Shown one piece after another: positions 1 to 64,000 of a DNA stretch of 64,000 nucleotides. The stretch is from IMG/VR virus record IMGVR_UViG_3300043446_003177, positions 96,001 to 160,000 of that record; one strand, written 5' to 3'. Under the pieces are notes generated by a model, which saw nothing but the letters and a program-made list of their open reading frames with translations, had not been told where the DNA came from and made no database searches. Source of the DNA: a virus. The stretch's first letter is position 1. Each line of letters begins with the position of its first letter. The translations under genes and the position numbers were made by a program.

Positions 1-2
1 AT

Positions 3-3000
3 TTTATCAAAAAAATTGATGAAAGAAATATTAAATTATCCAGAAGTAGATCAAATATAAACACAGAGTCTTTTGTAAAGGTTACAGGAAACTTATCTGA
101 AAATGCAAATAAATTTGAATATTTTGATTTTTCTTATCAAAAACTAGAATCTCAAAATATTATTAGAAAAGTTTGTAATATAACAAACGATTCTAAAACA
201 TATAAAACAACATCAGGATCTATTGGTATTTTAAAAAATGGAGTTGAGGTTCTCAACTACAAGTCAAAAGATTCTATTTTTTATGGACCAATTGAATCAA
301 TAGAGGTTTTATCTGAAGGATCTGGATATGACGTTATAAATCCACCGATTTTACAAATTACAGATCCAACTGGAACTGGATGTACTGGATATTGTGCAGT
401 AACAGGAAAATTAGAAAGAGTTGACATATTAGATAGAGGATTTGACTATCTAGAAAATCCAACTATTACCATATCCGGAGGAGACGGATCTGGAGCTAGA
501 ATAACTGCAAATTTAATATCAGTAGACCATGAAGTAACTTTTAACTCAACCGAAAAGGGTGGGTTAATTGATGTAGCAAATAGTATAATTGGATTTTCAA
601 CTGATCATAAGTTCAGACATGGAGAAAGAGTATTTTATTATACAAACAATCAAAGAGCTATCGCAGGATTAACAACTGATGCTTCATATTTTGTATCTGT
701 TCTTGATTATAAAAGGGTTAGACTATATAAGGAAAAAAATGATGCAATTTCTAGAAGCGACAATTATGTAGGAATTGGAACAACATTTGGTGTTGGAAAT
801 CATGCATTAAAGTCTGCAAAAAAGAAAAAAATAATAGGATCTGTTAATATCATTTCACCAGGAAGTGGGTATAAAAATAATAAAACTGCAGTAGATACGA
901 ATGATACTCGCAAGTTTAATGATATCATTATCCCCTTAGATACGATTAAGATCAAAAATCATGGGTATTCTAGCGGAGATATAGTTGTATATGATCCACC
1001 AGCACAACCAATAGGTGGTCTAGCTGCTACATCTTATTATCTAACAAAAGTAGACGCCGACAATTTCAAACTATCCCAACTAGGATCACCTGGACAGGAA
1101 AATTTTTATTACAGGACTAAACAATATGTTAATCTAACTTCAAAGGGAGTTGGAATACATACTTTTAATCACTTACCAATTACTATAAAAGTATCTGGTA
1201 GATTGGGAATTGGTACAACTGGAAATGATAAATATCAAGCAGTTTTAAATCCAATTTTTAGAGGATCAATTACTTCAGTAAATGTTGTTAATGTTGGATC
1301 TGGATATGGTTCTCCTGATATTATTAACTTTAATAAGCAACCAATATTTGATCTAATTAGAGGATCTTCCGCACAATTAATTCCGATTGTTGCTGATGGT
1401 CGAATTAGAGATGTATTAATCAATTATTCTGGAACAAATTATAACTCCACTCCTAATATTATTATTGAAGGAAGTGGTAGTGGGGCTGTTCTTGTACCAA
1501 TAATTCAGGATGGAATATTAGTTGATATTAAAGTACTTAACGGTGGATTTGGATACTTACAAAAAGACACTAAAGTTACAATAATTGAAGCCGGATTTGA
1601 AGCTTCTTTTTCAGCCAAGATTAAGCAATGGACAATTAATATTTTTGAAAGACTTTCAAGGACTAACGAATTAACATTGGATGATGGAATAATTGCAAAT
1701 GGTTTAAATCCAAATTATGGTTTACAGTATTCGCATGTATACGCACCAAGACCACTAAGAAGGATTCTAAACGCGGTTACTGTTAACGATAGTGGAAGTA
1801 ACAATTACAGACCAGATATTGAATCTGATACAGACCCCGTTTTAAGATACCACTCTCCAATTATAGGATGGGCCTATGACGGAAATCCAATTTATGGACC
1901 ATATGGATATTCTTCCGTATCGGGTGGTACTGTAGTTAGAATGAAATCTGGATATATTTTGGATTTAGATCCAGATAGACCATCCACATTTCCTGCAGGA
2001 TTTTTTGTTGAAGATTATGTTTATAACGCTACTAATGGAAATAATGAAGAATATTTGGATGAGCATAACGGAAGATATTGTGCTACCCCAGATTTTCCAA
2101 ATGGAACATATGCATATTTTGCTACTATTTCCAATGAAACAGTTGAAACAGATGGACCCTTCAGAAATCAAAGAAAACCAGTATTCCCATACTTAATTGG
2201 AGATACTTATAAGTCAAAACCAGATTTATTTAACTTTAAAAAAGAATCAAATCAAAATGATTTAGATCTCAATAGTACCAATTGGACAAGAAATACATAT
2301 CCTTATAATTTTGCAAGATCAAGAACTTTTTATAATTTCTTAGAAAATCCATTAAGCGATGGTAATTTTATAAACGCTGAAGTTAAGAGTATTGGTAGAG
2401 GATTTGTATCTGGTATAGAAATTGTAAATCCTGGAAAAAATTATCAACCAAGAGATCAAATAGTATTTAATAACGAGAATACCTTCGGATCAAATGCCTT
2501 TGCGAAGGTTGAATCTGTTTTTGGTGTAGGAATTTCTACAGTTAGTACAGCATCTTCTACTATTAGTAATATTGAATTTGTACCATATGGTAAAAAAGGT
2601 AATTTTATTGCAATTAGTTCCATTCCACATGGTTATATAAATGGAGAGTATGTAACTATAAGTGGATTAAGCACAGATGGTACAGAATTAAAAGGATTTT
2701 ATACTGCAAATGTAGATACTACATATTATTCATTAAAGGTAGGTATTGAAACTGGAACAACAACCGGAATTGTTACTTATATTAGCATTGCAGGTCCATT
2801 AGATTATCCATATATTGAAGAAAATGATATTCTCGAAATAGAAAATGAACTTGTTAAGGTTTTAAACATTGAACCTGGAAGTTCACGAATTAGAATTTTA
2901 AGACAATACAATGGCACAGTTGCGACCGCACACTCAGCTTCATTAAATTTTTCAGACAGACCAAGAAGATTTGTAATTAATTCTGGATTTACTACAACAT

Positions 3001-6000
3001 TTGAATATGTAAGAAATAGAGAATATTATTTCAATCCAAAAGAGTCTGTTGGATTGGGAACAACATCTGGAGTTGGTATATCGTCAGCACTATTCTTTGG
3101 ATTAGATAATTTGAATGTTCCTGTAGGAATAGCTACAAGTTCAGCAACTGTTTTGTATTTTAAAAATGACTTTGATATCTATAAGTTTAATACTGGTGGA
3201 TATATTGAAATAACCAATACTACAACTGCAACTGGAATTGCAAGCACTGCTTTCCACAAACAGCATGTAAAAATAATTTCTGTAGGGTCAACTGCAATAA
3301 CTGTTAATTTCAATTCATCATCTTTACAAGGTGTCGGAGTAACAGCTTTTATTGGAAAAGAAAAATCAGAAGAAATACCAACAAAATCCATTTATATTCC
3401 AAATCATAATTTAATAACAGGAACTAGATTAGAATATAGTCCAAATCAAGGGTCTTCTTTGCTAGTTTCCTTGAATGGAATAACTACATCTTTAACTCAG
3501 TTTTCTTCACTTTATGCGATCAAGATTGATAAAGATACGATAGGAATTTCTACAGTAAGAGTTGGGTATGGTTCCACTGGAATTATATCTGGAATAGGAT
3601 CTACTACAACTACCAATCCACAATTAGCATTTGTTGGATTTGGTACGGGAGTATACCATAGTTTCAAAACAAAGTATGATAATGTTGTTGTTGGAGATTC
3701 CACTATCAACAGAGTAACAGTCTCTACTGGGGAAACTCATGGTCTTGTAGTAGGCAATTCTATTAATATGAATCTAGTGTCCACATCTACTACTACAATT
3801 GTTGTTCAATATAATGATGAAAATAGAAGAATTGTATTAAATCCAAAATCTTTTGTATCTGCTAATGTAAATACACAAGAAAGTTCGATTCAAATTAATG
3901 ATCATGGATTCTATGATGGTCAAAAAATCATATATGTAGCATCCAATCCATTAACCCCTATTGGAGGTCTGACTAGCAATGGAATATATTATGTAATCGC
4001 AATTAACAATAATAGTTTTAAACTTGCTGCAAGTAAGAGTGATGCTACTAGAAAAATTCCTTTATATATTAACTTAACCTCTGCATCTGATGGAACTATA
4101 TATCAGATAAATCCAAGGATACGAGTATACAAAAATCAAAAAATAGAGTTTGATTTATCAAGTTCCACACTCTCATATAACTTCAAATCTGCATTTAATT
4201 TCTCATTATATAGAGATAAGAACTTTAAACATATTTTCAAATCTGATGAAAAAGATACAGTATTTGAATTATCATATTCTGGACCTATTGGTATTTCACC
4301 CGTAGCTAAAGCAATATTAACAATAACTGACAATTTCCCAAGAAAATTATACTATAAGTTGAATCCAATAGATATTGCAACTTTATCTGACGTTAAAAAA
4401 GATATTATCATTGATAATGAAGTTGAAGATAGAAACGCTATTGAAATCATAACTAGCAAATATAATGGAGAATATCCAGTACTTGGTATTACAACTAATA
4501 AATTTGTTTATCCAATTCCAGAAAAACCAGAGAAAATGGTTTATACGAATTTGATAGATTGTAATGCAAAATATTCTACAAAAGCGTTAAATGCTTATGG
4601 TTCCATTGCTACGATTAATATCAATAGTAAGGGACAGGGTTATAAGTACGCTCCAGGAATATCTTCTATAATTTCAGATTATGGATCTCAAGCTGTTTTA
4701 AGAGTAAGGACAAATAATATTGGAAGAATAAAAACTGTTAAAATTAATAATATTGGATTTGATTATCCATCAGATAAAACTTTAGGTCCTACTGCAAAAC
4801 TACCACAAATACTAAAAGTAGATGTTCTTTCTATAGTAGATAGAATAGGAATTAGTTCTGGTGGAAAAAATTATATAAAAAATCCAAAATTAATTCTTTT
4901 AGATGGTTTAACTTTAAAACCAGTAAAAGATATTGATTTAAGTTATAAAGTTGGAAATCCAACTGTAAAAATTCTTAAGAATACTGACGGTATTAATAAT
5001 GTAACTCCTATTATAATCCCAACAAAAAATCCAAATGGAGTTAAAATTAACTACATTACATTTGATTCTGGATCAGGAATTGCGACTGCTGGAATTGCAG
5101 TAAGTTATAGCGATGCTAAAGATTTTCCTTTCAACGTTGGTGATAAAATTTTAGTCGAAAACACTCAGATTATCCCCAAATCTGGTAAAGGATTTAACTC
5201 CAAGGATTATGATTATCGTTTGTTTAATATAGTAAGCACAGATCCAAACATTGGGGGAGAAAATGGATCAATAACTTACGACATGAGTTCTATTTTGCAA
5301 GATGGTTATCTTCCAGGAACATATGATACGATTAACTCAATAGGATCAATAGTACCCGAAAAATATTTCCCCAAATTTAAAATTACTCTAAAACAAAGAG
5401 ATTTTAGAACTGGAGAAACTATTAGATCTGGAACTAAATCGGCAAAAGTTGAAAAATGGGATGATCAAAATAACTACTTAAAAATTTCTGGAAATCAAAG
5501 TTTCTTAGAAGGGGATTTAATTTTTGGAAGATCTAGTAGAACAAAAGCAACAATTTCGGAAGTAGTTTCTTTTGATTCACAATATAACATTGATTCTTAC
5601 AGCATTTCTCCAGCTGGATTCTTCAGAGAAACTGGGTTCCTAAACAATAATCTACAAAGATTGCATGATAATGAATATTACCAATATTTTTCATATGCAA
5701 TAAGTTCAAAAATCCCAATGGATGTTTGGGATGAACCAGTATCAACTCTAAACCATACTTCTGGATTTAGAAAATTTAGTGATCTTAAGGTTGAATCTTT
5801 TGATTCTGCTTATGCTGGGATAACTACATCTCAAGATGAAGGATCTTTCTTTGGAATAAATGATATTACAAGAACTGTAAATATTAACTGTGTTAATGAT
5901 TTTGATCTTGCAACAGAAAATTCAATTTTAATAGACGATGAATTGACTTCCAATCAAATTATCTTTGCAACTAGAATTATACAAGATTATTCTGAAGCGG

Positions 6001-9000
6001 TAACTAATAAAGTCTTAATCATTGATGATATTAGTAGTCAATTTACTTCCGAAAATGAAGATATAACTTATTCTGTAGCAGACAGGGTTTCTGATATTTT
6101 TGATTTTACAAGCAAAGTAACTCAAAAGTTACTAACATTTGTGAAGGATAAGAGATTTGTCGAGAAAAGACAACTTTCAAACGTTACCTTAATTCAAGAT
6201 AACTCAAGTGGATATATCAATGAATATGGTAAAGTTTACACTGACGAAGATTTAGGATCTTTTGATGTTATTACTTATTATGATACTTCTGATATTGTTT
6301 TTGTACCAAATCAATCTAAAGAAAACTCTTATTCTGTAGATATTCTTTCGTTTAATCCAAGTTATACTGAGTCTGTTTCTGGAATATCTTCCTTAAACAT
6401 CGGAAGCAAAGTTAACATAAAATCGAATAAAATTACATATAGTGGAACAGGATCTAAGACAATCGTTGGTATTGCATCAACATATAGATCTGCAAAAATA
6501 CTAGTTGAAGTTGTTAATGCTCAAAACAAAATAGAATTTAATGAATTATCTTTAGTTCATGACGGATCTTCAGTATCACTTCTAGAATATGGAAAATTAA
6601 ATAATAACAAATCATATGGAACAGGTATTGGAACTTATGGTGCCGATCTTTCCTCTAATAATATATTTGTTAAATTCTATCCAAATGAAAGTGGAATTGG
6701 AACTGTAAAAGTTCTATCAGTTTCTATCGCAAATACATCTACTACTGGACTATCAACATATAAGTTGAGCAATTCTATTTTGAATAGCAATACGATTGGA
6801 ATTGCATCAACATCTTCTCCAGGAATAACTACAATAGCATCTTACACTCACTTATCTTATGGTGAAAATTATGGTGGCGCATATTATATTGTAAGTGTTT
6901 CTGATAAATTAAATAATAGACACCAAATCTCAGAAGTTGTCGTAGTCGATGACGGTAATGATGCGGTTTATGTTGAATATGGAAACAATTCAACATCTAT
7001 AGGACTTGGTACAGTTGGCGCAGGAGTTACTAATTCAACGACTAATTTATATTATACTCCAATATCTAATACTGCGGTTGAAGTAACTGTTTTCCAATCG
7101 TCAATTGGAGTTAAAAATGAAGTTGTTACTACGCAGAAAATTGATTTTTCACAAGGATCTTTAAAAGTATTATCCAGTTCATATACTGGAACAGATATTT
7201 TAGATTATAAGTATGATTTGTACCACAAAAATCTTCCTATTTTTGAAAGAGAATTTGATGCTAGTGACTCTTCGATTGTTTCTATTAGTAATAATTCAAT
7301 AAAATTATTAAATCACTATTTTGTTAGTGGTGAGGAAATAACATATAGCATTGCCGATCCAACCATTGAGTCCCCAATAGGAATTGGAACTACTTCAATA
7401 GTTGGTATTGGTACAACAGATAAATTACCATCAACTCTTTATGTTATAAAAGTTAGCAACTCTGAAATAAAATTTGCATCTTCCGCACAAAATGCACTGT
7501 CTGATCCTCCAGAATACTTAACAATAACTTCATTGGGATCAGGAAAGAGACATAAACTTACTGCTAAAGATCAAATAAGCAAGTCTCTTATCACAATCGA
7601 CGGTATTATTCAATCTCCACTTGCAAATTCTTATATAAAAACTTCTTTGAGTACGTCAATTACTACTTACAGTAATGTAATAAAGGTTGCAGGTATTGGA
7701 AGTTTGGCTTCTGGTGACTTAATACGAGTCGATAATGAGATAATGAAGATTAAGAATATTGGTGCAGCAAATACAATATCTGTTTATAGAAGTAGATTGG
7801 GCACCGAATTAACTTCACATTCAATTGGAACTAGCGTTACCAAACTTTATGGTAATTATGATATTATTGATAACTCAATTTATTTTGTTGATCGTCCATA
7901 CGGAACAACACCGGTTGGTGTTCCCACTAGTAAACCAGATCAAAGAGATTATAGTGGGATTACTACACAATCTTATTTTAGTGGAAGAGTATTTACAAGA
8001 TCGGGAGTTCCAGAATCAAGTCAAAAAGCTTATTCTGATAACTTCGTGTATGACGACATTTCAAATCAATTTAATGGATTTACAACTTCGTTTACTTTAA
8101 AATCTAACGGAAACAACCCTACAGGGATTCAAACTTATAATCCAATCGTTCTTATAAAAGGAATATTCCAAAATAATGAGAGATCTGGAACAGCGGTAAA
8201 CGTAACCGGCAACTTCAAACTCGATGATTCATCGGGAATTTCTACTATAACATTCTTTGGATATTCCGGCATACAAACATCCGATATCAATGTCTCAAGC
8301 ATTCCAATCGGTGGAGTTATTGTTGCAGCGGGATCTTCGCAGGGATTTGGTTACCAACCTCTAGTTTCTGCAGGAGCAACAGTGAGAGTATCCTCAGCTG
8401 GAACAATCACTACAATTAGTATTGGTAGCAGTGGTTCTGGTTACAGAAGTGGAATACAAACATCTGTTACAATCTATGCTAGAAATTCCGGAAATATTAG
8501 TTACGGATCTACGATTATTGGATTTGGAACAATTTATCAAGGAAATGTTGTAAATCCAGTATTAACAAATCCAGGAATTGGATTTACAAATTATACAATT
8601 ACGAGATCAGCATTAGTAACGGCTTCAGTTTCTGCAGGAAGTACAATTGTATACGCCTCAAACCTATCCTTTATTTCCGTAGATGATTATGCATCTGTTG
8701 GATCTGCATTAACTAATGTAAGAATTGTCGGATTGAATACTGGATTCTTTACTATTGGTTCGGCAAGTACTTCTGTAGTTGGTATTAATACTAATGATAT
8801 TATTATATTTAAAAAGTATTCTCCTCCTACAATTACTATAGATAATCCAATTGGATATACTAATATTCCATTAAAGTATGCCGCAGGAAAAACTGGATTA
8901 GGAACTGGAGCTGCAGTTGATATTGTAGTTGGGCAAGGATCAAGTGTTATAGACTTTACGTTAAAAAATTATGGATTTGGATACAAACCTGGAGATATTT

Positions 9001-10928
9001 TAACTGTAGATACATCCTCCGTTGGGGTTCAAACAAACAGATCTGCAGGATCTCAATTTAAACAATTCTTTATTTTTGTTGAGAATGTCTACTTCAGCGA
9101 CTTTAGTGCTTGGTCATTTGGTGAACTACAAATTATTGACGACATATCTCCAAACTTTAATGGAAGACGTAAGATATTTAACATAAGCATTGATGGTAAA
9201 ATTACGTCAATTACAACTAAAAAAGGATCGAATATCGATATTCAAGCAAACTTGATTATTTTTGTAAATGATATATTACAAAATCCAGGAGAATCTTATT
9301 TCTTCGATGGTGGTAGTACAATCGAGTTTTCTGAAGCTCCTAAAGGAGCAGATGCGTTAGGTCAAGGTGGAGACACTTGCAAAATATTCTACTATAGGGG
9401 AACTAGAGATGTAGACGTAATTGATGCCGATATTTTAGAATCTGTAAAAGTTGGAGATGATCTAACTCTTACAAGTGATATTGAAAAGTATCAACAAGAA
9501 GAAAGAGCAGTTATTTTAGTCGATTCCACAAGTAGTGTAATCACAAATGCTTATAGTGAAAATGGAGTTTCTGAAGATCCTAAGTTAAGGAGACCTGTTA
9601 TATGGTGCAAGCAAACTGAAGATAGAATTATTGATGGAAAAGAAGTGGGTAAAGATAGAGTTTTATACGAAGCTCTAATTAATCCAGTGGCTACTGTAAT
9701 AAGAAACGTTGGAATTAACACAAATCAAATATTTGTTGATAGTATAAAGCCATTCTTTAATGATAAAAAAGAAAATATTGGAAGCAAATTCTCATCTAAG
9801 ATTGAAATTTATGAAAATAATGATAATTTCGTATCTGCATCTGCAACATGTATAGTTTCTATTGCCGGAACAGTTCAATCTGTAGTTCTTGCTAATGGTG
9901 GAAATGGATATACAAATCCACCTACAGTCACTTTCACCGAACCATATGGTGTAGGAAATACGGGTAGAGCATCTGCAACTGCATCAATAACATCTGGAGT
10001 TGTAACTTCAATTGTAATTGATAATCCAGGAATTGGATATTCTTTAGGCAGACTTCAAAATGTTAGCATTAGTTCTACATTCTTTGGTTCTGGATTCCCT
10101 CTACCATCTGCATCTTATTCTAACTTGAGAGTATCATCTTTAACTGGAGAAGGTAGAGATGCTACTATAGACCTTGTTGTTCTAAACGATAGAGTAAATC
10201 AAATCAGTGTAAATGAAAAGGGAACTGGGTATAAAGTTGGCGATCTATTGGTAATAAGGTCAATAGATGCTGAAACTGAGGTAAAAAATCTAGATTTAGA
10301 AATTATGATGAATGTAATTTCTATTGAGAGTCCAACTGTTTTCATAGATCCACCAAACATAGAAAATGTAGAAAAAATTGATAATGTAACCTATGAGGGA
10401 GATTTTGGAATTATTACTGGAATTAAAACCACTTCAATTGGAACCGATAAAGGATTAATATTTGATCTCTTTATCCCATATAATTCTACTATTAGAAATG
10501 CAAATGTAAATGTTGGATTGGGTACAACTGGATTTAGTGGGATTCAGACTGGATATTTCTTTGTTGCCTATAACACTAATGTCGGCAATGGAATTACATC
10601 ATATGATCTAAATGGAGCTTCAGTTGGCGTTGGAACTACATTTATAGACAATGTATATCAGGCAGTATCAGTTTCTTATGGATCGACGAGTGCTATTGGA
10701 GTGGGGATGACTAATTTAGTATCAGTAACCGTTAAGGTTTCTAATAATTCCATTTCTGGTCTTGGATACAGTTCTTATTATGGAAACTATAGTTGGGGAA
10801 AAATTACAACCACAGGCAAAAATACCAAATCATTTACTGCACAGTCAAATAATGGAATTACTGGATTATCAACCTGTCCAGTCGTTAGAAGGAGATATCC
10901 TTTAAAATATGAGTTGTATGCACTATAA
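3..10928 (+). CDS. Giant baseplate wedge/structural protein (gp7-like) with YHYH domain; 5' truncated, at least 3641 aa
   Basis: I read the frame as open from base 3 (FIKKIDERNIKL...) into the 1203 ORF, so the true start lies upstream of the window. YHYH-type motif HSPIIGWAYDGNPIYGPYGY...DEHNGRYCATPDFPNGTYAYF, gp6/gp7-like LHDNEYYQYFSYAI...LNHTSGF, many GxGY beta repeats. Sits directly before gp8. Confidence 0.8.
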   Translation, partial: FIKKIDERNIKLSRSRSNINTESFVKVTGNLSENANKFEYFDFSYQKLESQNIIRKVCNITNDSKTYKTTSGSIGILKNGVEVLNYKSKDSIFYGPIESIEVLSEGSGYDVINPPILQITDPTGTGCTGYCAVTGKLERVDILDRGFDYLENPTITISGGDGSGARITANLISVDHEVTFNSTEKGGLIDVANSIIGFSTDHKFRHGERVFYYTNNQRAIAGLTTDASYFVSVLDYKRVRLYKEKNDAISRSDNYVGIGTTFGVGNHALKSAKKKKIIGSVNIISPGSGYKNNKTAVDTNDTRKFNDIIIPLDTIKIKNHGYSSGDIVVYDPPAQPIGGLAATSYYLTKVDADNFKLSQLGSPGQENFYYRTKQYVNLTSKGVGIHTFNHLPITIKVSGRLGIGTTGNDKYQAVLNPIFRGSITSVNVVNVGSGYGSPDIINFNKQPIFDLIRGSSAQLIPIVADGRIRDVLINYSGTNYNSTPNIIIEGSGSGAVLVPIIQDGILVDIKVLNGGFGYLQKDTKVTIIEAGFEASFSAKIKQWTINIFERLSRTNELTLDDGIIANGLNPNYGLQYSHVYAPRPLRRILNAVTVNDSGSNNYRPDIESDTDPVLRYHSPIIGWAYDGNPIYGPYGYSSVSGGTVVRMKSGYILDLDPDRPSTFPAGFFVEDYVYNATNGNNEEYLDEHNGRYCATPDFPNGTYAYFATISNETVETDGPFRNQRKPVFPYLIGDTYKSKPDLFNFKKESNQNDLDLNSTNWTRNTYPYNFARSRTFYNFLENPLSDGNFINAEVKSIGRGFVSGIEIVNPGKNYQPRDQIVFNNENTFGSNAFAKVESVFGVGISTVSTASSTISNIEFVPYGKKGNFIAISSIPHGYINGEYVTISGLSTDGTELKGFYTANVDTTYYSLKVGIETGTTTGIVTYISIAGPLDYPYIEENDILEIENELVKVLNIEPGSSRIRILRQYNGTVATAHSASLNFSDRPRRFVINSGFTTTFEYVRNREYYFNPKESVGLGTTSGVGISSALFFGLDNLNVPVGIATSSATVLYFKNDFDIYKFNTGGYIEITNTTTATGIASTAFHKQHVKIISVGSTAITVNFNSSSLQGVGVTAFIGKEKSEEIPTKSIYIPNHNLITGTRLEYSPNQGSSLLVSLNGITTSLTQFSSLYAIKIDKDTIGISTVRVGYGSTGIISGIGSTTTTNPQLAFVGFGTGVYHSFKTKYDNVVVGDSTINRVTVSTGETHGLVVGNSINMNLVSTSTTTIVVQYNDENRRIVLNPKSFVSANVNTQESSIQINDHGFYDGQKIIYVASNPLTPIGGLTSNGIYYVIAINNNSFKLAASKSDATRKIPLYINLTSASDGTIYQINPRIRVYKNQKIEFDLSSSTLSYNFKSAFNFSLYRDKNFKHIFKSDEKDTVFELSYSGPIGISPVAKAILTITDNFPRKLYYKLNPIDIATLSDVKKDIIIDNEVEDRNAIEIITSKYNGEYPVLGITTNKFVYPIPEKPEKMVYTNLIDCNAKYSTKALNAYGSIATININSKGQGYKYAPGISSIISDYGSQAVLRVRTNNIGRIKTVKINNIGFDYPSDKTLGPTAKLPQILKVDVLSIVDRIGISSGGKNYIKNPKLILLDGLTLKPVKDIDLSYKVGNPTVKILKNTDGINNVTPIIIPTKNPNGVKINYITFDSGSGIATAGIAVSYSDAKDFPFNVGDKILVENTQIIPKSGKGFNSKDYDYRLFNIVSTDPNIGGENGSITYDMSSILQDGYLPGTYDTINSIGSIVPEKYFPKFKITLKQRDFRTGETIRSGTKSAKVEKWDDQNNYLKISGNQSFLEGDLIFGRSSRTKATISEVVSFDSQYNIDSYSISPAGFFRETGFLNNNLQRLHDNEYYQYFSYAISSKIPMDVWDEPVSTLNHTSGFRKFSDLKVESFDSAYAGITTSQDEGSFFGINDITRTVNINCVNDFDLATENSILIDDELTSNQIIFATRIIQDYSEAVTNKVLIIDDISSQFTSENEDITYSVADRVSDIFDFTSKVTQKLLTFVKDKRFVEKRQLSNVTLIQDNSSGYINEYGKVYTDEDLGSFDVITYYDTSDIVFVPNQSKENSYSVDILSFNPSYTESVSGISSLNIGSKVNIKSNKITYSGTGSKTIVGIASTYRSAKILVEVVNAQNKIEFNELSLVHDGSSVSLLEYGKLNNNKSYGTGIGTYGADLSSNNIFVKFYPNESGIGTVKVLSVSIANTSTTGLSTYKLSNSILNSNTIGIASTSSPGITTIASYTHLSYGENYGGAYYIVSVSDKLNNRHQISEVVVVDDGNDAVYVEYGNNSTSIGLGTVGAGVTNSTTNLYYTPISNTAVEVTVFQSSIGVKNEVVTTQKIDFSQGSLKVLSSSYTGTDILDYKYDLYHKNLPIFEREFDASDSSIVSISNNSIKLLNHYFVSGEEITYSIADPTIESPIGIGTTSIVGIGTTDKLPSTLYVIKVSNSEIKFASSAQNALSDPPEYLTITSLGSGKRHKLTAKDQISKSLITIDGIIQSPLANSYIKTSLSTSITTYSNVIKVAGIGSLASGDLIRVDNEIMKIKNIGAANTISVYRSRLGTELTSHSIGTSVTKLYGNYDIIDNSIYFVDRPYGTTPVGVPTSKPDQRDYSGITTQSYFSGRVFTRSGVPESSQKAYSDNFVYDDISNQFNGFTTSFTLKSNGNNPTGIQTYNPIVLIKGIFQNNERSGTAVNVTGNFKLDDSSGISTITFFGYSGIQTSDINVSSIPIGGVIVAAGSSQGFGYQPLVSAGATVRVSSAGTITTISIGSSGSGYRSGIQTSVTIYARNSGNISYGSTIIGFGTIYQGNVVNPVLTNPGIGFTNYTITRSALVTASVSAGSTIVYASNLSFISVDDYASVGSALTNVRIVGLNTGFFTIGSASTSVVGINTNDIIIFKKYSPPTITIDNPIGYTNIPLKYAAGKTGLGTGAAVDIVVGQGSSVIDFTLKNYGFGYKPGDILTVDTSSVGVQTNRSAGSQFKQFFIFVENVYFSDFSAWSFGELQIIDDISPNFNGRRKIFNISIDGKITSITTKKGSNIDIQANLIIFVNDILQNPGESYFFDGGSTIEFSEAPKGADALGQGGDTCKIFYYRGTRDVDVIDADILESVKVGDDLTLTSDIEKYQQEERAVILVDSTSSVITNAYSENGVSEDPKLRRPVIWCKQTEDRIIDGKEVGKDRVLYEALINPVATVIRNVGINTNQIFVDSIKPFFNDKKENIGSKFSSKIEIYENNDNFVSASATCIVSIAGTVQSVVLANGGNGYTNPPTVTFTEPYGVGNTGRASATASITSGVVTSIVIDNPGIGYSLGRLQNVSISSTFFGSGFPLPSASYSNLRVSSLTGEGRDATIDLVVLNDRVNQISVNEKGTGYKVGDLLVIRSIDAETEVKNLDLEIMMNVISIESPTVFIDPPNIENVEKIDNVTYEGDFGIITGIKTTSIGTDKGLIFDLFIPYNSTIRNANVNVGLGTTGFSGIQTGYFFVAYNTNVGNGITSYDLNGASVGVGTTFIDNVYQAVSVSYGSTSAIGVGMTNLVSVTVKVSNNSISGLGYSSYYGNYSWGKITTTGKNTKSFTAQSNNGITGLSTCPVVRRRYPLKYELYAL

Positions 10929-10931
10929 ATA
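10924..10931 (+). promoter_or_regulatory. T4-type late (gp55) promoter TATAAATA
   Basis: Exact consensus 17 nt upstream of the gp8 ATG. Confidence 0.8.
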
Positions 10932-10948
10932 GGTAAAAAAGCCAAAAA

Positions 10949-12511
10949 ATGTCTGCAATTATAACTGATCAACTTAGAATTTTGAATGCTAAGAATTTTG
11001 TTTCGGATGTATCATCCGGATCAAATTCTTATTACGCTTTTATTGGACTTCCAAACGCTACTGAGTTATCTGCTACTTGGGATACTATTCCACCGGCTCC
11101 AAAAGATAATTTTGATGAAGAAAATAATTATTGGGATACAGTAATAGCTTTGAAAAAGGTTGCTCCTGATAATGTTAGACAGGTTATTAGAAAAATAACC
11201 TGGACATCTGGATCTGTTTACGATATGTATCGTCATGATATTAGTAGAACCAGAACTGCAAAACCATCTGGATCTACTAGTCTATATTCTTCAAATTTTT
11301 ACGTTGTAAATAGTGACTATAGAGTTTATATTTGTCTTCAAAATGGAACTGATCCAGAAAATCCAGAAGGTAGACCATCATTAGACGAACCAACCTTTAC
11401 AGATTTGGAACCCAAATCTGCAGGAACTAGTGGAGATGGTTATATTTGGAAATATCTATATACAATCAAACCAGGCGATTTGATTAAGTTTGATTCAACC
11501 AATTTTATGCCCGTACCAAAAAATTGGTCTTCAAGCGCAGATGATGCTGCAGTTAGAGTTAACGCATCAACTAGTGGACAGTTAAAAATTGCAACTATTA
11601 CTGATAGAGGTAGTGGAGTTGGTCCAGCAAACTCGATTTATACTAGAGTTCCTATTAGAGGTGATGGAACTGGTGCTGAAGCAACAGTAGTTATAAATAA
11701 CGACTCTAAGGTAGAATCTATTACTATTTCAAAAGGAGGATCTGGTTATACTTACGGTATTGTTGATCTTGCTGAAGGTAATGTTCCAGAAGCAACTATA
11801 ACTCCAAAATTCAATGTTATCATTCCGCCAAAAGGTGGACATGGATTTGATATTTATAGAGAACTTGGAGCTCATAACGTTTTAATATATACAAGAATCG
11901 AAAACGACGATCAAAATCCCGACTTTATTACTGGAAACAAAATTGCTAGAGTCGGAATAGTAAGAAATCCACAATCATATTCTTCAACTTCACTATTATC
12001 TTTTGATAAGGCAAGTGTAGTTGGTGCGATGATTTTAAGAGGCACTGATGATTTCTTTGACTATCAGAATGCATCTTTTGCATATAATTCCACTATTACC
12101 CAATCAGTAGGATCTGGAATAACCGCTACTGGAAGAGTAGTATCATATGATCCAAATACTGGAGTTTTAAAATACTGGCAGGATAGAACAATAGTTGGAT
12201 TCAATACAGATGGATCAGTAAATGATCAAGTAGCATATGGATCCGAGTTCAATTTGAATGAATTTACAATTACAGGAGGATCTTTAACTATTGTTGGAGA
12301 GACTTCTACATTAGCAATCAACACAGCATTTTCTGGTGTAACAACGACTATAAATAGTAAAAAATATTATCTTGGACAGACCTTTGAAATGGGACTATCA
12401 AATCCTGAAGTTAAAAAATATTCTGGTGATATTATTTACGTGGATAATAGACCATCCATTACTAGGTCATTAAATCAAAAAGAAGATATTAAGGTTATTT
12501 TGCAATTCTAA
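10949..12511 (+). CDS. gp8: Baseplate wedge subunit gp8
   Basis: MSAIITDQLRILNAKNFV start, YVVNSDYRVYICLQNG, DGYIWKYLYTI, C-terminal SGDIIYVDNRPSITRSLNQKEDIKVILQF. Confidence 0.9.
   Translation: MSAIITDQLRILNAKNFVSDVSSGSNSYYAFIGLPNATELSATWDTIPPAPKDNFDEENNYWDTVIALKKVAPDNVRQVIRKITWTSGSVYDMYRHDISRTRTAKPSGSTSLYSSNFYVVNSDYRVYICLQNGTDPENPEGRPSLDEPTFTDLEPKSAGTSGDGYIWKYLYTIKPGDLIKFDSTNFMPVPKNWSSSADDAAVRVNASTSGQLKIATITDRGSGVGPANSIYTRVPIRGDGTGAEATVVINNDSKVESITISKGGSGYTYGIVDLAEGNVPEATITPKFNVIIPPKGGHGFDIYRELGAHNVLIYTRIENDDQNPDFITGNKIARVGIVRNPQSYSSTSLLSFDKASVVGAMILRGTDDFFDYQNASFAYNSTITQSVGSGITATGRVVSYDPNTGVLKYWQDRTIVGFNTDGSVNDQVAYGSEFNLNEFTITGGSLTIVGETSTLAINTAFSGVTTTINSKKYYLGQTFEMGLSNPEVKKYSGDIIYVDNRPSITRSLNQKEDIKVILQF
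12349..12356 (+). promoter_or_regulatory. Late promoter TATAAATA inside gp8, upstream of the DUF4815-type gene
   Basis: Exact consensus about 160 nt before the next start; could be chance in AT-rich DNA. Confidence 0.5.
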
Positions 12512-12517
12512 AGAATT

Positions 12518-15500
12518 ATGCCTCAGGAAACTAATCTCAACGTTACTCCATATTTTGACGATTACTTAGCACGTAATGGAGGTAAACAAAATAACTACTA
12601 TAAAGTTCTTTTTAAGCCTGGATACCCTGTTCAAGCTAGAGAGTTAACAACTTTACAGTCAATTCTACAAAACCAAATTGAACAATTTGGAAATCATATT
12701 TTCAAAGAAGGTAGTGTAGTAATACCTGGACAAGTAAACTATCTTCCAAAATTTCCAGCAGTGGAAGTTGAAGCAGAATTTCTTGGTATACCACTAAGAA
12801 CTTATGCTCAGAGTTTAATTGGTAAAGAAATTGTTGGCGATGACTCTGACGTAAGAGCAAAAGTTATAGCAGTTAGGGATGTTGAGAATTCCCCTAGAAG
12901 ATATTTTACATTATATGTAACATATACAAGAACAGGCGTTAATGGAGCTTCTGTTTTTGCTAATAACGAAACTCTACTTTTACCAAGTGGATTGGTAAAA
13001 GGCGCTTTAGTGATACAACCAAATCAAGGATTTGCTATTACTGCTTCCCAAAGAGCAACTTCAGTCGGAACCGCTGTAGCTGTTTCTGAAGGTGTTTATT
13101 TTGTTAGAGGAACTTTTGTTGATGTAGATAATCAACTTATTCTTTTAGATCCATATTCCAATAAACCAAATTATAAAGTTGGATTTGATGTTATTGAAGA
13201 GATAATCACAGTAGATGATGACCCAAAACTTGCAGACAATGCAAGAGGATTTAATAATTATGCAGCCCCAGGAGCAGATAGATTTAAAATAAGTTTAATC
13301 CTCACTAAAAAAGATTTGGATGAAGAAAAAAATGAAAGCTTTGTTCAACTTTTAGAAATTAGAGACGGTAAAATATACGGAGTAACTAAGAGAACAAATT
13401 ATAGTTTAATTAGGGATGAATTAGCTAGAAGAACTTTTGACGAATCTGGAGATTATTATGTTAAACCATTTGATGTAGTTACAAGAGAGTCTCTAGACGA
13501 TCTAAAGGGAAATAATGGAATATTTAAAGAAGGCAGGCTTACATACGAAGATAACAAACCAAGTGATGATCTAGGTGTTTATCAAATATCTCCAGGAAAA
13601 GCTTATGTAAAAGGTTATGAAATTGAGACCATTAGTCCAACATTTTTAGATTTTCCAAAACCAAGAAAAACCAGAACTTTACGAGATCAGAGCATAAATT
13701 ATTTAACTGGTCCGGCACTAAGACTGAATAATGTAAATTCTGCACCAGATATTGGAATTGCAACCTCATATACGCTTTCATTGAGAAACACTAGAGTTGG
13801 AGTAAACTCTGAAGTTGGTGCGGGAAAGGAAATTGGATTATCAAGAGTGTATGACTTTGCATTAGAATCCGGTTCATATGATACTTCATTACCAGATACT
13901 AATCAATGGGATATTTCTTTATTTGATACAAAATTATACACAGAGCTTAGATTAAATACTGAAGTAACTCTTTCTTCACCACTTCATATTCTAGGTAAAG
14001 CTAGTGGAGCAAATGGATTTTTGCGTTTTGATGTATCAAATTCTGGAATCATTACTGCATACGATACTAAAGGGACATTTATTGCGGGCGAAGAACTAAT
14101 TTTTAATGGTATTGAATCAAATGGAATCACAACATCTGTTTTACAATACAAGCTTTCAGATGTAAAATCTTTATATGGTGTTTCTGGAATCAATACATTT
14201 ACTGCCGATGCAAAGCAAGAAGTAACTAGAAATTTTGGACAGGTCACTATAAGTGCTGCTACTGGTGGAATTAGTACTGTGACTTCATCAAAAGTTACTT
14301 TCCCAACAAAAATTGAAATTGATGATTTGGTATCTTATACCAATCCAGGATTTTCTGTACCAAGTTATGCTAAAGTAACAAATGTATATAAATCGGCATT
14401 AACTATCGAGGCAATTACTTCCGTTTCTGGAGTATGCACTGGAGGACTTCCAACATCACAGATTACTCCCTCCGATTTTAGTTTAATAAACACTAAACTT
14501 CTTTCTTCTCCAGATAATACACTTTTCACAAAGTTACCAAAAAATTTCGTTTCGTCTGTAAACTTAAGTGAATCTAACTTAACAATAAGAAAGCAATTTA
14601 CAGTTTCTATTTCTGCAAACAAAACCGCACCTATCATTGCGGGAGAGAACGAAACTTTCTTACCATTTGATGAAGAAAGATATGTTTTAGTAAGATCTAA
14701 TGGAAATGTTGAGGCTCTTTCTGCAGATAAATTAGTTTTTGCAAATGGTAGCAAACAATTAGAAATTTTAGGGTTAGCAAGTGGTACGGACACTGGTGCT
14801 AAATTAATTGCTACTCTTAGAAAAATAAATGTTAAGAGCAAACTCAAATTAAGAAGAAAGGTAACTTCAGTAGTAATTGATAAGTCTTCTTTACCACAAT
14901 CCGGTATTGGACAATCAACTCTCAATGATGGACTGACTTATGGAACTTTCCCATATGGAACCAGAGTTCAGGATAAAGAGATTTGTTTGCAATATCCAGA
15001 TATTGTTCAATTACATGGTGTTTATGAATCAACGAGTACAACATCTCCAGTATTAACTAGAATTAGATTTTCTGCCTTCGATGGACCATCGGCAAAATCA
15101 TCCGATTTAATTGTCGGTGAAGAGTGGGTAGGCGCAAGAAGTTCTTCTATAGGATTAAATGTTGGTAGAATTGATGATGAGACAATTGAAGTTATAAGGA
15201 CAAACAGAAGAACTCCTCTAGTAGGAGAAAGAATTAAATTTAAAGAATCAGGTGTAACAGCAATTGTAGAAGAAGTAAATATTGGGGATCCAAATATTAC
15301 TTCACATTATGTCCTTGATAATGGACAAGAAGATACAATTTATGATTATGGTAAAATTGTTAGAAGGTCTCAGTTTGCTGCACCAACTAGAAAAATAAGA
15401 ATAGTATTTGAATCTGCATATTATTCAGATTCCGATGATGGAGATATTACAACTGCAGCATCATATTCAAGATACGAATATGACGAAATTCCATTTAGTG

Positions 15501-18500
15501 ATAGAAGAATAAAATGTTCCGATCTTCTCGACATTCGCCCTAGAGTACAAGTATATACACCAACTGCAGGATCTAGATCTCCGTTTGAATTTTTAGGAAG
15601 ATCTTTTGTAAGTGGATCGAATAATTCTTCCAAAAATATTTTAGTTTCTGATGAATCTATCTTACTAACATATTCACATTATCTGTCTAGAATTGATAGA
15701 ATTTATCTAAGTAAAGATGGTGAATTTACAATTGTAAGAGGAACTCCAGCAGAATTTCCAAAAGAACCTTTACCTTTAAATGATGCTTTAGAAGTTGCAA
15801 AGGTCACACTTCCTCCGTATCTATCAAATGCTAACGATGCTCAGATCAAACTAGTATCTCATAAGAGATATAGAATGACTGATATTGCAAAATTGGATGA
15901 TAGAATTTCAAACCTAGAATATTATACAACATTATCTCTTTTAGAATCTCAAACTCAGAATCTATTCGTCCCAGATAGTAATGGACTTAATAGGTTTAAA
16001 TCTGGATTCTTTGTAGATAATTTCTCTACAGCAAATCCACAAGCTAAAACAGCAATTCCAAGAAATGCAATTGATGTTAAAAAATCAGAGCTTAGACCAG
16101 CAACATATACAACTCAATTGGATCTTATACTTGGTTCAAAGTCTCTAGTAGGAATTGGAAGTTCAGCTGACCCAACTGTAGACTCTAGATTTGTATCAGA
16201 CATTATCGGAAGTAATATTAGAAAAACTGGTCAACTTATAACTTTAAACTATAGTGATGCAAGGTATTTAAGACAACCATATGCAACTCGTGCAATTAAT
16301 GTAACTCCATATGCAGTAACAACATATGAAGGAACTATAGAACTTGAACCGTCTTCGGATATTTGGATTGATACAACCAGAATAGAAGCCAACACCATAA
16401 CAATTGATACTTTTACTCCTGCACTAGGAATTCTAAAAGAAGTTATTCCGGGATTTGACCCACAAACTGGATTTGGCCCAACAACCTGGAATGCATGGAA
16501 CACTGTTTGGACAGGATCCACAACAACTAGAAATGGTTGGATACAAACAACAGTTGATACCGGAACAAGTACTAGAACAGGAACTAGACTTGAAGTTACA
16601 CCTGTTACGACAACACAATCACTTGGAGATAAACTAGTTGATAGTGATGTAATCACTAATATGAGATCCAGAAATATAGAAGTTACTGGAAATAGATTTA
16701 AGCCATTTACTCAACTGTATGCCTTCTTTGATGGGACTGATGTTAATGCATTTGTGTTTCCAAAACTCATTGAAATTAAAATGATTAAAGGAACCTTCCG
16801 AGTTGGAGAAACTGTAACGGGTGATGATAAAACAAGAACAAATGGTGCAGAAATTCCAAAAATTAAATTTAGAGTAGCGAACGCAAATCACAAATATGGT
16901 GCATATAATAAACCAGAAGACATTTATGATGTAAACCCATACACTAGAGCAAATAGCCTTCCAGCAAATTATTCATCAACATCAACAATCCTTAATGTAG
17001 ACACATACCATTTAACTGAGGGTGTTAAAGATGGATTTGATGGATATATTGCAAAGGGTATGCGTTTGAAAGGAGGTACTAGTGGTGCTGTTGCTGAAGT
17101 AACTAATGTTAGACTGGTAACTGACGATGTTGGTACTATCATTGCATCTTTCTTCATTCCAGATCCAAATATTAGAACTAATCCAAAATTCAAAACTGGA
17201 ATTAGAACCTTTAGATTTACAAATAGTTCAACAAATTCTACTGTTTCTGGAATTTTAGTTACTTCTGGCGAAGAGCAATACTTTGCTCAAGGTACTTTAA
17301 ATACGGTACAAGAAACCATCCAATCAACAAGAAGTCCAAGATTCCAAACAAAAACACTAACAGAACAAAAAGCTGCTACAAGAACAACTGTTGTTGATTT
17401 AACTCCTCCACCTCCCCCACGCCGCCACGACCCACTAGCACAGTCATTCTACGTTGATGAACCAAGTGGAATTTTTGTAACTAAGATTGATTTATATTTC
17501 CAATCAAAAGATCCTACAGGAAAACTTCCACTAATATTCCAACTTCGTACAATGTCGTTGGGAGTTCCAACAGAAGAAGTTTATCCATTTAGTGAATTAA
17601 TCGTACTACCAAAATATATTAAGACATCTCAAGATGGATCTGTAGCGACAACATTAACATTCCCATCACCAGTTTATCTGAAAGGTGAAAAAGAACATGC
17701 TATCGTTATGCTTTCTGATTCAAATGAATATCAAGTTTGGTGTTCTAGAATTGGCGAAATTGATATTACTACCCAATCTGGACCAGAATCTCGCCAGGTT
17801 GTAGTTACAAAACAACCAGATCTTGGATCACTATTTAAGTCTCAAAATGGATCTACTTGGGATCCAAGTCAATATGAAGATCTAAAGTATACTTTATATC
17901 GTGCAGAATTTGCAAATACTCAGACTGGTACAGTAAACTTCTTCAATCCAAATCTAACAACAAGAAACAAAAAAATTGCAAAGTTACCTACAAACCCAAT
18001 TCAATTCTTCTCTAAAAAGATAAGAGTTTCATTAGCTTCTTCTATCAATGATCCCAATCTACAAATTGGAAATACAATATTCCAAACTGCATCCAATGCT
18101 ACAGCAAATTATGTAGGATCTGCAGGTTCGGCTAGTGGAACCTTAGGAATAACAAATTCTGGAATAGGATATACTCCATCTGATGGGTCGAGTTTTACAT
18201 ACAATAATATTTCTCTAGTTACTGTTACTGGATCTGGAAAAAATGCAACAGCCAATATCACTATTGGGGCAAACGCAACAACTAATGGAATTGCAATTGC
18301 AGCAACAGTAGTTAATGGTGGAACTGGATATGTAACTGGTGACGTACTAACTGTTAATTCCCTAGGTGTAGATGGATTAGGTGAAAACTTACGTTTAACT
18401 GTTAGAAACACTTCTGGAGGAAATCAGCTAATTCTCGATAACGTTCAGGGTGATTTTATTACTGGAGCAGGATCAACAATTAGATTTGTAACATCTGCTG

Positions 18501-19945
18501 GTATTAATACAGATTTAAATTCTGCAGTTGGTGGTGGTGTTACGGTTTCTAGTGTAGACTTAGCAAGTGTATATCAGGATGGATTGCATTTCAAAGTCAA
18601 TCACAGAAATCATGGAATGCATTCAAAAACTAACGATGTAATTATTAGTGGAGTAGATCCAACAACAAAACCAGCAAAATTAAATGCCGATTTAGGGGAT
18701 ACTTCAGAAAACATTGTTTTAGTTGATGCAAGTGGATTCTCTACGTTTGAAAATGTTGGAATTGCAACTACAAATAGAGGATATTTATTAATTGAGGATG
18801 AAATTATTTCTTATAGTGGAGTATCTGGAAATACTTTAACAGGTGTTACTAGAGGAATTGATAATACAAAAGTGTTCACTTATGCAAAGGGAACTGATGT
18901 TTATAAGTATGAAACTCGCGGAATTTCTCTAAGGAGAATTAACAAAACACATACTTTACAGGATGCAACAGTACCAGAGGCAATTGGATTAGATTATTAT
19001 TGGTTAAGATTGAATATGGATGGAGTTGATATTGGCGAAACAGATGAAATCCCCGATAGAAATACTTCCGCAAGTTTCCCTAAACTTTACATTAATGAAA
19101 CTAAAACTTCTGGAGGGTCTGATGTATATGCAACCCAAAATATACAATTTGACATGTTACATCCTCAAGTTCAAACTTTAGTTCTACCAGGAACAAAGAT
19201 AGATTCTACTGCAAGAACAGTTAGTGGTACGAGTGTGAACAATAATGCAGAAATTTCATTCTTAGATAAGGGATTTGAATCTGTATCACTAAATGCGGAT
19301 AACTTCTTATCTTCACCAAGATTAATTTGTTCTCAAATTAATGAAAAGAATAAGTTATCTGCTCTACCTATTAACAAATCTTTTGAATTGTCTTTAGTTC
19401 TATCTTCAACTAAATCAACTGTATCCCCAGTTATAGACTTACATAGACTTGGAATTATTTTATCATCAAACAGAGTGAATAGAGTTATTACAAATTATAT
19501 TTCGGACAACAGAACATCAACTCTAGATGGGGATCCAACAGCGTTTACATATGCAACTGCACCAATAACTCTAGAACTTGCAGCAACTTCGATTAAATGC
19601 TTATTTACAGCGTATGTAAATAATGATGCAGAAATCAGAGCACTTTATTCTGTAGGGAAAAATGCTAAAGATTTACAAATTTATAATTTATTCCCTGGAT
19701 ATGATAACTTGGATGTGAATGGTGATATTATCAATCCAAACAGAAATAGTGGTCTTCCCAATAAGAAGGTTCAAAAATCAACAGAATTTTCTGGAGATAG
19801 TAACAAGTTAACATTTAGAGAATATGAATTTTCTATAGATAAACTTCCACCATTTAGATATTATAGCATTAAATTGTTAGGGACTTCTACAAATTCTGCC
19901 CATCCACCTATTATAAGAGACTTTAGAATAATCGCATTAGCTTAA
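12518..19945 (+). CDS. Large virion structural protein (DUF4815 / VrlC-like), 2475 aa
   Basis: MPQETNLNVTPYFDD, VLFKPGYPVQARELTTLQSILQNQIE, APGADRFKI, RFKSGFFVDNF, DPLAQSF, GSLFKSQNGSTW motifs of cyanomyovirus DUF4815-type proteins. Confidence 0.8.
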   Translation: MPQETNLNVTPYFDDYLARNGGKQNNYYKVLFKPGYPVQARELTTLQSILQNQIEQFGNHIFKEGSVVIPGQVNYLPKFPAVEVEAEFLGIPLRTYAQSLIGKEIVGDDSDVRAKVIAVRDVENSPRRYFTLYVTYTRTGVNGASVFANNETLLLPSGLVKGALVIQPNQGFAITASQRATSVGTAVAVSEGVYFVRGTFVDVDNQLILLDPYSNKPNYKVGFDVIEEIITVDDDPKLADNARGFNNYAAPGADRFKISLILTKKDLDEEKNESFVQLLEIRDGKIYGVTKRTNYSLIRDELARRTFDESGDYYVKPFDVVTRESLDDLKGNNGIFKEGRLTYEDNKPSDDLGVYQISPGKAYVKGYEIETISPTFLDFPKPRKTRTLRDQSINYLTGPALRLNNVNSAPDIGIATSYTLSLRNTRVGVNSEVGAGKEIGLSRVYDFALESGSYDTSLPDTNQWDISLFDTKLYTELRLNTEVTLSSPLHILGKASGANGFLRFDVSNSGIITAYDTKGTFIAGEELIFNGIESNGITTSVLQYKLSDVKSLYGVSGINTFTADAKQEVTRNFGQVTISAATGGISTVTSSKVTFPTKIEIDDLVSYTNPGFSVPSYAKVTNVYKSALTIEAITSVSGVCTGGLPTSQITPSDFSLINTKLLSSPDNTLFTKLPKNFVSSVNLSESNLTIRKQFTVSISANKTAPIIAGENETFLPFDEERYVLVRSNGNVEALSADKLVFANGSKQLEILGLASGTDTGAKLIATLRKINVKSKLKLRRKVTSVVIDKSSLPQSGIGQSTLNDGLTYGTFPYGTRVQDKEICLQYPDIVQLHGVYESTSTTSPVLTRIRFSAFDGPSAKSSDLIVGEEWVGARSSSIGLNVGRIDDETIEVIRTNRRTPLVGERIKFKESGVTAIVEEVNIGDPNITSHYVLDNGQEDTIYDYGKIVRRSQFAAPTRKIRIVFESAYYSDSDDGDITTAASYSRYEYDEIPFSDRRIKCSDLLDIRPRVQVYTPTAGSRSPFEFLGRSFVSGSNNSSKNILVSDESILLTYSHYLSRIDRIYLSKDGEFTIVRGTPAEFPKEPLPLNDALEVAKVTLPPYLSNANDAQIKLVSHKRYRMTDIAKLDDRISNLEYYTTLSLLESQTQNLFVPDSNGLNRFKSGFFVDNFSTANPQAKTAIPRNAIDVKKSELRPATYTTQLDLILGSKSLVGIGSSADPTVDSRFVSDIIGSNIRKTGQLITLNYSDARYLRQPYATRAINVTPYAVTTYEGTIELEPSSDIWIDTTRIEANTITIDTFTPALGILKEVIPGFDPQTGFGPTTWNAWNTVWTGSTTTRNGWIQTTVDTGTSTRTGTRLEVTPVTTTQSLGDKLVDSDVITNMRSRNIEVTGNRFKPFTQLYAFFDGTDVNAFVFPKLIEIKMIKGTFRVGETVTGDDKTRTNGAEIPKIKFRVANANHKYGAYNKPEDIYDVNPYTRANSLPANYSSTSTILNVDTYHLTEGVKDGFDGYIAKGMRLKGGTSGAVAEVTNVRLVTDDVGTIIASFFIPDPNIRTNPKFKTGIRTFRFTNSSTNSTVSGILVTSGEEQYFAQGTLNTVQETIQSTRSPRFQTKTLTEQKAATRTTVVDLTPPPPPRRHDPLAQSFYVDEPSGIFVTKIDLYFQSKDPTGKLPLIFQLRTMSLGVPTEEVYPFSELIVLPKYIKTSQDGSVATTLTFPSPVYLKGEKEHAIVMLSDSNEYQVWCSRIGEIDITTQSGPESRQVVVTKQPDLGSLFKSQNGSTWDPSQYEDLKYTLYRAEFANTQTGTVNFFNPNLTTRNKKIAKLPTNPIQFFSKKIRVSLASSINDPNLQIGNTIFQTASNATANYVGSAGSASGTLGITNSGIGYTPSDGSSFTYNNISLVTVTGSGKNATANITIGANATTNGIAIAATVVNGGTGYVTGDVLTVNSLGVDGLGENLRLTVRNTSGGNQLILDNVQGDFITGAGSTIRFVTSAGINTDLNSAVGGGVTVSSVDLASVYQDGLHFKVNHRNHGMHSKTNDVIISGVDPTTKPAKLNADLGDTSENIVLVDASGFSTFENVGIATTNRGYLLIEDEIISYSGVSGNTLTGVTRGIDNTKVFTYAKGTDVYKYETRGISLRRINKTHTLQDATVPEAIGLDYYWLRLNMDGVDIGETDEIPDRNTSASFPKLYINETKTSGGSDVYATQNIQFDMLHPQVQTLVLPGTKIDSTARTVSGTSVNNNAEISFLDKGFESVSLNADNFLSSPRLICSQINEKNKLSALPINKSFELSLVLSSTKSTVSPVIDLHRLGIILSSNRVNRVITNYISDNRTSTLDGDPTAFTYATAPITLELAATSIKCLFTAYVNNDAEIRALYSVGKNAKDLQIYNLFPGYDNLDVNGDIINPNRNSGLPNKKVQKSTEFSGDSNKLTFREYEFSIDKLPPFRYYSIKLLGTSTNSAHPPIIRDFRIIALA

Positions 19946-19946
19946 A

Positions 19947-20165
19947 ATGAAACATTACAAAGTAGAAGGGTATTCAAATTTACTAAGAGATACTGATGTT
20001 GGTGCTATAGTCAATACTAATGATATTGAATATGAACAATATCTCGCAACTAGATCATTAAAAGAAATTGAATCTGAAAAAATTAATTCACTAGAAAATG
20101 AAGTGAAAGATATTAAAAATGATCTTGGTGAAATTAAAAATTTACTTAGGAGTTTGATTAAATGA
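19947..20165 (+). CDS. Conserved cyanophage small protein with C-terminal coiled coil
   Basis: KVEGYSNLLRDTDVGAIVN plus heptad C-terminus; tight packing with neighbours. Confidence 0.75.
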   Translation: MKHYKVEGYSNLLRDTDVGAIVNTNDIEYEQYLATRSLKEIESEKINSLENEVKDIKNDLGEIKNLLRSLIK

Positions 20166-20329
20166 ACCCATCAGATATTGAACTAGAAAATTTTAGCAAG
20201 TCTTTTGAATATGAAAAATTATCTAGAGACATAGATAGTATTGAAGATATTGCGATTCTTAGAAATTTAGCAAAATCTTACATTAAATTATACTTTAAAC
20301 AACAAGAAGTAGTAGCAAGTTTCCGATAA
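20162..20329 (+). CDS. 55-aa helical-hairpin protein, candidate NblA-like
   Basis: Not in the ORF track. MNPSDIELENFSKSFEYEKLSRDIDSIEDIAILRNLAKSYIKLYFKQQEVVASFR. ATGA overlap upstream and TAATG overlap with gp13, so the CDS is well supported; the NblA call is tentative. Confidence 0.5.
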   Translation: MNPSDIELENFSKSFEYEKLSRDIDSIEDIAILRNLAKSYIKLYFKQQEVVASFR

Positions 20330-21171
20330 TGTCCCAACCATCTACTAGACAACAACTTATTGATTATTGCAAAAGAAAACTGGGAGCTCCAGTTTTAGAA
20401 ATCAATGTCGCTGACGAGCAAATTGATGATTTAGTAGATGATGCTATACAGTTTTTCCAAGAAAGACACTTTGATGGTGTTGGTCAAGTATTTTTAAAAT
20501 ATCAAATTACTCAGAATGATATCGATAGAGGTAGAGCACCGAGAAATGGAAATGTTGGTGTAGCAACAACATCTGCTTCGGCGGTTATAGGTGGATCTAC
20601 AACCAACTTTAATTTCTCCGAAAACGGTAATTTTTTACAGATACCTCCTGATATTATTGGAATTAATAAAGTAATGCAATTTGATGGTACTAATAGAGTA
20701 TCTTCTGGGATGTTTAGTATTAAATATCAATTATTTTTGAACGATATTTACTATTGGGGATCTACAGAGATTTTAACATATTCCATGGTAAAAAGATACC
20801 TTGAAGATTTAGATTGGTTATTGACTAACCAAAAGCAAATTAGATTTAATAAAAGAATGGACCGACTCTATATGGATATAGATTGGTCAGCAGTTAATGT
20901 TGGCGACTATGTAATCATCGACTGTTATAGAGTATTAAATCCTAATGAATATCCTAGAGTCTGGAATGATTCATTCCTAAAACCATATTTGACTGCATTA
21001 ATTAAAAAGCAATGGGGGCAAAACTTAATCAAATTCCAAGGAGTTAAACTTCCTGGGGGTGTTGAGTTAAACGGAAGACAAATATATGATGATGCTACAA
21101 GAGAATTAGAGGAAATAATGAATAAGATGTCCAATACATACGAATTACCACCTTTCGATATGATAGGTTAA
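20329..21171 (+). CDS. gp13: Neck protein gp13
   Basis: LIDYCKRKLGAPVLEINV, KKQWGQNLIKFQGVKLPGGVELNG. Confidence 0.93.
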   Translation: MSQPSTRQQLIDYCKRKLGAPVLEINVADEQIDDLVDDAIQFFQERHFDGVGQVFLKYQITQNDIDRGRAPRNGNVGVATTSASAVIGGSTTNFNFSENGNFLQIPPDIIGINKVMQFDGTNRVSSGMFSIKYQLFLNDIYYWGSTEILTYSMVKRYLEDLDWLLTNQKQIRFNKRMDRLYMDIDWSAVNVGDYVIIDCYRVLNPNEYPRVWNDSFLKPYLTALIKKQWGQNLIKFQGVKLPGGVELNGRQIYDDATRELEEIMNKMSNTYELPPFDMIG

Positions 21172-21175
21172 TCAT

Positions 21176-22573
21176 ATGCTTAATCCATTTTTTCTCCAAG
21201 GATCAAAAGGTGAGCAAAATCTTATACAAGATTTGATTAATGAACAAATTCAAATGTATGGAATTGAAGTTCATTACCTACCAAGAAGATTTTTGACCAC
21301 AAAGACTGTTATAAGAGAAGTAATAGAATCTACTTTTAGAGATGCTTATCCAATTGAAGCATATATTGAAAATTATGAAGGGTATGGTGGACAAGGAACT
21401 ATCCTTTCAAAATTTGGAATACAAGATCTAGATGATCTTACATTAGTAATTTCTAAAGAAAGATATGACTCTTACATCTACCCTTTAATACAATATCAGA
21501 ACATACCAGATACTGAACTAATTTCAAGACCTAAAGAAGGAGATTTAATTTATTTTCCTTTGGGTGATAGATTGTTTGAAATTAAATTTGTAGAGCATGA
21601 ACAACCTTTTTATCAACTAGGAAAAAATTATGTTTATGTTCTAAAATGCGAACTATTCAGAGCTTCAAATGAAGAAGTTGATACCAACATCGATTACATT
21701 GATGATAATGTAAAAGAAGACGGTTATATTCAATCTTTGACTTTGGCTGGTTCTGGAGTAACAGCAACTGCATATACTGGATTGGTAAATGGTGCGGTTT
21801 ATGGAGTAACTATTCTGAATAGAGGATCGGGATATGAATCACAACCAACAATTGTTTTTGAAAAATCTCCAGTTTCTGGGGGAACTGCAACTGGAACTGC
21901 AAATATGATTTCTGGGTTAGTTGATTGTAACGGAACAACATCCAAAAAAATTCAATCTATTATTATTACAAATCCGGGATTTGGATATACAGTAGCGCCA
22001 AAAGTAATTGCTCTGGGCGGCGGACCTGATGCATCTGGATTTATAGCAACTTGTTCTATTGGTGATGGAGTAGTAGGAGTAGTAACAATCACCAATGGTG
22101 GAACAGGATATCTAGTATCTTCTCCACCTGCCGTTGCATTTAGCACTGCACCTTACGGTGGTATAACAGCAACAGGAATTACCTCAGTAAGTACTGCTTC
22201 TACTATTTCTAATATATCAATGGCGAATCGTGGGGTTGGTTACATAACTACTCCAACAGTAACTATTGGAAACCCAGTTCTCATTGGATCAGGATCTTAT
22301 ATATTCAATGAGTATGTAATTGGAGGGATTAGTAGTACAACTGCAAGAGTATCTTCTTGGAATGGGGTAACGAGAATACTACAAATTTCAAAACCAGATG
22401 GAGAATTTATAGACGGAGAAACTTTAACAGGACAAGAATCTGGAGCTGTTTATAAAATATCTTACAAATCGGAATTTGATATTACTGATAAATACGCAAC
22501 AAATGATGAGATTGAAGTTGAATCCGATAATATCGTTGATTTCACTGAACGAAATCCTTTTGGTATGCCCTAA
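21176..22573 (+). CDS. gp14: Neck protein gp14 with inserted GxGY beta-repeat domain
   Basis: EQNLIQDLINEQIQMYGIEVHYLPR, RPKEGDLIYFPL, FEIKFVEHEQPFYQLGK, DFTERNPFG. Confidence 0.92.
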   Translation: MLNPFFLQGSKGEQNLIQDLINEQIQMYGIEVHYLPRRFLTTKTVIREVIESTFRDAYPIEAYIENYEGYGGQGTILSKFGIQDLDDLTLVISKERYDSYIYPLIQYQNIPDTELISRPKEGDLIYFPLGDRLFEIKFVEHEQPFYQLGKNYVYVLKCELFRASNEEVDTNIDYIDDNVKEDGYIQSLTLAGSGVTATAYTGLVNGAVYGVTILNRGSGYESQPTIVFEKSPVSGGTATGTANMISGLVDCNGTTSKKIQSIIITNPGFGYTVAPKVIALGGGPDASGFIATCSIGDGVVGVVTITNGGTGYLVSSPPAVAFSTAPYGGITATGITSVSTASTISNISMANRGVGYITTPTVTIGNPVLIGSGSYIFNEYVIGGISSTTARVSSWNGVTRILQISKPDGEFIDGETLTGQESGAVYKISYKSEFDITDKYATNDEIEVESDNIVDFTERNPFGMP

Positions 22574-22575
22574 AG

Positions 22576-22583
22576 GATAAATA
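22576..22583 (+). promoter_or_regulatory. Late promoter GATAAATA
   Basis: Intergenic NATAAATA upstream of gp15. Confidence 0.65.
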
Positions 22584-22610
22584 GTAAATAAGAAATATTG
22601 ATCTCCCATC

Positions 22611-23618
22611 ATGTTTGAGTATTTTTATCACGAAATTTTTAGGCGAACCATTATAGGGTTTGGAACTTTATTTAATAATATAACAATTAAAAAAACTGAT
22701 GATAATGGAAATGTGGTTTCTGAAACTAAAGTTCCTTTAGCTTATGGTCCCACCCAAAAGTTTCTGGCTAGATTAGAACAATCTCCCAATCTAAACAAAC
22801 CAGTTCAAATAACACTCCCAAGAATGTCTTTTGAATTTGTTGGGTTGAATTATGATACTACTAGAAAATTAACTCAAACACAAACTTTTTTAACTTCTTT
22901 AGCTTCAGATAATACTCAACCAAGAAAAGCATATCTACCAGTTCCATATAACATGGACTTTGAGTTGAGTATAATGACTACATTGAATGATGATATGCTC
23001 CAAATTGTAGAGCAAATTTTACCATACTTTCAACCATCATACAATTTAACAATTACTCTAGCTGGAGACATTGGAGAAAAAAGAGATATTCCGATTGTAT
23101 TCAATAATATAACGATGCAAGATGATTATGAAGGAAATTTTGATACTAGAAGGGCATTAATTTATACGCTAAGATTTACGGCAAAAACATATCTATTTGG
23201 CCCTATCGCATCTGCAGGAATTTCAAACGAAATTATCAAAAAAGTTTCTGTTGGATTTGTCGAGGGTGGAAAAACAACTTCACCAAGAAGAGACCTTACA
23301 TATACAGTTGAACCTCAAGCTACAAAAAATTATACTGGAAATGCAATTACCTTATTAACAGATAATGTTGAGCTAGAAACAAAGACATTCTCTGTTGCAG
23401 ATGCTTCCAGTCTAATTAAAAATACGGTTATTACAATAGATGATGAGACCATGAAGGTTTTATCAAAAACTGGAAATTCTATTACAGTAGAAAGAGGACT
23501 ATATGATACCAAAATCACTGAGCATGTATCTGGAACGAATCTTTATACAATAACAGAATCTGATAATGCACTAATTGAATTTGGGGATGATTTTGGATTT
23601 AATGGATTATTCACATGA
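22611..23618 (+). CDS. gp15: Tail sheath stabiliser/terminator gp15
   Basis: YFYHEIFRRTIIGFGTLFNNI, KVPLAYGPTQKFLARL, QIVEQILPYFQP. Confidence 0.93.
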   Translation: MFEYFYHEIFRRTIIGFGTLFNNITIKKTDDNGNVVSETKVPLAYGPTQKFLARLEQSPNLNKPVQITLPRMSFEFVGLNYDTTRKLTQTQTFLTSLASDNTQPRKAYLPVPYNMDFELSIMTTLNDDMLQIVEQILPYFQPSYNLTITLAGDIGEKRDIPIVFNNITMQDDYEGNFDTRRALIYTLRFTAKTYLFGPIASAGISNEIIKKVSVGFVEGGKTTSPRRDLTYTVEPQATKNYTGNAITLLTDNVELETKTFSVADASSLIKNTVITIDDETMKVLSKTGNSITVERGLYDTKITEHVSGTNLYTITESDNALIEFGDDFGFNGLFT

Positions 23619-24052
23619 AACTAATGAGCAAAAATTTTGATGAACTAAATGAGACGTTTAACGTCGAGAGTTCTATTGTCGAAACAGAAAAAGATGACTC
23701 CGCAATAAAACCTATTGAAGAAAATAGTAAAGTTGATGATATTCAAAAGGATTATGAATATACTAGAGGAAATTTATATTCTTTAATTGAAAAAGGACAA
23801 GAAGCTATAAATGGAATTTTAGAACTTGCTCAAGAAAGTGAAATGCCCAGAGCTTATGAAGTTGCTGGGCAATTAATAAAAAGTGTTGCTGATGCAACAG
23901 ATAAATTAATGGACTTACAAAAGAAGTTAAAAGATATTGATGAAAGTAAATCCTCCAGAGGACCAACTACAGTAAATAATGCTCTTTTTGTAGGATCTAC
24001 TGCGGATTTAGCAAAATTTTTAAAACAACAATCGCAAAATGAAAACGTTTAA
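23615..24052 (+). CDS. gp16: Terminase small subunit gp16
   Basis: DYEYTRGNLYSLIEKGQEA, PRAYEVAGQLIK, NNALFVGSTADL; the start may be 23624. Confidence 0.92.
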   Translation: MKLMSKNFDELNETFNVESSIVETEKDDSAIKPIEENSKVDDIQKDYEYTRGNLYSLIEKGQEAINGILELAQESEMPRAYEVAGQLIKSVADATDKLMDLQKKLKDIDESKSSRGPTTVNNALFVGSTADLAKFLKQQSQNENV

Positions 24053-24194
24053 AGAATTTCAAGAAGAGTGGAGCAATAAATATAAGAAGAGTATTAATTG
24101 CTCAAATCCTAAAGGATTTTCTCAACGCGCCCATTGTGCCGGTAGAAAGAAAAGAGCAAAAGGTGAACAGACTAAATCAAAACCAGTTGAATAA
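24039..24194 (+). CDS. 51-aa putative internal head protein with capsid-targeting sequence
   Basis: Not in the ORF track. MKTFKEFQEEWSNKYKKSINCSNPKGFSQRAHCAGRKKRAKGEQTKSKPVE; TAATG coupling to the next gene. Confidence 0.75.
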   Translation: MKTFKEFQEEWSNKYKKSINCSNPKGFSQRAHCAGRKKRAKGEQTKSKPVE

Positions 24195-25930
24195 TGCCCA
24201 AGATAAAGTCCCATAAAACAGTTGAACAAATTGCAAAGAAGCATCGCCTTGATGTTTCTTTCATACAGAAGCAACTTGATATGGGAGAACCCATTGAACA
24301 TGAGCATACAAAAGATCATGAATTAGCGATGGATATTGCTCTTCAACATCTTGATGAAATTCCAGATTATTATACTCGATTAAAAAAAATGGAGGCATCC
24401 GCCAAAAAAGAACATAAAAAATTTAAAGATGTTACTGAAGAGGGTCTTCGTGATTGGTTTGGAAAATCAAAATCAAAAGATGGAAAAGCGGGTTGGGTAA
24501 ACGTTGTAACTGGCGGAACATGCGCTAGTGATGAACCTGGAGAAGGAGTTCCAAAATGTGTCTCTTCTTCAAAAAGAGCGAGTATGACTCCAGCAGAAAG
24601 ACGTTCTGCATCAAGAAGAAAAAAAGCGGCAGATTCTGGACAACAAGAAAAATCTGGTGCTGCAAAACCAACCTATGTTTCTACAGATTCACCTAAAAAG
24701 AAAATGAAAGAAGAAATGGAAGTACAAGAAGAAAAAGATAAACCAAGTAAAGGTAGTGGTAAAAAAGATGCTTGCTATCATAAGGTAAAGGCAAGATATG
24801 ATGTTTGGCCTAGTGCATATGCATCTGGTGCATTGGTCAAATGTCGCAAAAAAGGTGCTGCAAATTGGGGTACAAAATCCGAAGCGGTAGAAGAAGAAAG
24901 ATTTTGTCCATTATGCGATAAAAGGGAAAAAAGATCAGAATGTTCTTATGGGGAAGAAGCTTGGGATAAAGTATCAATTAAAGATCATGAATATTCTATG
25001 GCTAGATCAGAAATAAAGAACATTATTGATGCTGCTAAAAGACTTGAAAAGAAAGTAGCAAAAGGTGAAGGATCTCTGGAAGCTTGGGTACAATCAAAAA
25101 TTACTAAGGCTGCAGACTACATTGATACTGCTGCAGATTATGTTGCAAGTGGAGAAATGGAAGAAGCATGTTGGACTGGATATAAGCAAGTGGGGATGAA
25201 AAAGAAAGGAAAAAAAATTGTTCCTAATTGTGTTCCAGCATCCGAAGAAAAACTAGTAGATAAAATTGTAAACGAAATTATTTCTGAAAAGCAAAATTCA
25301 AGTACAATTGAAGATGCAAATGGAAACAGTTTTGTTGAAGTAGTTAACTTGATTGAACCGGAACCAATCAAAGGATTTAAATCACAAATTGAAGAGGCAA
25401 CACGTTTGCAGTCACAAACTGGAAATATAGTTGCAGTAACTATATCTTGGAGAGGAAAATATTATGCAATGCGTATGTTTTTCCCTCAGGCAAAAGTTCC
25501 ATCAAGAAAAGAAATTAATGATGAGATTAAAAAAGTATATCCAAATTCTATAGTTGTTGCTCACTCAGTTTCCGAGTTTACTCCAGGACAACCCTTAATC
25601 CAAACTGGAGTTCAGGGTGGAAGTTACGGAAATCCAGGTCCAAGCAAAAATTATGTAAAAACAATGGGTGAAGACTGGCAGTCAGTCAATCGCAAAGATA
25701 AAACTGATGGTCTCAGTCAAAAAGCTGTAAATGCTTATCGTCGTGAGAATCCAGGTTCAAAACTTCAAACTGCAGTAACAGAAAAGAACCCAACAGGTAA
25801 AAGAGCATCTCGTCGCAAATCATTCTGCTCAAGGATGAGTGGTATGAAAAAAAGATTAACTTCCGCAAAAACTGCAAACGATCCAGATTCCAGAATCAAC
25901 AAAGCCCTTCGTCGTTGGAACTGCAACTAA
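24194..25930 (+). CDS. 578-aa modular basic polyprotein (DUF5661-, DUF5872-, DUF6321-like modules), putative gp21-processed head cargo
   Basis: Short modules separated by Glu-rich junctions (VTEE, VQEE, VEEE, EMEE, QIEE, TMGE); DUF names recalled from memory, unverified. Confidence 0.65.
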   Translation: MPKIKSHKTVEQIAKKHRLDVSFIQKQLDMGEPIEHEHTKDHELAMDIALQHLDEIPDYYTRLKKMEASAKKEHKKFKDVTEEGLRDWFGKSKSKDGKAGWVNVVTGGTCASDEPGEGVPKCVSSSKRASMTPAERRSASRRKKAADSGQQEKSGAAKPTYVSTDSPKKKMKEEMEVQEEKDKPSKGSGKKDACYHKVKARYDVWPSAYASGALVKCRKKGAANWGTKSEAVEEERFCPLCDKREKRSECSYGEEAWDKVSIKDHEYSMARSEIKNIIDAAKRLEKKVAKGEGSLEAWVQSKITKAADYIDTAADYVASGEMEEACWTGYKQVGMKKKGKKIVPNCVPASEEKLVDKIVNEIISEKQNSSTIEDANGNSFVEVVNLIEPEPIKGFKSQIEEATRLQSQTGNIVAVTISWRGKYYAMRMFFPQAKVPSRKEINDEIKKVYPNSIVVAHSVSEFTPGQPLIQTGVQGGSYGNPGPSKNYVKTMGEDWQSVNRKDKTDGLSQKAVNAYRRENPGSKLQTAVTEKNPTGKRASRRKSFCSRMSGMKKRLTSAKTANDPDSRINKALRRWNCN

Positions 25931-26247
25931 TGAAATCATTCAATCAATTTCTATCAGAAGCTGTAAACATTGCCGGAGATTTTAACGGCAATCTATACAT
26001 TAATAGTTCTGAAATGCAATCAGAACAGGTTAAAGAATCTTTTTTTGCTGATGTTGTATGGGAAGGGAGACTTTATCGCCTTGAAGTTGAAGGTAGCATG
26101 ATGAATAAAACAGAACTAGCTGAACAACTTCAAGATCAATATCCAGGGGTAATTGTTCACAATATTTACCCACAACAACCATCAAGTTCATTAAAAATTA
26201 AAAATACGCAAAGATACCAACCAGAAAGATTGACTTGGAGTGACTAA
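25930..26247 (+). CDS. Putative internal head protein with capsid-targeting sequence (105 aa)
   Basis: True start is likely ATG 25930 (TAATG overlap): MKSFNQFLSEAVNIAG... Confidence 0.7.
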   Translation: MKSFNQFLSEAVNIAGDFNGNLYINSSEMQSEQVKESFFADVVWEGRLYRLEVEGSMMNKTELAEQLQDQYPGVIVHNIYPQQPSSSLKIKNTQRYQPERLTWSD

Positions 26248-26249
26248 TT

Positions 26250-27581
26250 ATGGCTATTTGGAATAAAAATGATCAAGATTATCTAAATCAAGAACGATCT
26301 TTATTTGAAATTTTTGGTGTTGCAACTAGAGACGGAAAAATTGTAGATAAATTTAACAGATTTCCAGTTGATGTTCTTCCAGCAAATGCAGATGCCTTTG
26401 GAAGAACTAGGGTATCAAATCCTCTCACACTTTTTGACTCTTCGCACAGATATAGAGACAATAATCTGTGGACAAATTTGATTGTAGGCACTGGTTCTAC
26501 TGTTGGATTTGTGACTACACAGGGATTAATTAATATTGGTATTGGAACTACTGCTGGTTGTTCTGTGATTAGAGAAACTACAAAGGTGTTTTCTTATCAA
26601 CCAGGAAAGTCATTATTGATAATGAACACCTTTGTTCCTGAGACACCAAAAGCAAATCTAACACAAAGAGTTGGATATTTTGGTGCAGATAATGGTATCT
26701 ACTTTGAGATTGCTGGAATTGGAAGCACTTCAATCAGTTTTGTAGAAAGAAGTTTATCTATAGGAACAGAAACAAGAGTCCCACAAACAGAATGGAATAT
26801 TGATAAATTAGATGGAACTGGTGTTTCTGGAATTACTCTAGACCCATCTAAAGCACAAATTCTGTGGACTGATATTGAATGGTTAGGACTTGGAACCGTT
26901 AGAGTTGGATTTGTGATTGATGGTATATTCATTCACTGCCATTCTTTCCATCACGCAAATAAAATTCAGTCAACATATATGACTACTGCGTGTTTGCCTT
27001 TGAGGTATGAGATTGCAAATACTGGAATAACCACAAGTACAAGCACACTCAAACAAGTTTGTTCTACAGTGATTTCAGAAGGTGGTTATGAACTTCGTGG
27101 ATTGCAACAAGGTGTGGGAACTACTATCACATCTCCAGTAACTCTCGCAACAGCTGGAACCTATTATCCTATTATTTCATTAAGACTAAAAACATCCCCA
27201 AATAGATTAGATGCTATTGTAATTTTGACTGCTCTTTCCATTATGGGCATTACGAATAATGTTCATTATAACTGGAGAGTGCTTGCAAGTGCAGATACTA
27301 CTGGTGGTGGAACTTGGGTCAGTGCTGGGGTTGATAGTTCCGTTGAATATAAGATTGATGGTGGAAGTGTGACTGGAGGTAGAATATTAGCAGAGGGATA
27401 CAGTAGTGCATCTAATCAGGCAGTAACCGCAGTTGATATTCTCAAAGAAGCATTATTCAAATTCCAGTTAGAAAGAGATGGATTAACTGGAACTCCATAT
27501 GAATTAACAGTTGTTGCTTCTGCTAGTTTAGCAAATGCTAGTATTCACGCTTCAATGGATTGGGAAGAAGTTAGTAGGTAA
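26250..27581 (+). CDS. Conserved phage beta-rich hypothetical protein, probably virion-associated (443 aa)
   Basis: DAFGRTRVSNPLTLFDS, YQPGKS, DIEWLGLGTVRVGFVIDG; Thr/Gly/Ser-rich like neighbouring structural proteins. Confidence 0.6.
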   Translation: MAIWNKNDQDYLNQERSLFEIFGVATRDGKIVDKFNRFPVDVLPANADAFGRTRVSNPLTLFDSSHRYRDNNLWTNLIVGTGSTVGFVTTQGLINIGIGTTAGCSVIRETTKVFSYQPGKSLLIMNTFVPETPKANLTQRVGYFGADNGIYFEIAGIGSTSISFVERSLSIGTETRVPQTEWNIDKLDGTGVSGITLDPSKAQILWTDIEWLGLGTVRVGFVIDGIFIHCHSFHHANKIQSTYMTTACLPLRYEIANTGITTSTSTLKQVCSTVISEGGYELRGLQQGVGTTITSPVTLATAGTYYPIISLRLKTSPNRLDAIVILTALSIMGITNNVHYNWRVLASADTTGGGTWVSAGVDSSVEYKIDGGSVTGGRILAEGYSSASNQAVTAVDILKEALFKFQLERDGLTGTPYELTVVASASLANASIHASMDWEEVSR

Positions 27582-27587
27582 ATTATT

Positions 27588-29231
27588 ATGAGTGAAGTCT
27601 ATCTTGGTAATCCAAATCTTAAAAAAGCAAATACCCAAATTGAATTTACAGAAGATCAAATTATTGAATTCTTAAAATGTAAAGAAGATCCGGTTTACTT
27701 TGCAAAAAATTATGTAAAGATTGTAACTCTTGATTATGGTCTACAACCATTTAAACCATATCATTTCCAAGAGAAGTTAATTAATAATTTCCATAAGAAC
27801 AGATTTAATATCTGTAAGATGCCTCGACAGACAGGTAAATCCACTACAGTAGTGTCTTTCCTGCTCCACTATGCCGTCTTTAACGATAATGTTAACATAG
27901 GTATCCTAGCAAACAAAGCAGCGACCGCACGGGAGCTCCTGGATAGGTTACAGACTGCATATGAAAACCTACCCAAGTGGATGCAGCAAGGAATTATAGC
28001 TTGGAACAGAGGATCTCTTGAACTTGAAAATGGGTCAAAAATATTAGCGGCATCCACCTCTGCTTCCACAGTTCGTGGTATGTCTTTTAATATTATTTTC
28101 TTGGACGAATTTGCATTCGTCCCAAATCATATTGCCGACGATTTTTTTAGTTCGGTATATCCAACAATTTCTTCAGGTAAGTCCACAAAGGTTATAATCG
28201 TTTCAACTCCAAAGGGGATGAATCATTTTTACCGAATGTGGCATGATGCTGAAAGGGGTAAAAATGAATATGTATTTACCGACGTTCACTGGAGCGAAGT
28301 TCCAGGAAGAGATGAAAAGTGGAAAGAGCAGACAATTGCAAACACATCAGAACAGCAATTCAAAGTTGAGTTTGAATGTGAATTTTTAGGATCAGTAGAT
28401 ACTCTGATTGCGCCAAGCAAAATAAGAAATTTAGTATATGATCACCCAAGAAAAAGAAACGCAGGATTGGATGTTTATATAGATCCGCAAGAAAATCACG
28501 ATTATATTATTACAGTTGATGTTGCAAGAGGAGTTGGAAGTGATTACTCAGCTTTTGTAGTTGTGGATATAACACAGTTTCCACATAAGGTAGTTGCAAA
28601 ATACAGGAATAATGAAATCAAACCTATGCTATTTCCGAGTATCATTCACGAAGTAGCAAAGAGTTATAATAATGCTTATATTTTATGCGAAGTTAATGAT
28701 GTTGGAGATCAAGTTGCTAGTATTATCCAATATGATTTGGAATATAATAATTTACTCATGTGTTCTATGAGAGGAAGAGCCGGTCAAATTGTCGGACAAG
28801 GATTTTCTGGAAAGAAAACTCAACTCGGAGTTAAGATGTCCAAGACTGTTAAAAAGGTTGGATGCCTTAATTTAAAGACAATGATTGAGGAAGATAAGTT
28901 ACTCTTCAACGACTATGAAATTATAAGCGAACTAACAACATTCATTCAAAAACATAATTCCTTTGAAGCGGAAGAAGGATGTAATGATGATTTGGCGATG
29001 TGCCTGGTCATTTATGCTTGGTTAGTTGCTCAAGATTATTTTAAAGAATTAACTGATCAAGACGTTAGAAAAAGATTATACGAGGAGCAAAAAAATCAAA
29101 TAGAACAAGATATGTCTCCGTTTGGATTTATTATTGATGGTACAGAAGCCGATAGTTTTATAGATGCTGATGGAGACAGATGGTTTGCTGACGAATATGG
29201 AGATAGATCTTACATGTGGGAATATAGGTAA
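27588..29231 (+). CDS. gp17: Terminase large subunit gp17
   Basis: YLGNPNLKKAN, Walker A PRQTGKST, Walker B IIFLDEFAFV, VSTPKG, nuclease VDVARG...DYS, NDDLAM. Confidence 0.97.
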   Translation: MSEVYLGNPNLKKANTQIEFTEDQIIEFLKCKEDPVYFAKNYVKIVTLDYGLQPFKPYHFQEKLINNFHKNRFNICKMPRQTGKSTTVVSFLLHYAVFNDNVNIGILANKAATARELLDRLQTAYENLPKWMQQGIIAWNRGSLELENGSKILAASTSASTVRGMSFNIIFLDEFAFVPNHIADDFFSSVYPTISSGKSTKVIIVSTPKGMNHFYRMWHDAERGKNEYVFTDVHWSEVPGRDEKWKEQTIANTSEQQFKVEFECEFLGSVDTLIAPSKIRNLVYDHPRKRNAGLDVYIDPQENHDYIITVDVARGVGSDYSAFVVVDITQFPHKVVAKYRNNEIKPMLFPSIIHEVAKSYNNAYILCEVNDVGDQVASIIQYDLEYNNLLMCSMRGRAGQIVGQGFSGKKTQLGVKMSKTVKKVGCLNLKTMIEEDKLLFNDYEIISELTTFIQKHNSFEAEEGCNDDLAMCLVIYAWLVAQDYFKELTDQDVRKRLYEEQKNQIEQDMSPFGFIIDGTEADSFIDADGDRWFADEYGDRSYMWEYR

Positions 29232-29461
29232 TGGAAATTGATAAGCAATTAAAGTTAGGACATTTATTATTGGCGGATAGAACTTGCAGATGTTGTGGAG
29301 AAGTTAAGAATTTGATCGATGGATTTTATAGGACTCGTAAAAATAGAGGACCAGTAGCATCTTCGTATTCTTACGAATGTAAAGAATGTGCAATTAAAAG
29401 AATCATAAGAAGAAAATCTTTGCCAAAAAATACTTCTAAATGGGAATATCCTGACTGGTAG
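29231..29461 (+). CDS. Small zinc-ribbon protein
   Basis: CRCC...FY...SYECKEC; TAATG coupled to gp17; no nuclease domain. Confidence 0.7.
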   Translation: MEIDKQLKLGHLLLADRTCRCCGEVKNLIDGFYRTRKNRGPVASSYSYECKECAIKRIIRRKSLPKNTSKWEYPDW

Positions 29462-29501
29462 TCAGTTCACGTCATGTTTCCCCCATGAAAAGTAACTTTT
29501 T

Positions 29502-29509
29502 AATAAATA
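29502..29509 (+). promoter_or_regulatory. Late promoter AATAAATA
   Basis: Intergenic, upstream of the gp18 RBS (GGAG) and ATG. Confidence 0.65.
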
Positions 29510-29543
29510 TTTTTTAGATAAACTGAGATTTACGGAGAAAAAC

Positions 29544-31817
29544 ATGGCGACTCCTCAATTATCTCCCGGTGTACTTATTAGGGAAGTTGACCTAACAGTA
29601 GGAAGGGCTGATAACGTATTTGAGAATACGGGTGGTATTTGTGCTCCTTTTTCAAAAGGACCAGTTAATGAGGTAATTGATGTTACCAGTGAGCAAGAGT
29701 TATTAAATGTTTATGGAAAACCACTTTCAACAGACAGACAATATGAGTGGTGGTTAAGTGCGTCTTCTTTCTTAACCTATGGTGGAAAATTAAAAACGGT
29801 AAGAATTGACGGAGATAACTTAAAAAATGCTATTGTAGGATCTTCATCATCAACTCCAGCAGTTAAGATTAGAAATTATGACGAATATAGCGAGAATTAT
29901 TCTGAGGCAGACGCAGTAAGTTTCTTATATGCTGCGAAGAATCCAGGAACCTGGGCAAATGGACTAAAAATTTGCACAATTGATGCTTTTGCTGATCAAA
30001 GGGTTGCAATTTCAACATCAGATCCAGTTGGTTCTGGAATAACTGTAGGCACAGAAATCTTTAAAAATTTAACAGCAGTATCAATTCCAGGTACTGGATC
30101 AACTACAACTTTCACAGGAAAACTTAGAGGAATTGTAGTTGGAATTAATTCCAGCACTACAGGAACTTCTACTGTAGACATTAAAATTTTATCTAGAGTA
30201 TCAACTGCAGGAACCACTTCAGGAACAGAAACTGCCATAGATTATGCTTCTGGAAGTTCTGTTGCAGCATTTAATCAGAATGATACTATTTCTTTCCAAA
30301 GACCTGGCGGAACAGTTTCATTAACTGGAATTGGAACTCAAGCAACAACAACTACAACATTAGGAGTAGTTCTTGACTGGTACAACGAGCAAACTTTAAA
30401 TTTAACAAATAATACAATTTATTGGAAATCACTTGCACCAAGACCAAAAACTACAAACTATTCTCTAGCAAGAGGTGGAAAAAATGATGAAATTCATTTA
30501 GTTGTTGTAGATGATACCGGAACTTTTACCGGAACAAAAGGAGCACTAGTTGAAAAGTTCGTAGGAATGTCGAAATCCTTAGATGCAATTTCTGAGGTTA
30601 ATTCTCCATCCAAGAATTGGTATAAATCCTATCTTGCTAACTTCTCATCGATACTTTACGCAGGAACTAATTTGTCCGGCGCTACTGGAGCGATAGCACC
30701 ACAATTTACAACAGTAAATTCTGGAATATCAACAACACCATCTACTCTCTCTGGAGGTGTATGGAATCAAGAAGCTCAAGGAATTTACTTCAACGTACTT
30801 GGTAACCAATCCTATACGTTGGGCGGAACAACAGTAGAAGGAACATCCTCATATTGGGGTGGAGTTGATTATGCAGCATCCACACAACCTGGACAATTTG
30901 CCGCTTCTCTTTCCGGATTAAACTCAGGTTATGCTCTGTTCGATAATGATGATGATAAGGTAGTTGATTTCCTCATTGGGGGTCCTGGATTACCTGATGA
31001 AACCGAATCACAAGCACACGCAATTAATCTGATCACAATTGCAGCAAATAGAAAAGATTGCCTTGCAGTAATTTCTCCACACAGATCAAATGTTTTAGGT
31101 GCCGCTGGTCCACTTGGGTCAGCAACACAAACTAATAATGTAAACAAATTCTTTAATGGAATTACGATTTCATCATCATATGGAGTCTTTGATAGTGGGT
31201 GGAAGTACACCTACGATAGATTTAACAATCAGTTTGTTTACATTCCATGCAATGCGGATACTGCAGGTTTGATGGTCAGAACATCACTCGACCAATATTC
31301 TTGGTATTCACCTGCTGGACAGCAAAGAGGTGTTCTAAACAATGCTATTAAACTAGCATACAACCCATCTAAAGCACAAAGAGACGCAATTTATCCAAAT
31401 AGAATTAATCCTATCATTTCTTCTCCTGGAACAGGAATTATTCTATTCGGTGATAAAACCGCCTTAACATATCAATCAGCATTTGATAGAATTAACGTTA
31501 GAAGACTTTTCATTACTCTAAAGAGAGCACTGAAGAGAGCTGCTGAGGCACAACTGTTTGAATTCAACGATTCAATCACAAGAGCAAACTTTGTAAATAT
31601 CGTTGAGCCATATCTACGTGATGTTCAGGCAAAGAGAGGTGTTTATGACTTCCTTGTTGTTTGCGATGAATCAAATAACACACCAGACATTATTGATAAC
31701 AATGAATTTAGAGCTGAAATTTATCTGAAGCCAGCGAAATCAATTAACTACGTTACACTCACGTTTGTTGCTACCCGCACTGGCGTTAGCTTTGACGAAG
31801 TAGTTGGAACAGTTTAA
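29544..31817 (+). CDS. gp18: Tail sheath protein gp18
   Basis: LSPGVLIREVDLT, WYSPAGQQRG, FGDKT, AFDRINVRRLF, FEFND, YLKPAKSINYVTLTFVATRTG. Confidence 0.97.
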   Translation: MATPQLSPGVLIREVDLTVGRADNVFENTGGICAPFSKGPVNEVIDVTSEQELLNVYGKPLSTDRQYEWWLSASSFLTYGGKLKTVRIDGDNLKNAIVGSSSSTPAVKIRNYDEYSENYSEADAVSFLYAAKNPGTWANGLKICTIDAFADQRVAISTSDPVGSGITVGTEIFKNLTAVSIPGTGSTTTFTGKLRGIVVGINSSTTGTSTVDIKILSRVSTAGTTSGTETAIDYASGSSVAAFNQNDTISFQRPGGTVSLTGIGTQATTTTTLGVVLDWYNEQTLNLTNNTIYWKSLAPRPKTTNYSLARGGKNDEIHLVVVDDTGTFTGTKGALVEKFVGMSKSLDAISEVNSPSKNWYKSYLANFSSILYAGTNLSGATGAIAPQFTTVNSGISTTPSTLSGGVWNQEAQGIYFNVLGNQSYTLGGTTVEGTSSYWGGVDYAASTQPGQFAASLSGLNSGYALFDNDDDKVVDFLIGGPGLPDETESQAHAINLITIAANRKDCLAVISPHRSNVLGAAGPLGSATQTNNVNKFFNGITISSSYGVFDSGWKYTYDRFNNQFVYIPCNADTAGLMVRTSLDQYSWYSPAGQQRGVLNNAIKLAYNPSKAQRDAIYPNRINPIISSPGTGIILFGDKTALTYQSAFDRINVRRLFITLKRALKRAAEAQLFEFNDSITRANFVNIVEPYLRDVQAKRGVYDFLVVCDESNNTPDIIDNNEFRAEIYLKPAKSINYVTLTFVATRTGVSFDEVVGTV

Positions 31818-31858
31818 GTAAATTAATTGCTTAAGATTTAACAAAGGAGGAATTTAAA

Positions 31859-32485
31859 ATGTCTACTCTCAGAACAATTACAGGATTTAAAGAAAGACTT
31901 GCTGGTGGTGGTGCTAGGCCCAATCTATTTGAAGTTTCCATTCCATCATTTCCAAGAACTTTAGGTGTTACTTGGGACAATGAGTCTGTAAGAACTTTCA
32001 ATTTCTTATGCAAGGCAGCAGCACTTCCTGCTTCAAACATTGCTCCAATTGAAGTTCCTTTTAGAGGACGTATCTTAAAGGTTGCTGGCGACAGAACATT
32101 TGATACCTGGACAGTTACTGTTATTAACGATGAAGATTTCAAACTCAGAACTGCATTTGAGCAGTGGATGAATGGAATCAGCAAACTGGATAATAACACT
32201 GGTGCAACCAACCCAACTTCATACATGGTCAATGCTGAGGTTTACCAACTAGGAAGAGGTGCTGGAGCTGGAAGATTCTCCCAAAATAATGTTCAAGCTG
32301 CAGATGGAACTTCTATTCCACCACTGAGAGCCTATAAGTTCTACGATATTTTCCCAACTAACGTATCTCAGATTGATCTTTCATATGATACTGGAGATAC
32401 TATTGAAGAATATACAGTAGAATTCCAAGTTCAATACTGGACTGTAGGTGAACTTCGTGACCAAACTGGTCAAAGAATTAGCTGA
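31859..32485 (+). CDS. gp19: Tail tube protein gp19
   Basis: GGGARPNLFEV, FRGRILKVAGDRTFDTWTVTVIND, IEEYTVEFQVQYW; strong AAGGAGG RBS. Confidence 0.96.
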   Translation: MSTLRTITGFKERLAGGGARPNLFEVSIPSFPRTLGVTWDNESVRTFNFLCKAAALPASNIAPIEVPFRGRILKVAGDRTFDTWTVTVINDEDFKLRTAFEQWMNGISKLDNNTGATNPTSYMVNAEVYQLGRGAGAGRFSQNNVQAADGTSIPPLRAYKFYDIFPTNVSQIDLSYDTGDTIEEYTVEFQVQYWTVGELRDQTGQRIS

Positions 32486-32491
32486 TAAATA
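32484..32491 (+). promoter_or_regulatory. Late promoter GATAAATA
   Basis: Overlaps the gp19 stop, upstream of gp20. Confidence 0.6.
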
Positions 32492-32524
32492 ATATCAGCA
32501 ATAAAAGAAGTCTAACCTTTATTC

Positions 32525-34210
32525 ATGGCAAAATTATTTGGTTTTTCTATTGAGGATCAAACTCCTCAATTACCACCCACATCTTCCCCCATTCCTCAAA
32601 ATAATGAGGATGGGGTTGATCATTATTTGACTAGTGGGTTTTTTGGATCGTATGTTGATATTGAGGGTGTATATAAAACTGAATTTGATCTCATAAAGAG
32701 ATATAGAGAAATGGCTCTGCATCCAGAAGTTGATGGAGCTATAGAAGATATTGTTAACGAAGCAATTGTATCTGATACTAATGACTCTCCAGTAGAAATT
32801 GAATTATCAAATTTAAATGCTAGCGATGGTATTAAGAAGAAAATAAGGGAAGAATTTAAATATATTTTAGAACTTTTAGACTTTCATAGAAAATCTCACG
32901 AAATATATAGAAATTGGTATATTGACGGTAAAATTTACTACCATAAAGTTATTGATTTAAAAAATCCCCAAGAAGGTATTAAAGAACTTCGTTACATTGA
33001 CGCAATGAAAATGCGTTATGTTAGGCAGGCTAAAAAAGATACCAAACAACCATATAAAATTAGAAGACAAGACGAAGATCCTACGGATTTTACATTTATC
33101 GATATTGAAGAATATTTTGTATATAATCCAAAAATGACTTACTTATCAGGAAATCCAACAGGAACTGTTGGAAGTTCCGCTGGGGTAAGAATTGCAAAAG
33201 ATGCAATTGCATATTGCACATCAGGACTGGTTGATAGAAACAGAGGAACAGTACTTTCTTATTTACATAAAGCAATCAAAGCACTCAATCAACTCCGCAT
33301 GATTGAGGATTCACTAGTTATTTACAGACTATCAAGGGCACCAGAAAGAAGAATATTTTATATTGATGTAGGCAATCTTCCTAAAGTAAAGGCAGAACAA
33401 TATCTCCGTGATGTTATGATGCGTTATCGTAACAAATTAGTTTACGATGCTCAGACTGGAGAAATTCGTGACGATAAAAAATTCATGAGCATGATGGAAG
33501 ATTTTTGGCTTCCAAGAAGAGAAGGTGGTAGAGGAACTGAAATTACAACTCTTCCTGGTGGACAAAATCTTGGGGAGATTACTGATATTGAATATTTTAA
33601 AAAGAAACTTTACCGTTCTTTAAATGTCCCACCATCCAGAATGGATGGGGAAGGTGGATTTAATCTTGGACGTTCATCAGAAATACTACGTGATGAACTT
33701 AAGTTCACCAAGTTTGTTGGTAGATTGAGAAAAAGATTTTCTGGAATGTTTAACGATATTCTTAAGACTCAATTAATTCTTAAGAACATCATAACTCCAG
33801 AAGATTGGGAGGCAATGAAAGATCATATTCAATATGACTTCTTATATGATAATCACTTCTCCGAACTTAAAGAAGCTGAGTTACTAACAGAAAGACTCAA
33901 TCTGGTAGCAACCGCAGAACCTTATGTCGGTAAATATTATTCTCAAGATTACGTTAGAAGAAAAATTTTAAGACAGACTGATCAAGAAATCATAGAACAA
34001 GACGAAATTATTAAAAAAGAAATAGAGGAAGGAATCATTCCAGATCCAAATGCACCAATAGATCCAGCAACAGGTCAACCAATGGATCCAAATTCAATGG
34101 ATCTTGGACAACCTGTTATGGAACCAAATTTGGATTCTCAGGGAGCAGCAACTGAAGCTGATGGAAAAGCAGCAGAACCACCCCCATCTCCTCGTGGTGG
34201 GAAAATATAA
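32525..34210 (+). CDS. gp20: Portal vertex protein gp20
   Basis: YREMALHPEVDGAIEDIVNE, IYRLSRAPERRIFYIDVGNLP, EDFWLPRREGGRGTEITTLPGG. Confidence 0.98.
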   Translation: MAKLFGFSIEDQTPQLPPTSSPIPQNNEDGVDHYLTSGFFGSYVDIEGVYKTEFDLIKRYREMALHPEVDGAIEDIVNEAIVSDTNDSPVEIELSNLNASDGIKKKIREEFKYILELLDFHRKSHEIYRNWYIDGKIYYHKVIDLKNPQEGIKELRYIDAMKMRYVRQAKKDTKQPYKIRRQDEDPTDFTFIDIEEYFVYNPKMTYLSGNPTGTVGSSAGVRIAKDAIAYCTSGLVDRNRGTVLSYLHKAIKALNQLRMIEDSLVIYRLSRAPERRIFYIDVGNLPKVKAEQYLRDVMMRYRNKLVYDAQTGEIRDDKKFMSMMEDFWLPRREGGRGTEITTLPGGQNLGEITDIEYFKKKLYRSLNVPPSRMDGEGGFNLGRSSEILRDELKFTKFVGRLRKRFSGMFNDILKTQLILKNIITPEDWEAMKDHIQYDFLYDNHFSELKEAELLTERLNLVATAEPYVGKYYSQDYVRRKILRQTDQEIIEQDEIIKKEIEEGIIPDPNAPIDPATGQPMDPNSMDLGQPVMEPNLDSQGAATEADGKAAEPPPSPRGGKI

Positions 34211-34213
34211 ATA
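34206..34213 (+). promoter_or_regulatory. Late promoter TATAAATA
   Basis: Exact consensus overlapping the gp20 stop. Confidence 0.75.
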
Positions 34214-34236
34214 GTTAAAATTTAAAATTATTAAAT

Positions 34237-34410
34237 ATGGATATGGAAGACCTAATCGACATGATTGCTACTGACGAAAGTCCTTCTCAGATTAGCGACA
34301 AAATTAAAGATCTATTATTTTCAAAAGCTGCTTCTAAGATTGATGAATTCAAACCAGATGTAGCAAATTCGATGTTTGACTTTGAATCAGAAGAATCAGA
34401 AGAAGAATAA
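34237..34410 (+). CDS. Small acidic prohead core protein (gp67-like), 57 aa
   Basis: Not in the ORF track. MDMEDLIDMIATDESPSQISDKIKDLLFSKAASKIDEFKPDVANSMFDFESEESEEE; position after gp20 and acidic tail match T4 gp67. Confidence 0.65.
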   Translation: MDMEDLIDMIATDESPSQISDKIKDLLFSKAASKIDEFKPDVANSMFDFESEESEEE

Positions 34411-34448
34411 TAATAAATAATTATTATAATAAAATGAATTAGAAAATA

Positions 34449-35006
34449 ATGGCGCATAAACCAGTAGGTGCGGGAATTTCATTATCAACAACTGCCGTTT
34501 CAGCATTAACCACTTCATTTTCCGTTCAATCAAATGTTCTGAGAGTGACTGCAGTTAATGCTGGGGCATTTGTTGCAATTGGAACAAACCCAACCGCATC
34601 AATTACAGATTATTATATTCCTGCAGGAAAATCAGAAACTCTTGCTTTAACAAAAGCATCACAAAGAGTTGCTGGTATAACAACCGGAACAACTACTATT
34701 ATTGATTTTCCAGAAGGAACTCAAACTCCTTTTGTTGCTGGAGATTATGTTACCTTAACAGTCACTGGGCAATCTTATTACAATTTTACCCATGTTCCTG
34801 TTATTTCCGTAAATAATACTGCATCTTATGATGGGTATTTTTCAAAGAGAATTGTCGTAGATTATAACTCAAGTGGTATTGTAACCGCATTTTCACCAAC
34901 AACATCATATGCTGATTTGAGAGGATCTATCAGAGTTGCTGCTAGAACCGAAGGTGGATCTGGAACCGTTTATATTCAACAAGTACAAATTTCAGGACAA
35001 GCATAA
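34449..35006 (+). CDS. Conserved cyanophage beta-rich hypothetical protein, probably head-associated
   Basis: 185 aa, preceded by AATAAATA (34412-34419), TAATG-coupled to gp21. Confidence 0.65.
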   Translation: MAHKPVGAGISLSTTAVSALTTSFSVQSNVLRVTAVNAGAFVAIGTNPTASITDYYIPAGKSETLALTKASQRVAGITTGTTTIIDFPEGTQTPFVAGDYVTLTVTGQSYYNFTHVPVISVNNTASYDGYFSKRIVVDYNSSGIVTAFSPTTSYADLRGSIRVAARTEGGSGTVYIQQVQISGQA

Positions 35007-35656
35007 TGAAACTTATTACCGAAGAAATCGAATCAGTAGAAGTTCTTACCGAAACGGTCAACGGTAAGAAGACTCTTTATATCCAAGGACCTTTCCTTCA
35101 AACTGAAGTTGTAAACAGAAACGGTAGAATGTATCGTTTACCTGTTATGGAAAGAGAGGTAAAGCGTTACACTGAACAATATGTAAATAAGGGTCGTGCT
35201 CTTGGAGAGCTTGGACACCCTGATGGTCCTACTGTAAATCTAGATCGAGTCTCCCATAAAATTGTTTCACTTCACCGCGAAGGAAATAATTTTATTGGTA
35301 AGGCGCAAATCCTCTCAACTCCAATGGGAAAAATTGCAGAGTCACTTTTAAAAGAAGGAGTTACTCTTGGCGTTTCCTCTCGTGGTATTGGTTCAGTCAA
35401 ATCTACTCGTGAAGGTTTTACTGAAGTTGGCGAAGATTTCATGCTAGCAACTGCTGCTGATATCGTTGCCGATCCTTCTGCTCCTGACGCTTTTGTTCAG
35501 GGAATCATGGAAGGAAAGGAATGGGTTTGGGAAGGTGGAATGCTCAGAGAAAGAGCAGCACAAAAAACTTATAAGAGAATTAATACTCTTGTAGACCAAA
35601 AACGTCTGGAAGAGCATAAATTGAATCTATTCAATGAGTTTTTAAACTCATTGTAA
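35006..35656 (+). CDS. gp21: Prohead protease gp21
   Basis: MKLITE, NRNGRMY, ALGELGHP, LGVSSRGIGS, DIVADPSAPDAFV. Confidence 0.97.
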   Translation: MKLITEEIESVEVLTETVNGKKTLYIQGPFLQTEVVNRNGRMYRLPVMEREVKRYTEQYVNKGRALGELGHPDGPTVNLDRVSHKIVSLHREGNNFIGKAQILSTPMGKIAESLLKEGVTLGVSSRGIGSVKSTREGFTEVGEDFMLATAADIVADPSAPDAFVQGIMEGKEWVWEGGMLRERAAQKTYKRINTLVDQKRLEEHKLNLFNEFLNSL

Positions 35657-35666
35657 TTTGTTAAAT

Positions 35667-35674
35667 TATAAATA
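35667..35674 (+). promoter_or_regulatory. Late promoter TATAAATA
   Basis: Exact consensus upstream of gp22. Confidence 0.8.
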
Positions 35675-35715
35675 AATATAGATTAAATTACACTAAGGTT
35701 AATCGGAGAGTTCAA

Positions 35716-36906
35716 ATGTCTCGTGGAGATTTACAAGAAATGGAAGTAGGCACTAAGCAATCCAAAACCGCTGTCAATGCAAATGCAAAAGCGGGAGATC
35801 CAATGCCTAAACTAGCAGCAGGTGCCGTTGCTGGGCAAACAGGTGGTTGGGAAGATCTGGGTGGTCCAGATCCAACAAACTATCGTCCAGATGATGACTC
35901 GGCTAAATTAAAAACACCTGGAGCAACTCTTAAGCAAGTTAGAGATGTTGTTAATAAGGGTGCTAAAGCTGCAGATCCAACTCCTCATATGAAAGGTGCT
36001 GTTAAAGAAGAAACCGAAGAAGATGAGGAAGATCTAATTGTAGACGAAGAGGATCTTGAAATCTCTGATGACGAAGAAGTAGTAGAAGAAGAAGCTTCTG
36101 AAAAAGAAGAAAAGGGTGAGAAGGAAGAGAAGGGTAAGAAGGATAAGGAAGAAGAAGAGGAAGAGGAAGAGATGGAAGAAGAGTTTAACATCGATGAAGA
36201 TGTTAATGCTCTCTTAGATGGCGAAGAGCTCTCTGAGGAATTCCAAGAGAAAGCACGTATCATTTTTGAAGCTGCTCTTCGTTCAAAAGTTTCTGATATT
36301 AAAGAAACTCTTGAAGAGCAGTATGAGCAAAGACTTTCTGAAGAAATTTCAGAAATCAAATCAGTTCTTCAAGAAAGAATTGATTCATACTTAGAGTATG
36401 TTGCTGACGAATGGTTTGAGGAAAATGCTCTAGCAATTGAGCATGGAATCAAAACCGAGATTACCGAGTCATTCCTCCAAGGAATGAAGGGTCTTTTTGA
36501 AGAGCATTATGTAACAATCCCTGAAGATAGATATGATGTTTTAGAGAGCATGGTAGACAAACTTGATGAAATGGAGACAAAACTCAACGAGCAGATTGAG
36601 AGAAATATTTCCCTAAACAAGCGCCTCGCAGAGTCGGTTGCTGACGGAATCTTAGATCAAGTCTCTGAGGGCCTTGCTGCTACTCAGAAAGAAAAGCTCG
36701 CTTCACTTGCCGAAAGTGTTGAGTTTGAAAGTGAAGAGGAATATCGTGAAAAACTGGAGACTTTAAAGGAATCATATTTTCCTTCCAGAACAGTATCTCC
36801 ATCAGCTAAAACAGAAACCCTCTCAGAGGGTTTAGACAGAGCACCTGAAAATGTAACAGGTTCGATGGCGGCTTATCTGAGAACGCTTTCATCTTTTAGC
36901 AAATAA
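35716..36906 (+). CDS. gp22: Prohead core scaffold protein gp22
   Basis: Highly acidic coiled coil, LSEEFQEKARIIFEAA, DSYLEYVADEW, KLETLKESYF; lies between gp21 and gp23. Confidence 0.93.
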   Translation: MSRGDLQEMEVGTKQSKTAVNANAKAGDPMPKLAAGAVAGQTGGWEDLGGPDPTNYRPDDDSAKLKTPGATLKQVRDVVNKGAKAADPTPHMKGAVKEETEEDEEDLIVDEEDLEISDDEEVVEEEASEKEEKGEKEEKGKKDKEEEEEEEEMEEEFNIDEDVNALLDGEELSEEFQEKARIIFEAALRSKVSDIKETLEEQYEQRLSEEISEIKSVLQERIDSYLEYVADEWFEENALAIEHGIKTEITESFLQGMKGLFEEHYVTIPEDRYDVLESMVDKLDEMETKLNEQIERNISLNKRLAESVADGILDQVSEGLAATQKEKLASLAESVEFESEEEYREKLETLKESYFPSRTVSPSAKTETLSEGLDRAPENVTGSMAAYLRTLSSFSK

Positions 36907-36956
36907 ACTGAATTTAATATTAAATCAAACGTAACAAACAACAGAGGTAAACGCAA

Positions 36957-38387
36957 ATGTTCCATTCCGAGCATCTGCAGGAAAAGTGGGCACCACTCCT
37001 CAACTATGAGGGTCTTGATCAAATCAAAGATTCGCATCGTAGAGCGGTAACCGCAGTCCTGCTAGAAAACCAAGAAAGATTTTTAAGAGAGCAATCTGCA
37101 TTTGAAAGTGCAGGTTCATTCCTAACCGAAACTCCAGTAAACAGCACTGCTTCAAGTTCAACTGCAGGTTTCGGTGGTAGCGCACAAGGATTTAGCGCAG
37201 GTCCTACCGCAGGTTTCGACCCTGTTCTGATCTCTCTGATCAGACGCTCAATGCCTAACCTTGTTGCTTATGATCTCGCTGGCGTTCAACCAATGAACGG
37301 TCCAACCGGCCTGATCTTTGCAATGCGTTCACGCTACAACAACCAGAGCGGTACAGAAGCATTCTATAACGAAGTTGATACCGCATGGTCTGGTCAGCCA
37401 TTTGGCCGCGATAACGAAGATGGATTTACCAACGGTGCCGTTGGTATGGGTACTACTGCACAAAATGGTACAAACCCATCCGTTCTGAACGCAGCTGGTG
37501 CAGCTGGTGGCGACTACAATGTTGGTCAGGGTATGCGTACTGACCAGGCTGAAGCACTTGATAGTGGTGCGGACGCTTTCAACCAGATGGCGTTCTCAAT
37601 CGAGAAGGTTACCGTTACTGCAAAGTCACGCGCCCTCAAGGCTGAGTACACCTTAGAACTCGCACAAGACCTCAAGGCAATCCACGGTCTGAATGCTGAA
37701 GCGGAACTCGCAAATATTCTCTCAACTGAGATTCTTGCTGAGATCAACCGCGAAGTCATCAGAACCATCTACAAGGTTGCTGAACAGGGTGCTGCTCAAA
37801 ACACCGCTACTGCTGGTGTATTTGACCTCGACGTTGATTCAAACGGTCGTTGGTCGGTTGAGAAGTTCAAGGGTCTACTCTTCCAGATCGAGAGAGATGC
37901 AAACGCAATCGCTCAAAGAACTCGTAGAGGAAAGGGCAACATCATCATGTGCTCTGCTGACGTTGCTTCAGCACTGACCATGGCTGGTGTTCTCGATTAC
38001 ACCCCTGCGCTCAATGCTAATCTGTCTGTTGATGATACCGGTAATACTTTTGCTGGTACTCTGATGGGCAAATTCCGCGTCTACATTGACCCATATGCTG
38101 CTAACCTGACTTCAGGTAACGCTGCTCCAACAGGTGGTAACCAGTACTACGTTGTTGGTTATAAGGGTTCTTCACCTTATGACGCAGGTCTCTTCTATTG
38201 CCCATATGTTCCTCTCCAAATGGTACGTGCCGTTGGTGAGAACAGCTTCCAGCCTAAGATCGGCTTTAAGACCCGTTATGGAATGGTTGCAAACCCATTC
38301 GCTGAGGGTACTACCCAGGGTCAAGGCAATCTCACTGTTAACGCAAACCGTTACTACAGAAGAGTTGCTGTGAAAAATTTAATGTGA
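36957..38387 (+). CDS. gp23: Major capsid protein gp23
   Basis: KWAPLL, GSFLTE maturation site, LIRRSMPNLVAYDLAGVQPMNGPTGLIFAMR, AKSRALKAEYTLELAQDLKAIHG, FQPKIGFKTRYG. Confidence 0.99.
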   Translation: MFHSEHLQEKWAPLLNYEGLDQIKDSHRRAVTAVLLENQERFLREQSAFESAGSFLTETPVNSTASSSTAGFGGSAQGFSAGPTAGFDPVLISLIRRSMPNLVAYDLAGVQPMNGPTGLIFAMRSRYNNQSGTEAFYNEVDTAWSGQPFGRDNEDGFTNGAVGMGTTAQNGTNPSVLNAAGAAGGDYNVGQGMRTDQAEALDSGADAFNQMAFSIEKVTVTAKSRALKAEYTLELAQDLKAIHGLNAEAELANILSTEILAEINREVIRTIYKVAEQGAAQNTATAGVFDLDVDSNGRWSVEKFKGLLFQIERDANAIAQRTRRGKGNIIMCSADVASALTMAGVLDYTPALNANLSVDDTGNTFAGTLMGKFRVYIDPYAANLTSGNAAPTGGNQYYVVGYKGSSPYDAGLFYCPYVPLQMVRAVGENSFQPKIGFKTRYGMVANPFAEGTTQGQGNLTVNANRYYRRVAVKNLM

Positions 38388-38406
38388 GTTTTCTTCACAT
38401 TTATTC

Positions 38407-38432
38407 AAGACCTCCTTTGGAGGTCTTTTTTT
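38407..38432 (+). terminator. Rho-independent terminator after gp23
   Basis: AAGACCTCC-TTT-GGAGGTCTT followed by a T-run. Confidence 0.9.
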
Positions 38433-38439
38433 ATAAATA
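38432..38439 (+). promoter_or_regulatory. Late promoter TATAAATA
   Basis: Exact consensus immediately after the gp23 terminator. Confidence 0.8.
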
Positions 38440-38464
38440 AAAATGTAAGAATTAGTTGTGAACG

Positions 38465-38791
38465 ATGCCTAGACCAATTACCAATACCACTGGATTTTAT
38501 GGAGAAGGGAAAACCAAAAGACGGGCAGAAAATCATCGTATAAATGTTAGAAAACGTAGAGATGAAAGAAAACAATACTTAGTTGATCATTTTGGAGATA
38601 AGTGTCATGATTGTAAAAATAGTTTTCCAGTATGTTGCTATGATTTTCATCATATAGACCCATCTACAAAATCTTTTGAAATTGCCCCTAGATTAGACGG
38701 AAATTTGGAAACTATTATGGAAGAGGTAAAAAAATGTATAATGATATGCTCAAACTGTCATAGAATTAGACACTATAAAGAAAGCAGATAA
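38465..38791 (+). CDS. Free-standing HNH endonuclease (probable mobile homing endonuclease)
   Basis: CHDC...YDFHHIDP...KKCIMICSNCHRIRH zinc-binding HNH pattern. Confidence 0.8.
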   Translation: MPRPITNTTGFYGEGKTKRRAENHRINVRKRRDERKQYLVDHFGDKCHDCKNSFPVCCYDFHHIDPSTKSFEIAPRLDGNLETIMEEVKKCIMICSNCHRIRHYKESR

Positions 38792-38803
38792 ATAGTTAAA
38801 AAA

Positions 38804-39367
38804 ATGGCTACAAAAAATATTTACGATCATCAAATACAGAATAGAAATTTTCTATCTCCTGTTGGATTTAAATTTATATTAAACAAAAGTCCTAAGGTAT
38901 CGTTTTTTAGTAACCAAGCAAATATTCCAGGAATAGATTTAGGAGTAGCTATTCAACCAACATACCTAAAAGACATTGATGTTCCTGGTGATAAATTAGT
39001 TTTTTCTGATTTTAATTTGCGATTTTTGGTAGATGAAAATCTTGAAAACTATATGGAGATACAAAACTGGATGAGAGGTCTTGGATATCCAGAAAGTCTT
39101 CAAGAAATATATGATTTACAAAAATCAAACAAAGCAATGGACGCACAACCAAAGTCCATGCTCAACATATATTCTGATGGTACTCTGCAAATACTAACAA
39201 GTAATAATAATCCAAATTTTAAAATAAAATTTAAAGACTTATTTCCTGTATCTCTATCCACTTTACAGTTTGATGCAACTATGAGTGATATAGAGTACTT
39301 TACGGCAGAAGTAATATTCAAGTATACTATTTACAATATAACTGATTTGAATGGCGACCCTCTATGA
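38804..39367 (+). CDS. gp3: Tail completion/tube terminator gp3
   Basis: NRNFLSPVGFKF, FLVDENLENYMEIQNWMRGLG, FKDLFPVSLSTLQFD; GATAAATA at 38787-38794. Confidence 0.9.
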   Translation: MATKNIYDHQIQNRNFLSPVGFKFILNKSPKVSFFSNQANIPGIDLGVAIQPTYLKDIDVPGDKLVFSDFNLRFLVDENLENYMEIQNWMRGLGYPESLQEIYDLQKSNKAMDAQPKSMLNIYSDGTLQILTSNNNPNFKIKFKDLFPVSLSTLQFDATMSDIEYFTAEVIFKYTIYNITDLNGDPL

Positions 39368-39801
39368 ATTTAGATCTTGATACTATACAAAGAATGTGGG
39401 AAGAAGATGCAAAAATTGATCCAGATAACTTACATACTGAATCTCTAAACATTCCCATGTTACATGCAAAATATTTTAATTTATACAACACAATTTTTCT
39501 TTTAAGAAAAAAAGCAGAACAACAAAGAAAAAATATTCGTCATGAGAGATATGAATACTTTACTGGAAAAGCAGATCCAGAAGTTTATGTAGAAAATCCC
39601 TTTCCCAAAAAAATCAGAGATAAAGAAACACTTCAAAAGTATTTGGATGCGGATGAAAAACTATCTCAGATTTGTTTAAAAATTGACTACTACGAAACTA
39701 TCCTAAATTATATTGAGAGTATTCTTAAAGTAATTCAAAACAGAACTTATCAAATTAAGAATGCTATTGAATTTATAAGATTCCAGGCAGGATATGGTTG
39801 A
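39364..39801 (+). CDS. uvsY: Recombination mediator UvsY
   Basis: ESLNIPMLHAKY, YEYFTGKA, RTYQIKNAIEFIRFQAG. Confidence 0.92.
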   Translation: MNLDLDTIQRMWEEDAKIDPDNLHTESLNIPMLHAKYFNLYNTIFLLRKKAEQQRKNIRHERYEYFTGKADPEVYVENPFPKKIRDKETLQKYLDADEKLSQICLKIDYYETILNYIESILKVIQNRTYQIKNAIEFIRFQAGYG

Positions 39802-41266
39802 TACATCTAATCTAACTATTAGCAAGTCTAACGAAGTTTTTTTAAAAATAAAAACAGAACCTCATATCGAATATGAACTAAAGGATTATTTTAAATTTGA
39901 GGTTCCCAATGCAAAGTTCATGCCCCAATATAGGGGCAGAAATTGGAATGGAGAAATTCATTTATTTGACTTAAGATCAAAACAAATATATGTTGGTCTT
40001 CTAGATAAGTTAATATCTTTCTGTAAAAATTATAATTATACTTATTCTTTTGAAGAAAATAAGTTCTATGGTTTGCCCTTTGAAATTAATGAGGGCATAT
40101 CATATGAAGGTGTTAAAGATTACATGAATTCTATTTGCTCTCATACTCCTCGTTCGTATCAGGTAGACGGAGTATACGATGCTCTAAAACATAATAGAAA
40201 GCTATTGATATCACCAACTGCCTCGGGAAAATCTCTGATGATTTATTCCTTAGTAAGGTACTATGTAGATAAAGGACAAAAAATTCTTTTAGTTGTTCCA
40301 ACGACATCTCTTGTAGAGCAGATGTATAAGGATTTTCAGGATTATGGTTGGAATGCTGACTCATATTGCCATCGGATTTATTCCGGAAGAGAAAGGACAA
40401 ACGAATATCAAGTTACAATCACAACTTGGCAGTCAGTTTACAAATTAGAAAGATCTTTCTTTGAAGACTATAATGTAGTTATAGGAGATGAAGCTCATTT
40501 ATTCAAAAGTAAGTCACTAATCGAAATAATGACTAAACTTCATCATGCAAAATATAGATTTGGATTTACAGGAACTCTGGATGGAACACAAACTCACAAA
40601 TGGGTTTTGGAAGGATTATTTGGTCCTTCATATAAAGTAACAAGAACAGCAGAGTTGATGGAACAGGGACATGTTTCCAAATTAGACATAAAGTGTATTG
40701 TTCTTAAACATCCAGCTAATAAATTTTTTACCTTTGAAGATGAGATTCAATATCTTATTACTCATGAAAGAAGAAATAATTTTATAAAAAATTTATCTAT
40801 AGATTTAAAAGGAAATACTTTAGTTCTTTTTTCTAGAGTGGAAACTCATGGATTACCTTTATTTGAACTAATAAATAAAAATACACATCAAGATAGAAAA
40901 GTATTTTTCGTTCATGGTGGTGTTGATGCAGTTGAACGTGAGAAAATTAGAGAAATTACAGAGAATGAATCTAATGCAATTATAATAGCATCTTATGGTG
41001 TATTTTCTACAGGTGTGAATATTAAAAATCTGCACAATGTAATATTTGCATCACCAAGTAAATCTAGAATAAGAAATTTACAAAGTATAGGAAGAGTTCT
41101 AAGAAAAAGTAAATTTAAAAATAAAGCAATGTTGTATGATATTGCAGATGATTGTACCCAAAACTCCAGAAAAAATTATACACTCAACCATTTAATTGAA
41201 AGAATAAAAATATACAACGAAGAAAATTTCAACTATGAAATAGTAACTGTAAATTTAAAGCAATGA
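39794..41266 (+). CDS. uvsW: SF2 helicase UvsW
   Basis: SPTASGKS, DEAH, GFTGT, QSIGRVLR. Confidence 0.96.
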   Translation: MVDTSNLTISKSNEVFLKIKTEPHIEYELKDYFKFEVPNAKFMPQYRGRNWNGEIHLFDLRSKQIYVGLLDKLISFCKNYNYTYSFEENKFYGLPFEINEGISYEGVKDYMNSICSHTPRSYQVDGVYDALKHNRKLLISPTASGKSLMIYSLVRYYVDKGQKILLVVPTTSLVEQMYKDFQDYGWNADSYCHRIYSGRERTNEYQVTITTWQSVYKLERSFFEDYNVVIGDEAHLFKSKSLIEIMTKLHHAKYRFGFTGTLDGTQTHKWVLEGLFGPSYKVTRTAELMEQGHVSKLDIKCIVLKHPANKFFTFEDEIQYLITHERRNNFIKNLSIDLKGNTLVLFSRVETHGLPLFELINKNTHQDRKVFFVHGGVDAVEREKIREITENESNAIIIASYGVFSTGVNIKNLHNVIFASPSKSRIRNLQSIGRVLRKSKFKNKAMLYDIADDCTQNSRKNYTLNHLIERIKIYNEENFNYEIVTVNLKQ

Positions 41267-41661
41267 TAGAAGACGATTTTTATGCAACATTAAAGTTAAA
41301 ATCCGGAGAAGAAATATTCGCAAAGGTTTCTCCTTGTGAAGAAGAAGATAGAATGTTATTGCTTGTTAACAACCCAATAGTAATTACTGAAATCAAAGGT
41401 AAAAACGGAGTTATCGGGTATAAAATAGAACCATGGTTGAAAACAACATCAGAAGATCTTTTCATTGTTGATATTGACAACATAATCACAATGTCTGAAT
41501 CTTTTGATGTTGAAATGATCCAAATGTATCAATCCTATGTAAGACAGGCAGGATTCTCAAAAGGGAATTATCAAAACACAAAATTGAATCGAAAGATGGG
41601 ATATATTGCTAACGTCAATGATGCTAAAGAGATCTTAGAGAAGCTTTATAAAAAAAGCTAA
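41263..41661 (+). CDS. Conserved hypothetical protein, possible Sm-like fold
   Basis: LKLKSGEEIFAKV...NNP...IEPWLK...FIVDIDNIITM; similar to the 57151 and 57470 ORFs. Confidence 0.65.
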   Translation: MIEDDFYATLKLKSGEEIFAKVSPCEEEDRMLLLVNNPIVITEIKGKNGVIGYKIEPWLKTTSEDLFIVDIDNIITMSESFDVEMIQMYQSYVRQAGFSKGNYQNTKLNRKMGYIANVNDAKEILEKLYKKS

Positions 41662-41690
41662 TATTATTGTTTTCAACCTCCACAAAGGTT

Positions 41691-41719
41691 ATTATACACA
41701 TCATCCGGACACTTGTCAA
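41691..41719 (-). promoter_or_regulatory. Perfect sigma70-type promoter on the minus strand (antisense)
   Basis: Minus strand reads TTGACA-agtgtccggatgatgtg(17)-TATAAT. Confidence 0.75.
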
Positions 41720-41741
41720 GCATTAAGAAAAGTGTTATCAT
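41713..41741 (+). promoter_or_regulatory. Sigma70-type promoter for the gp55 operon
   Basis: TTGTCA-N17-TATCAT with TGn extended -10. Confidence 0.65.
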
Positions 41742-41767
41742 GTACTGATAATATATAATAATATTAA

Positions 41768-42265
41768 ATGATAACCACAGCAATAATGACCAAAAGAAAA
41801 AGGTCAATTCACTATGTAAACAACAAAGAGTTTTTAGCAGCTTTGATTCAGTACAGAGAATCTGTTAAGATTGCTCAGACTAAAGATCAACCAAAACCAA
41901 AAATTCCTAATTACATTGGTGAATGTTTCTTAAAGATCGCAACTCATTTATCATTCAAACCTAATTTTGTAAATTACATCTTTAAAGATGATATGATTTC
42001 TGATGGGATTGAAAATTGTATTCAGTATATTCATAATTTTGATCCCGAGAAATCTCAAAATCCTTTTGCTTATTTTACTCAGATTATTCACTACGCATTT
42101 CTGAGACGTATTCAAAAAGAAAAGAAGCAACTGGAAATTAAGAATAAGATTCTTGAAAGAACTGGTTTTGATGAGGTATTTGTTGATAACAACCTCATTG
42201 ACGGATCAAACTATAGCGACTATAATAGCATTAAGGATAATGTTCACGCTAAACTTCGCTATTGA
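41768..42265 (+). CDS. gp55: Late sigma factor gp55
   Basis: HYVNNKEFL, YIGECFLKIA, DMISDGIENC, NPFAYFTQIIHYAFLRRIQKEK. Confidence 0.97.
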   Translation: MITTAIMTKRKRSIHYVNNKEFLAALIQYRESVKIAQTKDQPKPKIPNYIGECFLKIATHLSFKPNFVNYIFKDDMISDGIENCIQYIHNFDPEKSQNPFAYFTQIIHYAFLRRIQKEKKQLEIKNKILERTGFDEVFVDNNLIDGSNYSDYNSIKDNVHAKLRY

Positions 42266-43306
42266 ATGAAAGTCGCTATCATTTCAGACACCCATTACGG
42301 GGCAAGAAAAAATTCTAAACTTTTTCATGATTATTTTAAGAAGTTTTACCATAACGTTTTTTTCCCTTCTTTAGATGAGGAAGGAATTAAAACTGTTATT
42401 CATATGGGTGATGCTTTTGATAGTAGAAAAGGAATTGATTTTTCTGCTCTAGCTTGGGCTAAAAATAATATTTTTGATCCTCTTAAAGAAAGGGGAATCA
42501 AACTATATTTGATTGTAGGAAATCACGATTCATATTATAAAAATACAAACGAAGTAAATGCTGTGGATCTTCTTCTTCGTGAGTATGATAATGTGGAAGT
42601 GATTTGGGAACCATCTGAAGTGGTAATCGACAAATTAAAGTGCTTGTTTATTCCTTGGATTAATCAGGAGAATGAAAAAAAGACGTTCCAATTAATCGAA
42701 AATACCAAGTCATCTGTTGCAATGGGTCATTTGGAATTGAATGGATTTAATTCTCACCGTGGTCATGTGATGGATCATGGTATGGAAACAAAAAGTTTTA
42801 ACAAGTTTGAAAAAGTTTTTTCTGGGCATTACCACACAAGATCTAATGATGGAAAAATTTTCTATTTGGGTAACCCTTATGAGATTTATTGGAATGATGT
42901 GAATGATGCTCGTGGGTTTACTATTTTTGATACTGAAACTCTAGAGCATTTTCCAATTAATAATCCATTCAGGATGTTTTATAACATTTATTATGAAGAT
43001 ACAAATCCCCAACTTTTTGATGCTAGAGAGTATGAGGAAAAAATAGTAAAAGTTATTGTTAGAAAAAAATCAGATACTAAGCAATTTGAAAAATTTATTG
43101 ATAAGTTGTACGCAGCAAATGTTGCAGAATTAAAAATTGTCGAGAATTTTCAAATTATTGATAATGATGATTTTGAAGGATTTGAATCCGAAGACACTAT
43201 TTCAATCCTCAATAGATATATTGAAGAATCTGAAGTTAATTTGGATAAATCTATGATTCAAAATATCATATCAGAAATTTATAAAGAAGCTTGTGAGATG
43301 GTATAA
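42266..43306 (+). CDS. gp47: Recombination endonuclease subunit gp47 (Mre11/SbcD-like)
   Basis: DTHYG, GDAFD, GNHD, GHLE, SGHYH metallophosphoesterase motifs. Confidence 0.96.
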   Translation: MKVAIISDTHYGARKNSKLFHDYFKKFYHNVFFPSLDEEGIKTVIHMGDAFDSRKGIDFSALAWAKNNIFDPLKERGIKLYLIVGNHDSYYKNTNEVNAVDLLLREYDNVEVIWEPSEVVIDKLKCLFIPWINQENEKKTFQLIENTKSSVAMGHLELNGFNSHRGHVMDHGMETKSFNKFEKVFSGHYHTRSNDGKIFYLGNPYEIYWNDVNDARGFTIFDTETLEHFPINNPFRMFYNIYYEDTNPQLFDAREYEEKIVKVIVRKKSDTKQFEKFIDKLYAANVAELKIVENFQIIDNDDFEGFESEDTISILNRYIEESEVNLDKSMIQNIISEIYKEACEMV

Positions 43307-43307
43307 A

Positions 43308-43580
43308 ATGTATATTCTTACAATCGATGGAAAAGAGGAGAAGGGGGCATATTCAGTAGAAAATGAAGAAGGGGAGCAAATCATCTATCTTTTTGAAGAG
43401 GAAGATGATGCAACAAGATATGCTATGATGTTAGAAGAAAAAGAATACCCTCCAATGAATGTTTTAGAAGTGGACGATGAATTGTTGATCAAAGCATGTG
43501 AAGTTCATAATTATCAGTACACCATAATTACCGAAAACGATATTGTAATTCCACCAGACACAAATGATTTTATTTCGTAA
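43308..43580 (+). CDS. DUF3110-like protein
   Basis: LFEEEDDATRYAMMLE resembles the cyanobacterial DUF3110 motif (recalled); ATG 43308 follows the gp47 stop. Confidence 0.65.
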   Translation: MYILTIDGKEEKGAYSVENEEGEQIIYLFEEEDDATRYAMMLEEKEYPPMNVLEVDDELLIKACEVHNYQYTIITENDIVIPPDTNDFIS

Positions 43581-45273
43581 TATTCGTTGGAAAAATTTTC
43601 TTTCAACTGGAAACCATTTTAGTGAAATTGAATTCACAAATAAAACAACTAATTTGATTATTGGTACAAATGGTGCAGGTAAAAGCACCGTTCTGGATGC
43701 CTTAACTTTTTCGTTGTTTGGAAAACCTTTTCGTAAAATTAATAAACCACAACTTATTAATTCTGCAAATGAAAAGGACTGTGTTGTTGAAGTAGAATTT
43801 TCTATAGGTAATACTGAGTGGAAAGTGGTTCGTGGTATTAAACCAGCTATTTTTGAAATATACCGAAATGGATCTGTTTTAGATCAGTCTTCTGCTGCAT
43901 TGGATCAGCAGAAATGGTTAGAGCAAAATGTTCTAAAGATGAATTACAAATCTTTTACTCAGATTGTAATTTTGGGATCAAGTGCATTTGTTCCATTTAT
44001 GCAACTCCCAGCAGCGCATAGAAGAGAAGTTATTGAAGATCTTTTGGATATTAAGATTTTTTCTTCTATGAATAATTTAATTAAAGAAAAAATAAGATCC
44101 GTTAAAGAACAACTTAGAACTTTAGATCTCAAGAAACAATCCATATTGGAAAAAGTTGAGATGCAAGAGAACTTCATTGAAGAGCTTGAAAATCGTGGAA
44201 AGGAGAATATTAATAATAATAATCGGAAAATTTCCGATTTAACTAAGGAAATTGATCAATATACTGAAGAGAATTCTTCTTTGGAAGAACCTCTTCGGGG
44301 GTATATTCGGGAACAGGATCAAATAATTGGCTTTGCAGAAAAACTTAAAAAACTTGGAAATCTTAAAGGTAAAATCTCTCAGAAAGTATCAACAATAACT
44401 AATGAGCATAAGTTCTTTACTGAGAATACGGTTTGCCCTACATGCACTCAACCAATCGAAGAGGACTTTAGAATAAATAAAATTGCAGACGCTCAAAATA
44501 AGGCAAAAGAGTTGCAATCTGGTTATAAAGAACTGGAGGAGGCAATTAAAGAGGAAGAGGAGCGAGAGCGTCAATTTAATACTCTATCGAAGGAGATTTC
44601 AAAATTAACTAATGGCATTTCTCAAAACAATATTAAGATTAATGGATTACGAAGACAAATCCGAAATCTTGAATCGGAAATTCAAGTTCTTACCGAGAAC
44701 CTTGCAAACAGAAATTCTGAACATGAGAAGTTAGAATCCTTCAAAGACAATTTAAAAACTACATACGACGAGCTCGCTTCTAAAAAAGACTTAATCAACT
44801 ATTACGATTTCACGTACAGTTTGTTGAAAGACGGTGGAGTTAAATCCAAAATTATCAAGAAGTATTTGCCTCTAATCAATCAGCAAGTCAATCGTTACTT
44901 GCAAATGATGGACTTTTATATTAATTTTACTCTTGATGAAGAATTTAACGAAACCGTTCAGTCTCCAATTCATGAAGATTTTTCCTATGCTTCTTTTAGT
45001 GAAGGGGAAAAAATGAGAATTGATTTGGCTCTTCTTTTTACATGGAGAGAAGTTGCTAAGTTCAAAAACTCAGTAAATACAAATCTCCTTATTATGGATG
45101 AGGTATTTGATTCATCTCTTGATGGATTTGGTACAGATGATTTTCTGAAAATCATTAGATACGTGATTAAAGACGCAAATATTTTTGTTATTTCTCACAA
45201 AGAATCTCTGCATGATAAGTTTGATAATGTAATTAAATTTGATAAAATTAAAGGATTTAGTAGAATTGTATGA
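43564..45273 (+). CDS. gp46: Recombination ATPase subunit gp46 (Rad50/SbcC-like)
   Basis: GTNGAGKST, zinc hook CPTC, signature FSEGE, Walker B LIMDEVFDSSLD. Confidence 0.97.
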   Translation: MILFRNIRWKNFLSTGNHFSEIEFTNKTTNLIIGTNGAGKSTVLDALTFSLFGKPFRKINKPQLINSANEKDCVVEVEFSIGNTEWKVVRGIKPAIFEIYRNGSVLDQSSAALDQQKWLEQNVLKMNYKSFTQIVILGSSAFVPFMQLPAAHRREVIEDLLDIKIFSSMNNLIKEKIRSVKEQLRTLDLKKQSILEKVEMQENFIEELENRGKENINNNNRKISDLTKEIDQYTEENSSLEEPLRGYIREQDQIIGFAEKLKKLGNLKGKISQKVSTITNEHKFFTENTVCPTCTQPIEEDFRINKIADAQNKAKELQSGYKELEEAIKEEEERERQFNTLSKEISKLTNGISQNNIKINGLRRQIRNLESEIQVLTENLANRNSEHEKLESFKDNLKTTYDELASKKDLINYYDFTYSLLKDGGVKSKIIKKYLPLINQQVNRYLQMMDFYINFTLDEEFNETVQSPIHEDFSYASFSEGEKMRIDLALLFTWREVAKFKNSVNTNLLIMDEVFDSSLDGFGTDDFLKIIRYVIKDANIFVISHKESLHDKFDNVIKFDKIKGFSRIV

Positions 45274-46013
45274 AAGTCTTAATTACTGGACATAAAGGTT
45301 TTATTGGAAAACATGTTTTTAATGATTGGGTAGAGACTCATAACAACTTAGTTGTTGGTATGGATTTACCTTATGATATTGGTGATTTTTCTGGAGGTGA
45401 TTTTAATCTTGTAATTCATCTTGCTGCTTTTGCTGATATTAGAGACAGTCAAGAGAATCCAGAAAAGTATTATGAAAACAATGTTCTCAAAACTAAAAGG
45501 ATATTTGATTGGTGTAGAGAAACAAATACACGCCTTTTGTATGCCTCTTCAAGCACTGTAGAAGAGGATTATTGGACTAATCCATATGCAATGACTAAAT
45601 GGATTAATGAGGTAATGGCCCCACCAAACTCTGTTGGTATGAGATTTACCACAGTCTACGGTCCTGGTGGTCGCGGTAATATGATGTATGACTTACTTAG
45701 AGATAAGAAAGCAACTTATGTGACCAATCACAAAAGAGACTGGATTCACGTTAAAGATGTTTGTCGCGCTATTCGGTATCTTGCCTCAAGTGATATAACT
45801 GGACCAGTTCCAGTTGGTACGGGAAAATCAATAAAAGTTTCTGATTTAGCAAAAGCATTTGGTCAGGGTCACTTGCCAGTTAAGGAACTGACACCTGGAG
45901 AAAGACAGGACAATGCAGCAGATGTTAAAATACTAACTAGTATTGGGTGGTTTCCCACCATCAACATTCTGGACACGATCAATGACCACTCCAAACTGGC
46001 AACATCACAGTAA
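45270..46013 (+). CDS. NAD-dependent nucleotide-sugar epimerase/dehydratase (SDR)
   Basis: LITGHKGFIG, VIHLAA, YASSS, YAMTK, RFTTVYGP, RDWIHVKD. Confidence 0.9.
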   Translation: MKVLITGHKGFIGKHVFNDWVETHNNLVVGMDLPYDIGDFSGGDFNLVIHLAAFADIRDSQENPEKYYENNVLKTKRIFDWCRETNTRLLYASSSTVEEDYWTNPYAMTKWINEVMAPPNSVGMRFTTVYGPGGRGNMMYDLLRDKKATYVTNHKRDWIHVKDVCRAIRYLASSDITGPVPVGTGKSIKVSDLAKAFGQGHLPVKELTPGERQDNAADVKILTSIGWFPTINILDTINDHSKLATSQ

Positions 46014-46128
46014 AAAGGAACAGAAGCGGAAACTGAAACCGCAAGCACTTCGACAAGCAAAGGCACGTCGCCAAGCACTCAAGAAGCGTCTCAACTCTAG
46101 AGACGCTTCTTTTTTTATAAATAACTAA
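45982..46128 (+). CDS. Small basic conserved cyanophage protein (48 aa)
   Basis: MTTPNWQHHSKKEQKRKLKPQALRQAKARRQALKKRL...; ATG at 45982. Confidence 0.65.
   Translation: MTTPNWQHHSKKEQKRKLKPQALRQAKARRQALKKRLNSRDASFFINN
46081..46116 (+). terminator. Rho-independent terminator, inside the 3' end of the small ORF
   Basis: AAGAAGCGTCTC-AACTCTA-GAGACGCTTCTT plus T-run. Confidence 0.85.
46116..46123 (+). promoter_or_regulatory. Late promoter TATAAATA
   Basis: Exact consensus 20 nt before ATG 46144. Confidence 0.8.
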
Positions 46129-46143
46129 AAAGTGTTTATAAAA

Positions 46144-47337
46144 ATGGATTCAAAAGAACTTCGCAATTTATACGAAGCGTATAATCAAGTTTATCAGATT
46201 GATGAAATTTCTGCTGATCTTGCATTGAAGGCAAGTAAGGAGGCAGATATTAAAAGAGGTAAACTTGCTCATGCTGGTGATAAAGCAGGTGCTGCTGCTA
46301 AAGCAGCACAAGCCTCGCGTCTTTATAAAGCGCAAGCAGCAAAGAGACTGAATAGAGAAGAGTTTGAACTTTGGGTAAATTCTCTTGTAGAAGAAGGTTA
46401 TGACCTTTCTGACTACACTTGGGATGAAATGTATGAGTTTTATCTTGGTGAAGCAATCACTAGCGAAAAGGGTAAAGCAAAAGCAGCAGAAATGATTGCT
46501 AAGCGCACTACTGCTTCTGGTAGAGCAAAACCAGGACAAGGTGATAATGTTGCTACAATCAAGCACATTAGTCGTTCTAATAGAGACGGACTTCTGGGAA
46601 CTCCCCCTAATCGTAAAGTAGCAGGTTCCAATTGGCCAAAATCATATACTGGAATTGGGGGAACTGGAAACAAAGCAGCAAGAAGAGCAGCAGCACTCAA
46701 GAAAGAAGAAGTTGATATCTTTGATATTGTTCTTGAGTTCCTCCAAGTAGAAGGATATGCAGAAACTCTTGAAGAAGCAGAGTGGATAATGGCAAATCTA
46801 ATTGATGATGAAGCGATTGAAATTATCCTTGGCGAATCTGCACTTGGAACTATGGCTGTTCTGGGTGGTATGGCGGCAGGTCGTGCTATTCATGGCAAAC
46901 TGCAAGATAGAAAAGCAAAAAAAGAATATGAAGCAAAGAAAAGAACTAGTGATTATTTGATCATGAAAGACAGAACTAAAGATGCTGTTGCTAGAGATAG
47001 ATCTTCTAGTGGTGATACGAGGAAAGAAGAATTTGAAGCATGGTTTGATGCAATTCTTGAAGCACGTAGAGCTGATAAAGAAGGTTATGAAAGAGGTAGT
47101 GCAGCAAACCCTAAGAGAAAAGATATTCCTCATGGAGATCCTTCTCAAAGATCAATGCTGCACTCCAAACTGAAGAGACGTGCTGATGAAATGGGAAGAG
47201 AAAGAAGAAGTTCTTCTGCATATAAAGCAGGCAGCCGTCCTCCTGTTTCTAAAAAAGAAAAGGCATTTTTGCAAGCAGCAGATAGAACTAGACAAAGTAT
47301 TAGAAATCCAAATGTTCCCAACACTGGAAAGCACTGA
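46144..47337 (+). CDS. Late polyprotein with alternating acidic spacers and basic peptides (putative gp21-processed head cargo)
   Basis: Spacers end in IDE, LGE, LGE, ILE; intervening K/R/A-rich segments; own late promoter. Confidence 0.65.
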   Translation: MDSKELRNLYEAYNQVYQIDEISADLALKASKEADIKRGKLAHAGDKAGAAAKAAQASRLYKAQAAKRLNREEFELWVNSLVEEGYDLSDYTWDEMYEFYLGEAITSEKGKAKAAEMIAKRTTASGRAKPGQGDNVATIKHISRSNRDGLLGTPPNRKVAGSNWPKSYTGIGGTGNKAARRAAALKKEEVDIFDIVLEFLQVEGYAETLEEAEWIMANLIDDEAIEIILGESALGTMAVLGGMAAGRAIHGKLQDRKAKKEYEAKKRTSDYLIMKDRTKDAVARDRSSSGDTRKEEFEAWFDAILEARRADKEGYERGSAANPKRKDIPHGDPSQRSMLHSKLKRRADEMGRERRSSSAYKAGSRPPVSKKEKAFLQAADRTRQSIRNPNVPNTGKH

Positions 47338-47338
47338 G

Positions 47339-47393
47339 ACCACTTTTTAAACTGTCCACATGGAGGTCTTTTGACCTCCTTTTTTTGTATAAT
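47339..47393 (+). promoter_or_regulatory. Early-type promoter with upstream dyad motif and TATAAT
   Basis: CCACTT-N4-AACTGTCCA then TATAAT at 47388-47393; same layout at 50890-50944. Confidence 0.65.
47362..47386 (+). terminator. Rho-independent terminator
   Basis: GGAGGTC-TTTT-GACCTCC plus T7. Confidence 0.85.
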
Positions 47394-47414
47394 GATTTCA
47401 TACGCATCAGACCT

Positions 47415-49565
47415 ATGACCGTCCGCCACGAAATCAAGTCCCAACTTGCTAAACTGCTTGCTACCGAAGACCTTGTGGTTGAGCACAAGAAGGTAGAGAC
47501 TGCCCAGTTTAATGTTCATACCCGTGTGCTCACCCTGCCTATGTGGGAGAAGGCAAGCAACACCGTGTATGACCTGCTGGTGGGGCACGAGGTCGGACAT
47601 GCTCTCTATACGCCTGATGAAGACTGGTTGAAGGAATATAAAATTCCTCCGCAGTTTGTGAATGTGGTTGAAGATGCTCGTATCGAGAAACTGATGAAGC
47701 GTCGGTATCCTGGTCTTGCTAAGACTTTTTATAACGGATACAAAGAACTCGCTGAGCAAGATTTCTTTCAACTTGCCGATGAGAAACTTGATGAGATGAA
47801 TCTTGCTGACCGTGCAAACCTGTGGTTCAAAATTGGTAACTTTACTGATATTTTGATTGAGGGTGATGAAGAAACTGAAATCATTAATTTGATTTCTGAT
47901 GCAGAAACTTTTGCTGATGTGCTGATTGCTGCAGAAGCACTCTATAAGTATTGTAAGCAAAAGCAACAAGAAGAAACCAAGACTCAACTGGATGATCTCC
48001 AGTCGCAAGATTCTGGTGCAAGTCAGCAACCTGCTTCTGATTTTTCTGATCAACAAGAGGGTGAGAATGACCAACCTGAGTCTGATGGTTCAGAAGGTTC
48101 TTCTTCTGGAGAAGATTCTCAACAACAGAAACCCACTAATTCTCCTTCTGGAGGTGAAAAAGATACCGAGCCTGAAGTTAAAACAATGGATTCTTTGGAA
48201 GATGCTCTCAAAGATCTTCTGAGTAAAGATGGGTATGAAAATGTTTATTTGGAACTTCCCCAACTTGATCTAAGTAAAGTTATTGTTCCTAATTCTCAGA
48301 TTCATAATCGTTGTAAGGAAGAGTGGGATACTTGGGTTGAACGTATGGACTATACTAAAGAACTTATTTTTGGAAGTGTTGATGCCCAGTTTAATGAGTT
48401 CAAGCGTTCTGCTCAGAAAGAAGTCAATTATTTGGTCAAAGAGTTTGAATGCCGTAAAGCAGCAGACTCTTATGCTCGTGCATCTACTTCTCGCACGGGT
48501 GTTCTGGATTGCACTAAGCTTCACACCTATAAGTATAATGAAGACTTGTTCCGTAAAGTAACGACACTTGCTGATGGTAAGAATCATGGTCTGGTGTTTG
48601 TTCTGGACTGGTCTGGTTCAATGTGTGATGTGATGTTGGATACGGTCAAGCAACTTTTCAACCTTGTCTGGTTCTGTAAGAAAGTTGCTATTCCGTTCGA
48701 TGTTTATGCCTTTACATCCGATTACCCCTTGGTTTCTTATGATGAAAATAATAAAGCAAGTCTTCGTGAACTTTCCTATAAGAAGCGTGATGGTCTAGTT
48801 CAGGTTGGTGAATGGTTCTCGATGATGAATCTTCTCACCAGTAAGGTGAATGGTAAGACTCTGGATGAGCAGATGAAGAACATCTTTCGTCTTGCAACTT
48901 CTTTCGGCCGCTGGTCTCAATGTTCTTACACAACTCCTACTGGACTGAGTTTGTCTGGAACTCCTCTGAATGAAGCACTTATTTCTCTTCATCAGATCCT
49001 TCCCAAGTTCCAGAAAGAAAACAAACTCCAGAAAGTTCAGTGTGTGGTTTTGACTGATGGTGAGGCGTGTATGGTGAAGTATCATCGTCAAGTTCAGCGT
49101 CACTGGGAACAAGAACCTTTTATAGGCACTTCTCATATTGGTCCTAATGCTTTTCTTCGTGACCGTAAGACTGGTAATACCTATTCTTGCGATGTTGAGT
49201 GGAGTGGTTTTAGTGATGTTCTTCTCCGCAACCTTCGTGATAAGTTTGCTGATATTAACTTTATTGGTATTCGTGTTCTTGAAGGTCGTGATGCTGGTAA
49301 CTTTATCCGCCGCTACTGTGGATTCTTTGGACCTAATTTTGAAAAGACAATGACTGCTTGGAAAAAAGAAAAAGCATTTACAATTAAACAATCTGGTTAT
49401 CATTCCTACTTTGGTCTTTCTGCTTCTGCGCTTACCCAAGATAGTGGATTTGATGTTGCAGAAGATGCTACTAAATCTCAAATCAAATCTGCTTTTGTGA
49501 AGAGTTTGAAGTCTAAGAAGATGAACAAAAAAATTCTTGGTGAGTTTGTGGAACTGATTGCGTAG
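47415..49565 (+). CDS. CobT-like protein: N-terminal HExxH metallopeptidase-like domain, acidic linker, C-terminal VWA domain
   Basis: LVGHEVGHALY, NVVEDARIE, MIDAS LDWSGSM, SGTPL, VLTDGE; start probably ATG 47415, downstream of the -10 box. Confidence 0.85.
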   Translation: MTVRHEIKSQLAKLLATEDLVVEHKKVETAQFNVHTRVLTLPMWEKASNTVYDLLVGHEVGHALYTPDEDWLKEYKIPPQFVNVVEDARIEKLMKRRYPGLAKTFYNGYKELAEQDFFQLADEKLDEMNLADRANLWFKIGNFTDILIEGDEETEIINLISDAETFADVLIAAEALYKYCKQKQQEETKTQLDDLQSQDSGASQQPASDFSDQQEGENDQPESDGSEGSSSGEDSQQQKPTNSPSGGEKDTEPEVKTMDSLEDALKDLLSKDGYENVYLELPQLDLSKVIVPNSQIHNRCKEEWDTWVERMDYTKELIFGSVDAQFNEFKRSAQKEVNYLVKEFECRKAADSYARASTSRTGVLDCTKLHTYKYNEDLFRKVTTLADGKNHGLVFVLDWSGSMCDVMLDTVKQLFNLVWFCKKVAIPFDVYAFTSDYPLVSYDENNKASLRELSYKKRDGLVQVGEWFSMMNLLTSKVNGKTLDEQMKNIFRLATSFGRWSQCSYTTPTGLSLSGTPLNEALISLHQILPKFQKENKLQKVQCVVLTDGEACMVKYHRQVQRHWEQEPFIGTSHIGPNAFLRDRKTGNTYSCDVEWSGFSDVLLRNLRDKFADINFIGIRVLEGRDAGNFIRRYCGFFGPNFEKTMTAWKKEKAFTIKQSGYHSYFGLSASALTQDSGFDVAEDATKSQIKSAFVKSLKSKKMNKKILGEFVELIA

Positions 49566-49572
49566 ATAAATA
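49565..49572 (+). promoter_or_regulatory. Late promoter GATAAATA
   Basis: 21 nt upstream of ATG 49594. Confidence 0.6.
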
Positions 49573-49593
49573 CTCAAAAGAGTGCCTATAAAG

Positions 49594-50709
49594 ATGCAAC
49601 TTCCAGAAGAACTTCTTGATGAGAGAACCCTGATGAAAATGAAAGGATCCAAGAAATCAGGCACTATGCCTATTCCTGGATCCGAAGGTGCTGCACGAAA
49701 AGATGTTGCTCGTGCTGGATTTAGAAAAAAGGGTCCAATTCAAGATCCTAAAGTTGAGAAAAGTGGAAAAGATGTTCCTGTTTGGGTAAGAACTCATAAA
49801 TCTCCTGCTGATTATGCTGCTCATACAGCAAAGCAAAAACATAAAGAAGGTGAAAAAACTGATACTAAAGAATTAAGAAAACAGTTTCATAAAACTGGAG
49901 CTAAAAAAGATAGTGAAGTTCATGATATTACTGTAGGATCCCCCAAATCAAAAGTAAAAGATCCTGGGCAAAGGGCAAGACAATTTGTCGGTGCTTTAAA
50001 AGATGTTAAAGATAAAATGAAGGAAAAGAAAGGAGTTGCTACAAATACTCCAACTGCTATTGATTCCACTAAAACAAAAAATAAAAAAAATAGAAGTGGG
50101 GAAGAAGGTGCAGAGCAAAGAGGTAGAATTTATAAGAAACTCGGAATGGGCGAAAGAAATCCAAAGACAGGAGTACAAATGGCAAAATTAGGAGAATGCA
50201 AGTCTTTCAGTCAGTTCATGTTAGAGTGTAATTCTATTCAAGAAACATCTCTGAACAGAATTAGATCTAAGTCGGAAAAAGGCGGAATGGCTATCATGTC
50301 TGCTCAACGTGGTGATAAATCTAAGTCAGAAAATAAAGCACGTTCTAAGCAACTTGAGAAGGATGTGAGGGGCGCTGGTCTTCCCGGACCCACCAAAGTT
50401 AAAGGTAGATATACTGAAAATCCAGGAACACCTCAAGAGAAAAAAGTAGGAGAAAAGTCCCACGTCATTACTCCTGGTAAGAAAGGCAAAAGAAAGTTTA
50501 AAAAGGCAATCGAAAAATTAGGTAAGAAGTATGATCAAGACTCTGTTCTCATCCAACGTAAGAAGGGTGGGAGTGCAACTCTTAAAGGAACATCAAAAAC
50601 ATCTTGGCCTGGAAAGGGAAAGAATGTTAAAATTGGTAAAATGAAACCTGGACGTACAGGTGAGTTTGATACTAAGGTAAAAAACAAAACATTTACAGTT
50701 GAGGATTGA
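49594..50709 (+). CDS. Lys-rich two-domain late protein: degenerate GNAT-like N-domain, capsid-targeting-like linker, SAM-lyase-like C-domain
   Basis: C-domain motifs SAQR, ENKARSKQL, GRYTE, GEKS, QDSVL collinear with T3 SAMase motifs as I recall them; linker KSFSQFMLE. Confidence 0.55.
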   Translation: MQLPEELLDERTLMKMKGSKKSGTMPIPGSEGAARKDVARAGFRKKGPIQDPKVEKSGKDVPVWVRTHKSPADYAAHTAKQKHKEGEKTDTKELRKQFHKTGAKKDSEVHDITVGSPKSKVKDPGQRARQFVGALKDVKDKMKEKKGVATNTPTAIDSTKTKNKKNRSGEEGAEQRGRIYKKLGMGERNPKTGVQMAKLGECKSFSQFMLECNSIQETSLNRIRSKSEKGGMAIMSAQRGDKSKSENKARSKQLEKDVRGAGLPGPTKVKGRYTENPGTPQEKKVGEKSHVITPGKKGKRKFKKAIEKLGKKYDQDSVLIQRKKGGSATLKGTSKTSWPGKGKNVKIGKMKPGRTGEFDTKVKNKTFTVED

Positions 50710-50710
50710 G

Positions 50711-50905
50711 ATGGCAAAAAAACTTGATAAATTTCCATTTGATCATGTAGTAAAATATGATACTCAAGAAGTATGGATTAAGTGCAGCAGTGTTACTACT
50801 GCTATGGGACTTCCTACACTTGTAAATCAATATTATCCTGGGTATAAAGCAAAGATTGGGACACAGGAGCAACTTGACCAACTTCGCAACCAGTTGGTGA
50901 ACTGA
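50711..50905 (+). CDS. Hypothetical protein (64 aa)
   Basis: ATG 50711 with GAGGA RBS; MAKKLDKFPFDHVV... Confidence 0.65.
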   Translation: MAKKLDKFPFDHVVKYDTQEVWIKCSSVTTAMGLPTLVNQYYPGYKAKIGTQEQLDQLRNQLVN

Positions 50906-50944
50906 CCATTCGGGGGGTTCTGCCCCCCTTTTTGGTTGTATAAT
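50890..50944 (+). promoter_or_regulatory. Early-type promoter with dyad CAGTT-N4-AACTG and TATAAT
   Basis: CCAGTT-GGTG-AACTGACCA; TATAAT at 50939-50944 upstream of cobS. Confidence 0.65.
50912..50933 (+). terminator. Rho-independent terminator
   Basis: GGGGGG-TTCTG-CCCCCC plus T5. Confidence 0.8.
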
Positions 50945-50976
50945 ATGTCTGTTGAAACAAACCACCTAACTACATT

Positions 50977-52107
50977 ATGTCTCGCAAGTCCTCTGTGAAC
51001 GACCAACAACTTATTGAAAGCATTAAAGAACTCTATGGTTCTGAAATTACTTCTGGCGACCTCAAAGGTTTCTGTGCATCTCGTAGTCTCAACTATCAGA
51101 CCGTTACTCGTCGTCTTGAAAATTATAAAACTGCTCGTGGTCGCTGGAATCTTGAAGTGACTCAAGAACGTGTTGAAGAGATCGAACGTTCCTTCCAAGC
51201 CCCTGCTGTTATTCCTTCTGTGGAACAAAACCTCATTCCCGATAAAGATGATACCTTCGTCAAGTTTGGTAACTTTGGTGATATTAAAAAAATTATTCAG
51301 TCCCGTATCTTTTACCCTGCGTTTATCACGGGTCTGTCGGGTAACGGTAAAACGTTCTCGGTGGAGCAAGCATGTGCTCAACTCAAGCGTGAAATGATTC
51401 GTGTGAATATCACTATTGAGACTGACGAGGATGACCTGATTGGTGGTTTCCGCCTTGTGAATGGTGAAACTGTCTGGCACAATGGTCCCGTAGTGGAAGC
51501 ACTTGAGCGTGGCGCTGTACTCCTTCTGGATGAGATCGACCTTGCTTCTAACAAGATCCTGTGCCTGCAATCCATTCTGGAAGGTAAGGGTGTATTCCTT
51601 AAAAAGATTGGTCGCTTCGTGAAACCTGCCGCTGGTTTCAACGTCATCGCAACCGCCAACACCAAGGGTAAGGGTTCTGATGACGGTCGCTTTATCGGCA
51701 CCAATGTGCTCAACGAAGCCTTCCTTGAGCGTTTCCCTGTGACCTTTGAGCAGTCCTATCCCGCCCCTGCTACTGAGCAGAAGATCCTGGAAGGCATCGC
51801 TCTGGACCTGGGTGTGGAAGACCGCGACTTCTGCAAGCGCCTGGTGGACTGGGCAGACATCATCCGTAAGACCTTCTACGATGGTGGTATTGAGGAAATC
51901 ATCAGCACCCGCCGTCTGACTCACATTATCCGTGCCTACAGTATCTTCCAAGATAAGGCAAAGGCAATTCAAGTGTGTGTGAACCGCTTTGATGATGAAA
52001 CCAAGCAGTCTTTCTTGGAACTGTATGATAAGGTGGATGCTGACTTCCAGATGCCCACAAATCAAGTGGATATCACTCCTGGAATTGACTCTCCGCATCC
52101 GTTCTGA
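50977..52107 (+). CDS. cobS: CobS-like MoxR AAA+ ATPase
   Basis: GLSGNGKT, DEDDLIGG, LLLDEID, IATANTKG, NEAFLERF, ISTRRL. Confidence 0.92.
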   Translation: MSRKSSVNDQQLIESIKELYGSEITSGDLKGFCASRSLNYQTVTRRLENYKTARGRWNLEVTQERVEEIERSFQAPAVIPSVEQNLIPDKDDTFVKFGNFGDIKKIIQSRIFYPAFITGLSGNGKTFSVEQACAQLKREMIRVNITIETDEDDLIGGFRLVNGETVWHNGPVVEALERGAVLLLDEIDLASNKILCLQSILEGKGVFLKKIGRFVKPAAGFNVIATANTKGKGSDDGRFIGTNVLNEAFLERFPVTFEQSYPAPATEQKILEGIALDLGVEDRDFCKRLVDWADIIRKTFYDGGIEEIISTRRLTHIIRAYSIFQDKAKAIQVCVNRFDDETKQSFLELYDKVDADFQMPTNQVDITPGIDSPHPF

Positions 52108-52113
52108 TATAAT
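52085..52113 (+). promoter_or_regulatory. Sigma70-type promoter
   Basis: TTGACT-N17-TATAAT. Confidence 0.8.
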
Positions 52114-52114
52114 T

Positions 52115-52146
52115 GGGGAAGGTAAATTATGACCCTTCCCCTTTTT
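52115..52146 (+). terminator. Terminator-like hairpin after cobS
   Basis: GGGGAAGG...CCTTCCCC plus T5. Confidence 0.65.
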
Positions 52147-52626
52147 ATTATGGACGAATATCCTTATTCAGAAAGTCAATTTCAATTCACCTTATCAGAT
52201 GGTGGTGATGGAACATTGGACCTTAGTAAAACTCCTGTTAATGAGAGTATGCCTCCTTGGGGGCACAGCGACCTTGAATTTTTGATTAACAATCCTGAAA
52301 TGAACGAACCTACTAATCATCTTTGGAAATATAGTGAAGATAAAATCCTGAAAGACATTCAGGACTATGTGACTGGAACTTATAATAGTCATTACTGTGG
52401 TCACAATCAAGCATATAAAGACACACAAACTATTGATTTGATGGCTGCAAAAGATCTTGCTGCTCATTTCTGCCAGGCAAACATTTTGAAGTATGGTAGT
52501 CGCTATGGCGATAAGGACGGTCGCAATAAGCGTGATCTCCTGAAAGTCATTCACTATGCTATGCTTCTATTGCATTTTGATGGGCACTATTCTCGTAAAG
52601 ATAATGGTCTAACTGAATTCCGCTGA
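52129..52626 (+). CDS. DUF3310-like (T7 gp1.7-related) protein
   Basis: SHY...QTIDLM...FCQANILKYGSRYGDKDG...DLLKVIHYA; start could be 52150 or later. Confidence 0.7.
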   Translation: MTLPLFIMDEYPYSESQFQFTLSDGGDGTLDLSKTPVNESMPPWGHSDLEFLINNPEMNEPTNHLWKYSEDKILKDIQDYVTGTYNSHYCGHNQAYKDTQTIDLMAAKDLAAHFCQANILKYGSRYGDKDGRNKRDLLKVIHYAMLLLHFDGHYSRKDNGLTEFR

Positions 52627-52631
52627 TTGTA

Positions 52632-53318
52632 ATGAAACTGAGAAAAAAAACTATGAAATTTACTGAAAAGACCATTTCCATTCTCAAAAACTTTTCTTCA
52701 ATTAACCAGTCAATTTTGTTTAAGTCTGGTAGTACTATTCGCACTATTTCTGTAATGAAAAATATTCTTGCAGAAGCAACGGTTGATGAACAGTTTCCGA
52801 AGGATTTTGGAATTTATGATCTCACTCAATTTTTGAATGCATTATCAATTAATGATAATCCAGAGTTGGATTTTGAGAATGATAATTACACTATCATCCG
52901 TGATGGTAAAGAACGGTCGAAGTACTTCTTTGCTGATCCAAATGTAATTGTTACACCACCAGACAAACAAATTAGTCTTCCCAGTGAAGACGTTTGTTTT
53001 GTAATCAATACTCAGCAGATTGATAAACTGAAAAAAGCATCTTCCGTTTATCAAGTTTCTGATCTATCTGCTGTTGGTGAAAATGGAGTAGTTAAGTTAG
53101 TTATCCGAGACAAAAAGAATGATTCTTCCAATGAATTTTCAATCGTTGTTGGAGAAACGGATTCTGAATTTACGTTCAATTTTAAAGTAGAAAACATTAA
53201 GATTCTTCCTGGAACTTATGAAGTGGTGATCTCACAGAAACTTCTTTCTAGATTCAAAAATCAAACATCTGATTTGACTTATTATATTGCTTTAGAACCA
53301 GATTCGACATTTGGATGA
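52632..53318 (+). CDS. gp45: Sliding clamp gp45
   Basis: ILKNFSSINQSIL, FGIYDLTQFL, FKVENIKILPGTY, YYIALE. Confidence 0.95.
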   Translation: MKLRKKTMKFTEKTISILKNFSSINQSILFKSGSTIRTISVMKNILAEATVDEQFPKDFGIYDLTQFLNALSINDNPELDFENDNYTIIRDGKERSKYFFADPNVIVTPPDKQISLPSEDVCFVINTQQIDKLKKASSVYQVSDLSAVGENGVVKLVIRDKKNDSSNEFSIVVGETDSEFTFNFKVENIKILPGTYEVVISQKLLSRFKNQTSDLTYYIALEPDSTFG

Positions 53319-53461
53319 AGTATCGTGTAAAATACAAACTTCCAGGTGACGGACGTTACTTGGAAGTTATTGTCGATGCAGATAGTCAGTCGCAAGCAAA
53401 GAAAATTGCTCAAGCACAGATTCCCTCTGCTATTATTGTTGGTGGTCCTCAACCTATTTGA
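53315..53461 (+). CDS. Small hypothetical protein (48 aa)
   Basis: Not in the ORF track. MKYRVKYKLPGDGRYLEVIVDADSQSQAKKIAQAQIPSAIIVGGPQPI; ATGA overlap, fills the gp45-gp44 gap. Confidence 0.7.
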   Translation: MKYRVKYKLPGDGRYLEVIVDADSQSQAKKIAQAQIPSAIIVGGPQPI

Positions 53462-53463
53462 TT

Positions 53464-54408
53464 ATGCGTGATGAATTTTTGTGGGTAGAAAAATATCGCC
53501 CAAAGACAATTGAAGATTGCATTCTCCCCGAGAATATTAAAAAAACCTTTACTGATTTTCTAAATAGAGGTGAAATTTCAAATATGCTTCTCGCTGGTCC
53601 TCCTGGAGTTGGGAAGACTACTGTAGCTAAAGCACTATGTAATGAATTGGGAGTAGATGTTTATGTTATTAATGGATCCGACGAAGGTAGATTCCTTGAT
53701 ACTGTCCGAAACAATGCGAAAAACTTCGCTTCGACCGTATCACTTTCGTCAACTGCTAAACACAAAGTCATCATCATTGATGAGGCAGATAACACAACCT
53801 CAGATGTACAACTCCTCCTACGGGCGTCTATTGAGGAATTTGCTAACAACTGCAGGTTCATCTTTACCTGCAACTATAAAAATAAAATCATTGAACCGCT
53901 CCATTCCAGGTGTGCTGTCGTTGAGTTCGGCATCAAAGGAAAGGAAAGAACCTATCTTGCAGGTGCGTTCTTCAAAAGATTGCAAGAAATCTTGGATAAA
54001 GAAGGTATCGAATATGATGAAAAAGTTCTTGCCGAAATCATCAACAAGCACTTCCCCGACTGGCGACGAGTCCTCAACGAGTGTCAAAGGTACTCGGTGG
54101 GAGGAAAAATTGACTCAGGAATTCTTGCATCTTTCTCAGACATCTCTGTAAATGAACTTATTAAAAATCTCAAGGATAAGAACTTTACTGAAGTCCGAAA
54201 GTGGGTGGTCTCCAACCTGGACAACGATGCTAGTAGTCTACTTCGCAGGATTTATGACGCCGCTTTTGACTATCTTTCACCCCCATCTATTCCTGCTGCC
54301 GTTCTTATTATTGCTAAGTATCAATACCAATGTGCGTTCGTGGCTGACCAAGAAGTGAACCTTCTTGCTGCTCTTACTGAAATTATGTGTGAGTGTGAAT
54401 TTAAATGA
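53464..54408 (+). CDS. gp44: Clamp loader large subunit gp44
   Basis: LWVEKYRP, GPPGVGKTT, IIIDEAD, PLHSRC, FPDWRR. Confidence 0.97.
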   Translation: MRDEFLWVEKYRPKTIEDCILPENIKKTFTDFLNRGEISNMLLAGPPGVGKTTVAKALCNELGVDVYVINGSDEGRFLDTVRNNAKNFASTVSLSSTAKHKVIIIDEADNTTSDVQLLLRASIEEFANNCRFIFTCNYKNKIIEPLHSRCAVVEFGIKGKERTYLAGAFFKRLQEILDKEGIEYDEKVLAEIINKHFPDWRRVLNECQRYSVGGKIDSGILASFSDISVNELIKNLKDKNFTEVRKWVVSNLDNDASSLLRRIYDAAFDYLSPPSIPAAVLIIAKYQYQCAFVADQEVNLLAALTEIMCECEFK

Positions 54409-55466
54409 TTCTTTCAAACGAAGATGCAGTATGGGCTGCTGATCAATTTATACAATACTATTCCAAGTTTAATCGAATTGATGACTATCTTCGGTTTGTA
54501 AAATCTAGCAGACTTACAAATGCTTCTGGAAAACTGTTTGGTCCAGAGTATGAAATTTTTTCTAATTTTGGTATTCATCCAAACGAAATGTCGTTCCAAA
54601 TTCATGAGGTGGATACTTCTTTAAAACCAAATTCAAAGTATAATCAAGATTTGTATTCTGAAATTCTAAATGAAACAGCATCAAATGCTATTGAGGAAGC
54701 AATTCCTGGAAGAACTTTGAAGTGGATTGTTACTGAAGAAACCACTCAAAAGATAATTGGTGTAGTTAGGTTTGGATCTCCAACTATTAACTCAAAACCA
54801 AGAAATGAGTACTTTGGAGAAGTTTTATCTTTATCTACCATCAATAAAGAATTTGTAATGGGATTTAATATAGTTCCCGTACAACCTTTTGGTTATAATT
54901 ATCTTGGTGGGAAATTACTTGCCCTACTAGCATCTTCAAATAAATTGAAGAGGGATTTTGATAAGAAATACGGAACAGATCTTCGTTATTTTGAAACAAC
55001 ATCTTTGTATGGAACTACTAAGGGAGTTTCTATGTACGATGGGTTAAAACCATTTATTCGGCATATTGGAGATACTGAAAGTAAGTTTTTGCCTCTTTTT
55101 CATGACGATTATTTTCGTGAAATGTTCTGGTGGTTTAATGAAAAAGCCAACGGAGGGGAGAGACTGATCTCTGCTGATAAGTCCTCAAAGAAATTAAAAA
55201 TCCAAACCAAGATGATTTCAATCATCACAAAGTCTCTTCAAGATGATTCAAAGCTACAAGAGTTTAAATCTTGTATTGAACATGCAAAATCTTTGACCGA
55301 AAAGAAAAGATATTATATTTCCAAGTTTGGATATGAACCAGAGGATGTGATTTCTTGGTGGAAAAAGAAAGCAAGTAAGAGATATGAGAAATTAAAGTCT
55401 GATAATTGTTTGAGGACAGAGTTGGAACTTTGGAAATTGGGCAGTGATTTGGAGATTATACGATGA
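54405..55466 (+). CDS. DUF4338 (Druantia DruA)-like protein
   Basis: IPGRTLKWIV, GSPTINSKPRN, VPVQPFGYNYLGGKLLALL, ETTSLYG; family recalled from memory. Confidence 0.6.
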   Translation: MILSNEDAVWAADQFIQYYSKFNRIDDYLRFVKSSRLTNASGKLFGPEYEIFSNFGIHPNEMSFQIHEVDTSLKPNSKYNQDLYSEILNETASNAIEEAIPGRTLKWIVTEETTQKIIGVVRFGSPTINSKPRNEYFGEVLSLSTINKEFVMGFNIVPVQPFGYNYLGGKLLALLASSNKLKRDFDKKYGTDLRYFETTSLYGTTKGVSMYDGLKPFIRHIGDTESKFLPLFHDDYFREMFWWFNEKANGGERLISADKSSKKLKIQTKMISIITKSLQDDSKLQEFKSCIEHAKSLTEKKRYYISKFGYEPEDVISWWKKKASKRYEKLKSDNCLRTELELWKLGSDLEIIR

Positions 55467-55849
55467 CTTATGAATTGAAGGAGTGGTTGAATTCTATTAA
55501 TTTTACTAAAGAAAATTTAATAGAAGAATCCTTGGATCTGATAAAAGATTATCCACCCTATATTGTTAATAGATGCTTATCTGGGCATATTGATTGCATA
55601 CTCTTTGCAAATGAGATAAACATGAATCATCACCTCGACAAAGATATGCAATATTCATTTTATCTAAATAGTCTTAGGAAAAAGAAGAGATTTTCTCCTT
55701 GGATCCGAAAAGATAAAATCAAAGATTTAGAATGCATTAAAAAATACTATGGATATAGTAATGAAAAAGCATCTCAAGCTTTGAAGATTCTAAACAAAGA
55801 ACAATTAGACTTTATTAAAAAACGACTTGAAACTGGCGGAACAAAATGA
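55463..55849 (+). CDS. gp62: Clamp loader small subunit gp62
   Basis: LKEWLNSIN, YPPYIVNRCLS, RKKKRFSPW, KYYGYSNEKA. Confidence 0.93.
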   Translation: MTYELKEWLNSINFTKENLIEESLDLIKDYPPYIVNRCLSGHIDCILFANEINMNHHLDKDMQYSFYLNSLRKKKRFSPWIRKDKIKDLECIKKYYGYSNEKASQALKILNKEQLDFIKKRLETGGTK

Positions 55850-56286
55850 CTAACCAAACAATTGAACCTCAAGTAAACTGGTCCCCTGATATGATGGTGG
55901 AGGTTATTCTTAATGAACCAGATGACTTTTTAAAAGTCCGTGAAACTTTGACTCGTATCGGAGTAGCATCGAGAAAGGAGAAAAAATTATACCAATCTTG
56001 CCACATTCTTCATAAGCAGGGTAGGTATTATATTACTCACTTTAAGGAACTGTTTGCCCTGGATGGTAAACATGCTAACCTGACTGTAAATGACGTTCAG
56101 CGTCGCAATCGTATTGCCCAACTTCTTGCTGATTGGGGTCTTATTACAATTGTTGAACTGAAAAAAATTCAAGATATCGCACCACTTAACCAAATCAAAG
56201 TTCTTTCTTATAAGGAAAAGAATGAATGGGTTTTAGAAACTAAGTATAATATTGGTTCTAAAAAGAAAAAAGAAGAGGAAGTTTGA
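55846..56286 (+). CDS. regA: Translational repressor RegA
   Basis: PDDFLKVRETLTRIGVAS, LYQSCHILHKQGRYYITHFKELF, LLADWGL. Confidence 0.97.
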   Translation: MTNQTIEPQVNWSPDMMVEVILNEPDDFLKVRETLTRIGVASRKEKKLYQSCHILHKQGRYYITHFKELFALDGKHANLTVNDVQRRNRIAQLLADWGLITIVELKKIQDIAPLNQIKVLSYKEKNEWVLETKYNIGSKKKKEEEV

Positions 56287-56373
56287 TAAATAAGTATGAG
56301 ACCTTTCGTGCGGTCTCTACGAAAGTCGGAACACCCTAAAAAGAGGTTCGGTTTTTACCGCTCCTCTTTTTTT
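56285..56373 (+). ncRNA. Candidate short late structured RNA (late promoter, hairpin, terminator)
   Basis: GATAAATA 56285-56292; GAGACC/GGTCTC hairpin; terminator GAGG-tt-CGGT-tttt-ACCG-ct-CCTC-T7; no credible ORF. Confidence 0.45.
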
Positions 56374-56395
56374 CGTTTCTTGTATAATTAATAAT

Positions 56396-56451
56396 GGATG
56401 CCGTAAGGGTCCACACAACACAAACTCGCTTAAAAAGGAGCTACTATAATG
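56396..56451 (+). promoter_or_regulatory. hsp20 5' leader with ROSE-like RNA thermometer
   Basis: TATAAT at 56383-56388; GNRA hairpin 56396-56412; CTCGCTT pairs with the SD AAGGAG leaving a bulged G. Confidence 0.6.
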
Positions 56452-56883
56452 ACTAACCTTTCGCGCTATACGACTGCAGATCTTCCTACTCTGCTCGATA
56501 AGATCACTCGCAATAGTATTGGAATGGATGAATACTTTGACCGTCTTTTCCATCTACACGAAACCACTACGAATTATCCACCATATAATCTTGTCCAAGT
56601 CAGTAATGTGGAATCACGACTTGAACTTGCTCTTGCTGGATTTAAGAAGAAGGAGGTTTATGTCTACACGCAAGATGGTAAACTCTTTGTCGAAGGTCAA
56701 AAAGAAGATAAAGAAACGGAGTCCAACTATGTCCACAAAGGTTTGGCTCAACGGAGTTTTAAGAGAGCGTGGACACTCTCTGATGATACGGAAGTACGAT
56801 CAGTTGATTTTGAGGATGGGCTTTTAACTATTACTCTTGGTAGGATTGTGCCGGAACATCACAAACGAAAAGACTATCTATAA
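56449..56883 (+). CDS. hsp20: Small heat-shock protein Hsp20
   Basis: NYPPYNLV, LELALAGF, YVHKGLAQRSF, FEDGLLTITL. Confidence 0.96.
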   Translation: MTNLSRYTTADLPTLLDKITRNSIGMDEYFDRLFHLHETTTNYPPYNLVQVSNVESRLELALAGFKKKEVYVYTQDGKLFVEGQKEDKETESNYVHKGLAQRSFKRAWTLSDDTEVRSVDFEDGLLTITLGRIVPEHHKRKDYL

Positions 56884-56886
56884 ATA
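56879..56886 (+). promoter_or_regulatory. Late promoter TATAAATA
   Basis: Exact consensus 11 nt upstream of ATG 56898. Confidence 0.75.
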
Positions 56887-56897
56887 AAAATAAAAAA

Positions 56898-57053
56898 ATG
56901 AAAACGTTTCGGGAATTTATTTCTATAATAAATGAAATGAAAGGTGATTTTGGTTCGGATGTAAAACCACCAAAACCAAAATGTTATGGTAAAACTACAA
57001 CATATGCTATGCTTCCCGGAAAACGTGTTTGTAAATTTAAACGTAAAAGATAA
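56898..57053 (+). CDS. 51-aa putative internal head protein with capsid-targeting sequence
   Basis: Not in the ORF track. MKTFREFISIINEMKGDFGSDVKPPKPKCYGKTTTYAMLPGKRVCKFKRKR. Confidence 0.72.
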   Translation: MKTFREFISIINEMKGDFGSDVKPPKPKCYGKTTTYAMLPGKRVCKFKRKR

Positions 57054-57076
57054 ATATTATTGAATATCGTCGGCGC

Positions 57077-57118
57077 GAGGAGCACCTGGCAAAATCCAGG
57101 TTGACTCCTCCTTTTTTT
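57077..57118 (+). terminator. Long hairpin plus T-run (terminator, possibly the 3' end of a small RNA)
   Basis: GAGGAG-c-ACCTGG-caaaat-CCAGGT-tga-CTCCTC-c-T7. Confidence 0.7.
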
Positions 57119-57129
57119 CTTGCTATACT
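57101..57129 (+). promoter_or_regulatory. Sigma70-type promoter for the DNA polymerase operon
   Basis: TTGACT-N17-TATACT followed by AAGGAGG RBS. Confidence 0.8.
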
Positions 57130-57150
57130 ACAAGGAGGTATCTAAGTAAA

Positions 57151-57546
57151 ATGACTACGAAATTAGTAATACTAAAGACGGGTGAAAATATTATTACCCA
57201 GATTAGAGAAATGGTTATCGGTGGAGAATCTCCAGAATCCGAAGAGAATAAGAGAGTTGTTGGGTATATTTTTAATAAAGCCTGTGGTATTCGTATTAAA
57301 AGTACTAAACCATCTGATGTTAAAGGTAAAACATCTTTGGACGTTGAATTGTATCCTTGGATTCCTTTGACTAAAACGGAAAACATTCCTGTTAATCTTG
57401 ACTGGGTTCTTACTATTGTTGATCCAGTAGACAGTTTACTTAAAATGTACGAAAAGGATGTATTGAAAAATGGAAAAAACGAAGAAACTGAAGAACGTCC
57501 AGATGTTGATTTTACTGAATCAGACAGTTCTGATCAGTCAAATTGA
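57151..57546 (+). CDS. Conserved cyanophage hypothetical protein, possible Sm-like fold
   Basis: LVILKTGENIITQIRE...LYPWIPL...DWVLTIVDP; strong RBS. Confidence 0.75.
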   Translation: MTTKLVILKTGENIITQIREMVIGGESPESEENKRVVGYIFNKACGIRIKSTKPSDVKGKTSLDVELYPWIPLTKTENIPVNLDWVLTIVDPVDSLLKMYEKDVLKNGKNEETEERPDVDFTESDSSDQSN

Positions 57547-57757
57547 AGAATGTGGATCTGAACTGGGAGAACCTGACTGTAGGTTAATTGAACCATTTAT
57601 TGTAAAAAGCGGAATACTTGAATCTCAAATTGCGCTTGAACCTTGGTTAGTTCATTATACTGACCAAAATACATTTATGATTCATTCGGATAAAATTCTT
57701 ACTATAACTCAACCTAATCCAAAATTATTAAAATCCTACGAGGACATTTTGAACTGA
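57470..57757 (+). CDS. Conserved cyanophage hypothetical protein, paralogue of the upstream gene
   Basis: LISQIEE...DCRLIEPF...LEPWL...MIHSDKILTITQP; TGATG coupling to gp43. Confidence 0.7.
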   Translation: MEKTKKLKNVQMLILLNQTVLISQIEECGSELGEPDCRLIEPFIVKSGILESQIALEPWLVHYTDQNTFMIHSDKILTITQPNPKLLKSYEDILN

Positions 57758-60252
57758 TGAGATTTTATACCAATGTGCAAATGATCGGGAATCAATTTCT
57801 CGTCCGTGGTTATGAAAATGGTAGACATGTAATGTTTAAAGAGGAGTATTCTCCTACTTTATTTGTACCTTCTAAAAAAGAAACAAAATATAAAACTCTA
57901 GAGGGTGAGAGTGTTGAACCTATCAATCCTGGTATGGTTCGTGATTGTAGAGAATTTTATAAGAAGTATGAGAATGTAGATGGATTTAAAATCTATGGAA
58001 ATGATCGATATGTGTCTCAGTACATATCAGATAAGTATCCAGAAGATGAAATTAAATTTGATATTACAAAAATTAAATTAACCACTATCGATATTGAGGT
58101 TGCATCGGAAAATGGATTTCCTGATGTAGAATCTTGTGCTGAAGAAATTCTTACAATTACTATTCAAGATTATGCAACCAAGAAAATAACTACTTGGGGA
58201 GTCAAACCTTTTAAAAACAATAATCCAAATGTAACTTATATTGAATGCTCTGGGGAGCATCATTTGCTTTCAAATTTTATTGATTATTGGGATGCTAATA
58301 TTCCAGAAGTTATTACTGGTTGGAATATTCAATTCTACGATATTCCGTATATTTGCGGGAGACTTGGTAGAATTTTAGGGGAAAAGCAGATGAAAAGATT
58401 TTCTCCATGGGGATTGGTGACTCAAGATGAAATTTTTGTAAATGGTAGAAAGCAAACTGTATATGATGTTGGTGGGATCACCCAGTTAGATTACTTAGAT
58501 CTTTATAAGAAATTTACTTATAAAGCTCAAGAATCTTATCGACTAGATCATATTGCTAATGTTGAACTTGGACAAAAGAAACTAGATCACTCCGAGTTTG
58601 ATACTTTTAAAGACTTCTATACTAAAGGATGGCAGAAGTTTGTAGAATATAACATCGTTGACGTAGAACTTGTTGACCGTCTGGAAGACAAGATGAAACT
58701 GATTGAACTTGCAATCACGATGGCTTATGACGCAAAAGTAAACTATGGAGATATCTTTTATCAGGTTAGGATGTGGGATAATATTATCTACAACTACCTC
58801 AAGAAGAGAAATATTGTTATCCCTCCAAAAGAGAGATCGGTGAAAAATGAAAAGTATGCTGGTGCTTATGTAAAAGAACCAAGACCTGGCGTGTATGATT
58901 GGGTTGTTAATTTTGACCTTAACTCCCTATATCCACACCTTATTATGATGTACAACATTTCTCCAGAAACTCTTTTGGATGAGAGGCATCCATCTGTAAC
59001 TGTAGATAAAATTCTCAACCGAGAAATTAGTTTTGAACTTTATAAGGATTATGCAGTTTGTGCTAACGGCGCAATGTATCGTAAGGATGTTCGTGGATTT
59101 CTCCCGGAACTGATGGAAAAGATCTACAAAGATCGCACCATCTATAAGAAGAAAATGCTTGCAGCGAAGCAAGAGTATGAAAAGACAAAGAATAAAGAAT
59201 TAATTAAAGAAATTGCTCGCTGCAACAACATTCAAATGGCGAGAAAGATTCAACTTAACTCTGCTTATGGTGCTATCGGTAATCAATATTTCCGCTACTA
59301 TAAATTAGCAAATGCTGAGGCAATTACTTTGTCTGGTCAAGTTGCAATCCGTTGGATTGAAGAAAAAATGAATAACTACTTCAATAAAGTTTTTAAAACT
59401 GAGGATGTTGATTATGTTATTGCTTCAGATACTGACTCCATTTATCTTAATATGGGTCCTCTGGTTGAAACTGTATTCAAGGGAAGAGAGAAAACTACTG
59501 AAGGCATTGTTTCGTTCCTTGATAAGGTCTGTCAGGTGGAACTTGAAAAGTATATTGAAAGTTCTTACCAAGAACTGGCTGAGTATGTAAATGCTTATGA
59601 CCAAAAAATGTTCATGAAGCGCGAGAATATTGCTGATCGTGGTATTTGGACTGCTAAAAAACGGTACATTCTTAATGTATGGGATAGTGAGGGTGTTCGT
59701 TATGAGGAACCCAAACTCAAAATCATGGGCATTGAGGCAGTCAAGTCATCTACTCCAGCACCTTGTCGGAAGATGATTAAAGATGGACTTAAATTGATGA
59801 TGAGTGGAACTGAAGATGATGTAATCGACTTTATTGATAAGAGTCGTGAAAAGTTCAAAACTCTTCCACCAGAAGAGATTGCTTTTCCTCGTACAGCTTC
59901 TGATGTTCGTAAATATACAGCATCATCTACAATCTATAGTAAAGGAACACCAATTCATATTCGCGGAGCACTTCTCTTTAATCACCACATTAAAGAGAAA
60001 AAGTTAACCAATAAATATTCTCTCATTGCAAATGGTGAAAAGGTTAAGTTTATCTTTTTAAAGAAACCAAATACAATTCAAGAAAATGTTATTGCATTTA
60101 TTCAAGATTTTCCAAAAGAACTTGGATTAGATAAGTACATTGATTATGATACTCAATTTGAGAAAGCATTTCTAGAACCTTTAAAAATTATTCTAGACTC
60201 TATTGGGTGGTCAGTTGAAAAGAAAATTAGTCTTGAAGATTTTTTCTCATGA
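57757..60252 (+). CDS. gp43: Family B DNA polymerase gp43
   Basis: Exonuclease DIE and GWNIQFYD; polymerase FDLNSLYP, KIQLNSAYG, ASDTDS; uninterrupted. Confidence 0.98.
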   Translation: MRFYTNVQMIGNQFLVRGYENGRHVMFKEEYSPTLFVPSKKETKYKTLEGESVEPINPGMVRDCREFYKKYENVDGFKIYGNDRYVSQYISDKYPEDEIKFDITKIKLTTIDIEVASENGFPDVESCAEEILTITIQDYATKKITTWGVKPFKNNNPNVTYIECSGEHHLLSNFIDYWDANIPEVITGWNIQFYDIPYICGRLGRILGEKQMKRFSPWGLVTQDEIFVNGRKQTVYDVGGITQLDYLDLYKKFTYKAQESYRLDHIANVELGQKKLDHSEFDTFKDFYTKGWQKFVEYNIVDVELVDRLEDKMKLIELAITMAYDAKVNYGDIFYQVRMWDNIIYNYLKKRNIVIPPKERSVKNEKYAGAYVKEPRPGVYDWVVNFDLNSLYPHLIMMYNISPETLLDERHPSVTVDKILNREISFELYKDYAVCANGAMYRKDVRGFLPELMEKIYKDRTIYKKKMLAAKQEYEKTKNKELIKEIARCNNIQMARKIQLNSAYGAIGNQYFRYYKLANAEAITLSGQVAIRWIEEKMNNYFNKVFKTEDVDYVIASDTDSIYLNMGPLVETVFKGREKTTEGIVSFLDKVCQVELEKYIESSYQELAEYVNAYDQKMFMKRENIADRGIWTAKKRYILNVWDSEGVRYEEPKLKIMGIEAVKSSTPAPCRKMIKDGLKLMMSGTEDDVIDFIDKSREKFKTLPPEEIAFPRTASDVRKYTASSTIYSKGTPIHIRGALLFNHHIKEKKLTNKYSLIANGEKVKFIFLKKPNTIQENVIAFIQDFPKELGLDKYIDYDTQFEKAFLEPLKIILDSIGWSVEKKISLEDFFS

Positions 60253-60407
60253 AAAATTACACTGTTTTTTGGTATGAGCATTGTGGTGGAAAGATTCACA
60301 AAAGATCTAAAGAATTTGAAGAAGAAAGTAAAGCAACTTGGTTTGCAAACCAAATGAAAAGATGGTATGATTGGGTTACTTGTATAGAGACTAAAGATTT
60401 TAACTAG
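60249..60407 (+). CDS. Small hypothetical protein (52 aa)
   Basis: Not in the ORF track. MKNYTVFWYEHCGGKIHKRSKEFEEESKATWFANQMKRWYDWVTCIETKDFN; ATGA overlap with the gp43 stop. Confidence 0.65.
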   Translation: MKNYTVFWYEHCGGKIHKRSKEFEEESKATWFANQMKRWYDWVTCIETKDFN

Positions 60408-60416
60408 AGGTTATTG

Positions 60417-61418
60417 ATGGATTTTCTTAATGATATTGTAAAAGAAATTGGAGGCGAGTATACACAACTTGCTGCAAATATTGATGAGACTGAAAAGTAT
60501 GTGGACACGGGTTCGTACATTTTTAATGCACTGGTTTCAGGTAGCATATTTGGTGGTGTATCTGGGAATAAGATTACTGCTATTGCTGGAGAGTCTTCTA
60601 CTGGAAAGACTTTCTTTTCTCTCGCTGTGGTTAAGAATTTTCTTGATACTCACTCCGATGGTTATTGTCTCTACTTTGATACTGAAGCCGCTATTACCAA
60701 ATCTCTCTTAGAATCCCGTGGAATTGATACTTCTCGTCTTGTGGTTGTTAATGTTGTTACAATTGAAGAGTTTCGCGGAAAGGCGCTCAAAGCGGTAGAT
60801 CTATATTTAAAAAAACCTGAAGGTGAACGCAAACCTTGTATGTTTGTGTTAGACTCTTTGGGGATGCTCTCAACAGAGAAAGAAATCACTGATGCACTCA
60901 ACGATAAACAAGTTCGTGATATGACCAAATCTCAACTGGTCAAGGGTGCATTCCGAATGCTCACACTTAAACTAGGTCAAGCAAATGTTCCACTCATTGT
61001 CACAAATCATACATACGATGTCATCGGAGCTTATGTACCAACGAAAGAAATGGGGGGAGGTTCTGGACTCAAATACGCAGCAAGTACGATCATTTATCTC
61101 AGCAAAAAGAAAGAAAAGGATGGAACAGAAGTGGTCGGCAATATTATCAAAGCTAAGACTGCTAAATCGCGTTTGAGTAAGGAGAATAAAGATGTTGAAG
61201 TCCGTCTGTATTATGATGAGCGCGGCCTTGATCGTTACTATGGTCTTCTGGAACTTGGTGAGATTGGTGGACTCTGGAAGAATGTAGCAGGACGTTATGA
61301 AATGGATGGTAAGAAAATCTATGCAAAACAGATTCTTGCTAATCCTGAAGAATACTTCACTGAAGAGGTGATGCAAAAATTGGATGAAATTGCTAAGAAA
61401 GAATTTAGTTATGGATGA
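60417..61418 (+). CDS. uvsX: RecA-like recombinase UvsX
   Basis: AGESSTGKT, YFDTE, VLDSLG, MGGGSGLKYAAS. Confidence 0.96.
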   Translation: MDFLNDIVKEIGGEYTQLAANIDETEKYVDTGSYIFNALVSGSIFGGVSGNKITAIAGESSTGKTFFSLAVVKNFLDTHSDGYCLYFDTEAAITKSLLESRGIDTSRLVVVNVVTIEEFRGKALKAVDLYLKKPEGERKPCMFVLDSLGMLSTEKEITDALNDKQVRDMTKSQLVKGAFRMLTLKLGQANVPLIVTNHTYDVIGAYVPTKEMGGGSGLKYAASTIIYLSKKKEKDGTEVVGNIIKAKTAKSRLSKENKDVEVRLYYDERGLDRYYGLLELGEIGGLWKNVAGRYEMDGKKIYAKQILANPEEYFTEEVMQKLDEIAKKEFSYG

Positions 61419-61968
61419 ACTTAATGACTTTATTAAAATCTATGAAAATTCTTTAGAACCAGACATCTGCGATTATCTAGTAACTGTATTTGATCCTTTA
61501 GTTGATTATCAGGAAAGAATTGATAATGATGGTACGCCAAATTTTACCCAAATAAATTTGACTAAACTAGCAAAAGAATCTGATGAACTTAATGAAGTTC
61601 ATGATCATATTATTAAGAAAACTTTTGAGTATAAAAATTTGTATTATGAATACATCGATAAAAGATGTTTTCCTGAAAAACATGCATTTGAACAATTTAG
61701 AATCAAAAGATATTTAAATGATGGTAATGATCTTTTTGATACTCACGTAGATGTTACTGATTATGAAAGTTCTAGAAGATTTTTATCTTTTTTCTGGTAT
61801 TTGAATGATGTTGATGATGGTGGAAAAACTGTATTTAAAGACCTTGAAATTAAACCAGAAAAGGGAAAGTTAGTGGTTTTTCCTCCTCTTTGGTTATTCC
61901 CCCATAGAGGAGAAAAACCAATTAGCGGACCAAAATATTTGTTGAGTACTTACTTGCATTATAAATGA
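61411..61968 (+). CDS. 2OG-Fe(II) oxygenase
   Basis: HVD...YLNDVDDGGKT...VFPPLWLFPHRG...KY; start probably ATG 61411. Confidence 0.9.
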   Translation: MDELNDFIKIYENSLEPDICDYLVTVFDPLVDYQERIDNDGTPNFTQINLTKLAKESDELNEVHDHIIKKTFEYKNLYYEYIDKRCFPEKHAFEQFRIKRYLNDGNDLFDTHVDVTDYESSRRFLSFFWYLNDVDDGGKTVFKDLEIKPEKGKLVVFPPLWLFPHRGEKPISGPKYLLSTYLHYK

Positions 61969-63347
61969 TGGACAAAATTGAATTCTTAGTTCTAAGAAAC
62001 CTTTTATATAATGAAGAGTATACTAGAAAAGTAATACCTTTTATTAAGAATGAATATTTTGAGGATGCTAATCAAAAAGTAGTCTTTGAGGAAATTCTTA
62101 AATTCATTCAAGAGTATAATCAATTAGTTACCAGTGAAGTTCTGTTAATTGAAATTGAAAATAGAAGAGATATCAATGAATCTTCTTTTAAAGAAATTTC
62201 TCATTTGATTTCTTCTTTGGAAAATGTTCCAGTTGAATTTAACTGGTTGGTTTCTACAACTGAAAAATGGTGTCGGGATAGGGCAATTTATCTTGCCTTA
62301 ATGGAATCGATTCATATCACTGATGGAAAAGATTCCAAAAAAGGTAGAGATAGTATTCCATCTATTCTTTCCGATGCTCTTGCTGTTAGTTTTGATACTC
62401 ATATTGGACATGATTATCTAGAGGATTATGAGTTACGTTATGAGTCTTATCACAAAAAGGAGGATAAAATTGAATTTGATCTCGAATACTTTAACAAAAT
62501 CACGAAAGGTGGTCTCCCTAACAAAACTCTTAACATCGCTCTTGCTGGTACGGGTGTCGGGAAATCTCTATTCATGTGCCATGTGGCTAGCTCCGTCTTG
62601 CTCCAGGGACGGAACGTTCTGTACATTACGTTGGAAATGGCAGAAGAACGCATTGCTGAAAGAATTGACGCAAACCTCCTGAATGTTCCCATTCAAGATA
62701 TTGTAGAACTTCCTAAGTCTGTTTTTGAATCAAAAGTCACCAATATCTCAAAGAAAACACAGGGAACTCTTATAATTAAAGAGTATCCCACTGCATCAGC
62801 GCATAGTGGACATTTCAAGGCACTTCTTAATGAACTTGCACTTAAGAAGTCATTTAGACCTGATATTATTTTCATTGATTACCTTAATATTTGTGCTTCC
62901 AGCAGGTATAAAGGAAACAGCAATATCAACTCTTATACTTTCGTCAAAGCTATTGCTGAAGAACTTAGGGGACTCGCAGTCGAGTTTAATGTCCCGATTG
63001 TCTCCGCTACTCAGACCACTCGTTCAGGTTATGGTTCTTCTGATGTTGAACTTACTGATACTAGTGAGTCCTTTGGTCTTCCTGCTACTGCTGATCTTAT
63101 GTTTGCCCTTATTAGCACTGAAGAGTTGGAGGGACTTGGACAGATTCTAGTTAAGCAACTTAAGAATAGGTATAATGATCCTACTATTAATAAGAGGTTT
63201 GTTATTGGAATTGATAGGGCAAAAATGAGACTATATGATGTCGAGCAATCCGCACAACAAGATATACTTGACTCTGGTCAGGGAGAAGAGTATAATGATT
63301 ACGAAGAAAAGAAACCAAAGAAAACATTTGAGGGATTTAAATTCTAA
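61965..63347 (+). CDS. gp41: Replicative helicase gp41
   Basis: AGTGVGKS, ITLEMAE, IFIDYLNI, SATQTTR, SESFGLP, QLKNRY. Confidence 0.97.
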   Translation: MMDKIEFLVLRNLLYNEEYTRKVIPFIKNEYFEDANQKVVFEEILKFIQEYNQLVTSEVLLIEIENRRDINESSFKEISHLISSLENVPVEFNWLVSTTEKWCRDRAIYLALMESIHITDGKDSKKGRDSIPSILSDALAVSFDTHIGHDYLEDYELRYESYHKKEDKIEFDLEYFNKITKGGLPNKTLNIALAGTGVGKSLFMCHVASSVLLQGRNVLYITLEMAEERIAERIDANLLNVPIQDIVELPKSVFESKVTNISKKTQGTLIIKEYPTASAHSGHFKALLNELALKKSFRPDIIFIDYLNICASSRYKGNSNINSYTFVKAIAEELRGLAVEFNVPIVSATQTTRSGYGSSDVELTDTSESFGLPATADLMFALISTEELEGLGQILVKQLKNRYNDPTINKRFVIGIDRAKMRLYDVEQSAQQDILDSGQGEEYNDYEEKKPKKTFEGFKF

Positions 63348-63751
63348 TGACTATTGATCTTAATAAGTATATTGAATTCGTTAATACAACTACTTCTAAT
63401 CCAAGTAAAGACCATGTTTCTTTCATCAACAGTCTTATGGAACTGCGAGAACGAGATTTTCCTGCCGAGCGAATGCTTACTGCTGCTGTAGGAATGTCTG
63501 CTGAGGCAGGTGAGTTTACTGAAATTGTAAAGAAGATTGTATTCCAAGGCAAACCAGTAAACCAAGAAAATCTTTTTCACTTGAAGCGTGAACTTGGAGA
63601 CATTATGTGGTATGTTGCTCAAGCGTGTATTGGACTCGATATTTCACTTGAAGAAGTTATTCAAATGAACTTTGAGAAATTGAGTGCTCGTTATCCTGAA
63701 GGTGCTTTTACTATTGAGCGTTCTGAAAATCGTAAGGAGGGGGATCTGTGA
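63347..63751 (+). CDS. mazG: MazG-like NTP pyrophosphohydrolase
   Basis: AEAGEFTEIVKK, ELGDIMWY, NFEKLSARYP. Confidence 0.93.
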   Translation: MTIDLNKYIEFVNTTTSNPSKDHVSFINSLMELRERDFPAERMLTAAVGMSAEAGEFTEIVKKIVFQGKPVNQENLFHLKRELGDIMWYVAQACIGLDISLEEVIQMNFEKLSARYPEGAFTIERSENRKEGDL

Positions 63752-63933
63752 CTAAAGAAAAAAAAGTAACAATCAAAATGGATGCTCGTGCTGCAGCAGC
63801 AGTTCGTCAAGTTTTGTTTGATTCCCAAAAAGGATATACTTATGATGGGGCAAGTGTTCCTCCTCGTATCTCAGACATTCGTTCTGTAATTCAAGATCTT
63901 GATGATAATATTGGTGCCGTTTTAGGTGTCTGA
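63748..63933 (+). CDS. Small conserved hypothetical protein
   Basis: GTGA overlap with mazG and AAGGAGG RBS. Confidence 0.7.
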   Translation: MTKEKKVTIKMDARAAAAVRQVLFDSQKGYTYDGASVPPRISDIRSVIQDLDDNIGAVLGV

Positions 63934-63949
63934 CCCGAAAGGGTTTTTT
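63933..63949 (+). terminator. Small GAAA-tetraloop hairpin plus T-run
   Basis: ACCC-GAAA-GGGT-TTTTT. Confidence 0.5.
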
Positions 63950-64000
63950 GGGGAATTAGCTCAGTTGGTAGAGCATCGCCTTTGCAAGGCGGGTGTCAGG
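63950..64000 (+). tRNA. tRNA-Ala(UGC), 3' truncated by the window end
   Basis: GGGGAAT acceptor strand, D arm TAGCTCAGTTGGTAGAGC, anticodon arm TCGCC-TTTGCAA-GGCGG. Confidence 0.88.

What the first reader, a model, noticed from the sequence alone, without database searches (positions are those of the whole stretch)
24039..57053. Dispersed family of capsid-targeted, prohead-protease-matured cargo (poly)proteins
Seen: six accessory ORFs share one grammar. N-terminal or internal K-[TS]-F-x-[EQ]-F motifs occur at 24039 (MKTFKEFQEE), 25930 (MKSFNQFLSE), 56898 (MKTFREFISIINE) and about 50200 (KSFSQFMLE). Repeated [ILVM]-x-E junctions followed by basic modules occur in 24194, 46144 and 49594. The three lying outside the structural operon (46144, 49594, 56898) each have their own NATAAATA late promoter. 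Known: T4 internal proteins begin MKTFKEF (IPI) or MKTYQEFIAE (IPII/IPIII). This capsid-targeting sequence is removed by gp21 after [IL]-x-E, the site seen here in gp23 (GSFLTE); the proteins are injected with the DNA, and IPI* blocks the GmrSD nuclease. Inference: the phage has a modular payload system in which late cassettes are packaged, cut by gp21 into many small effectors, and delivered at infection.
Basis: partly seen in the sequence, partly recalled or inferred. Interest (0 to 1): 0.88.

Follow-up and report, generated by a model that had tools for sequence, protein, structure and literature searches.

The report
Cyanophage head-cargo tags and polyproteins
This T4-like ocean cyanophage puts the ten-residue tag that phage T4 uses to load proteins into its head on several late proteins, one of them a SAM-destroying enzyme. 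It also joins small basic modules at head-protease cutting motifs, so it probably packs, cuts and injects ready-made proteins, though no cut or injection has been measured.

Summary
The window comes from a 172-kb T4-like cyanomyovirus. The motifs, late promoters and gp23 site are all at the stated coordinates.

- **Tag is not chance.** Three genes start M-K-[TS]-F-x-[EQ]-F (chance about 1e-11). The same DNA pattern picks out ipI, ipII and ipIII in T4. Across 104 marine viral N-termini found with it, the unconstrained positions 8 and 10 match the T4 tag.
- **Internal motif in 49594.** It is homologous to the N-terminal tag of stand-alone relatives. It precedes a domain with the T3 SAM-lyase fold and conserved binding residues.
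- **46144.** It carries a different, equally conserved leader.
- **Junctions.** [ILVM]-x-E density in the window's proteins is at chance level. However, three module types always begin right after [ILV]-x-E (67/67, 123/123, 64/64), whatever lies upstream.
- **Virion evidence.** Homologues of 24194 and 46144, and of a tagged nucleotidyltransferase just outside the window, were detected in purified cyanophage virions in published mass spectrometry.

**Verdict:** most likely a T4-type internal-protein system extended to modular polyproteins and enzymes. Packaging has indirect support. Cleavage and injection are inferred. This scan reached similar conclusions on other genomes.

The parts
24039..24194 (+). 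51-aa gene: type-1 (T4 CTS-like) leader, variant with Glu at 9-10 and no aliphatic residue at 8, followed by a basic two-Cys module. It overlaps the start of the next gene by 1 nt.
   Evidence: Orthologues in Bellamy, SynMITS9220M01 and IMG/VR contigs keep the leader. It is collinear with the N-terminus of single tagged ORFs in L016/L048/L066.
24194..25930 (+). 578-aa lysine-rich modular protein (DUF5661, several unnamed modules, DUF6321) with no leader of its own. It sits in the variable slot between gp16 and gp17.
   Evidence: Its modules occur elsewhere as stand-alone tag+module proteins. The S-SCSM1 homologue gp029 is annotated 'virion protein' in the record of a phage whose virion proteome was measured by mass spectrometry.
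25930..26247 (+). 105-aa gene with a canonical type-1 leader (F4, F7, L8, E10, A11). The family is conserved in 135 cyanophage records.
   Evidence: The family profile also hits residues 406-454 of the 24194 protein (E 8e-4 within the genome's ORFs).
35006..35656 (+). gp21-type prohead protease, the presumed processing enzyme.
   Evidence: phrog_207 head maturation protease, E 7.6e-82. It has the second-highest [ILVM]-x-E density in the proteome.
35716..36906 (+). gp22-type scaffold, the presumed core that tagged proteins join.
   Evidence: phrog_237, E 1.9e-110. It has the highest [ILVM]-x-E density in the proteome, 6.3%.
37122..37130 (+). L-T-E codons in gp23 (residues 56-58), the candidate maturation site.
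   Evidence: read directly from the sequence. Cleavage is not shown.
46081..46123 (+). Intrinsic terminator (12-bp stem plus T run) immediately followed by TATAAATA at 46116.
46144..47337 (+). 397-aa mosaic basic protein with the type-2 leader (21 residues ending I-D-E). It has an internal module that starts right after L-G-E.
   Evidence: The C-terminal 245 residues are 62% identical to S-SCSM1 gp089, which is annotated a virion protein.
47362..47379 (+). Intrinsic terminator that closes the 46144 cassette.
49565..49572 (+). GATAAATA late-promoter motif, 29 nt upstream of 49594.
49594..50196 (+). N-terminal basic module (~200 aa) of the 371-aa protein. It begins right after L-D-E at residue 10 and ends in L-G-E.
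50200..50226 (+). Internal type-1 tag (KSFSQFMLE), homologous to the N-terminal tag of stand-alone relatives.
50245..50706 (+). SAM-lyase domain, beginning right after I-Q-E.
   Evidence: Pfam PF23780, E 4.5e-16. Model pLDDT 92.7. Foldseek top hit is T3 SAM lyase 8bb1_E, E 3.6e-6. The profile matches T3 SAMase at E 1.6e-4 with G-x-Y, E and Q-D-S aligned.
56879..56886 (+). TATAAATA late-promoter motif, 19 nt upstream of 56898.
56898..57053 (+). 51-aa gene with a type-1 leader extended to I-N-E at residue 13, followed by a basic peptide.
   Evidence: An 88% identical copy with the same leader is in L028. A distant copy is in S-SRM01.

Best explanation
These genes encode T4-style internal head proteins.

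**Proposed mechanism**
1. They are transcribed late from NATAAATA promoters.
2. A short leader directs them into the assembling prohead core. The leader is either the T4-type tag (F at 4 and 7, aliphatic at 8, Glu at 10) or a second 21-24-residue leader.
3. The gp21-type protease then cuts after [ILV]-x-E. This removes the leader and separates the concatenated modules.
4. The products stay in the head with the DNA and enter the next host with it.

**Cargo**
- Very basic small modules, probably DNA-associated.
- A SAM lyase in the 49594 protein. It would destroy S-adenosylmethionine on arrival and so blunt SAM-dependent restriction or BREX-type defence before any phage gene is expressed.

**Status of each step**
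- Shown here: the motifs, their portability, their restriction to T4-like contigs, the promoter motifs, the junction signature, and the enzyme's fold and residues.
- Taken from published work: virion presence of homologues.
- Inferred: targeting, cleavage, injection and enzyme activity.
For: **1. Same tag as T4.**
- The degenerate DNA pattern hits only ipI, ipII, ipIII and gp61.1 in T4.
- T4 genetics place targeting at residues 4 and 7 and processing at 8 and 10 (PMC9026906).

**2. Portability.**
- In 104 unique IMG/VR N-termini selected only on positions 1-7, position 8 is I/L in 58 and position 10 is E in 64.
- Both conditions together hold in 48, against a 1.1% background.
- The cargoes are unrelated to each other.

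**3. Host range of the motif.**
- 102 of 118 such loci share genes with this cyanomyovirus.
- Podoviruses P-SSP7 and Syn5 and siphovirus P-SS2 have none.

**4. SAM-lyase relatives.**
- 107 of the 120 best SAM-lyase relatives start with MK[TS][FY] or a one-residue variant of it.
- All 119 in which the domain-start motif could be located have [ILV]-x-E directly before the domain.

**5. N-module of 49594.**
- 78 of 81 relatives that could be scored carry a tag by the search pattern: 8 N-terminal, 63 after the module, 7 both.
- The other 3 have a degenerate copy by eye.

**6. Junction signature.**
- P1 is always Glu (0 bits) and P3 is only I/L/V, while P2 and P4-P8 are variable (2.2-3.6 bits).

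**7. Promoters.**
- Late promoters occur only before structural genes and these three cassettes. NATAAATA is the published cyanomyovirus late promoter (PMC2984593).

**8. Virion evidence from homologues.**
- The S-SCSM1 paper names only the NMNAT among these proteins as MS-detected. That protein starts with the type-1 tag.
- The RefSeq record labels gp029, gp089 (type-2 leader) and gp279 (C-terminal tag) 'virion protein'.
- The tagged T4-GC190 transferase was detected in S-SM1 virions (PMC3037559).

**9. Enzyme.**
- SAM-lyase fold and ligand-binding residues are present.
Against: - No proteomic, N-terminal or expression data exist for this uncultured phage.
- [ILVM]-x-E density in the candidates is at the proteome average.
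- 24194 has no leader. Its S-SCSM1 homologue is labelled a virion protein also without one, so a tag is not required for that family, and its location (head or elsewhere) is unknown.
- The 24039 leader has Phe, not an aliphatic residue, at P3 of its only candidate site.
- The Glu before the SAM-lyase domain is conserved even in distant relatives without a canonical tag. It could therefore be partly a structural residue of the domain.
- The 25930 homologue in S-SCSM1 is not labelled a virion protein.
- S-PM2 gave no hit on its gene strand with the relaxed DNA pattern, and its copy of the transferase has a different N-terminal architecture.
- In T4 only N-terminal tags have been tested.
Confidence: 0.68

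Rival explanations
1. The proteins are packaged or virion-associated, but the multi-module chains stay intact. On this reading the [ILV]-x-E at module borders reflects linker or domain-start composition, not protease sites.
For: The raw site density is at chance. The Glu before the SAM-lyase domain persists in distant relatives without a clear tag. Published proteomes give no peptide-level termini.
Against: P1 = Glu and P3 = I/L/V are invariant at three unrelated module types, while the neighbouring positions vary freely. The motif equals the leader's own processing site. gp22 and gp21, which are known gp21 substrates in T4, top the density ranking here.
Confidence: 0.18
2. The conserved N-terminus has another role, such as a late-gene translation start context or a recombination linker for swapping gene cassettes. 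On this reading the proteins act in the producing cell and are not head cargo.
For: The tag-coding DNA sits at cassette borders and could promote exchange, as was proposed for T-even IP loci (my own knowledge of Repoila et al. 1994, not checked here). A SAM lyase could also act late in the producing cell.
Against: The motif is kept at protein level with synonymous codon differences. It occurs in frame inside and at the C-terminal end of proteins, where it cannot serve initiation. Tagged homologues are found in purified virions.
Confidence: 0.08
3. The internal motif in 49594 is an assembly or gene-calling artefact that joins two neighbouring genes.
For: Stand-alone relatives start with Met exactly where this ORF has Cys.
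Against: The same fused architecture recurs in independent metagenome proteins P0128, P0135, P0141 and P0144. In addition, 63 of 81 relatives of the N-module are fused in frame to a tag.
Confidence: 0.03

Closest known systems
Phage T4 internal proteins IPI, IPII and IPIII with the capsid-targeting sequence (Mullaney & Black 1996, as reviewed in PMC9026906)
   Same: Same ten-residue N-terminal tag in the critical positions 4, 7, 8 and 10. Late genes. A gp21/gp22-type head core is encoded nearby. The cargo is basic. There is precedent (IPI*) for an injected anti-restriction function.
   Different: Here the tag also sits inside or at the C-terminal end of proteins. The cargo is built from shuffled modules strung together at cutting motifs. 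A second unrelated leader exists. The cargo includes enzymes. Nothing has been tested at the bench.
Phage T3 SAM lyase (gp0.3; PDB 8BB1, 7OCK) and Svi3-3 (6ZM9)
   Same: Same fold (Foldseek E 3.6e-6). The profile matches T3 SAMase. The G-x-Y, Glu and Gln-Asp/Glu-Ser ligand-binding residues are conserved.
   Different: T3 makes its enzyme as the first early protein after infection. Here the gene has a late promoter and a head-targeting tag, which implies delivery as a ready-made protein. Sequence identity is only 14-17%.
Ejection proteins of giant phages SPN3US and phiKZ, processed by the prohead protease (PMC5694885, PMC10052503; titles and abstracts seen only in the search listing, papers not read)
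   Same: Many head-internal proteins are matured by a T4-related prohead protease after a short x-x-E motif and enter the host.
   Different: Different propeptides. No shared ten-residue tag is reported. The proteins are large rather than chains of small shuffled modules.
Polyvalent proteins of phages and conjugative elements (Iyer et al. 2017; my own knowledge, not checked here)
   Same: Multi-domain proteins delivered with the DNA and proposed to be cut into separate effectors.
   Different: Those carry their own peptidase domains and are very large. Here the cutter would be the head-maturation protease, and the modules are small and mostly basic.

Membership tests
T4-type CTS-bearing internal head proteins | N-terminal tag M-K-T-[YF]-x-E-F-[IL]-x-E, with aromatic residues at 4 and 7 | tested here: met
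   25930 meets it fully. 56898 and 24039 meet positions 1-7. 49594 carries it internally. The pattern is specific for the IP genes in T4.
T4-type CTS-bearing internal head proteins | Processing site [IL]-x-E at the end of the tag | tested here: inconclusive
   Present in 25930 (L-S-E), 56898 (I-N-E at 13) and 49594 (M-L-E, then I-Q-E). 24039 has only F-Q-E. Actual cleavage was not tested.
T4-type CTS-bearing internal head proteins | gp21-type prohead protease and gp22-type scaffold in the same genome | tested here: met
   phrog_207 E 7.6e-82 and phrog_237 E 1.9e-110.
T4-type CTS-bearing internal head proteins | Late expression | tested here: inconclusive
   NATAAATA motifs are at the right distance and only before structural genes and these cassettes. 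There are no transcript data.
T4-type CTS-bearing internal head proteins | Presence in the mature head and ejection with the DNA | not testable with these tools
   Only indirect evidence: homologues are in the S-SCSM1 and S-SM1 virion proteomes.
SAM lyase (Pfam PF23780, T3 SAMase family) | Family profile match above the curated cut-off | tested here: met
   59.5 bits against a cut-off of 28, E 4.5e-16.
SAM lyase (Pfam PF23780, T3 SAMase family) | Fold of solved SAM lyases | tested here: met
   Model pLDDT 92.7. Hits: 8bb1_E E 3.6e-6 (TM 0.63/0.71), plus 7ock and 6zm9.
SAM lyase (Pfam PF23780, T3 SAMase family) | Conserved ligand-binding residues (Svi3-3 Gly56, Tyr58, Glu69, Gln104-Glu105-Ser106; PMC7877911) | tested here: met
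   G-x-Y, an invariant Glu and an invariant Gln followed by Asp-Ser are present in the 75-sequence alignment and aligned to T3 SAMase.
SAM lyase (Pfam PF23780, T3 SAMase family) | Cleavage of SAM to MTA and homoserine lactone | not testable with these tools
   Needs an enzyme assay.

The most novel reading that the evidence does not exclude
T4-like marine phages use a position-independent head-address tag (N-terminal, internal or C-terminal) plus at least one further leader class. With these they load a freely shuffled kit of modules and active enzymes (SAM lyase, an NMNAT-like transferase) into the capsid. The head protease cuts the kit apart at [ILV]-x-E, and it is injected as a ready-made counter-defence arsenal. 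This would make protein delivery, not only DNA delivery, a general feature of the ocean's most abundant myoviruses.
Probability: 0.4. Interest if true: 0.85.

Novelty: new variant of a known kind. Interest (0 to 1): 0.7.

Why it matters
- It would explain why enzymes and many unknown proteins keep appearing in purified cyanophage particles.
- It gives a simple sequence rule for predicting head cargo in thousands of uncultured marine phage genomes.
- It suggests that abundant ocean phages deliver pre-made anti-defence enzymes.
- The tag and the cutting motif are directly testable with virion N-terminomics in cultured relatives.
- I found no paper linking the T4 tag to cyanophages among the open-access papers and preprints searched. 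Subscription journals were not covered.

Tried and rejected
- **Raw [ILVM]-x-E counting.** Counts in the window's proteins are at chance level, so they were not used as support.
- **BLAST segment ends as module borders.** Too noisy to use, although the peaks at 203 and 215 of the 49594 protein fit.
- **gp21 on the tagged IMG/VR contigs.** Found on only 2 of 28. The contigs are 5-45% complete fragments, so this says nothing. It was replaced by a shared-gene test.
- **Single-sequence search of the SAM-lyase domain against PDB sequences.** Nothing found. The profile search and the fold search did find matches.
- **Fold of the 25930 protein.** Only pLDDT 65, with no significant match. The best was T7 Gp2 at E 0.2, kept as a weak lead only.
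- **BLASTP of 25930 against 24194.** Not significant (E 0.21). The profile search gave E 8e-4.
- **S-SCSM1 supplement.** It holds no peptide-level data, so cleavage could not be read from it.
- **Frameshift fusion of 24039 to 24194.** Considered, but no slippery site was seen, and the overlap types (TAATG here, ATGA in relatives) are ordinary coupling signals.
- **Complex prediction.** Not used. The binding partner of the tag is not known even in T4.
Full report
**What the window is.** It is bases 96001-160000 of a 172,232-bp IMG/VR virus record. The gene order is gp15, gp16, a variable slot, gp17, gp18, gp19, gp20, gp21, gp22, gp23, gp3, then replication and metabolic genes. The nearest public genomes are Kyanoviridae such as SynMITS9220M01 and Bellamy, at about 79% DNA identity in the head genes.

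**Checking the observation.**
- A six-frame scan of the whole genome finds the motif in real ORFs only at these four places, three of them directly after the start codon.
- From the proteome's own composition, 0.0005 N-terminal copies are expected in 250 genes, so P(>=3) is 1.6e-11.
- The same degenerate DNA pattern run on T4 returns ipI, ipII and ipIII plus the small ORF 61.1 and nothing else.
- A review of T4 work states that targeting depends mainly on residues 4 and 7 of the tag and processing on residues 8 and 10 (PMC9026906).

**Is the tag a portable unit?** I scanned IMG/VR with a DNA pattern that fixes only residues 1-7.
- Among 104 unique N-termini, residue 8 is I or L in 58 and residue 10 is E in 64. 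Aliphatic-8 plus Glu-10 occurs in 48, against 1.1% per position elsewhere in the same proteins. Residue 11 is most often Ala or Ser.
- The cargoes behind the tag are unrelated: nucleotidyltransferases, P-loop kinases, small basic proteins and the modules of the 24194 protein.
- Of the 118 loci, 102 share at least one gene (E<1e-10) with this phage and 45 share five or more.
- The 16 loci that share none include several ORFs too short to be genes. I took most of these to be chance matches without testing them.
- T7-like cyanophages P-SSP7 and Syn5 and siphovirus P-SS2 have no copy. P-SSM2, S-SCSM1 and HTVC008M have two or three each.
- Syn9's copy of the tagged transferase keeps F4, F7, L8, E10 and A11 but differs at positions 3 and 6.

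**The 49594 gene.**
- *C-terminal half.* It matches Pfam S-AdoMet_lyase. It has 1578 relatives within the searched length range. Of the 120 best, 107 start with MK[TS][FY] or a one-residue variant of it. The 170-residue stand-alone forms begin with Met exactly where this ORF reads Cys-Lys-Ser-Phe. The internal motif is therefore a true homologue of an N-terminal tag.
- *N-terminal 200 residues.* They are a module in their own right with 85 relatives. Of the 81 that could be scored, 8 have a tag at the N-terminus, 63 after the module (followed by varied cargo, or ending the protein), 7 at both places, and 3 have a degenerate copy.
- *Recurrence.* The architecture seen here recurs in independent metagenome proteins, so it is not an assembly artefact.
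- *Fold and residues.* An AlphaFold model of the domain (pLDDT 92.7) has T3 SAM lyase as its best PDB match (E 3.6e-6), followed by Svi3-3. A profile of 75 relatives matches T3 SAMase by sequence (E 1.6e-4), with G-x-Y, Glu and Gln-Asp-Ser aligned. These are the residues that the Svi3-3 structure paper names as conserved ligand binders (PMC7877911).

**The junction claim.**
- Within this phage alone, the density of [ILVM]-x-E in the three long proteins is ordinary. By contrast, gp22 and gp21 rank first and second in the proteome, as expected from T4 biology.
- The support comes from relatives. The SAM-lyase domain, the AITSEKG-type module of 46144 and the N-module of 49594 are each preceded by [ILVM]-x-E in every instance (123/123, 67/67, 64/64). 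Their positions range from residue 9 to 362 and their upstream sequences are unrelated.
- Entropy is 0 bits at P1 (Glu). P3 is restricted to I, L or V. P2 and P4-P8 carry 2.2-3.6 bits.
- By eye, four of the five module borders in 24194 show the same pattern in all four phages compared (this phage, Bellamy, SynMITS9220M01 and S-SCSM1). The DUF6321 border shows it in only two of the four.
- A caution: the Glu before the SAM-lyase domain is also kept in distant relatives that lack a clear tag. It may therefore be partly structural.

**46144 uses another leader.** None of its 120 best relatives has the T4-type tag. By my reading of the listed N-termini, about 100 of the 120 begin with a conserved stretch of about 21-24 residues (consensus close to M-D-S-K-E-L-R-G-L-x-E-A-Y-x-x-V-Y-A-P-Q-E-V-D-E) that ends in [VI]-x-E. 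Behind it lie highly mosaic bodies that cover only 23-80% of the query. The gene is an insulated cassette: terminator, TATAAATA, gene, terminator.

**24039, 24194 and 25930.**
- They lie in the variable slot between gp16 and gp17, as in Bellamy and SynMITS9220M01.
- In other contigs, a single ORF carries the tag, a Cys module and then DUF5661, collinear with 24039 plus 24194. Here and in the two isolates the tag gene is separate and overlaps the next start.
- Individual modules of 24194 occur elsewhere as stand-alone proteins behind their own tag (L035, L119, L041, L073, L117).
- The 25930 family profile hits residues 406-454 of 24194.

**Late expression.** NATAAATA is the published late promoter of cyanomyoviruses (PMC2984593). 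In this genome it is strongly strand-biased (42 against 7). In the window it precedes gp15, gp18, gp20, two small head-region genes, gp22, an HNH gene and gp3. It also precedes exactly the three candidate cassettes outside the structural block.

**Experimental anchor from the literature.**
- The S-SCSM1 virion proteome (45 proteins by mass spectrometry) includes an NMNAT-like enzyme. The authors note that such enzymes recur in cyanophage virions (PMC9602691). That gene starts with the type-1 tag.
- In the S-SCSM1 RefSeq record, three further proteins are labelled 'virion protein': the homologue of 24194 (gp029), the homologue of 46144 with the type-2 leader (gp089), and a 69-residue protein that ends in a tag-like motif (gp279). 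I took these labels to reflect the paper's mass-spectrometry set. The paper itself names only the NMNAT among these.
- Sullivan et al. detected the same transferase (T4-GC190) in S-SM1 particles (PMC3037559).
- This genome's copy lies just outside the window (genome 160934). It starts with a type-1 tag that has Arg at position 6, and it has AATAAATA upstream.

**Verdict.**
- The most likely reading is a T4-type internal-protein system that cyanomyoviruses have expanded. The expansions are a portable tag usable at several positions, a second leader, concatenated modules separated by protease motifs, and enzymes as cargo.
- Packaging is supported indirectly. Cleavage, injection and activity are inferences.
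- Earlier notes of this scan on other genomes reached similar conclusions. I saw those notes only after obtaining most of these results (the type-2 leader and the SAM-lyase fold came later). I did not use them as evidence.

Noticed in passing
L136:934-2178 (genome 160934-162178, 934 bases past the window end): A fifth tagged gene: a type-1 leader with Arg at position 6, on a 414-aa cytidylyltransferase/NMNAT-like protein (T4-GC190), with AATAAATA upstream. Its homologues are the enzymes repeatedly detected in cyanophage virions.
   Followed up: yes
L136:2188-3930 (genome 162188-163930): A 580-aa protein, the second most basic in the genome. It contains a module also found fused to SAM lyase in P0088. 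Its first residues resemble the start of S-SCSM1 gp280, the virion-labelled protein at the same gene position after the transferase. This may be a third leader class.
   Followed up: partly
L157:7127-7336 (S-SCSM1 gp279): A 69-aa protein labelled 'virion protein' in the S-SCSM1 record ends in a tag-like motif (R-T-F-K-E-F-L-E-Y-I-E, then stop). This suggests the tag can work at the C-terminus.
   Followed up: partly
L132:267-431 (T4 gene 61.1): The uncharacterised 54-aa T4 ORF 61.1, next to the primase gene, begins with a perfect tag including I-K-E at 8-10. Similar small Gly/Pro-rich proteins behind the tag occur in marine contigs L007, L019, L072 and L074.
   Followed up: no
window 25930-26247: The best-folded core of this tagged 105-aa protein (two strands, a helix, a strand; pLDDT about 85) has T7 Gp2, the host RNA-polymerase inhibitor, as its top structural match. 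The match is only E 0.2, so it is a lead, not a finding.
   Followed up: partly
window 38465-38791: An HNH endonuclease gene (phrog_3106, E 1.6e-33) sits between gp23 and gp3 with its own TATAAATA. It is probably a homing-endonuclease insertion.
   Followed up: no
window 34237-34410: A 57-aa very acidic ORF with a late promoter sits between gp20 and gp21. By position and composition it looks like the gp67 prohead-core protein, which the cyanophage gene table seen does not appear to list.
   Followed up: no
L009, L013, L071 (IMG/VR contigs of 84-132 kb): These contigs carry residues 1-7 of the motif. L009 and L071 share no gene with this phage. CheckV completeness of 12-25% on all three implies genomes of 500-700 kb. 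Their positions 8-10 fit poorly, so they may be chance hits or a different virus group.
   Followed up: no
window 47385-49565 and 50977-52107: The two long candidate cassettes flank a cobT-like gene and precede cobS. This whole 46-52 kb stretch has a higher G+C content (0.40-0.43) than the window's typical 0.29-0.38.
   Followed up: no

Follow-up and report, generated by a model that had tools for sequence, protein, structure and literature searches.

Phage SAM lyases are known as early anti-restriction and anti-BREX enzymes, whose genes have to be transcribed and translated before they can act. The T3 SAM lyase (SAMase, gp0.3; 7OCK, 8BB1) is a free 152-aa protein, synthesized in the cell, that binds the SAM synthetase of the host. 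The environmental phage enzyme Svi3-3 serves as the mechanistic reference for the lyase chemistry and for a trimer with interfacial active sites (PMC7877911). Residues Gly56, Glu69 and Gln104 of Svi3-3 are strictly conserved in active SAM lyases (Guo et al. 2021, PMC7877911), and the activity of Glu69 mutants is reduced 1500- to 4500-fold (PMC7877911).

The internal head proteins of T4 are highly basic, and the capsid targeting sequence (CTS) of this phage is MKTYQEFIAE (PMC8442874). T4 gp21 cleaves after Glu, with ITE and LTE sites in Alt. A connection between SAM lyases and virions comes from S-CREM2 gp6, designated 'SAM hydrolase (virion protein)', which was detected by mass spectrometry in CsCl-purified virions with 19 peptides and 26% coverage; its authors suggested that gp6 enters together with the DNA, and they warned that purified virions might also carry along abundant non-structural proteins (PMC10665884). 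Neither a targeting sequence nor protease sites are mentioned in that paper.

The present analysis concerns a gene within a 64,000-nucleotide stretch of viral DNA, referred to here as the window. As judged from its sequence, what is new is the architecture, in which a SAM lyase appears as the C-terminal cargo of a conserved, cyanophage-only N-terminal module (N-module). The favored reading, given a probability of roughly 70%, is that the gene encodes a late-made, head-targeted precursor with two cargos, which would be cut by a gp21-type protease and injected, the SAM lyase being active at entry.

Gene organization and expression signals

The gene extends over 49594..50709 on the + strand, and its called product of 371 aa comprises a leader, the N-module, a CTS-like linker and the SAM lyase. 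The open reading frame has two start options, ATG at 49594 giving 371 aa and GTG at 49582 giving 375 aa; the full 371-aa precursor has a pI of 10.2 and contains 19% Lys. The source is an IMG/VR metagenomic record, and the present protein is known from sequence alone. An assembly or frameshift artefact as the origin of the fusion was excluded, with two independent JGI contigs sharing the fused ORF and its synteny at 92% identity and a dS of ~0.86. Over the whole gene, dN/dS is 0.058.

A late-promoter-like motif, GATAAATA, lies 28 nt 5' of the ATG (49565..49572, + strand) and is of the NATAAATA class, which has been described as the cyanomyovirus late promoter (PMC2984593). ATAAATA has 23 copies on the + strand of the window against 2 on the - strand, and most of them stand 16-48 nt ahead of structural genes. 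Orthologues in contigs L004/L005 and homologues in S-H34, S-CREM2 and DSL-LC02 are likewise preceded by the motif, which is conserved upstream of homologues at different loci in four other phages or contigs. An earlier sequence-only reading of this DNA had proposed that the protein is made late, a proposal supported by this motif, by its structural-gene-like strand bias and placement, and by its retention in homologues. Judged from the promoter motif, the gene appears to share the late transcription of T4-type internal head proteins.

Downstream, a 64-aa ORF (50711..50905, + strand) is predicted to be co-transcribed; its counterparts 3' of the SAM lyase gene measure 64 aa in L004/L005 and 61 aa in L010-L013, and Pfam and PHROG searches with the ORF gave no match. 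The unit ends at an intrinsic terminator (50912..50928, + strand) whose 7-bp stem includes 6 G-C pairs and precedes a T run.

The surroundings of the gene consist of replication and recombination genes (gp46, CobS, gp45) rather than the structural module, and no terminator was found between it and the upstream peptidase gene, so that earlier read-through transcription is possible. Both points favor a T3-like cytoplasmic SAM lyase of the ordinary kind, made in the infected cell and never packaged, whose leader-like and linker motifs would have arisen by chance or been left over from recombination. The retention of the late-promoter motif in homologues at unrelated loci argues against this explanation, and SAM depletion occurring only late would have no obvious use for a cytoplasmic enzyme.

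Putative targeting and cleavage signals

The N-terminal leader MQLPEELLDE (49594..49623, + strand) carries an L-x-E site before an invariant Arg11 (alignments A1 and A3). The leader consensus of the family is M-x-F-Q-E-E-L-L-D-E|R-T-L, with | marking the candidate cut, and among the 24 sequences of alignment A1, Arg11 is invariant while Leu8 and Glu10 are at least 90% conserved. The resemblance of MQLPEELLDE to the T4 CTS is loose, a further point for a cytoplasmic enzyme. One family member (P0050) has instead the N-terminus MKTFQEFLEE, near the T4 CTS. Because the present leader does not follow the MK[TS]F consensus and includes Pro, targeting may depend on an internal CTS-like element, for which we know of no precedent in T4.

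Such an element is found at the junction CKSFSQFMLECNSIQE (50197..50244, + strand), identified by pattern match, where KSFSQFMLE|C...IQE|T closely matches MKTYQEFIAE. In addition to LDE|R at residue 10, three candidate sites of the L/I-x-E type fall in this junction, namely LGE|C at 201, MLE|C at 211 and IQE|T at 217, and a candidate prohead-protease site thus follows a putative targeting sequence, as in T4-type internal head proteins. The pattern K[TSND][FY]xx[FY][ILMV]xE has 3 occurrences in the 553 ORFs of the genome, the junction itself and the N-termini of two other proteins, MKSFNQFLSE and MKSFSRFLSE, the latter with a late-promoter motif upstream of its gene.

Conservation of the cleavage-type site extends across the family, with E|xxLSR immediately before the SAM lyase domain in 113 of 150 representatives; in 110 of the 113, the position two residues ahead of this Glu is aliphatic (L 62, I 37, V 8, M 3). 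The site falls inside the first 30 residues in 82 representatives, many of them after MKTF.EF-type leaders. The conserved [LI]-x-E-SSLSR segment is placed in a helix of the domain model, and its conservation could have structural reasons.

The presumed processing enzyme, a gp21-type prohead maturation protease, is encoded at 35006..35656 on the + strand (phrog_207, E 7.6e-82). Its gene adjoins a scaffold gene (35716-36906; phrog_237, E 1.9e-110) and lies near the major head protein gene (36957-38387) and the portal gene (32525-34210), and the phage accordingly seems, by profile match, to encode both a prohead protease and a scaffolding core.

All four virion-detected S-CREM2 proteins compared, gp6, gp13, gp14 and gp154, begin with [MV]K.[FL]..FL.E, a start found in 0 of 8 undetected neighboring S-CREM2 genes. 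The detection of a homologue in virions, the co-occurrence of the S-CREM2 leader with virion detection, and the family-wide aliphatic-x-Glu site right before the domain together make an unpackaged cytoplasmic enzyme an unlikely explanation of this locus.

Identity of the SAM lyase domain

Residues 218-371 are confirmed as a T3-type SAM lyase domain in fold, family membership and residue retention. The predicted mature enzyme of 154 aa is encoded at 50245..50706 on the + strand, with the Pfam match at 50293-50664; the start previously proposed for this feature (50245-50709) coincides with Thr218, which directly follows ...NSIQE. The domain matches PF23780 (S-AdoMet_lyase) at 59.4 bits and E 4.6e-16 (cut-off 28), and a search of the whole genome returned PF23780 as a single copy at 62.6 bits. 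A 40-sequence profile compared with the PDB retrieved the T3 SAM lyase (7OCK/8BB1) at E 5.7e-5, and in the profile alignment the SAxR, NxxR, GxYxE, E-K-[ST] and QD[SC]VL blocks are all present and collinear with it, in the same order as the recurring T3 SAMase blocks named in the sequence-only reading. A phmmer search of the whole protein against the PDB gave chance ribosomal-protein matches only.

Structural comparison gives the same result. The AlphaFold2 model of the domain has a pLDDT of 90.8, and its best seven Foldseek matches are all SAM lyases. VIA-align scores reach Z 15.2 and 14.7 for T3 SAM lyase and 8.5 and 8.1 for Svi3-3, while all other families stay at Z <= 6.9; the best superposition, on 8BB1_E (Z 15.2), covers 127 residues at 2.9 A. 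The T3-like assignment of the C-terminal domain made from the letters alone is thereby upheld, and the Foldseek and profile comparisons with T3 SAMase and Svi3-3 that had been proposed as its check matched both.

The key residues Gly271, Tyr273, Glu287 and Gln315-Asp316 (371-aa numbering) align with Gly56, Tyr58, Glu69 and Gln104-Glu105 of Svi3-3; 40 diverse relatives show no variation at Gly, Glu and Gln and at least 90% conservation at Tyr and Asp. The SAM lyase half has a dN/dS of 0.027, which indicates strong purifying selection. The high Lys content remarked on earlier is also real, as the domain contains 21% Lys and has a pI of 10.4 and a net charge of +27, well over the clade median of 11.5% Lys and pI 9.4.

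This composition, together with the highly basic nature of T4 internal proteins, would suit an inactive SAM-lyase-fold derivative that serves inside the head as a basic, DNA-condensing protein, close to the repurposed DNA-binding derivative that the sequence-only reading had offered as its alternative. Such a derivative is quite improbable, since the retained residues are those conserved in active enzymes, including the counterpart of the Glu69 on which Svi3-3 activity depends, the invariant positions hold throughout the clade under the selection noted above, and the model superposes on T3 SAM lyase across the entire domain. An active lyase with another substrate (SAM-AMP of CorA-type type III CRISPR, or another sulfonium nucleoside), acting as an injected anti-signaling enzyme, would draw on the fold shared with the SAM-AMP lyases 9GAD and 9GAB (weaker matches, Z 6.4, Foldseek E 0.3), and is hardly credible given the far stronger match to T3 SAM lyase (Z 15.2 vs 6.4, C-terminal strands included) and the restriction of the profile's PDB matches to T3 SAM lyase and Svi3-3.

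The N-module and its alternative cargos

The N-module, a conserved basic module of residues 11-201 (49624..50196, + strand), was delineated from alignments with many invariant columns. It has 54 relatives, each at least 52% identical, of which the sole named one comes from cyanophage DSL-LC02, and its dN/dS is 0.09, this half of the protein too being under purifying selection. Pfam and PHROG searches assigned it to no family, its profile gave one chance match in the PDB (E 0.39), and its matches in the ESM Atlas were under a useful score. Foldseek with its AlphaFold2 model gave no match at E <= 0.001, and nearly all top rows of VIA-align were GNATs at Z 5.5-7.3, values inside the stated background range of the tool; the model itself is of moderate quality (pLDDT 65). 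A relationship to the C-terminal extension of S-CREM2 gp6 by domain permutation was considered and rejected (best E 3.9).

At least nine unrelated C-terminal cargo families follow the N-module behind the same linker, and a Pfam search with ten alternative cargos yielded no family. An impression of HNH-like motifs in some of these cargos was confirmed by no tool. In related contigs, the same genomic position is occupied by a SAM lyase preceded by a leader only; these leader-only orthologues begin MKTFQEFIVE, and the initiator Met codon of the one in L010 corresponds in position to Cys202.

A broader proposal, put forward tentatively and with somewhat more doubt than confidence, is that the N-module and CTS-like linker form a cargo-swapping delivery platform, a head-loaded polyprotein from which at least nine cargos would be freed by the prohead protease, with the CTS-coding stretch acting as the recombination joint for effector shuffling. 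If true, this would give phages a counterpart to polymorphic toxin systems, one that would also cover the cytidylyltransferase, the kinase and further enzymes known from cyanophage virions.

Proposed mechanism and significance

The sequence signals indicate that the protein would be loaded into the phage head, cut free there and probably delivered to the host along with the DNA. The sequence-only reading had likewise proposed a packaged domain that is released by gp21 and injected, and the comparisons made here favor that mechanism. The presumed presence of the protein in virions rests on a homologue, S-CREM2 gp6; its cleavage, its ejection, its activity as an enzyme and its defense targets are what we infer from these comparisons. 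In the favored reading of a head-targeted, two-cargo precursor, the order would be the acidic leader MQLPEELLDE|R, the basic N-module of ~190 aa, the 16-residue linker with its CTS copy, and the 154-aa SAM lyase. Transcription would start from the gp55-type late promoter, and the CTS-like elements would bring the precursor into the prohead scaffolding core. The gp21-type protease would then cut after Glu, at E10|R11 and subsequently at LGE|C, MLE|C and/or IQE|T218, so that N-module and SAM lyase would be released from each other within the head. Both products are very basic; they would stay associated with the packaged DNA and accompany it into the next host, where the lyase would convert S-adenosylmethionine to methylthioadenosine and homoserine lactone ahead of any phage transcription. 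The resulting loss of SAM would weaken SAM-dependent defenses, including Type I/III restriction and BREX-like systems.

An injected enzyme made beforehand would, if true, be at work from time zero, the point of greatest exposure for the incoming DNA. The combination of leader and protease-site signature would supply the loading mechanism, so far unexplained, for the SAM hydrolase, cytidylyltransferase and kinase of published cyanophage virion proteomes, and it suggests that T4-type capsid targeting operates far beyond the T-even coliphages. Interchangeable cargos behind a single linker in this two-module polyprotein point to modular assembly and exchange of injected effectors in marine phages, and the signature offers a simple sequence rule for finding injected effectors in metagenomes.

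Comparison with known systems

The present domain shares with T3 SAM lyase the PF23780 family, the fold across the whole domain, and the Gly-x-Tyr, Glu and Gln-Asp residues. It differs in its low identity (14-17%) and very basic composition, in an extra N-terminal helix with a protease-type site, and in its fusion behind another module; T3 SAM lyase is moreover an early podovirus product, whereas the present protein appears to be late and head-targeted. Svi3-3 (6ZM9, 6ZMG, 6ZNB) belongs to the same family, and its ligand-binding residues align, but the structural match is weaker (Z 8.1-8.5) and its solved chains are shorter (125-129 residues), so that the match reaches model residue 142 compared with residue 176 for T3 SAM lyase.

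S-CREM2 gp6 has a SAM lyase domain 52% identical to the present one (PF23780, 70 bits); its gene likewise has a late-promoter motif, and the protein begins with the CTS-like leader MKDFDSFLEE. In gp6 the domain is N-terminal, right after the leader, with an unrelated extension of 240 aa behind it, and the gene occupies another locus, adjoining a Dam methylase.

T4 IPI, IPII, IPIII and Alt are late and basic; the present protein is likewise basic and appears to be late. Further shared features are a MKTYQEFIAE-like leader or linker followed by an L/I-x-E| site and the presence of a gp21-type protease, and the proposed logic of packaged anti-defense cargo would be the same. Their cargo has no sequence homology to the present protein, and to our knowledge no SAM lyase occurs among the T4 internal proteins. 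These proteins consist of a leader and one cargo, whereas the clearest CTS-like element here is internal, between two cargo modules, and the precursor would therefore be a polyprotein.

Identity of the C-terminal domain

The C-terminal half (residues 218-371) of a 371-aa ORF at window 49594-50709 on the + strand, also called as product P0002 in the protein collection, is, on profile and model evidence, a member of the SAM lyase family. PF23780 (S-AdoMet_lyase) covers residues 234-357, scoring 59.4 bits where the cut-off is 28, the domain is single-copy in the genome, and an exhaustive search recovered 963 representative clusters of relatives. Used as a profile, a 40-sequence SAM-lyase alignment (A2) picked up the T3 SAM lyase (7OCK/8BB1) with an E-value of 5.7e-5 and gave a weak match to Svi3-3. 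The SAxR, NxxR, GxYxE, E-K-S/T and QDSVL blocks fall in the very order that the sequence-only reading had given for T3 SAMase. The AlphaFold2 model of the domain has a mean pLDDT of 90.8, and the Foldseek comparison which that reading had proposed returned SAM lyases as all of its best seven matches. In VIA-align, T3 SAM lyase scored Z 15.2 (127 residues, 2.9 A) and 14.7, Svi3-3 scored 8.5 and 8.1, and PII/CutA-like folds reached no more than 6.9.

Gly56, Glu69 and Gln104 of Svi3-3 are the sole strictly conserved residues among active SAM lyases (Guo et al., PMC7877911), with Tyr58 and Glu105 also lining the site and Glu69 mutants losing activity 1500- to 4500-fold (PMC7877911). The equivalents here are Gly271, Tyr273, Glu287 and Gln315-Asp316, with the Gly, Glu and Gln invariant across A2. 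The extreme Lys content, which had raised the alternative of a repurposed DNA-binding derivative, is borne out, at 21% Lys and pI 10.4, high even within a basic clade (median pI 9.4). An inactive, merely DNA-binding form is unlikely, because the key residues are kept and dN/dS of this half is 0.027 against a 92%-identical metagenomic orthologue.

Genomic context and predicted late expression

The source is a T4-like cyanomyovirus, represented by an IMG/VR viral record of 172 kb with a completeness of about 81%, and DNA similarity of the locus points to Synechococcus and Prochlorococcus myoviruses. The genes run from gp46 (43564-45273) through a nucleotide-sugar epimerase, a 397-aa protein of no assigned function (window 46117-47337) and, directly before the fusion gene, a 726-aa vWA/HExxH 'peptidase' (phrog_459), followed directly after it by a 64-aa ORF (window 50711-50905), a CobS/MoxR-type ATPase, a DUF3310 protein and the gp45 clamp. 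The 64-aa ORF, of no family, always lies 3' of a SAM lyase gene and shares a terminator with it, measuring 64 aa in the two JGI contigs carrying the fused orthologue (L004/L005) and 61 aa in four metagenomic contigs with a leader-only SAM lyase (L010-L013). The slot between peptidase and CobS-type ATPase (window 49566-50944) varies among cyanophages, holding the fused gene here, the leader-only lyase in those four contigs and, in S-SRM01 (L006), an unrelated protein that is basic and late. A weak Dam-type methyltransferase match lies outside the window (genome 77494-77679; PF02086, 21.6 bits, just below cut-off, with an in-frame TGA). Both S-H34 and S-CREM2 carry a Dam methylase gene two genes 5' of the SAM lyase gene, with just an ORF of about 47 aa between.

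Promoter motifs support the claim of a late product. A late-promoter-like motif, GATAAATA, lies at 49565-49572, 28 nt 5' of the ATG, the cyanomyovirus late promoter being described as NATAAATA (PMC2984593). The + strand of the window carries 23 copies of ATAAATA and the - strand two, most of them standing 16-48 nt 5' of structural-region genes (10.9-38.8 kb). The orthologues in the two JGI contigs have the motif in front as well, and so, each at a different locus, do the SAM-lyase genes of S-H34 and S-CREM2 and DSL-LC02's stand-alone N-module gene. Beyond the 64-aa ORF stands a strong terminator; none was found directly 5' of the fusion gene, so earlier read-through transcription may also occur. 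In contigs L010 and L014, CTAAATA, which may be a variant core, replaces ATAAATA 70 nt 5' of leader-only SAM lyase and stand-alone N-module genes.

Proposed head targeting and processing

Three observations, a family-wide site, a junction copying the phage's own leaders and virion proteomics of a homologue, suggest a tie between the SAM lyase and the T4-type head pathway. The phage encodes a gp21-type protease, scaffold protein, major head protein and portal. In 113 of 150 SAM-lyase clade representatives a Glu directly precedes the conserved xxLSR segment, with Leu (62), Ile (37), Val (8) or Met (3) two positions before it; the site falls within the first 30 residues in 82 of these, many starting MKTFQEFIVE, MKTYKEFVNE, MKTFNEFLKE or similar. 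The fusion junction reads KLGE/CKSFSQFMLE/CNSIQE/TSLNR (slashes mark proposed cuts). The pattern K[TSND][FY]xx[FY][ILMV]xE, which resembles the T4 capsid targeting sequence (CTS), occurs at just three places in the genome's 553 ORFs: this junction and two N-termini. One, MKSFNQFLSE/A, begins a 105-aa ORF of no assigned function (phrog_1742; window 25930-26247) inside the structural gene block; the other, MKSFSRFLSE/A, begins a cytidylyltransferase-like protein (PF01467, E 1.4e-7) just past the window end (L007:135-1379, genome 160934-162178), with the late-promoter motif AATAAATA about 30 nt 5'.

The SAM-lyase homologue of S-CREM2, gp6, yielded 19 peptides (26% coverage) from CsCl-purified virions (PMC10665884). 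By our reading of that genome, virion-detected gp6, gp13 (MKDLHSFLTE), gp14 (an APH-like kinase, VKRFDAFLTE) and gp154 (MKNFSSFLTE/A, cytidylyltransferase-like and of the same Pfam family, PF01467, as the protein past the window end) all start [MV]K.[FL]..FL.E, and detected gp12 (LRFASFMAE/A at residues 17-25) and gp15 carry looser versions. The leader is absent from all eight undetected neighbouring genes, giving, by our own arithmetic, 3/6 vs 0/8 for the strict pattern (Fisher p about 0.055) and 5/6 vs 0/8 for the looser count (p about 0.003). The S-CREM2 authors suggested delivery with DNA, warned that co-purification was possible and made no mention of a targeting sequence (PMC10665884).

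The 397-aa ORF is possibly another head-processed polyprotein, judging from its sequence. It has TATAAATA 27 nt 5' and a terminator before it. Several acidic amphipathic segments, each with aliphatic-x-Glu at its end (NLYE/, QIDE/, SLVE/, IVLE/, AILE/), alternate with K/R/A/G-rich stretches, and parts of the ORF recur in two late-promoter-led S-SRM01 genes (L006:749-1429 and 3715-4623) that flank the peptidase gene there.

The N-module and probable origin of the fusion

Residues 11-201, the N-module, belong to a narrow family: none of the 54 relatives falls below 52% identity, and the sole named one comes from a cyanophage. Many columns are invariant, dN/dS is 0.09, and no Pfam or PHROG family matched. 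The model is moderate (pLDDT 65), and its structural matches, mostly GNAT acyltransferases at Z 5.5-7.3, lie inside the tool's background range, leaving a GNAT-like fold as a lead only. The leader consensus, M-x-F-Q-E-E-L-L-D-E/R, keeps L-x-E and then an invariant Arg, one member being led by MKTFQEFLEE. Among 79 N-module proteins, 22 end no more than 30 residues past the linker GKTFxxFMxEC and 56 run on into a cargo of more than 60 residues; the cargos form at least nine mutually unrelated clusters (27, 13 and 10 members plus six singletons), SAM lyase being the 10-member one.

A leader-only SAM lyase, P0124, has a domain 81% identical and starts MKTFQEFIVECYSIQE/TSLNR. Its gene type occupies the same slot in the four metagenomic contigs, with the peptidase on one side and the small ORF and CobS on the other, whereas stand-alone N-module genes lie elsewhere (for example after uvsY). 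In the DNA comparison, the fusion's codon for Cys202 falls where the leader-only lyase has its initiator Met. The fusion thus seems to have arisen when an N-module was joined, in frame, to an intact leader-plus-lyase gene at its CTS-coding stretch. An assembly artefact is ruled out, since independent contigs share the fused form and synteny.

Proposed mechanism and comparison with known systems

After late transcription, the precursor would enter the prohead core via its CTS-like elements, and the protease would cut E10/R11 and at least one of E201/C, E211/C and E217/T. Two very basic products would result, an N-module of roughly 190 aa (pI about 10.2) and the 154-aa SAM lyase (pI 10.4), both staying with the DNA and entering the next host alongside it, where the lyase would deplete SAM immediately. 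A cytoplasmic enzyme, a lyase acting on another substrate such as SAM-AMP, and the inactive DNA-binding derivative together take about a quarter of the probability.

The enzyme family (T3 SAMase, Svi3-3) and the targeting mechanism, from T4, are already known, and S-CREM2 has a published virion-associated 'SAM hydrolase' (PMC10665884); our literature search found no paper that brings SAM lyase together with a capsid targeting sequence or internal proteins. In this window the lyase does not stand directly behind an N-terminal leader but makes up the C-terminal half of a fused protein. The locus adds a polyprotein form whose CTS-like linker is internal, a conserved carrier module whose cargos are interchangeable, and evidence for the linker as the joint where the fusion arose.
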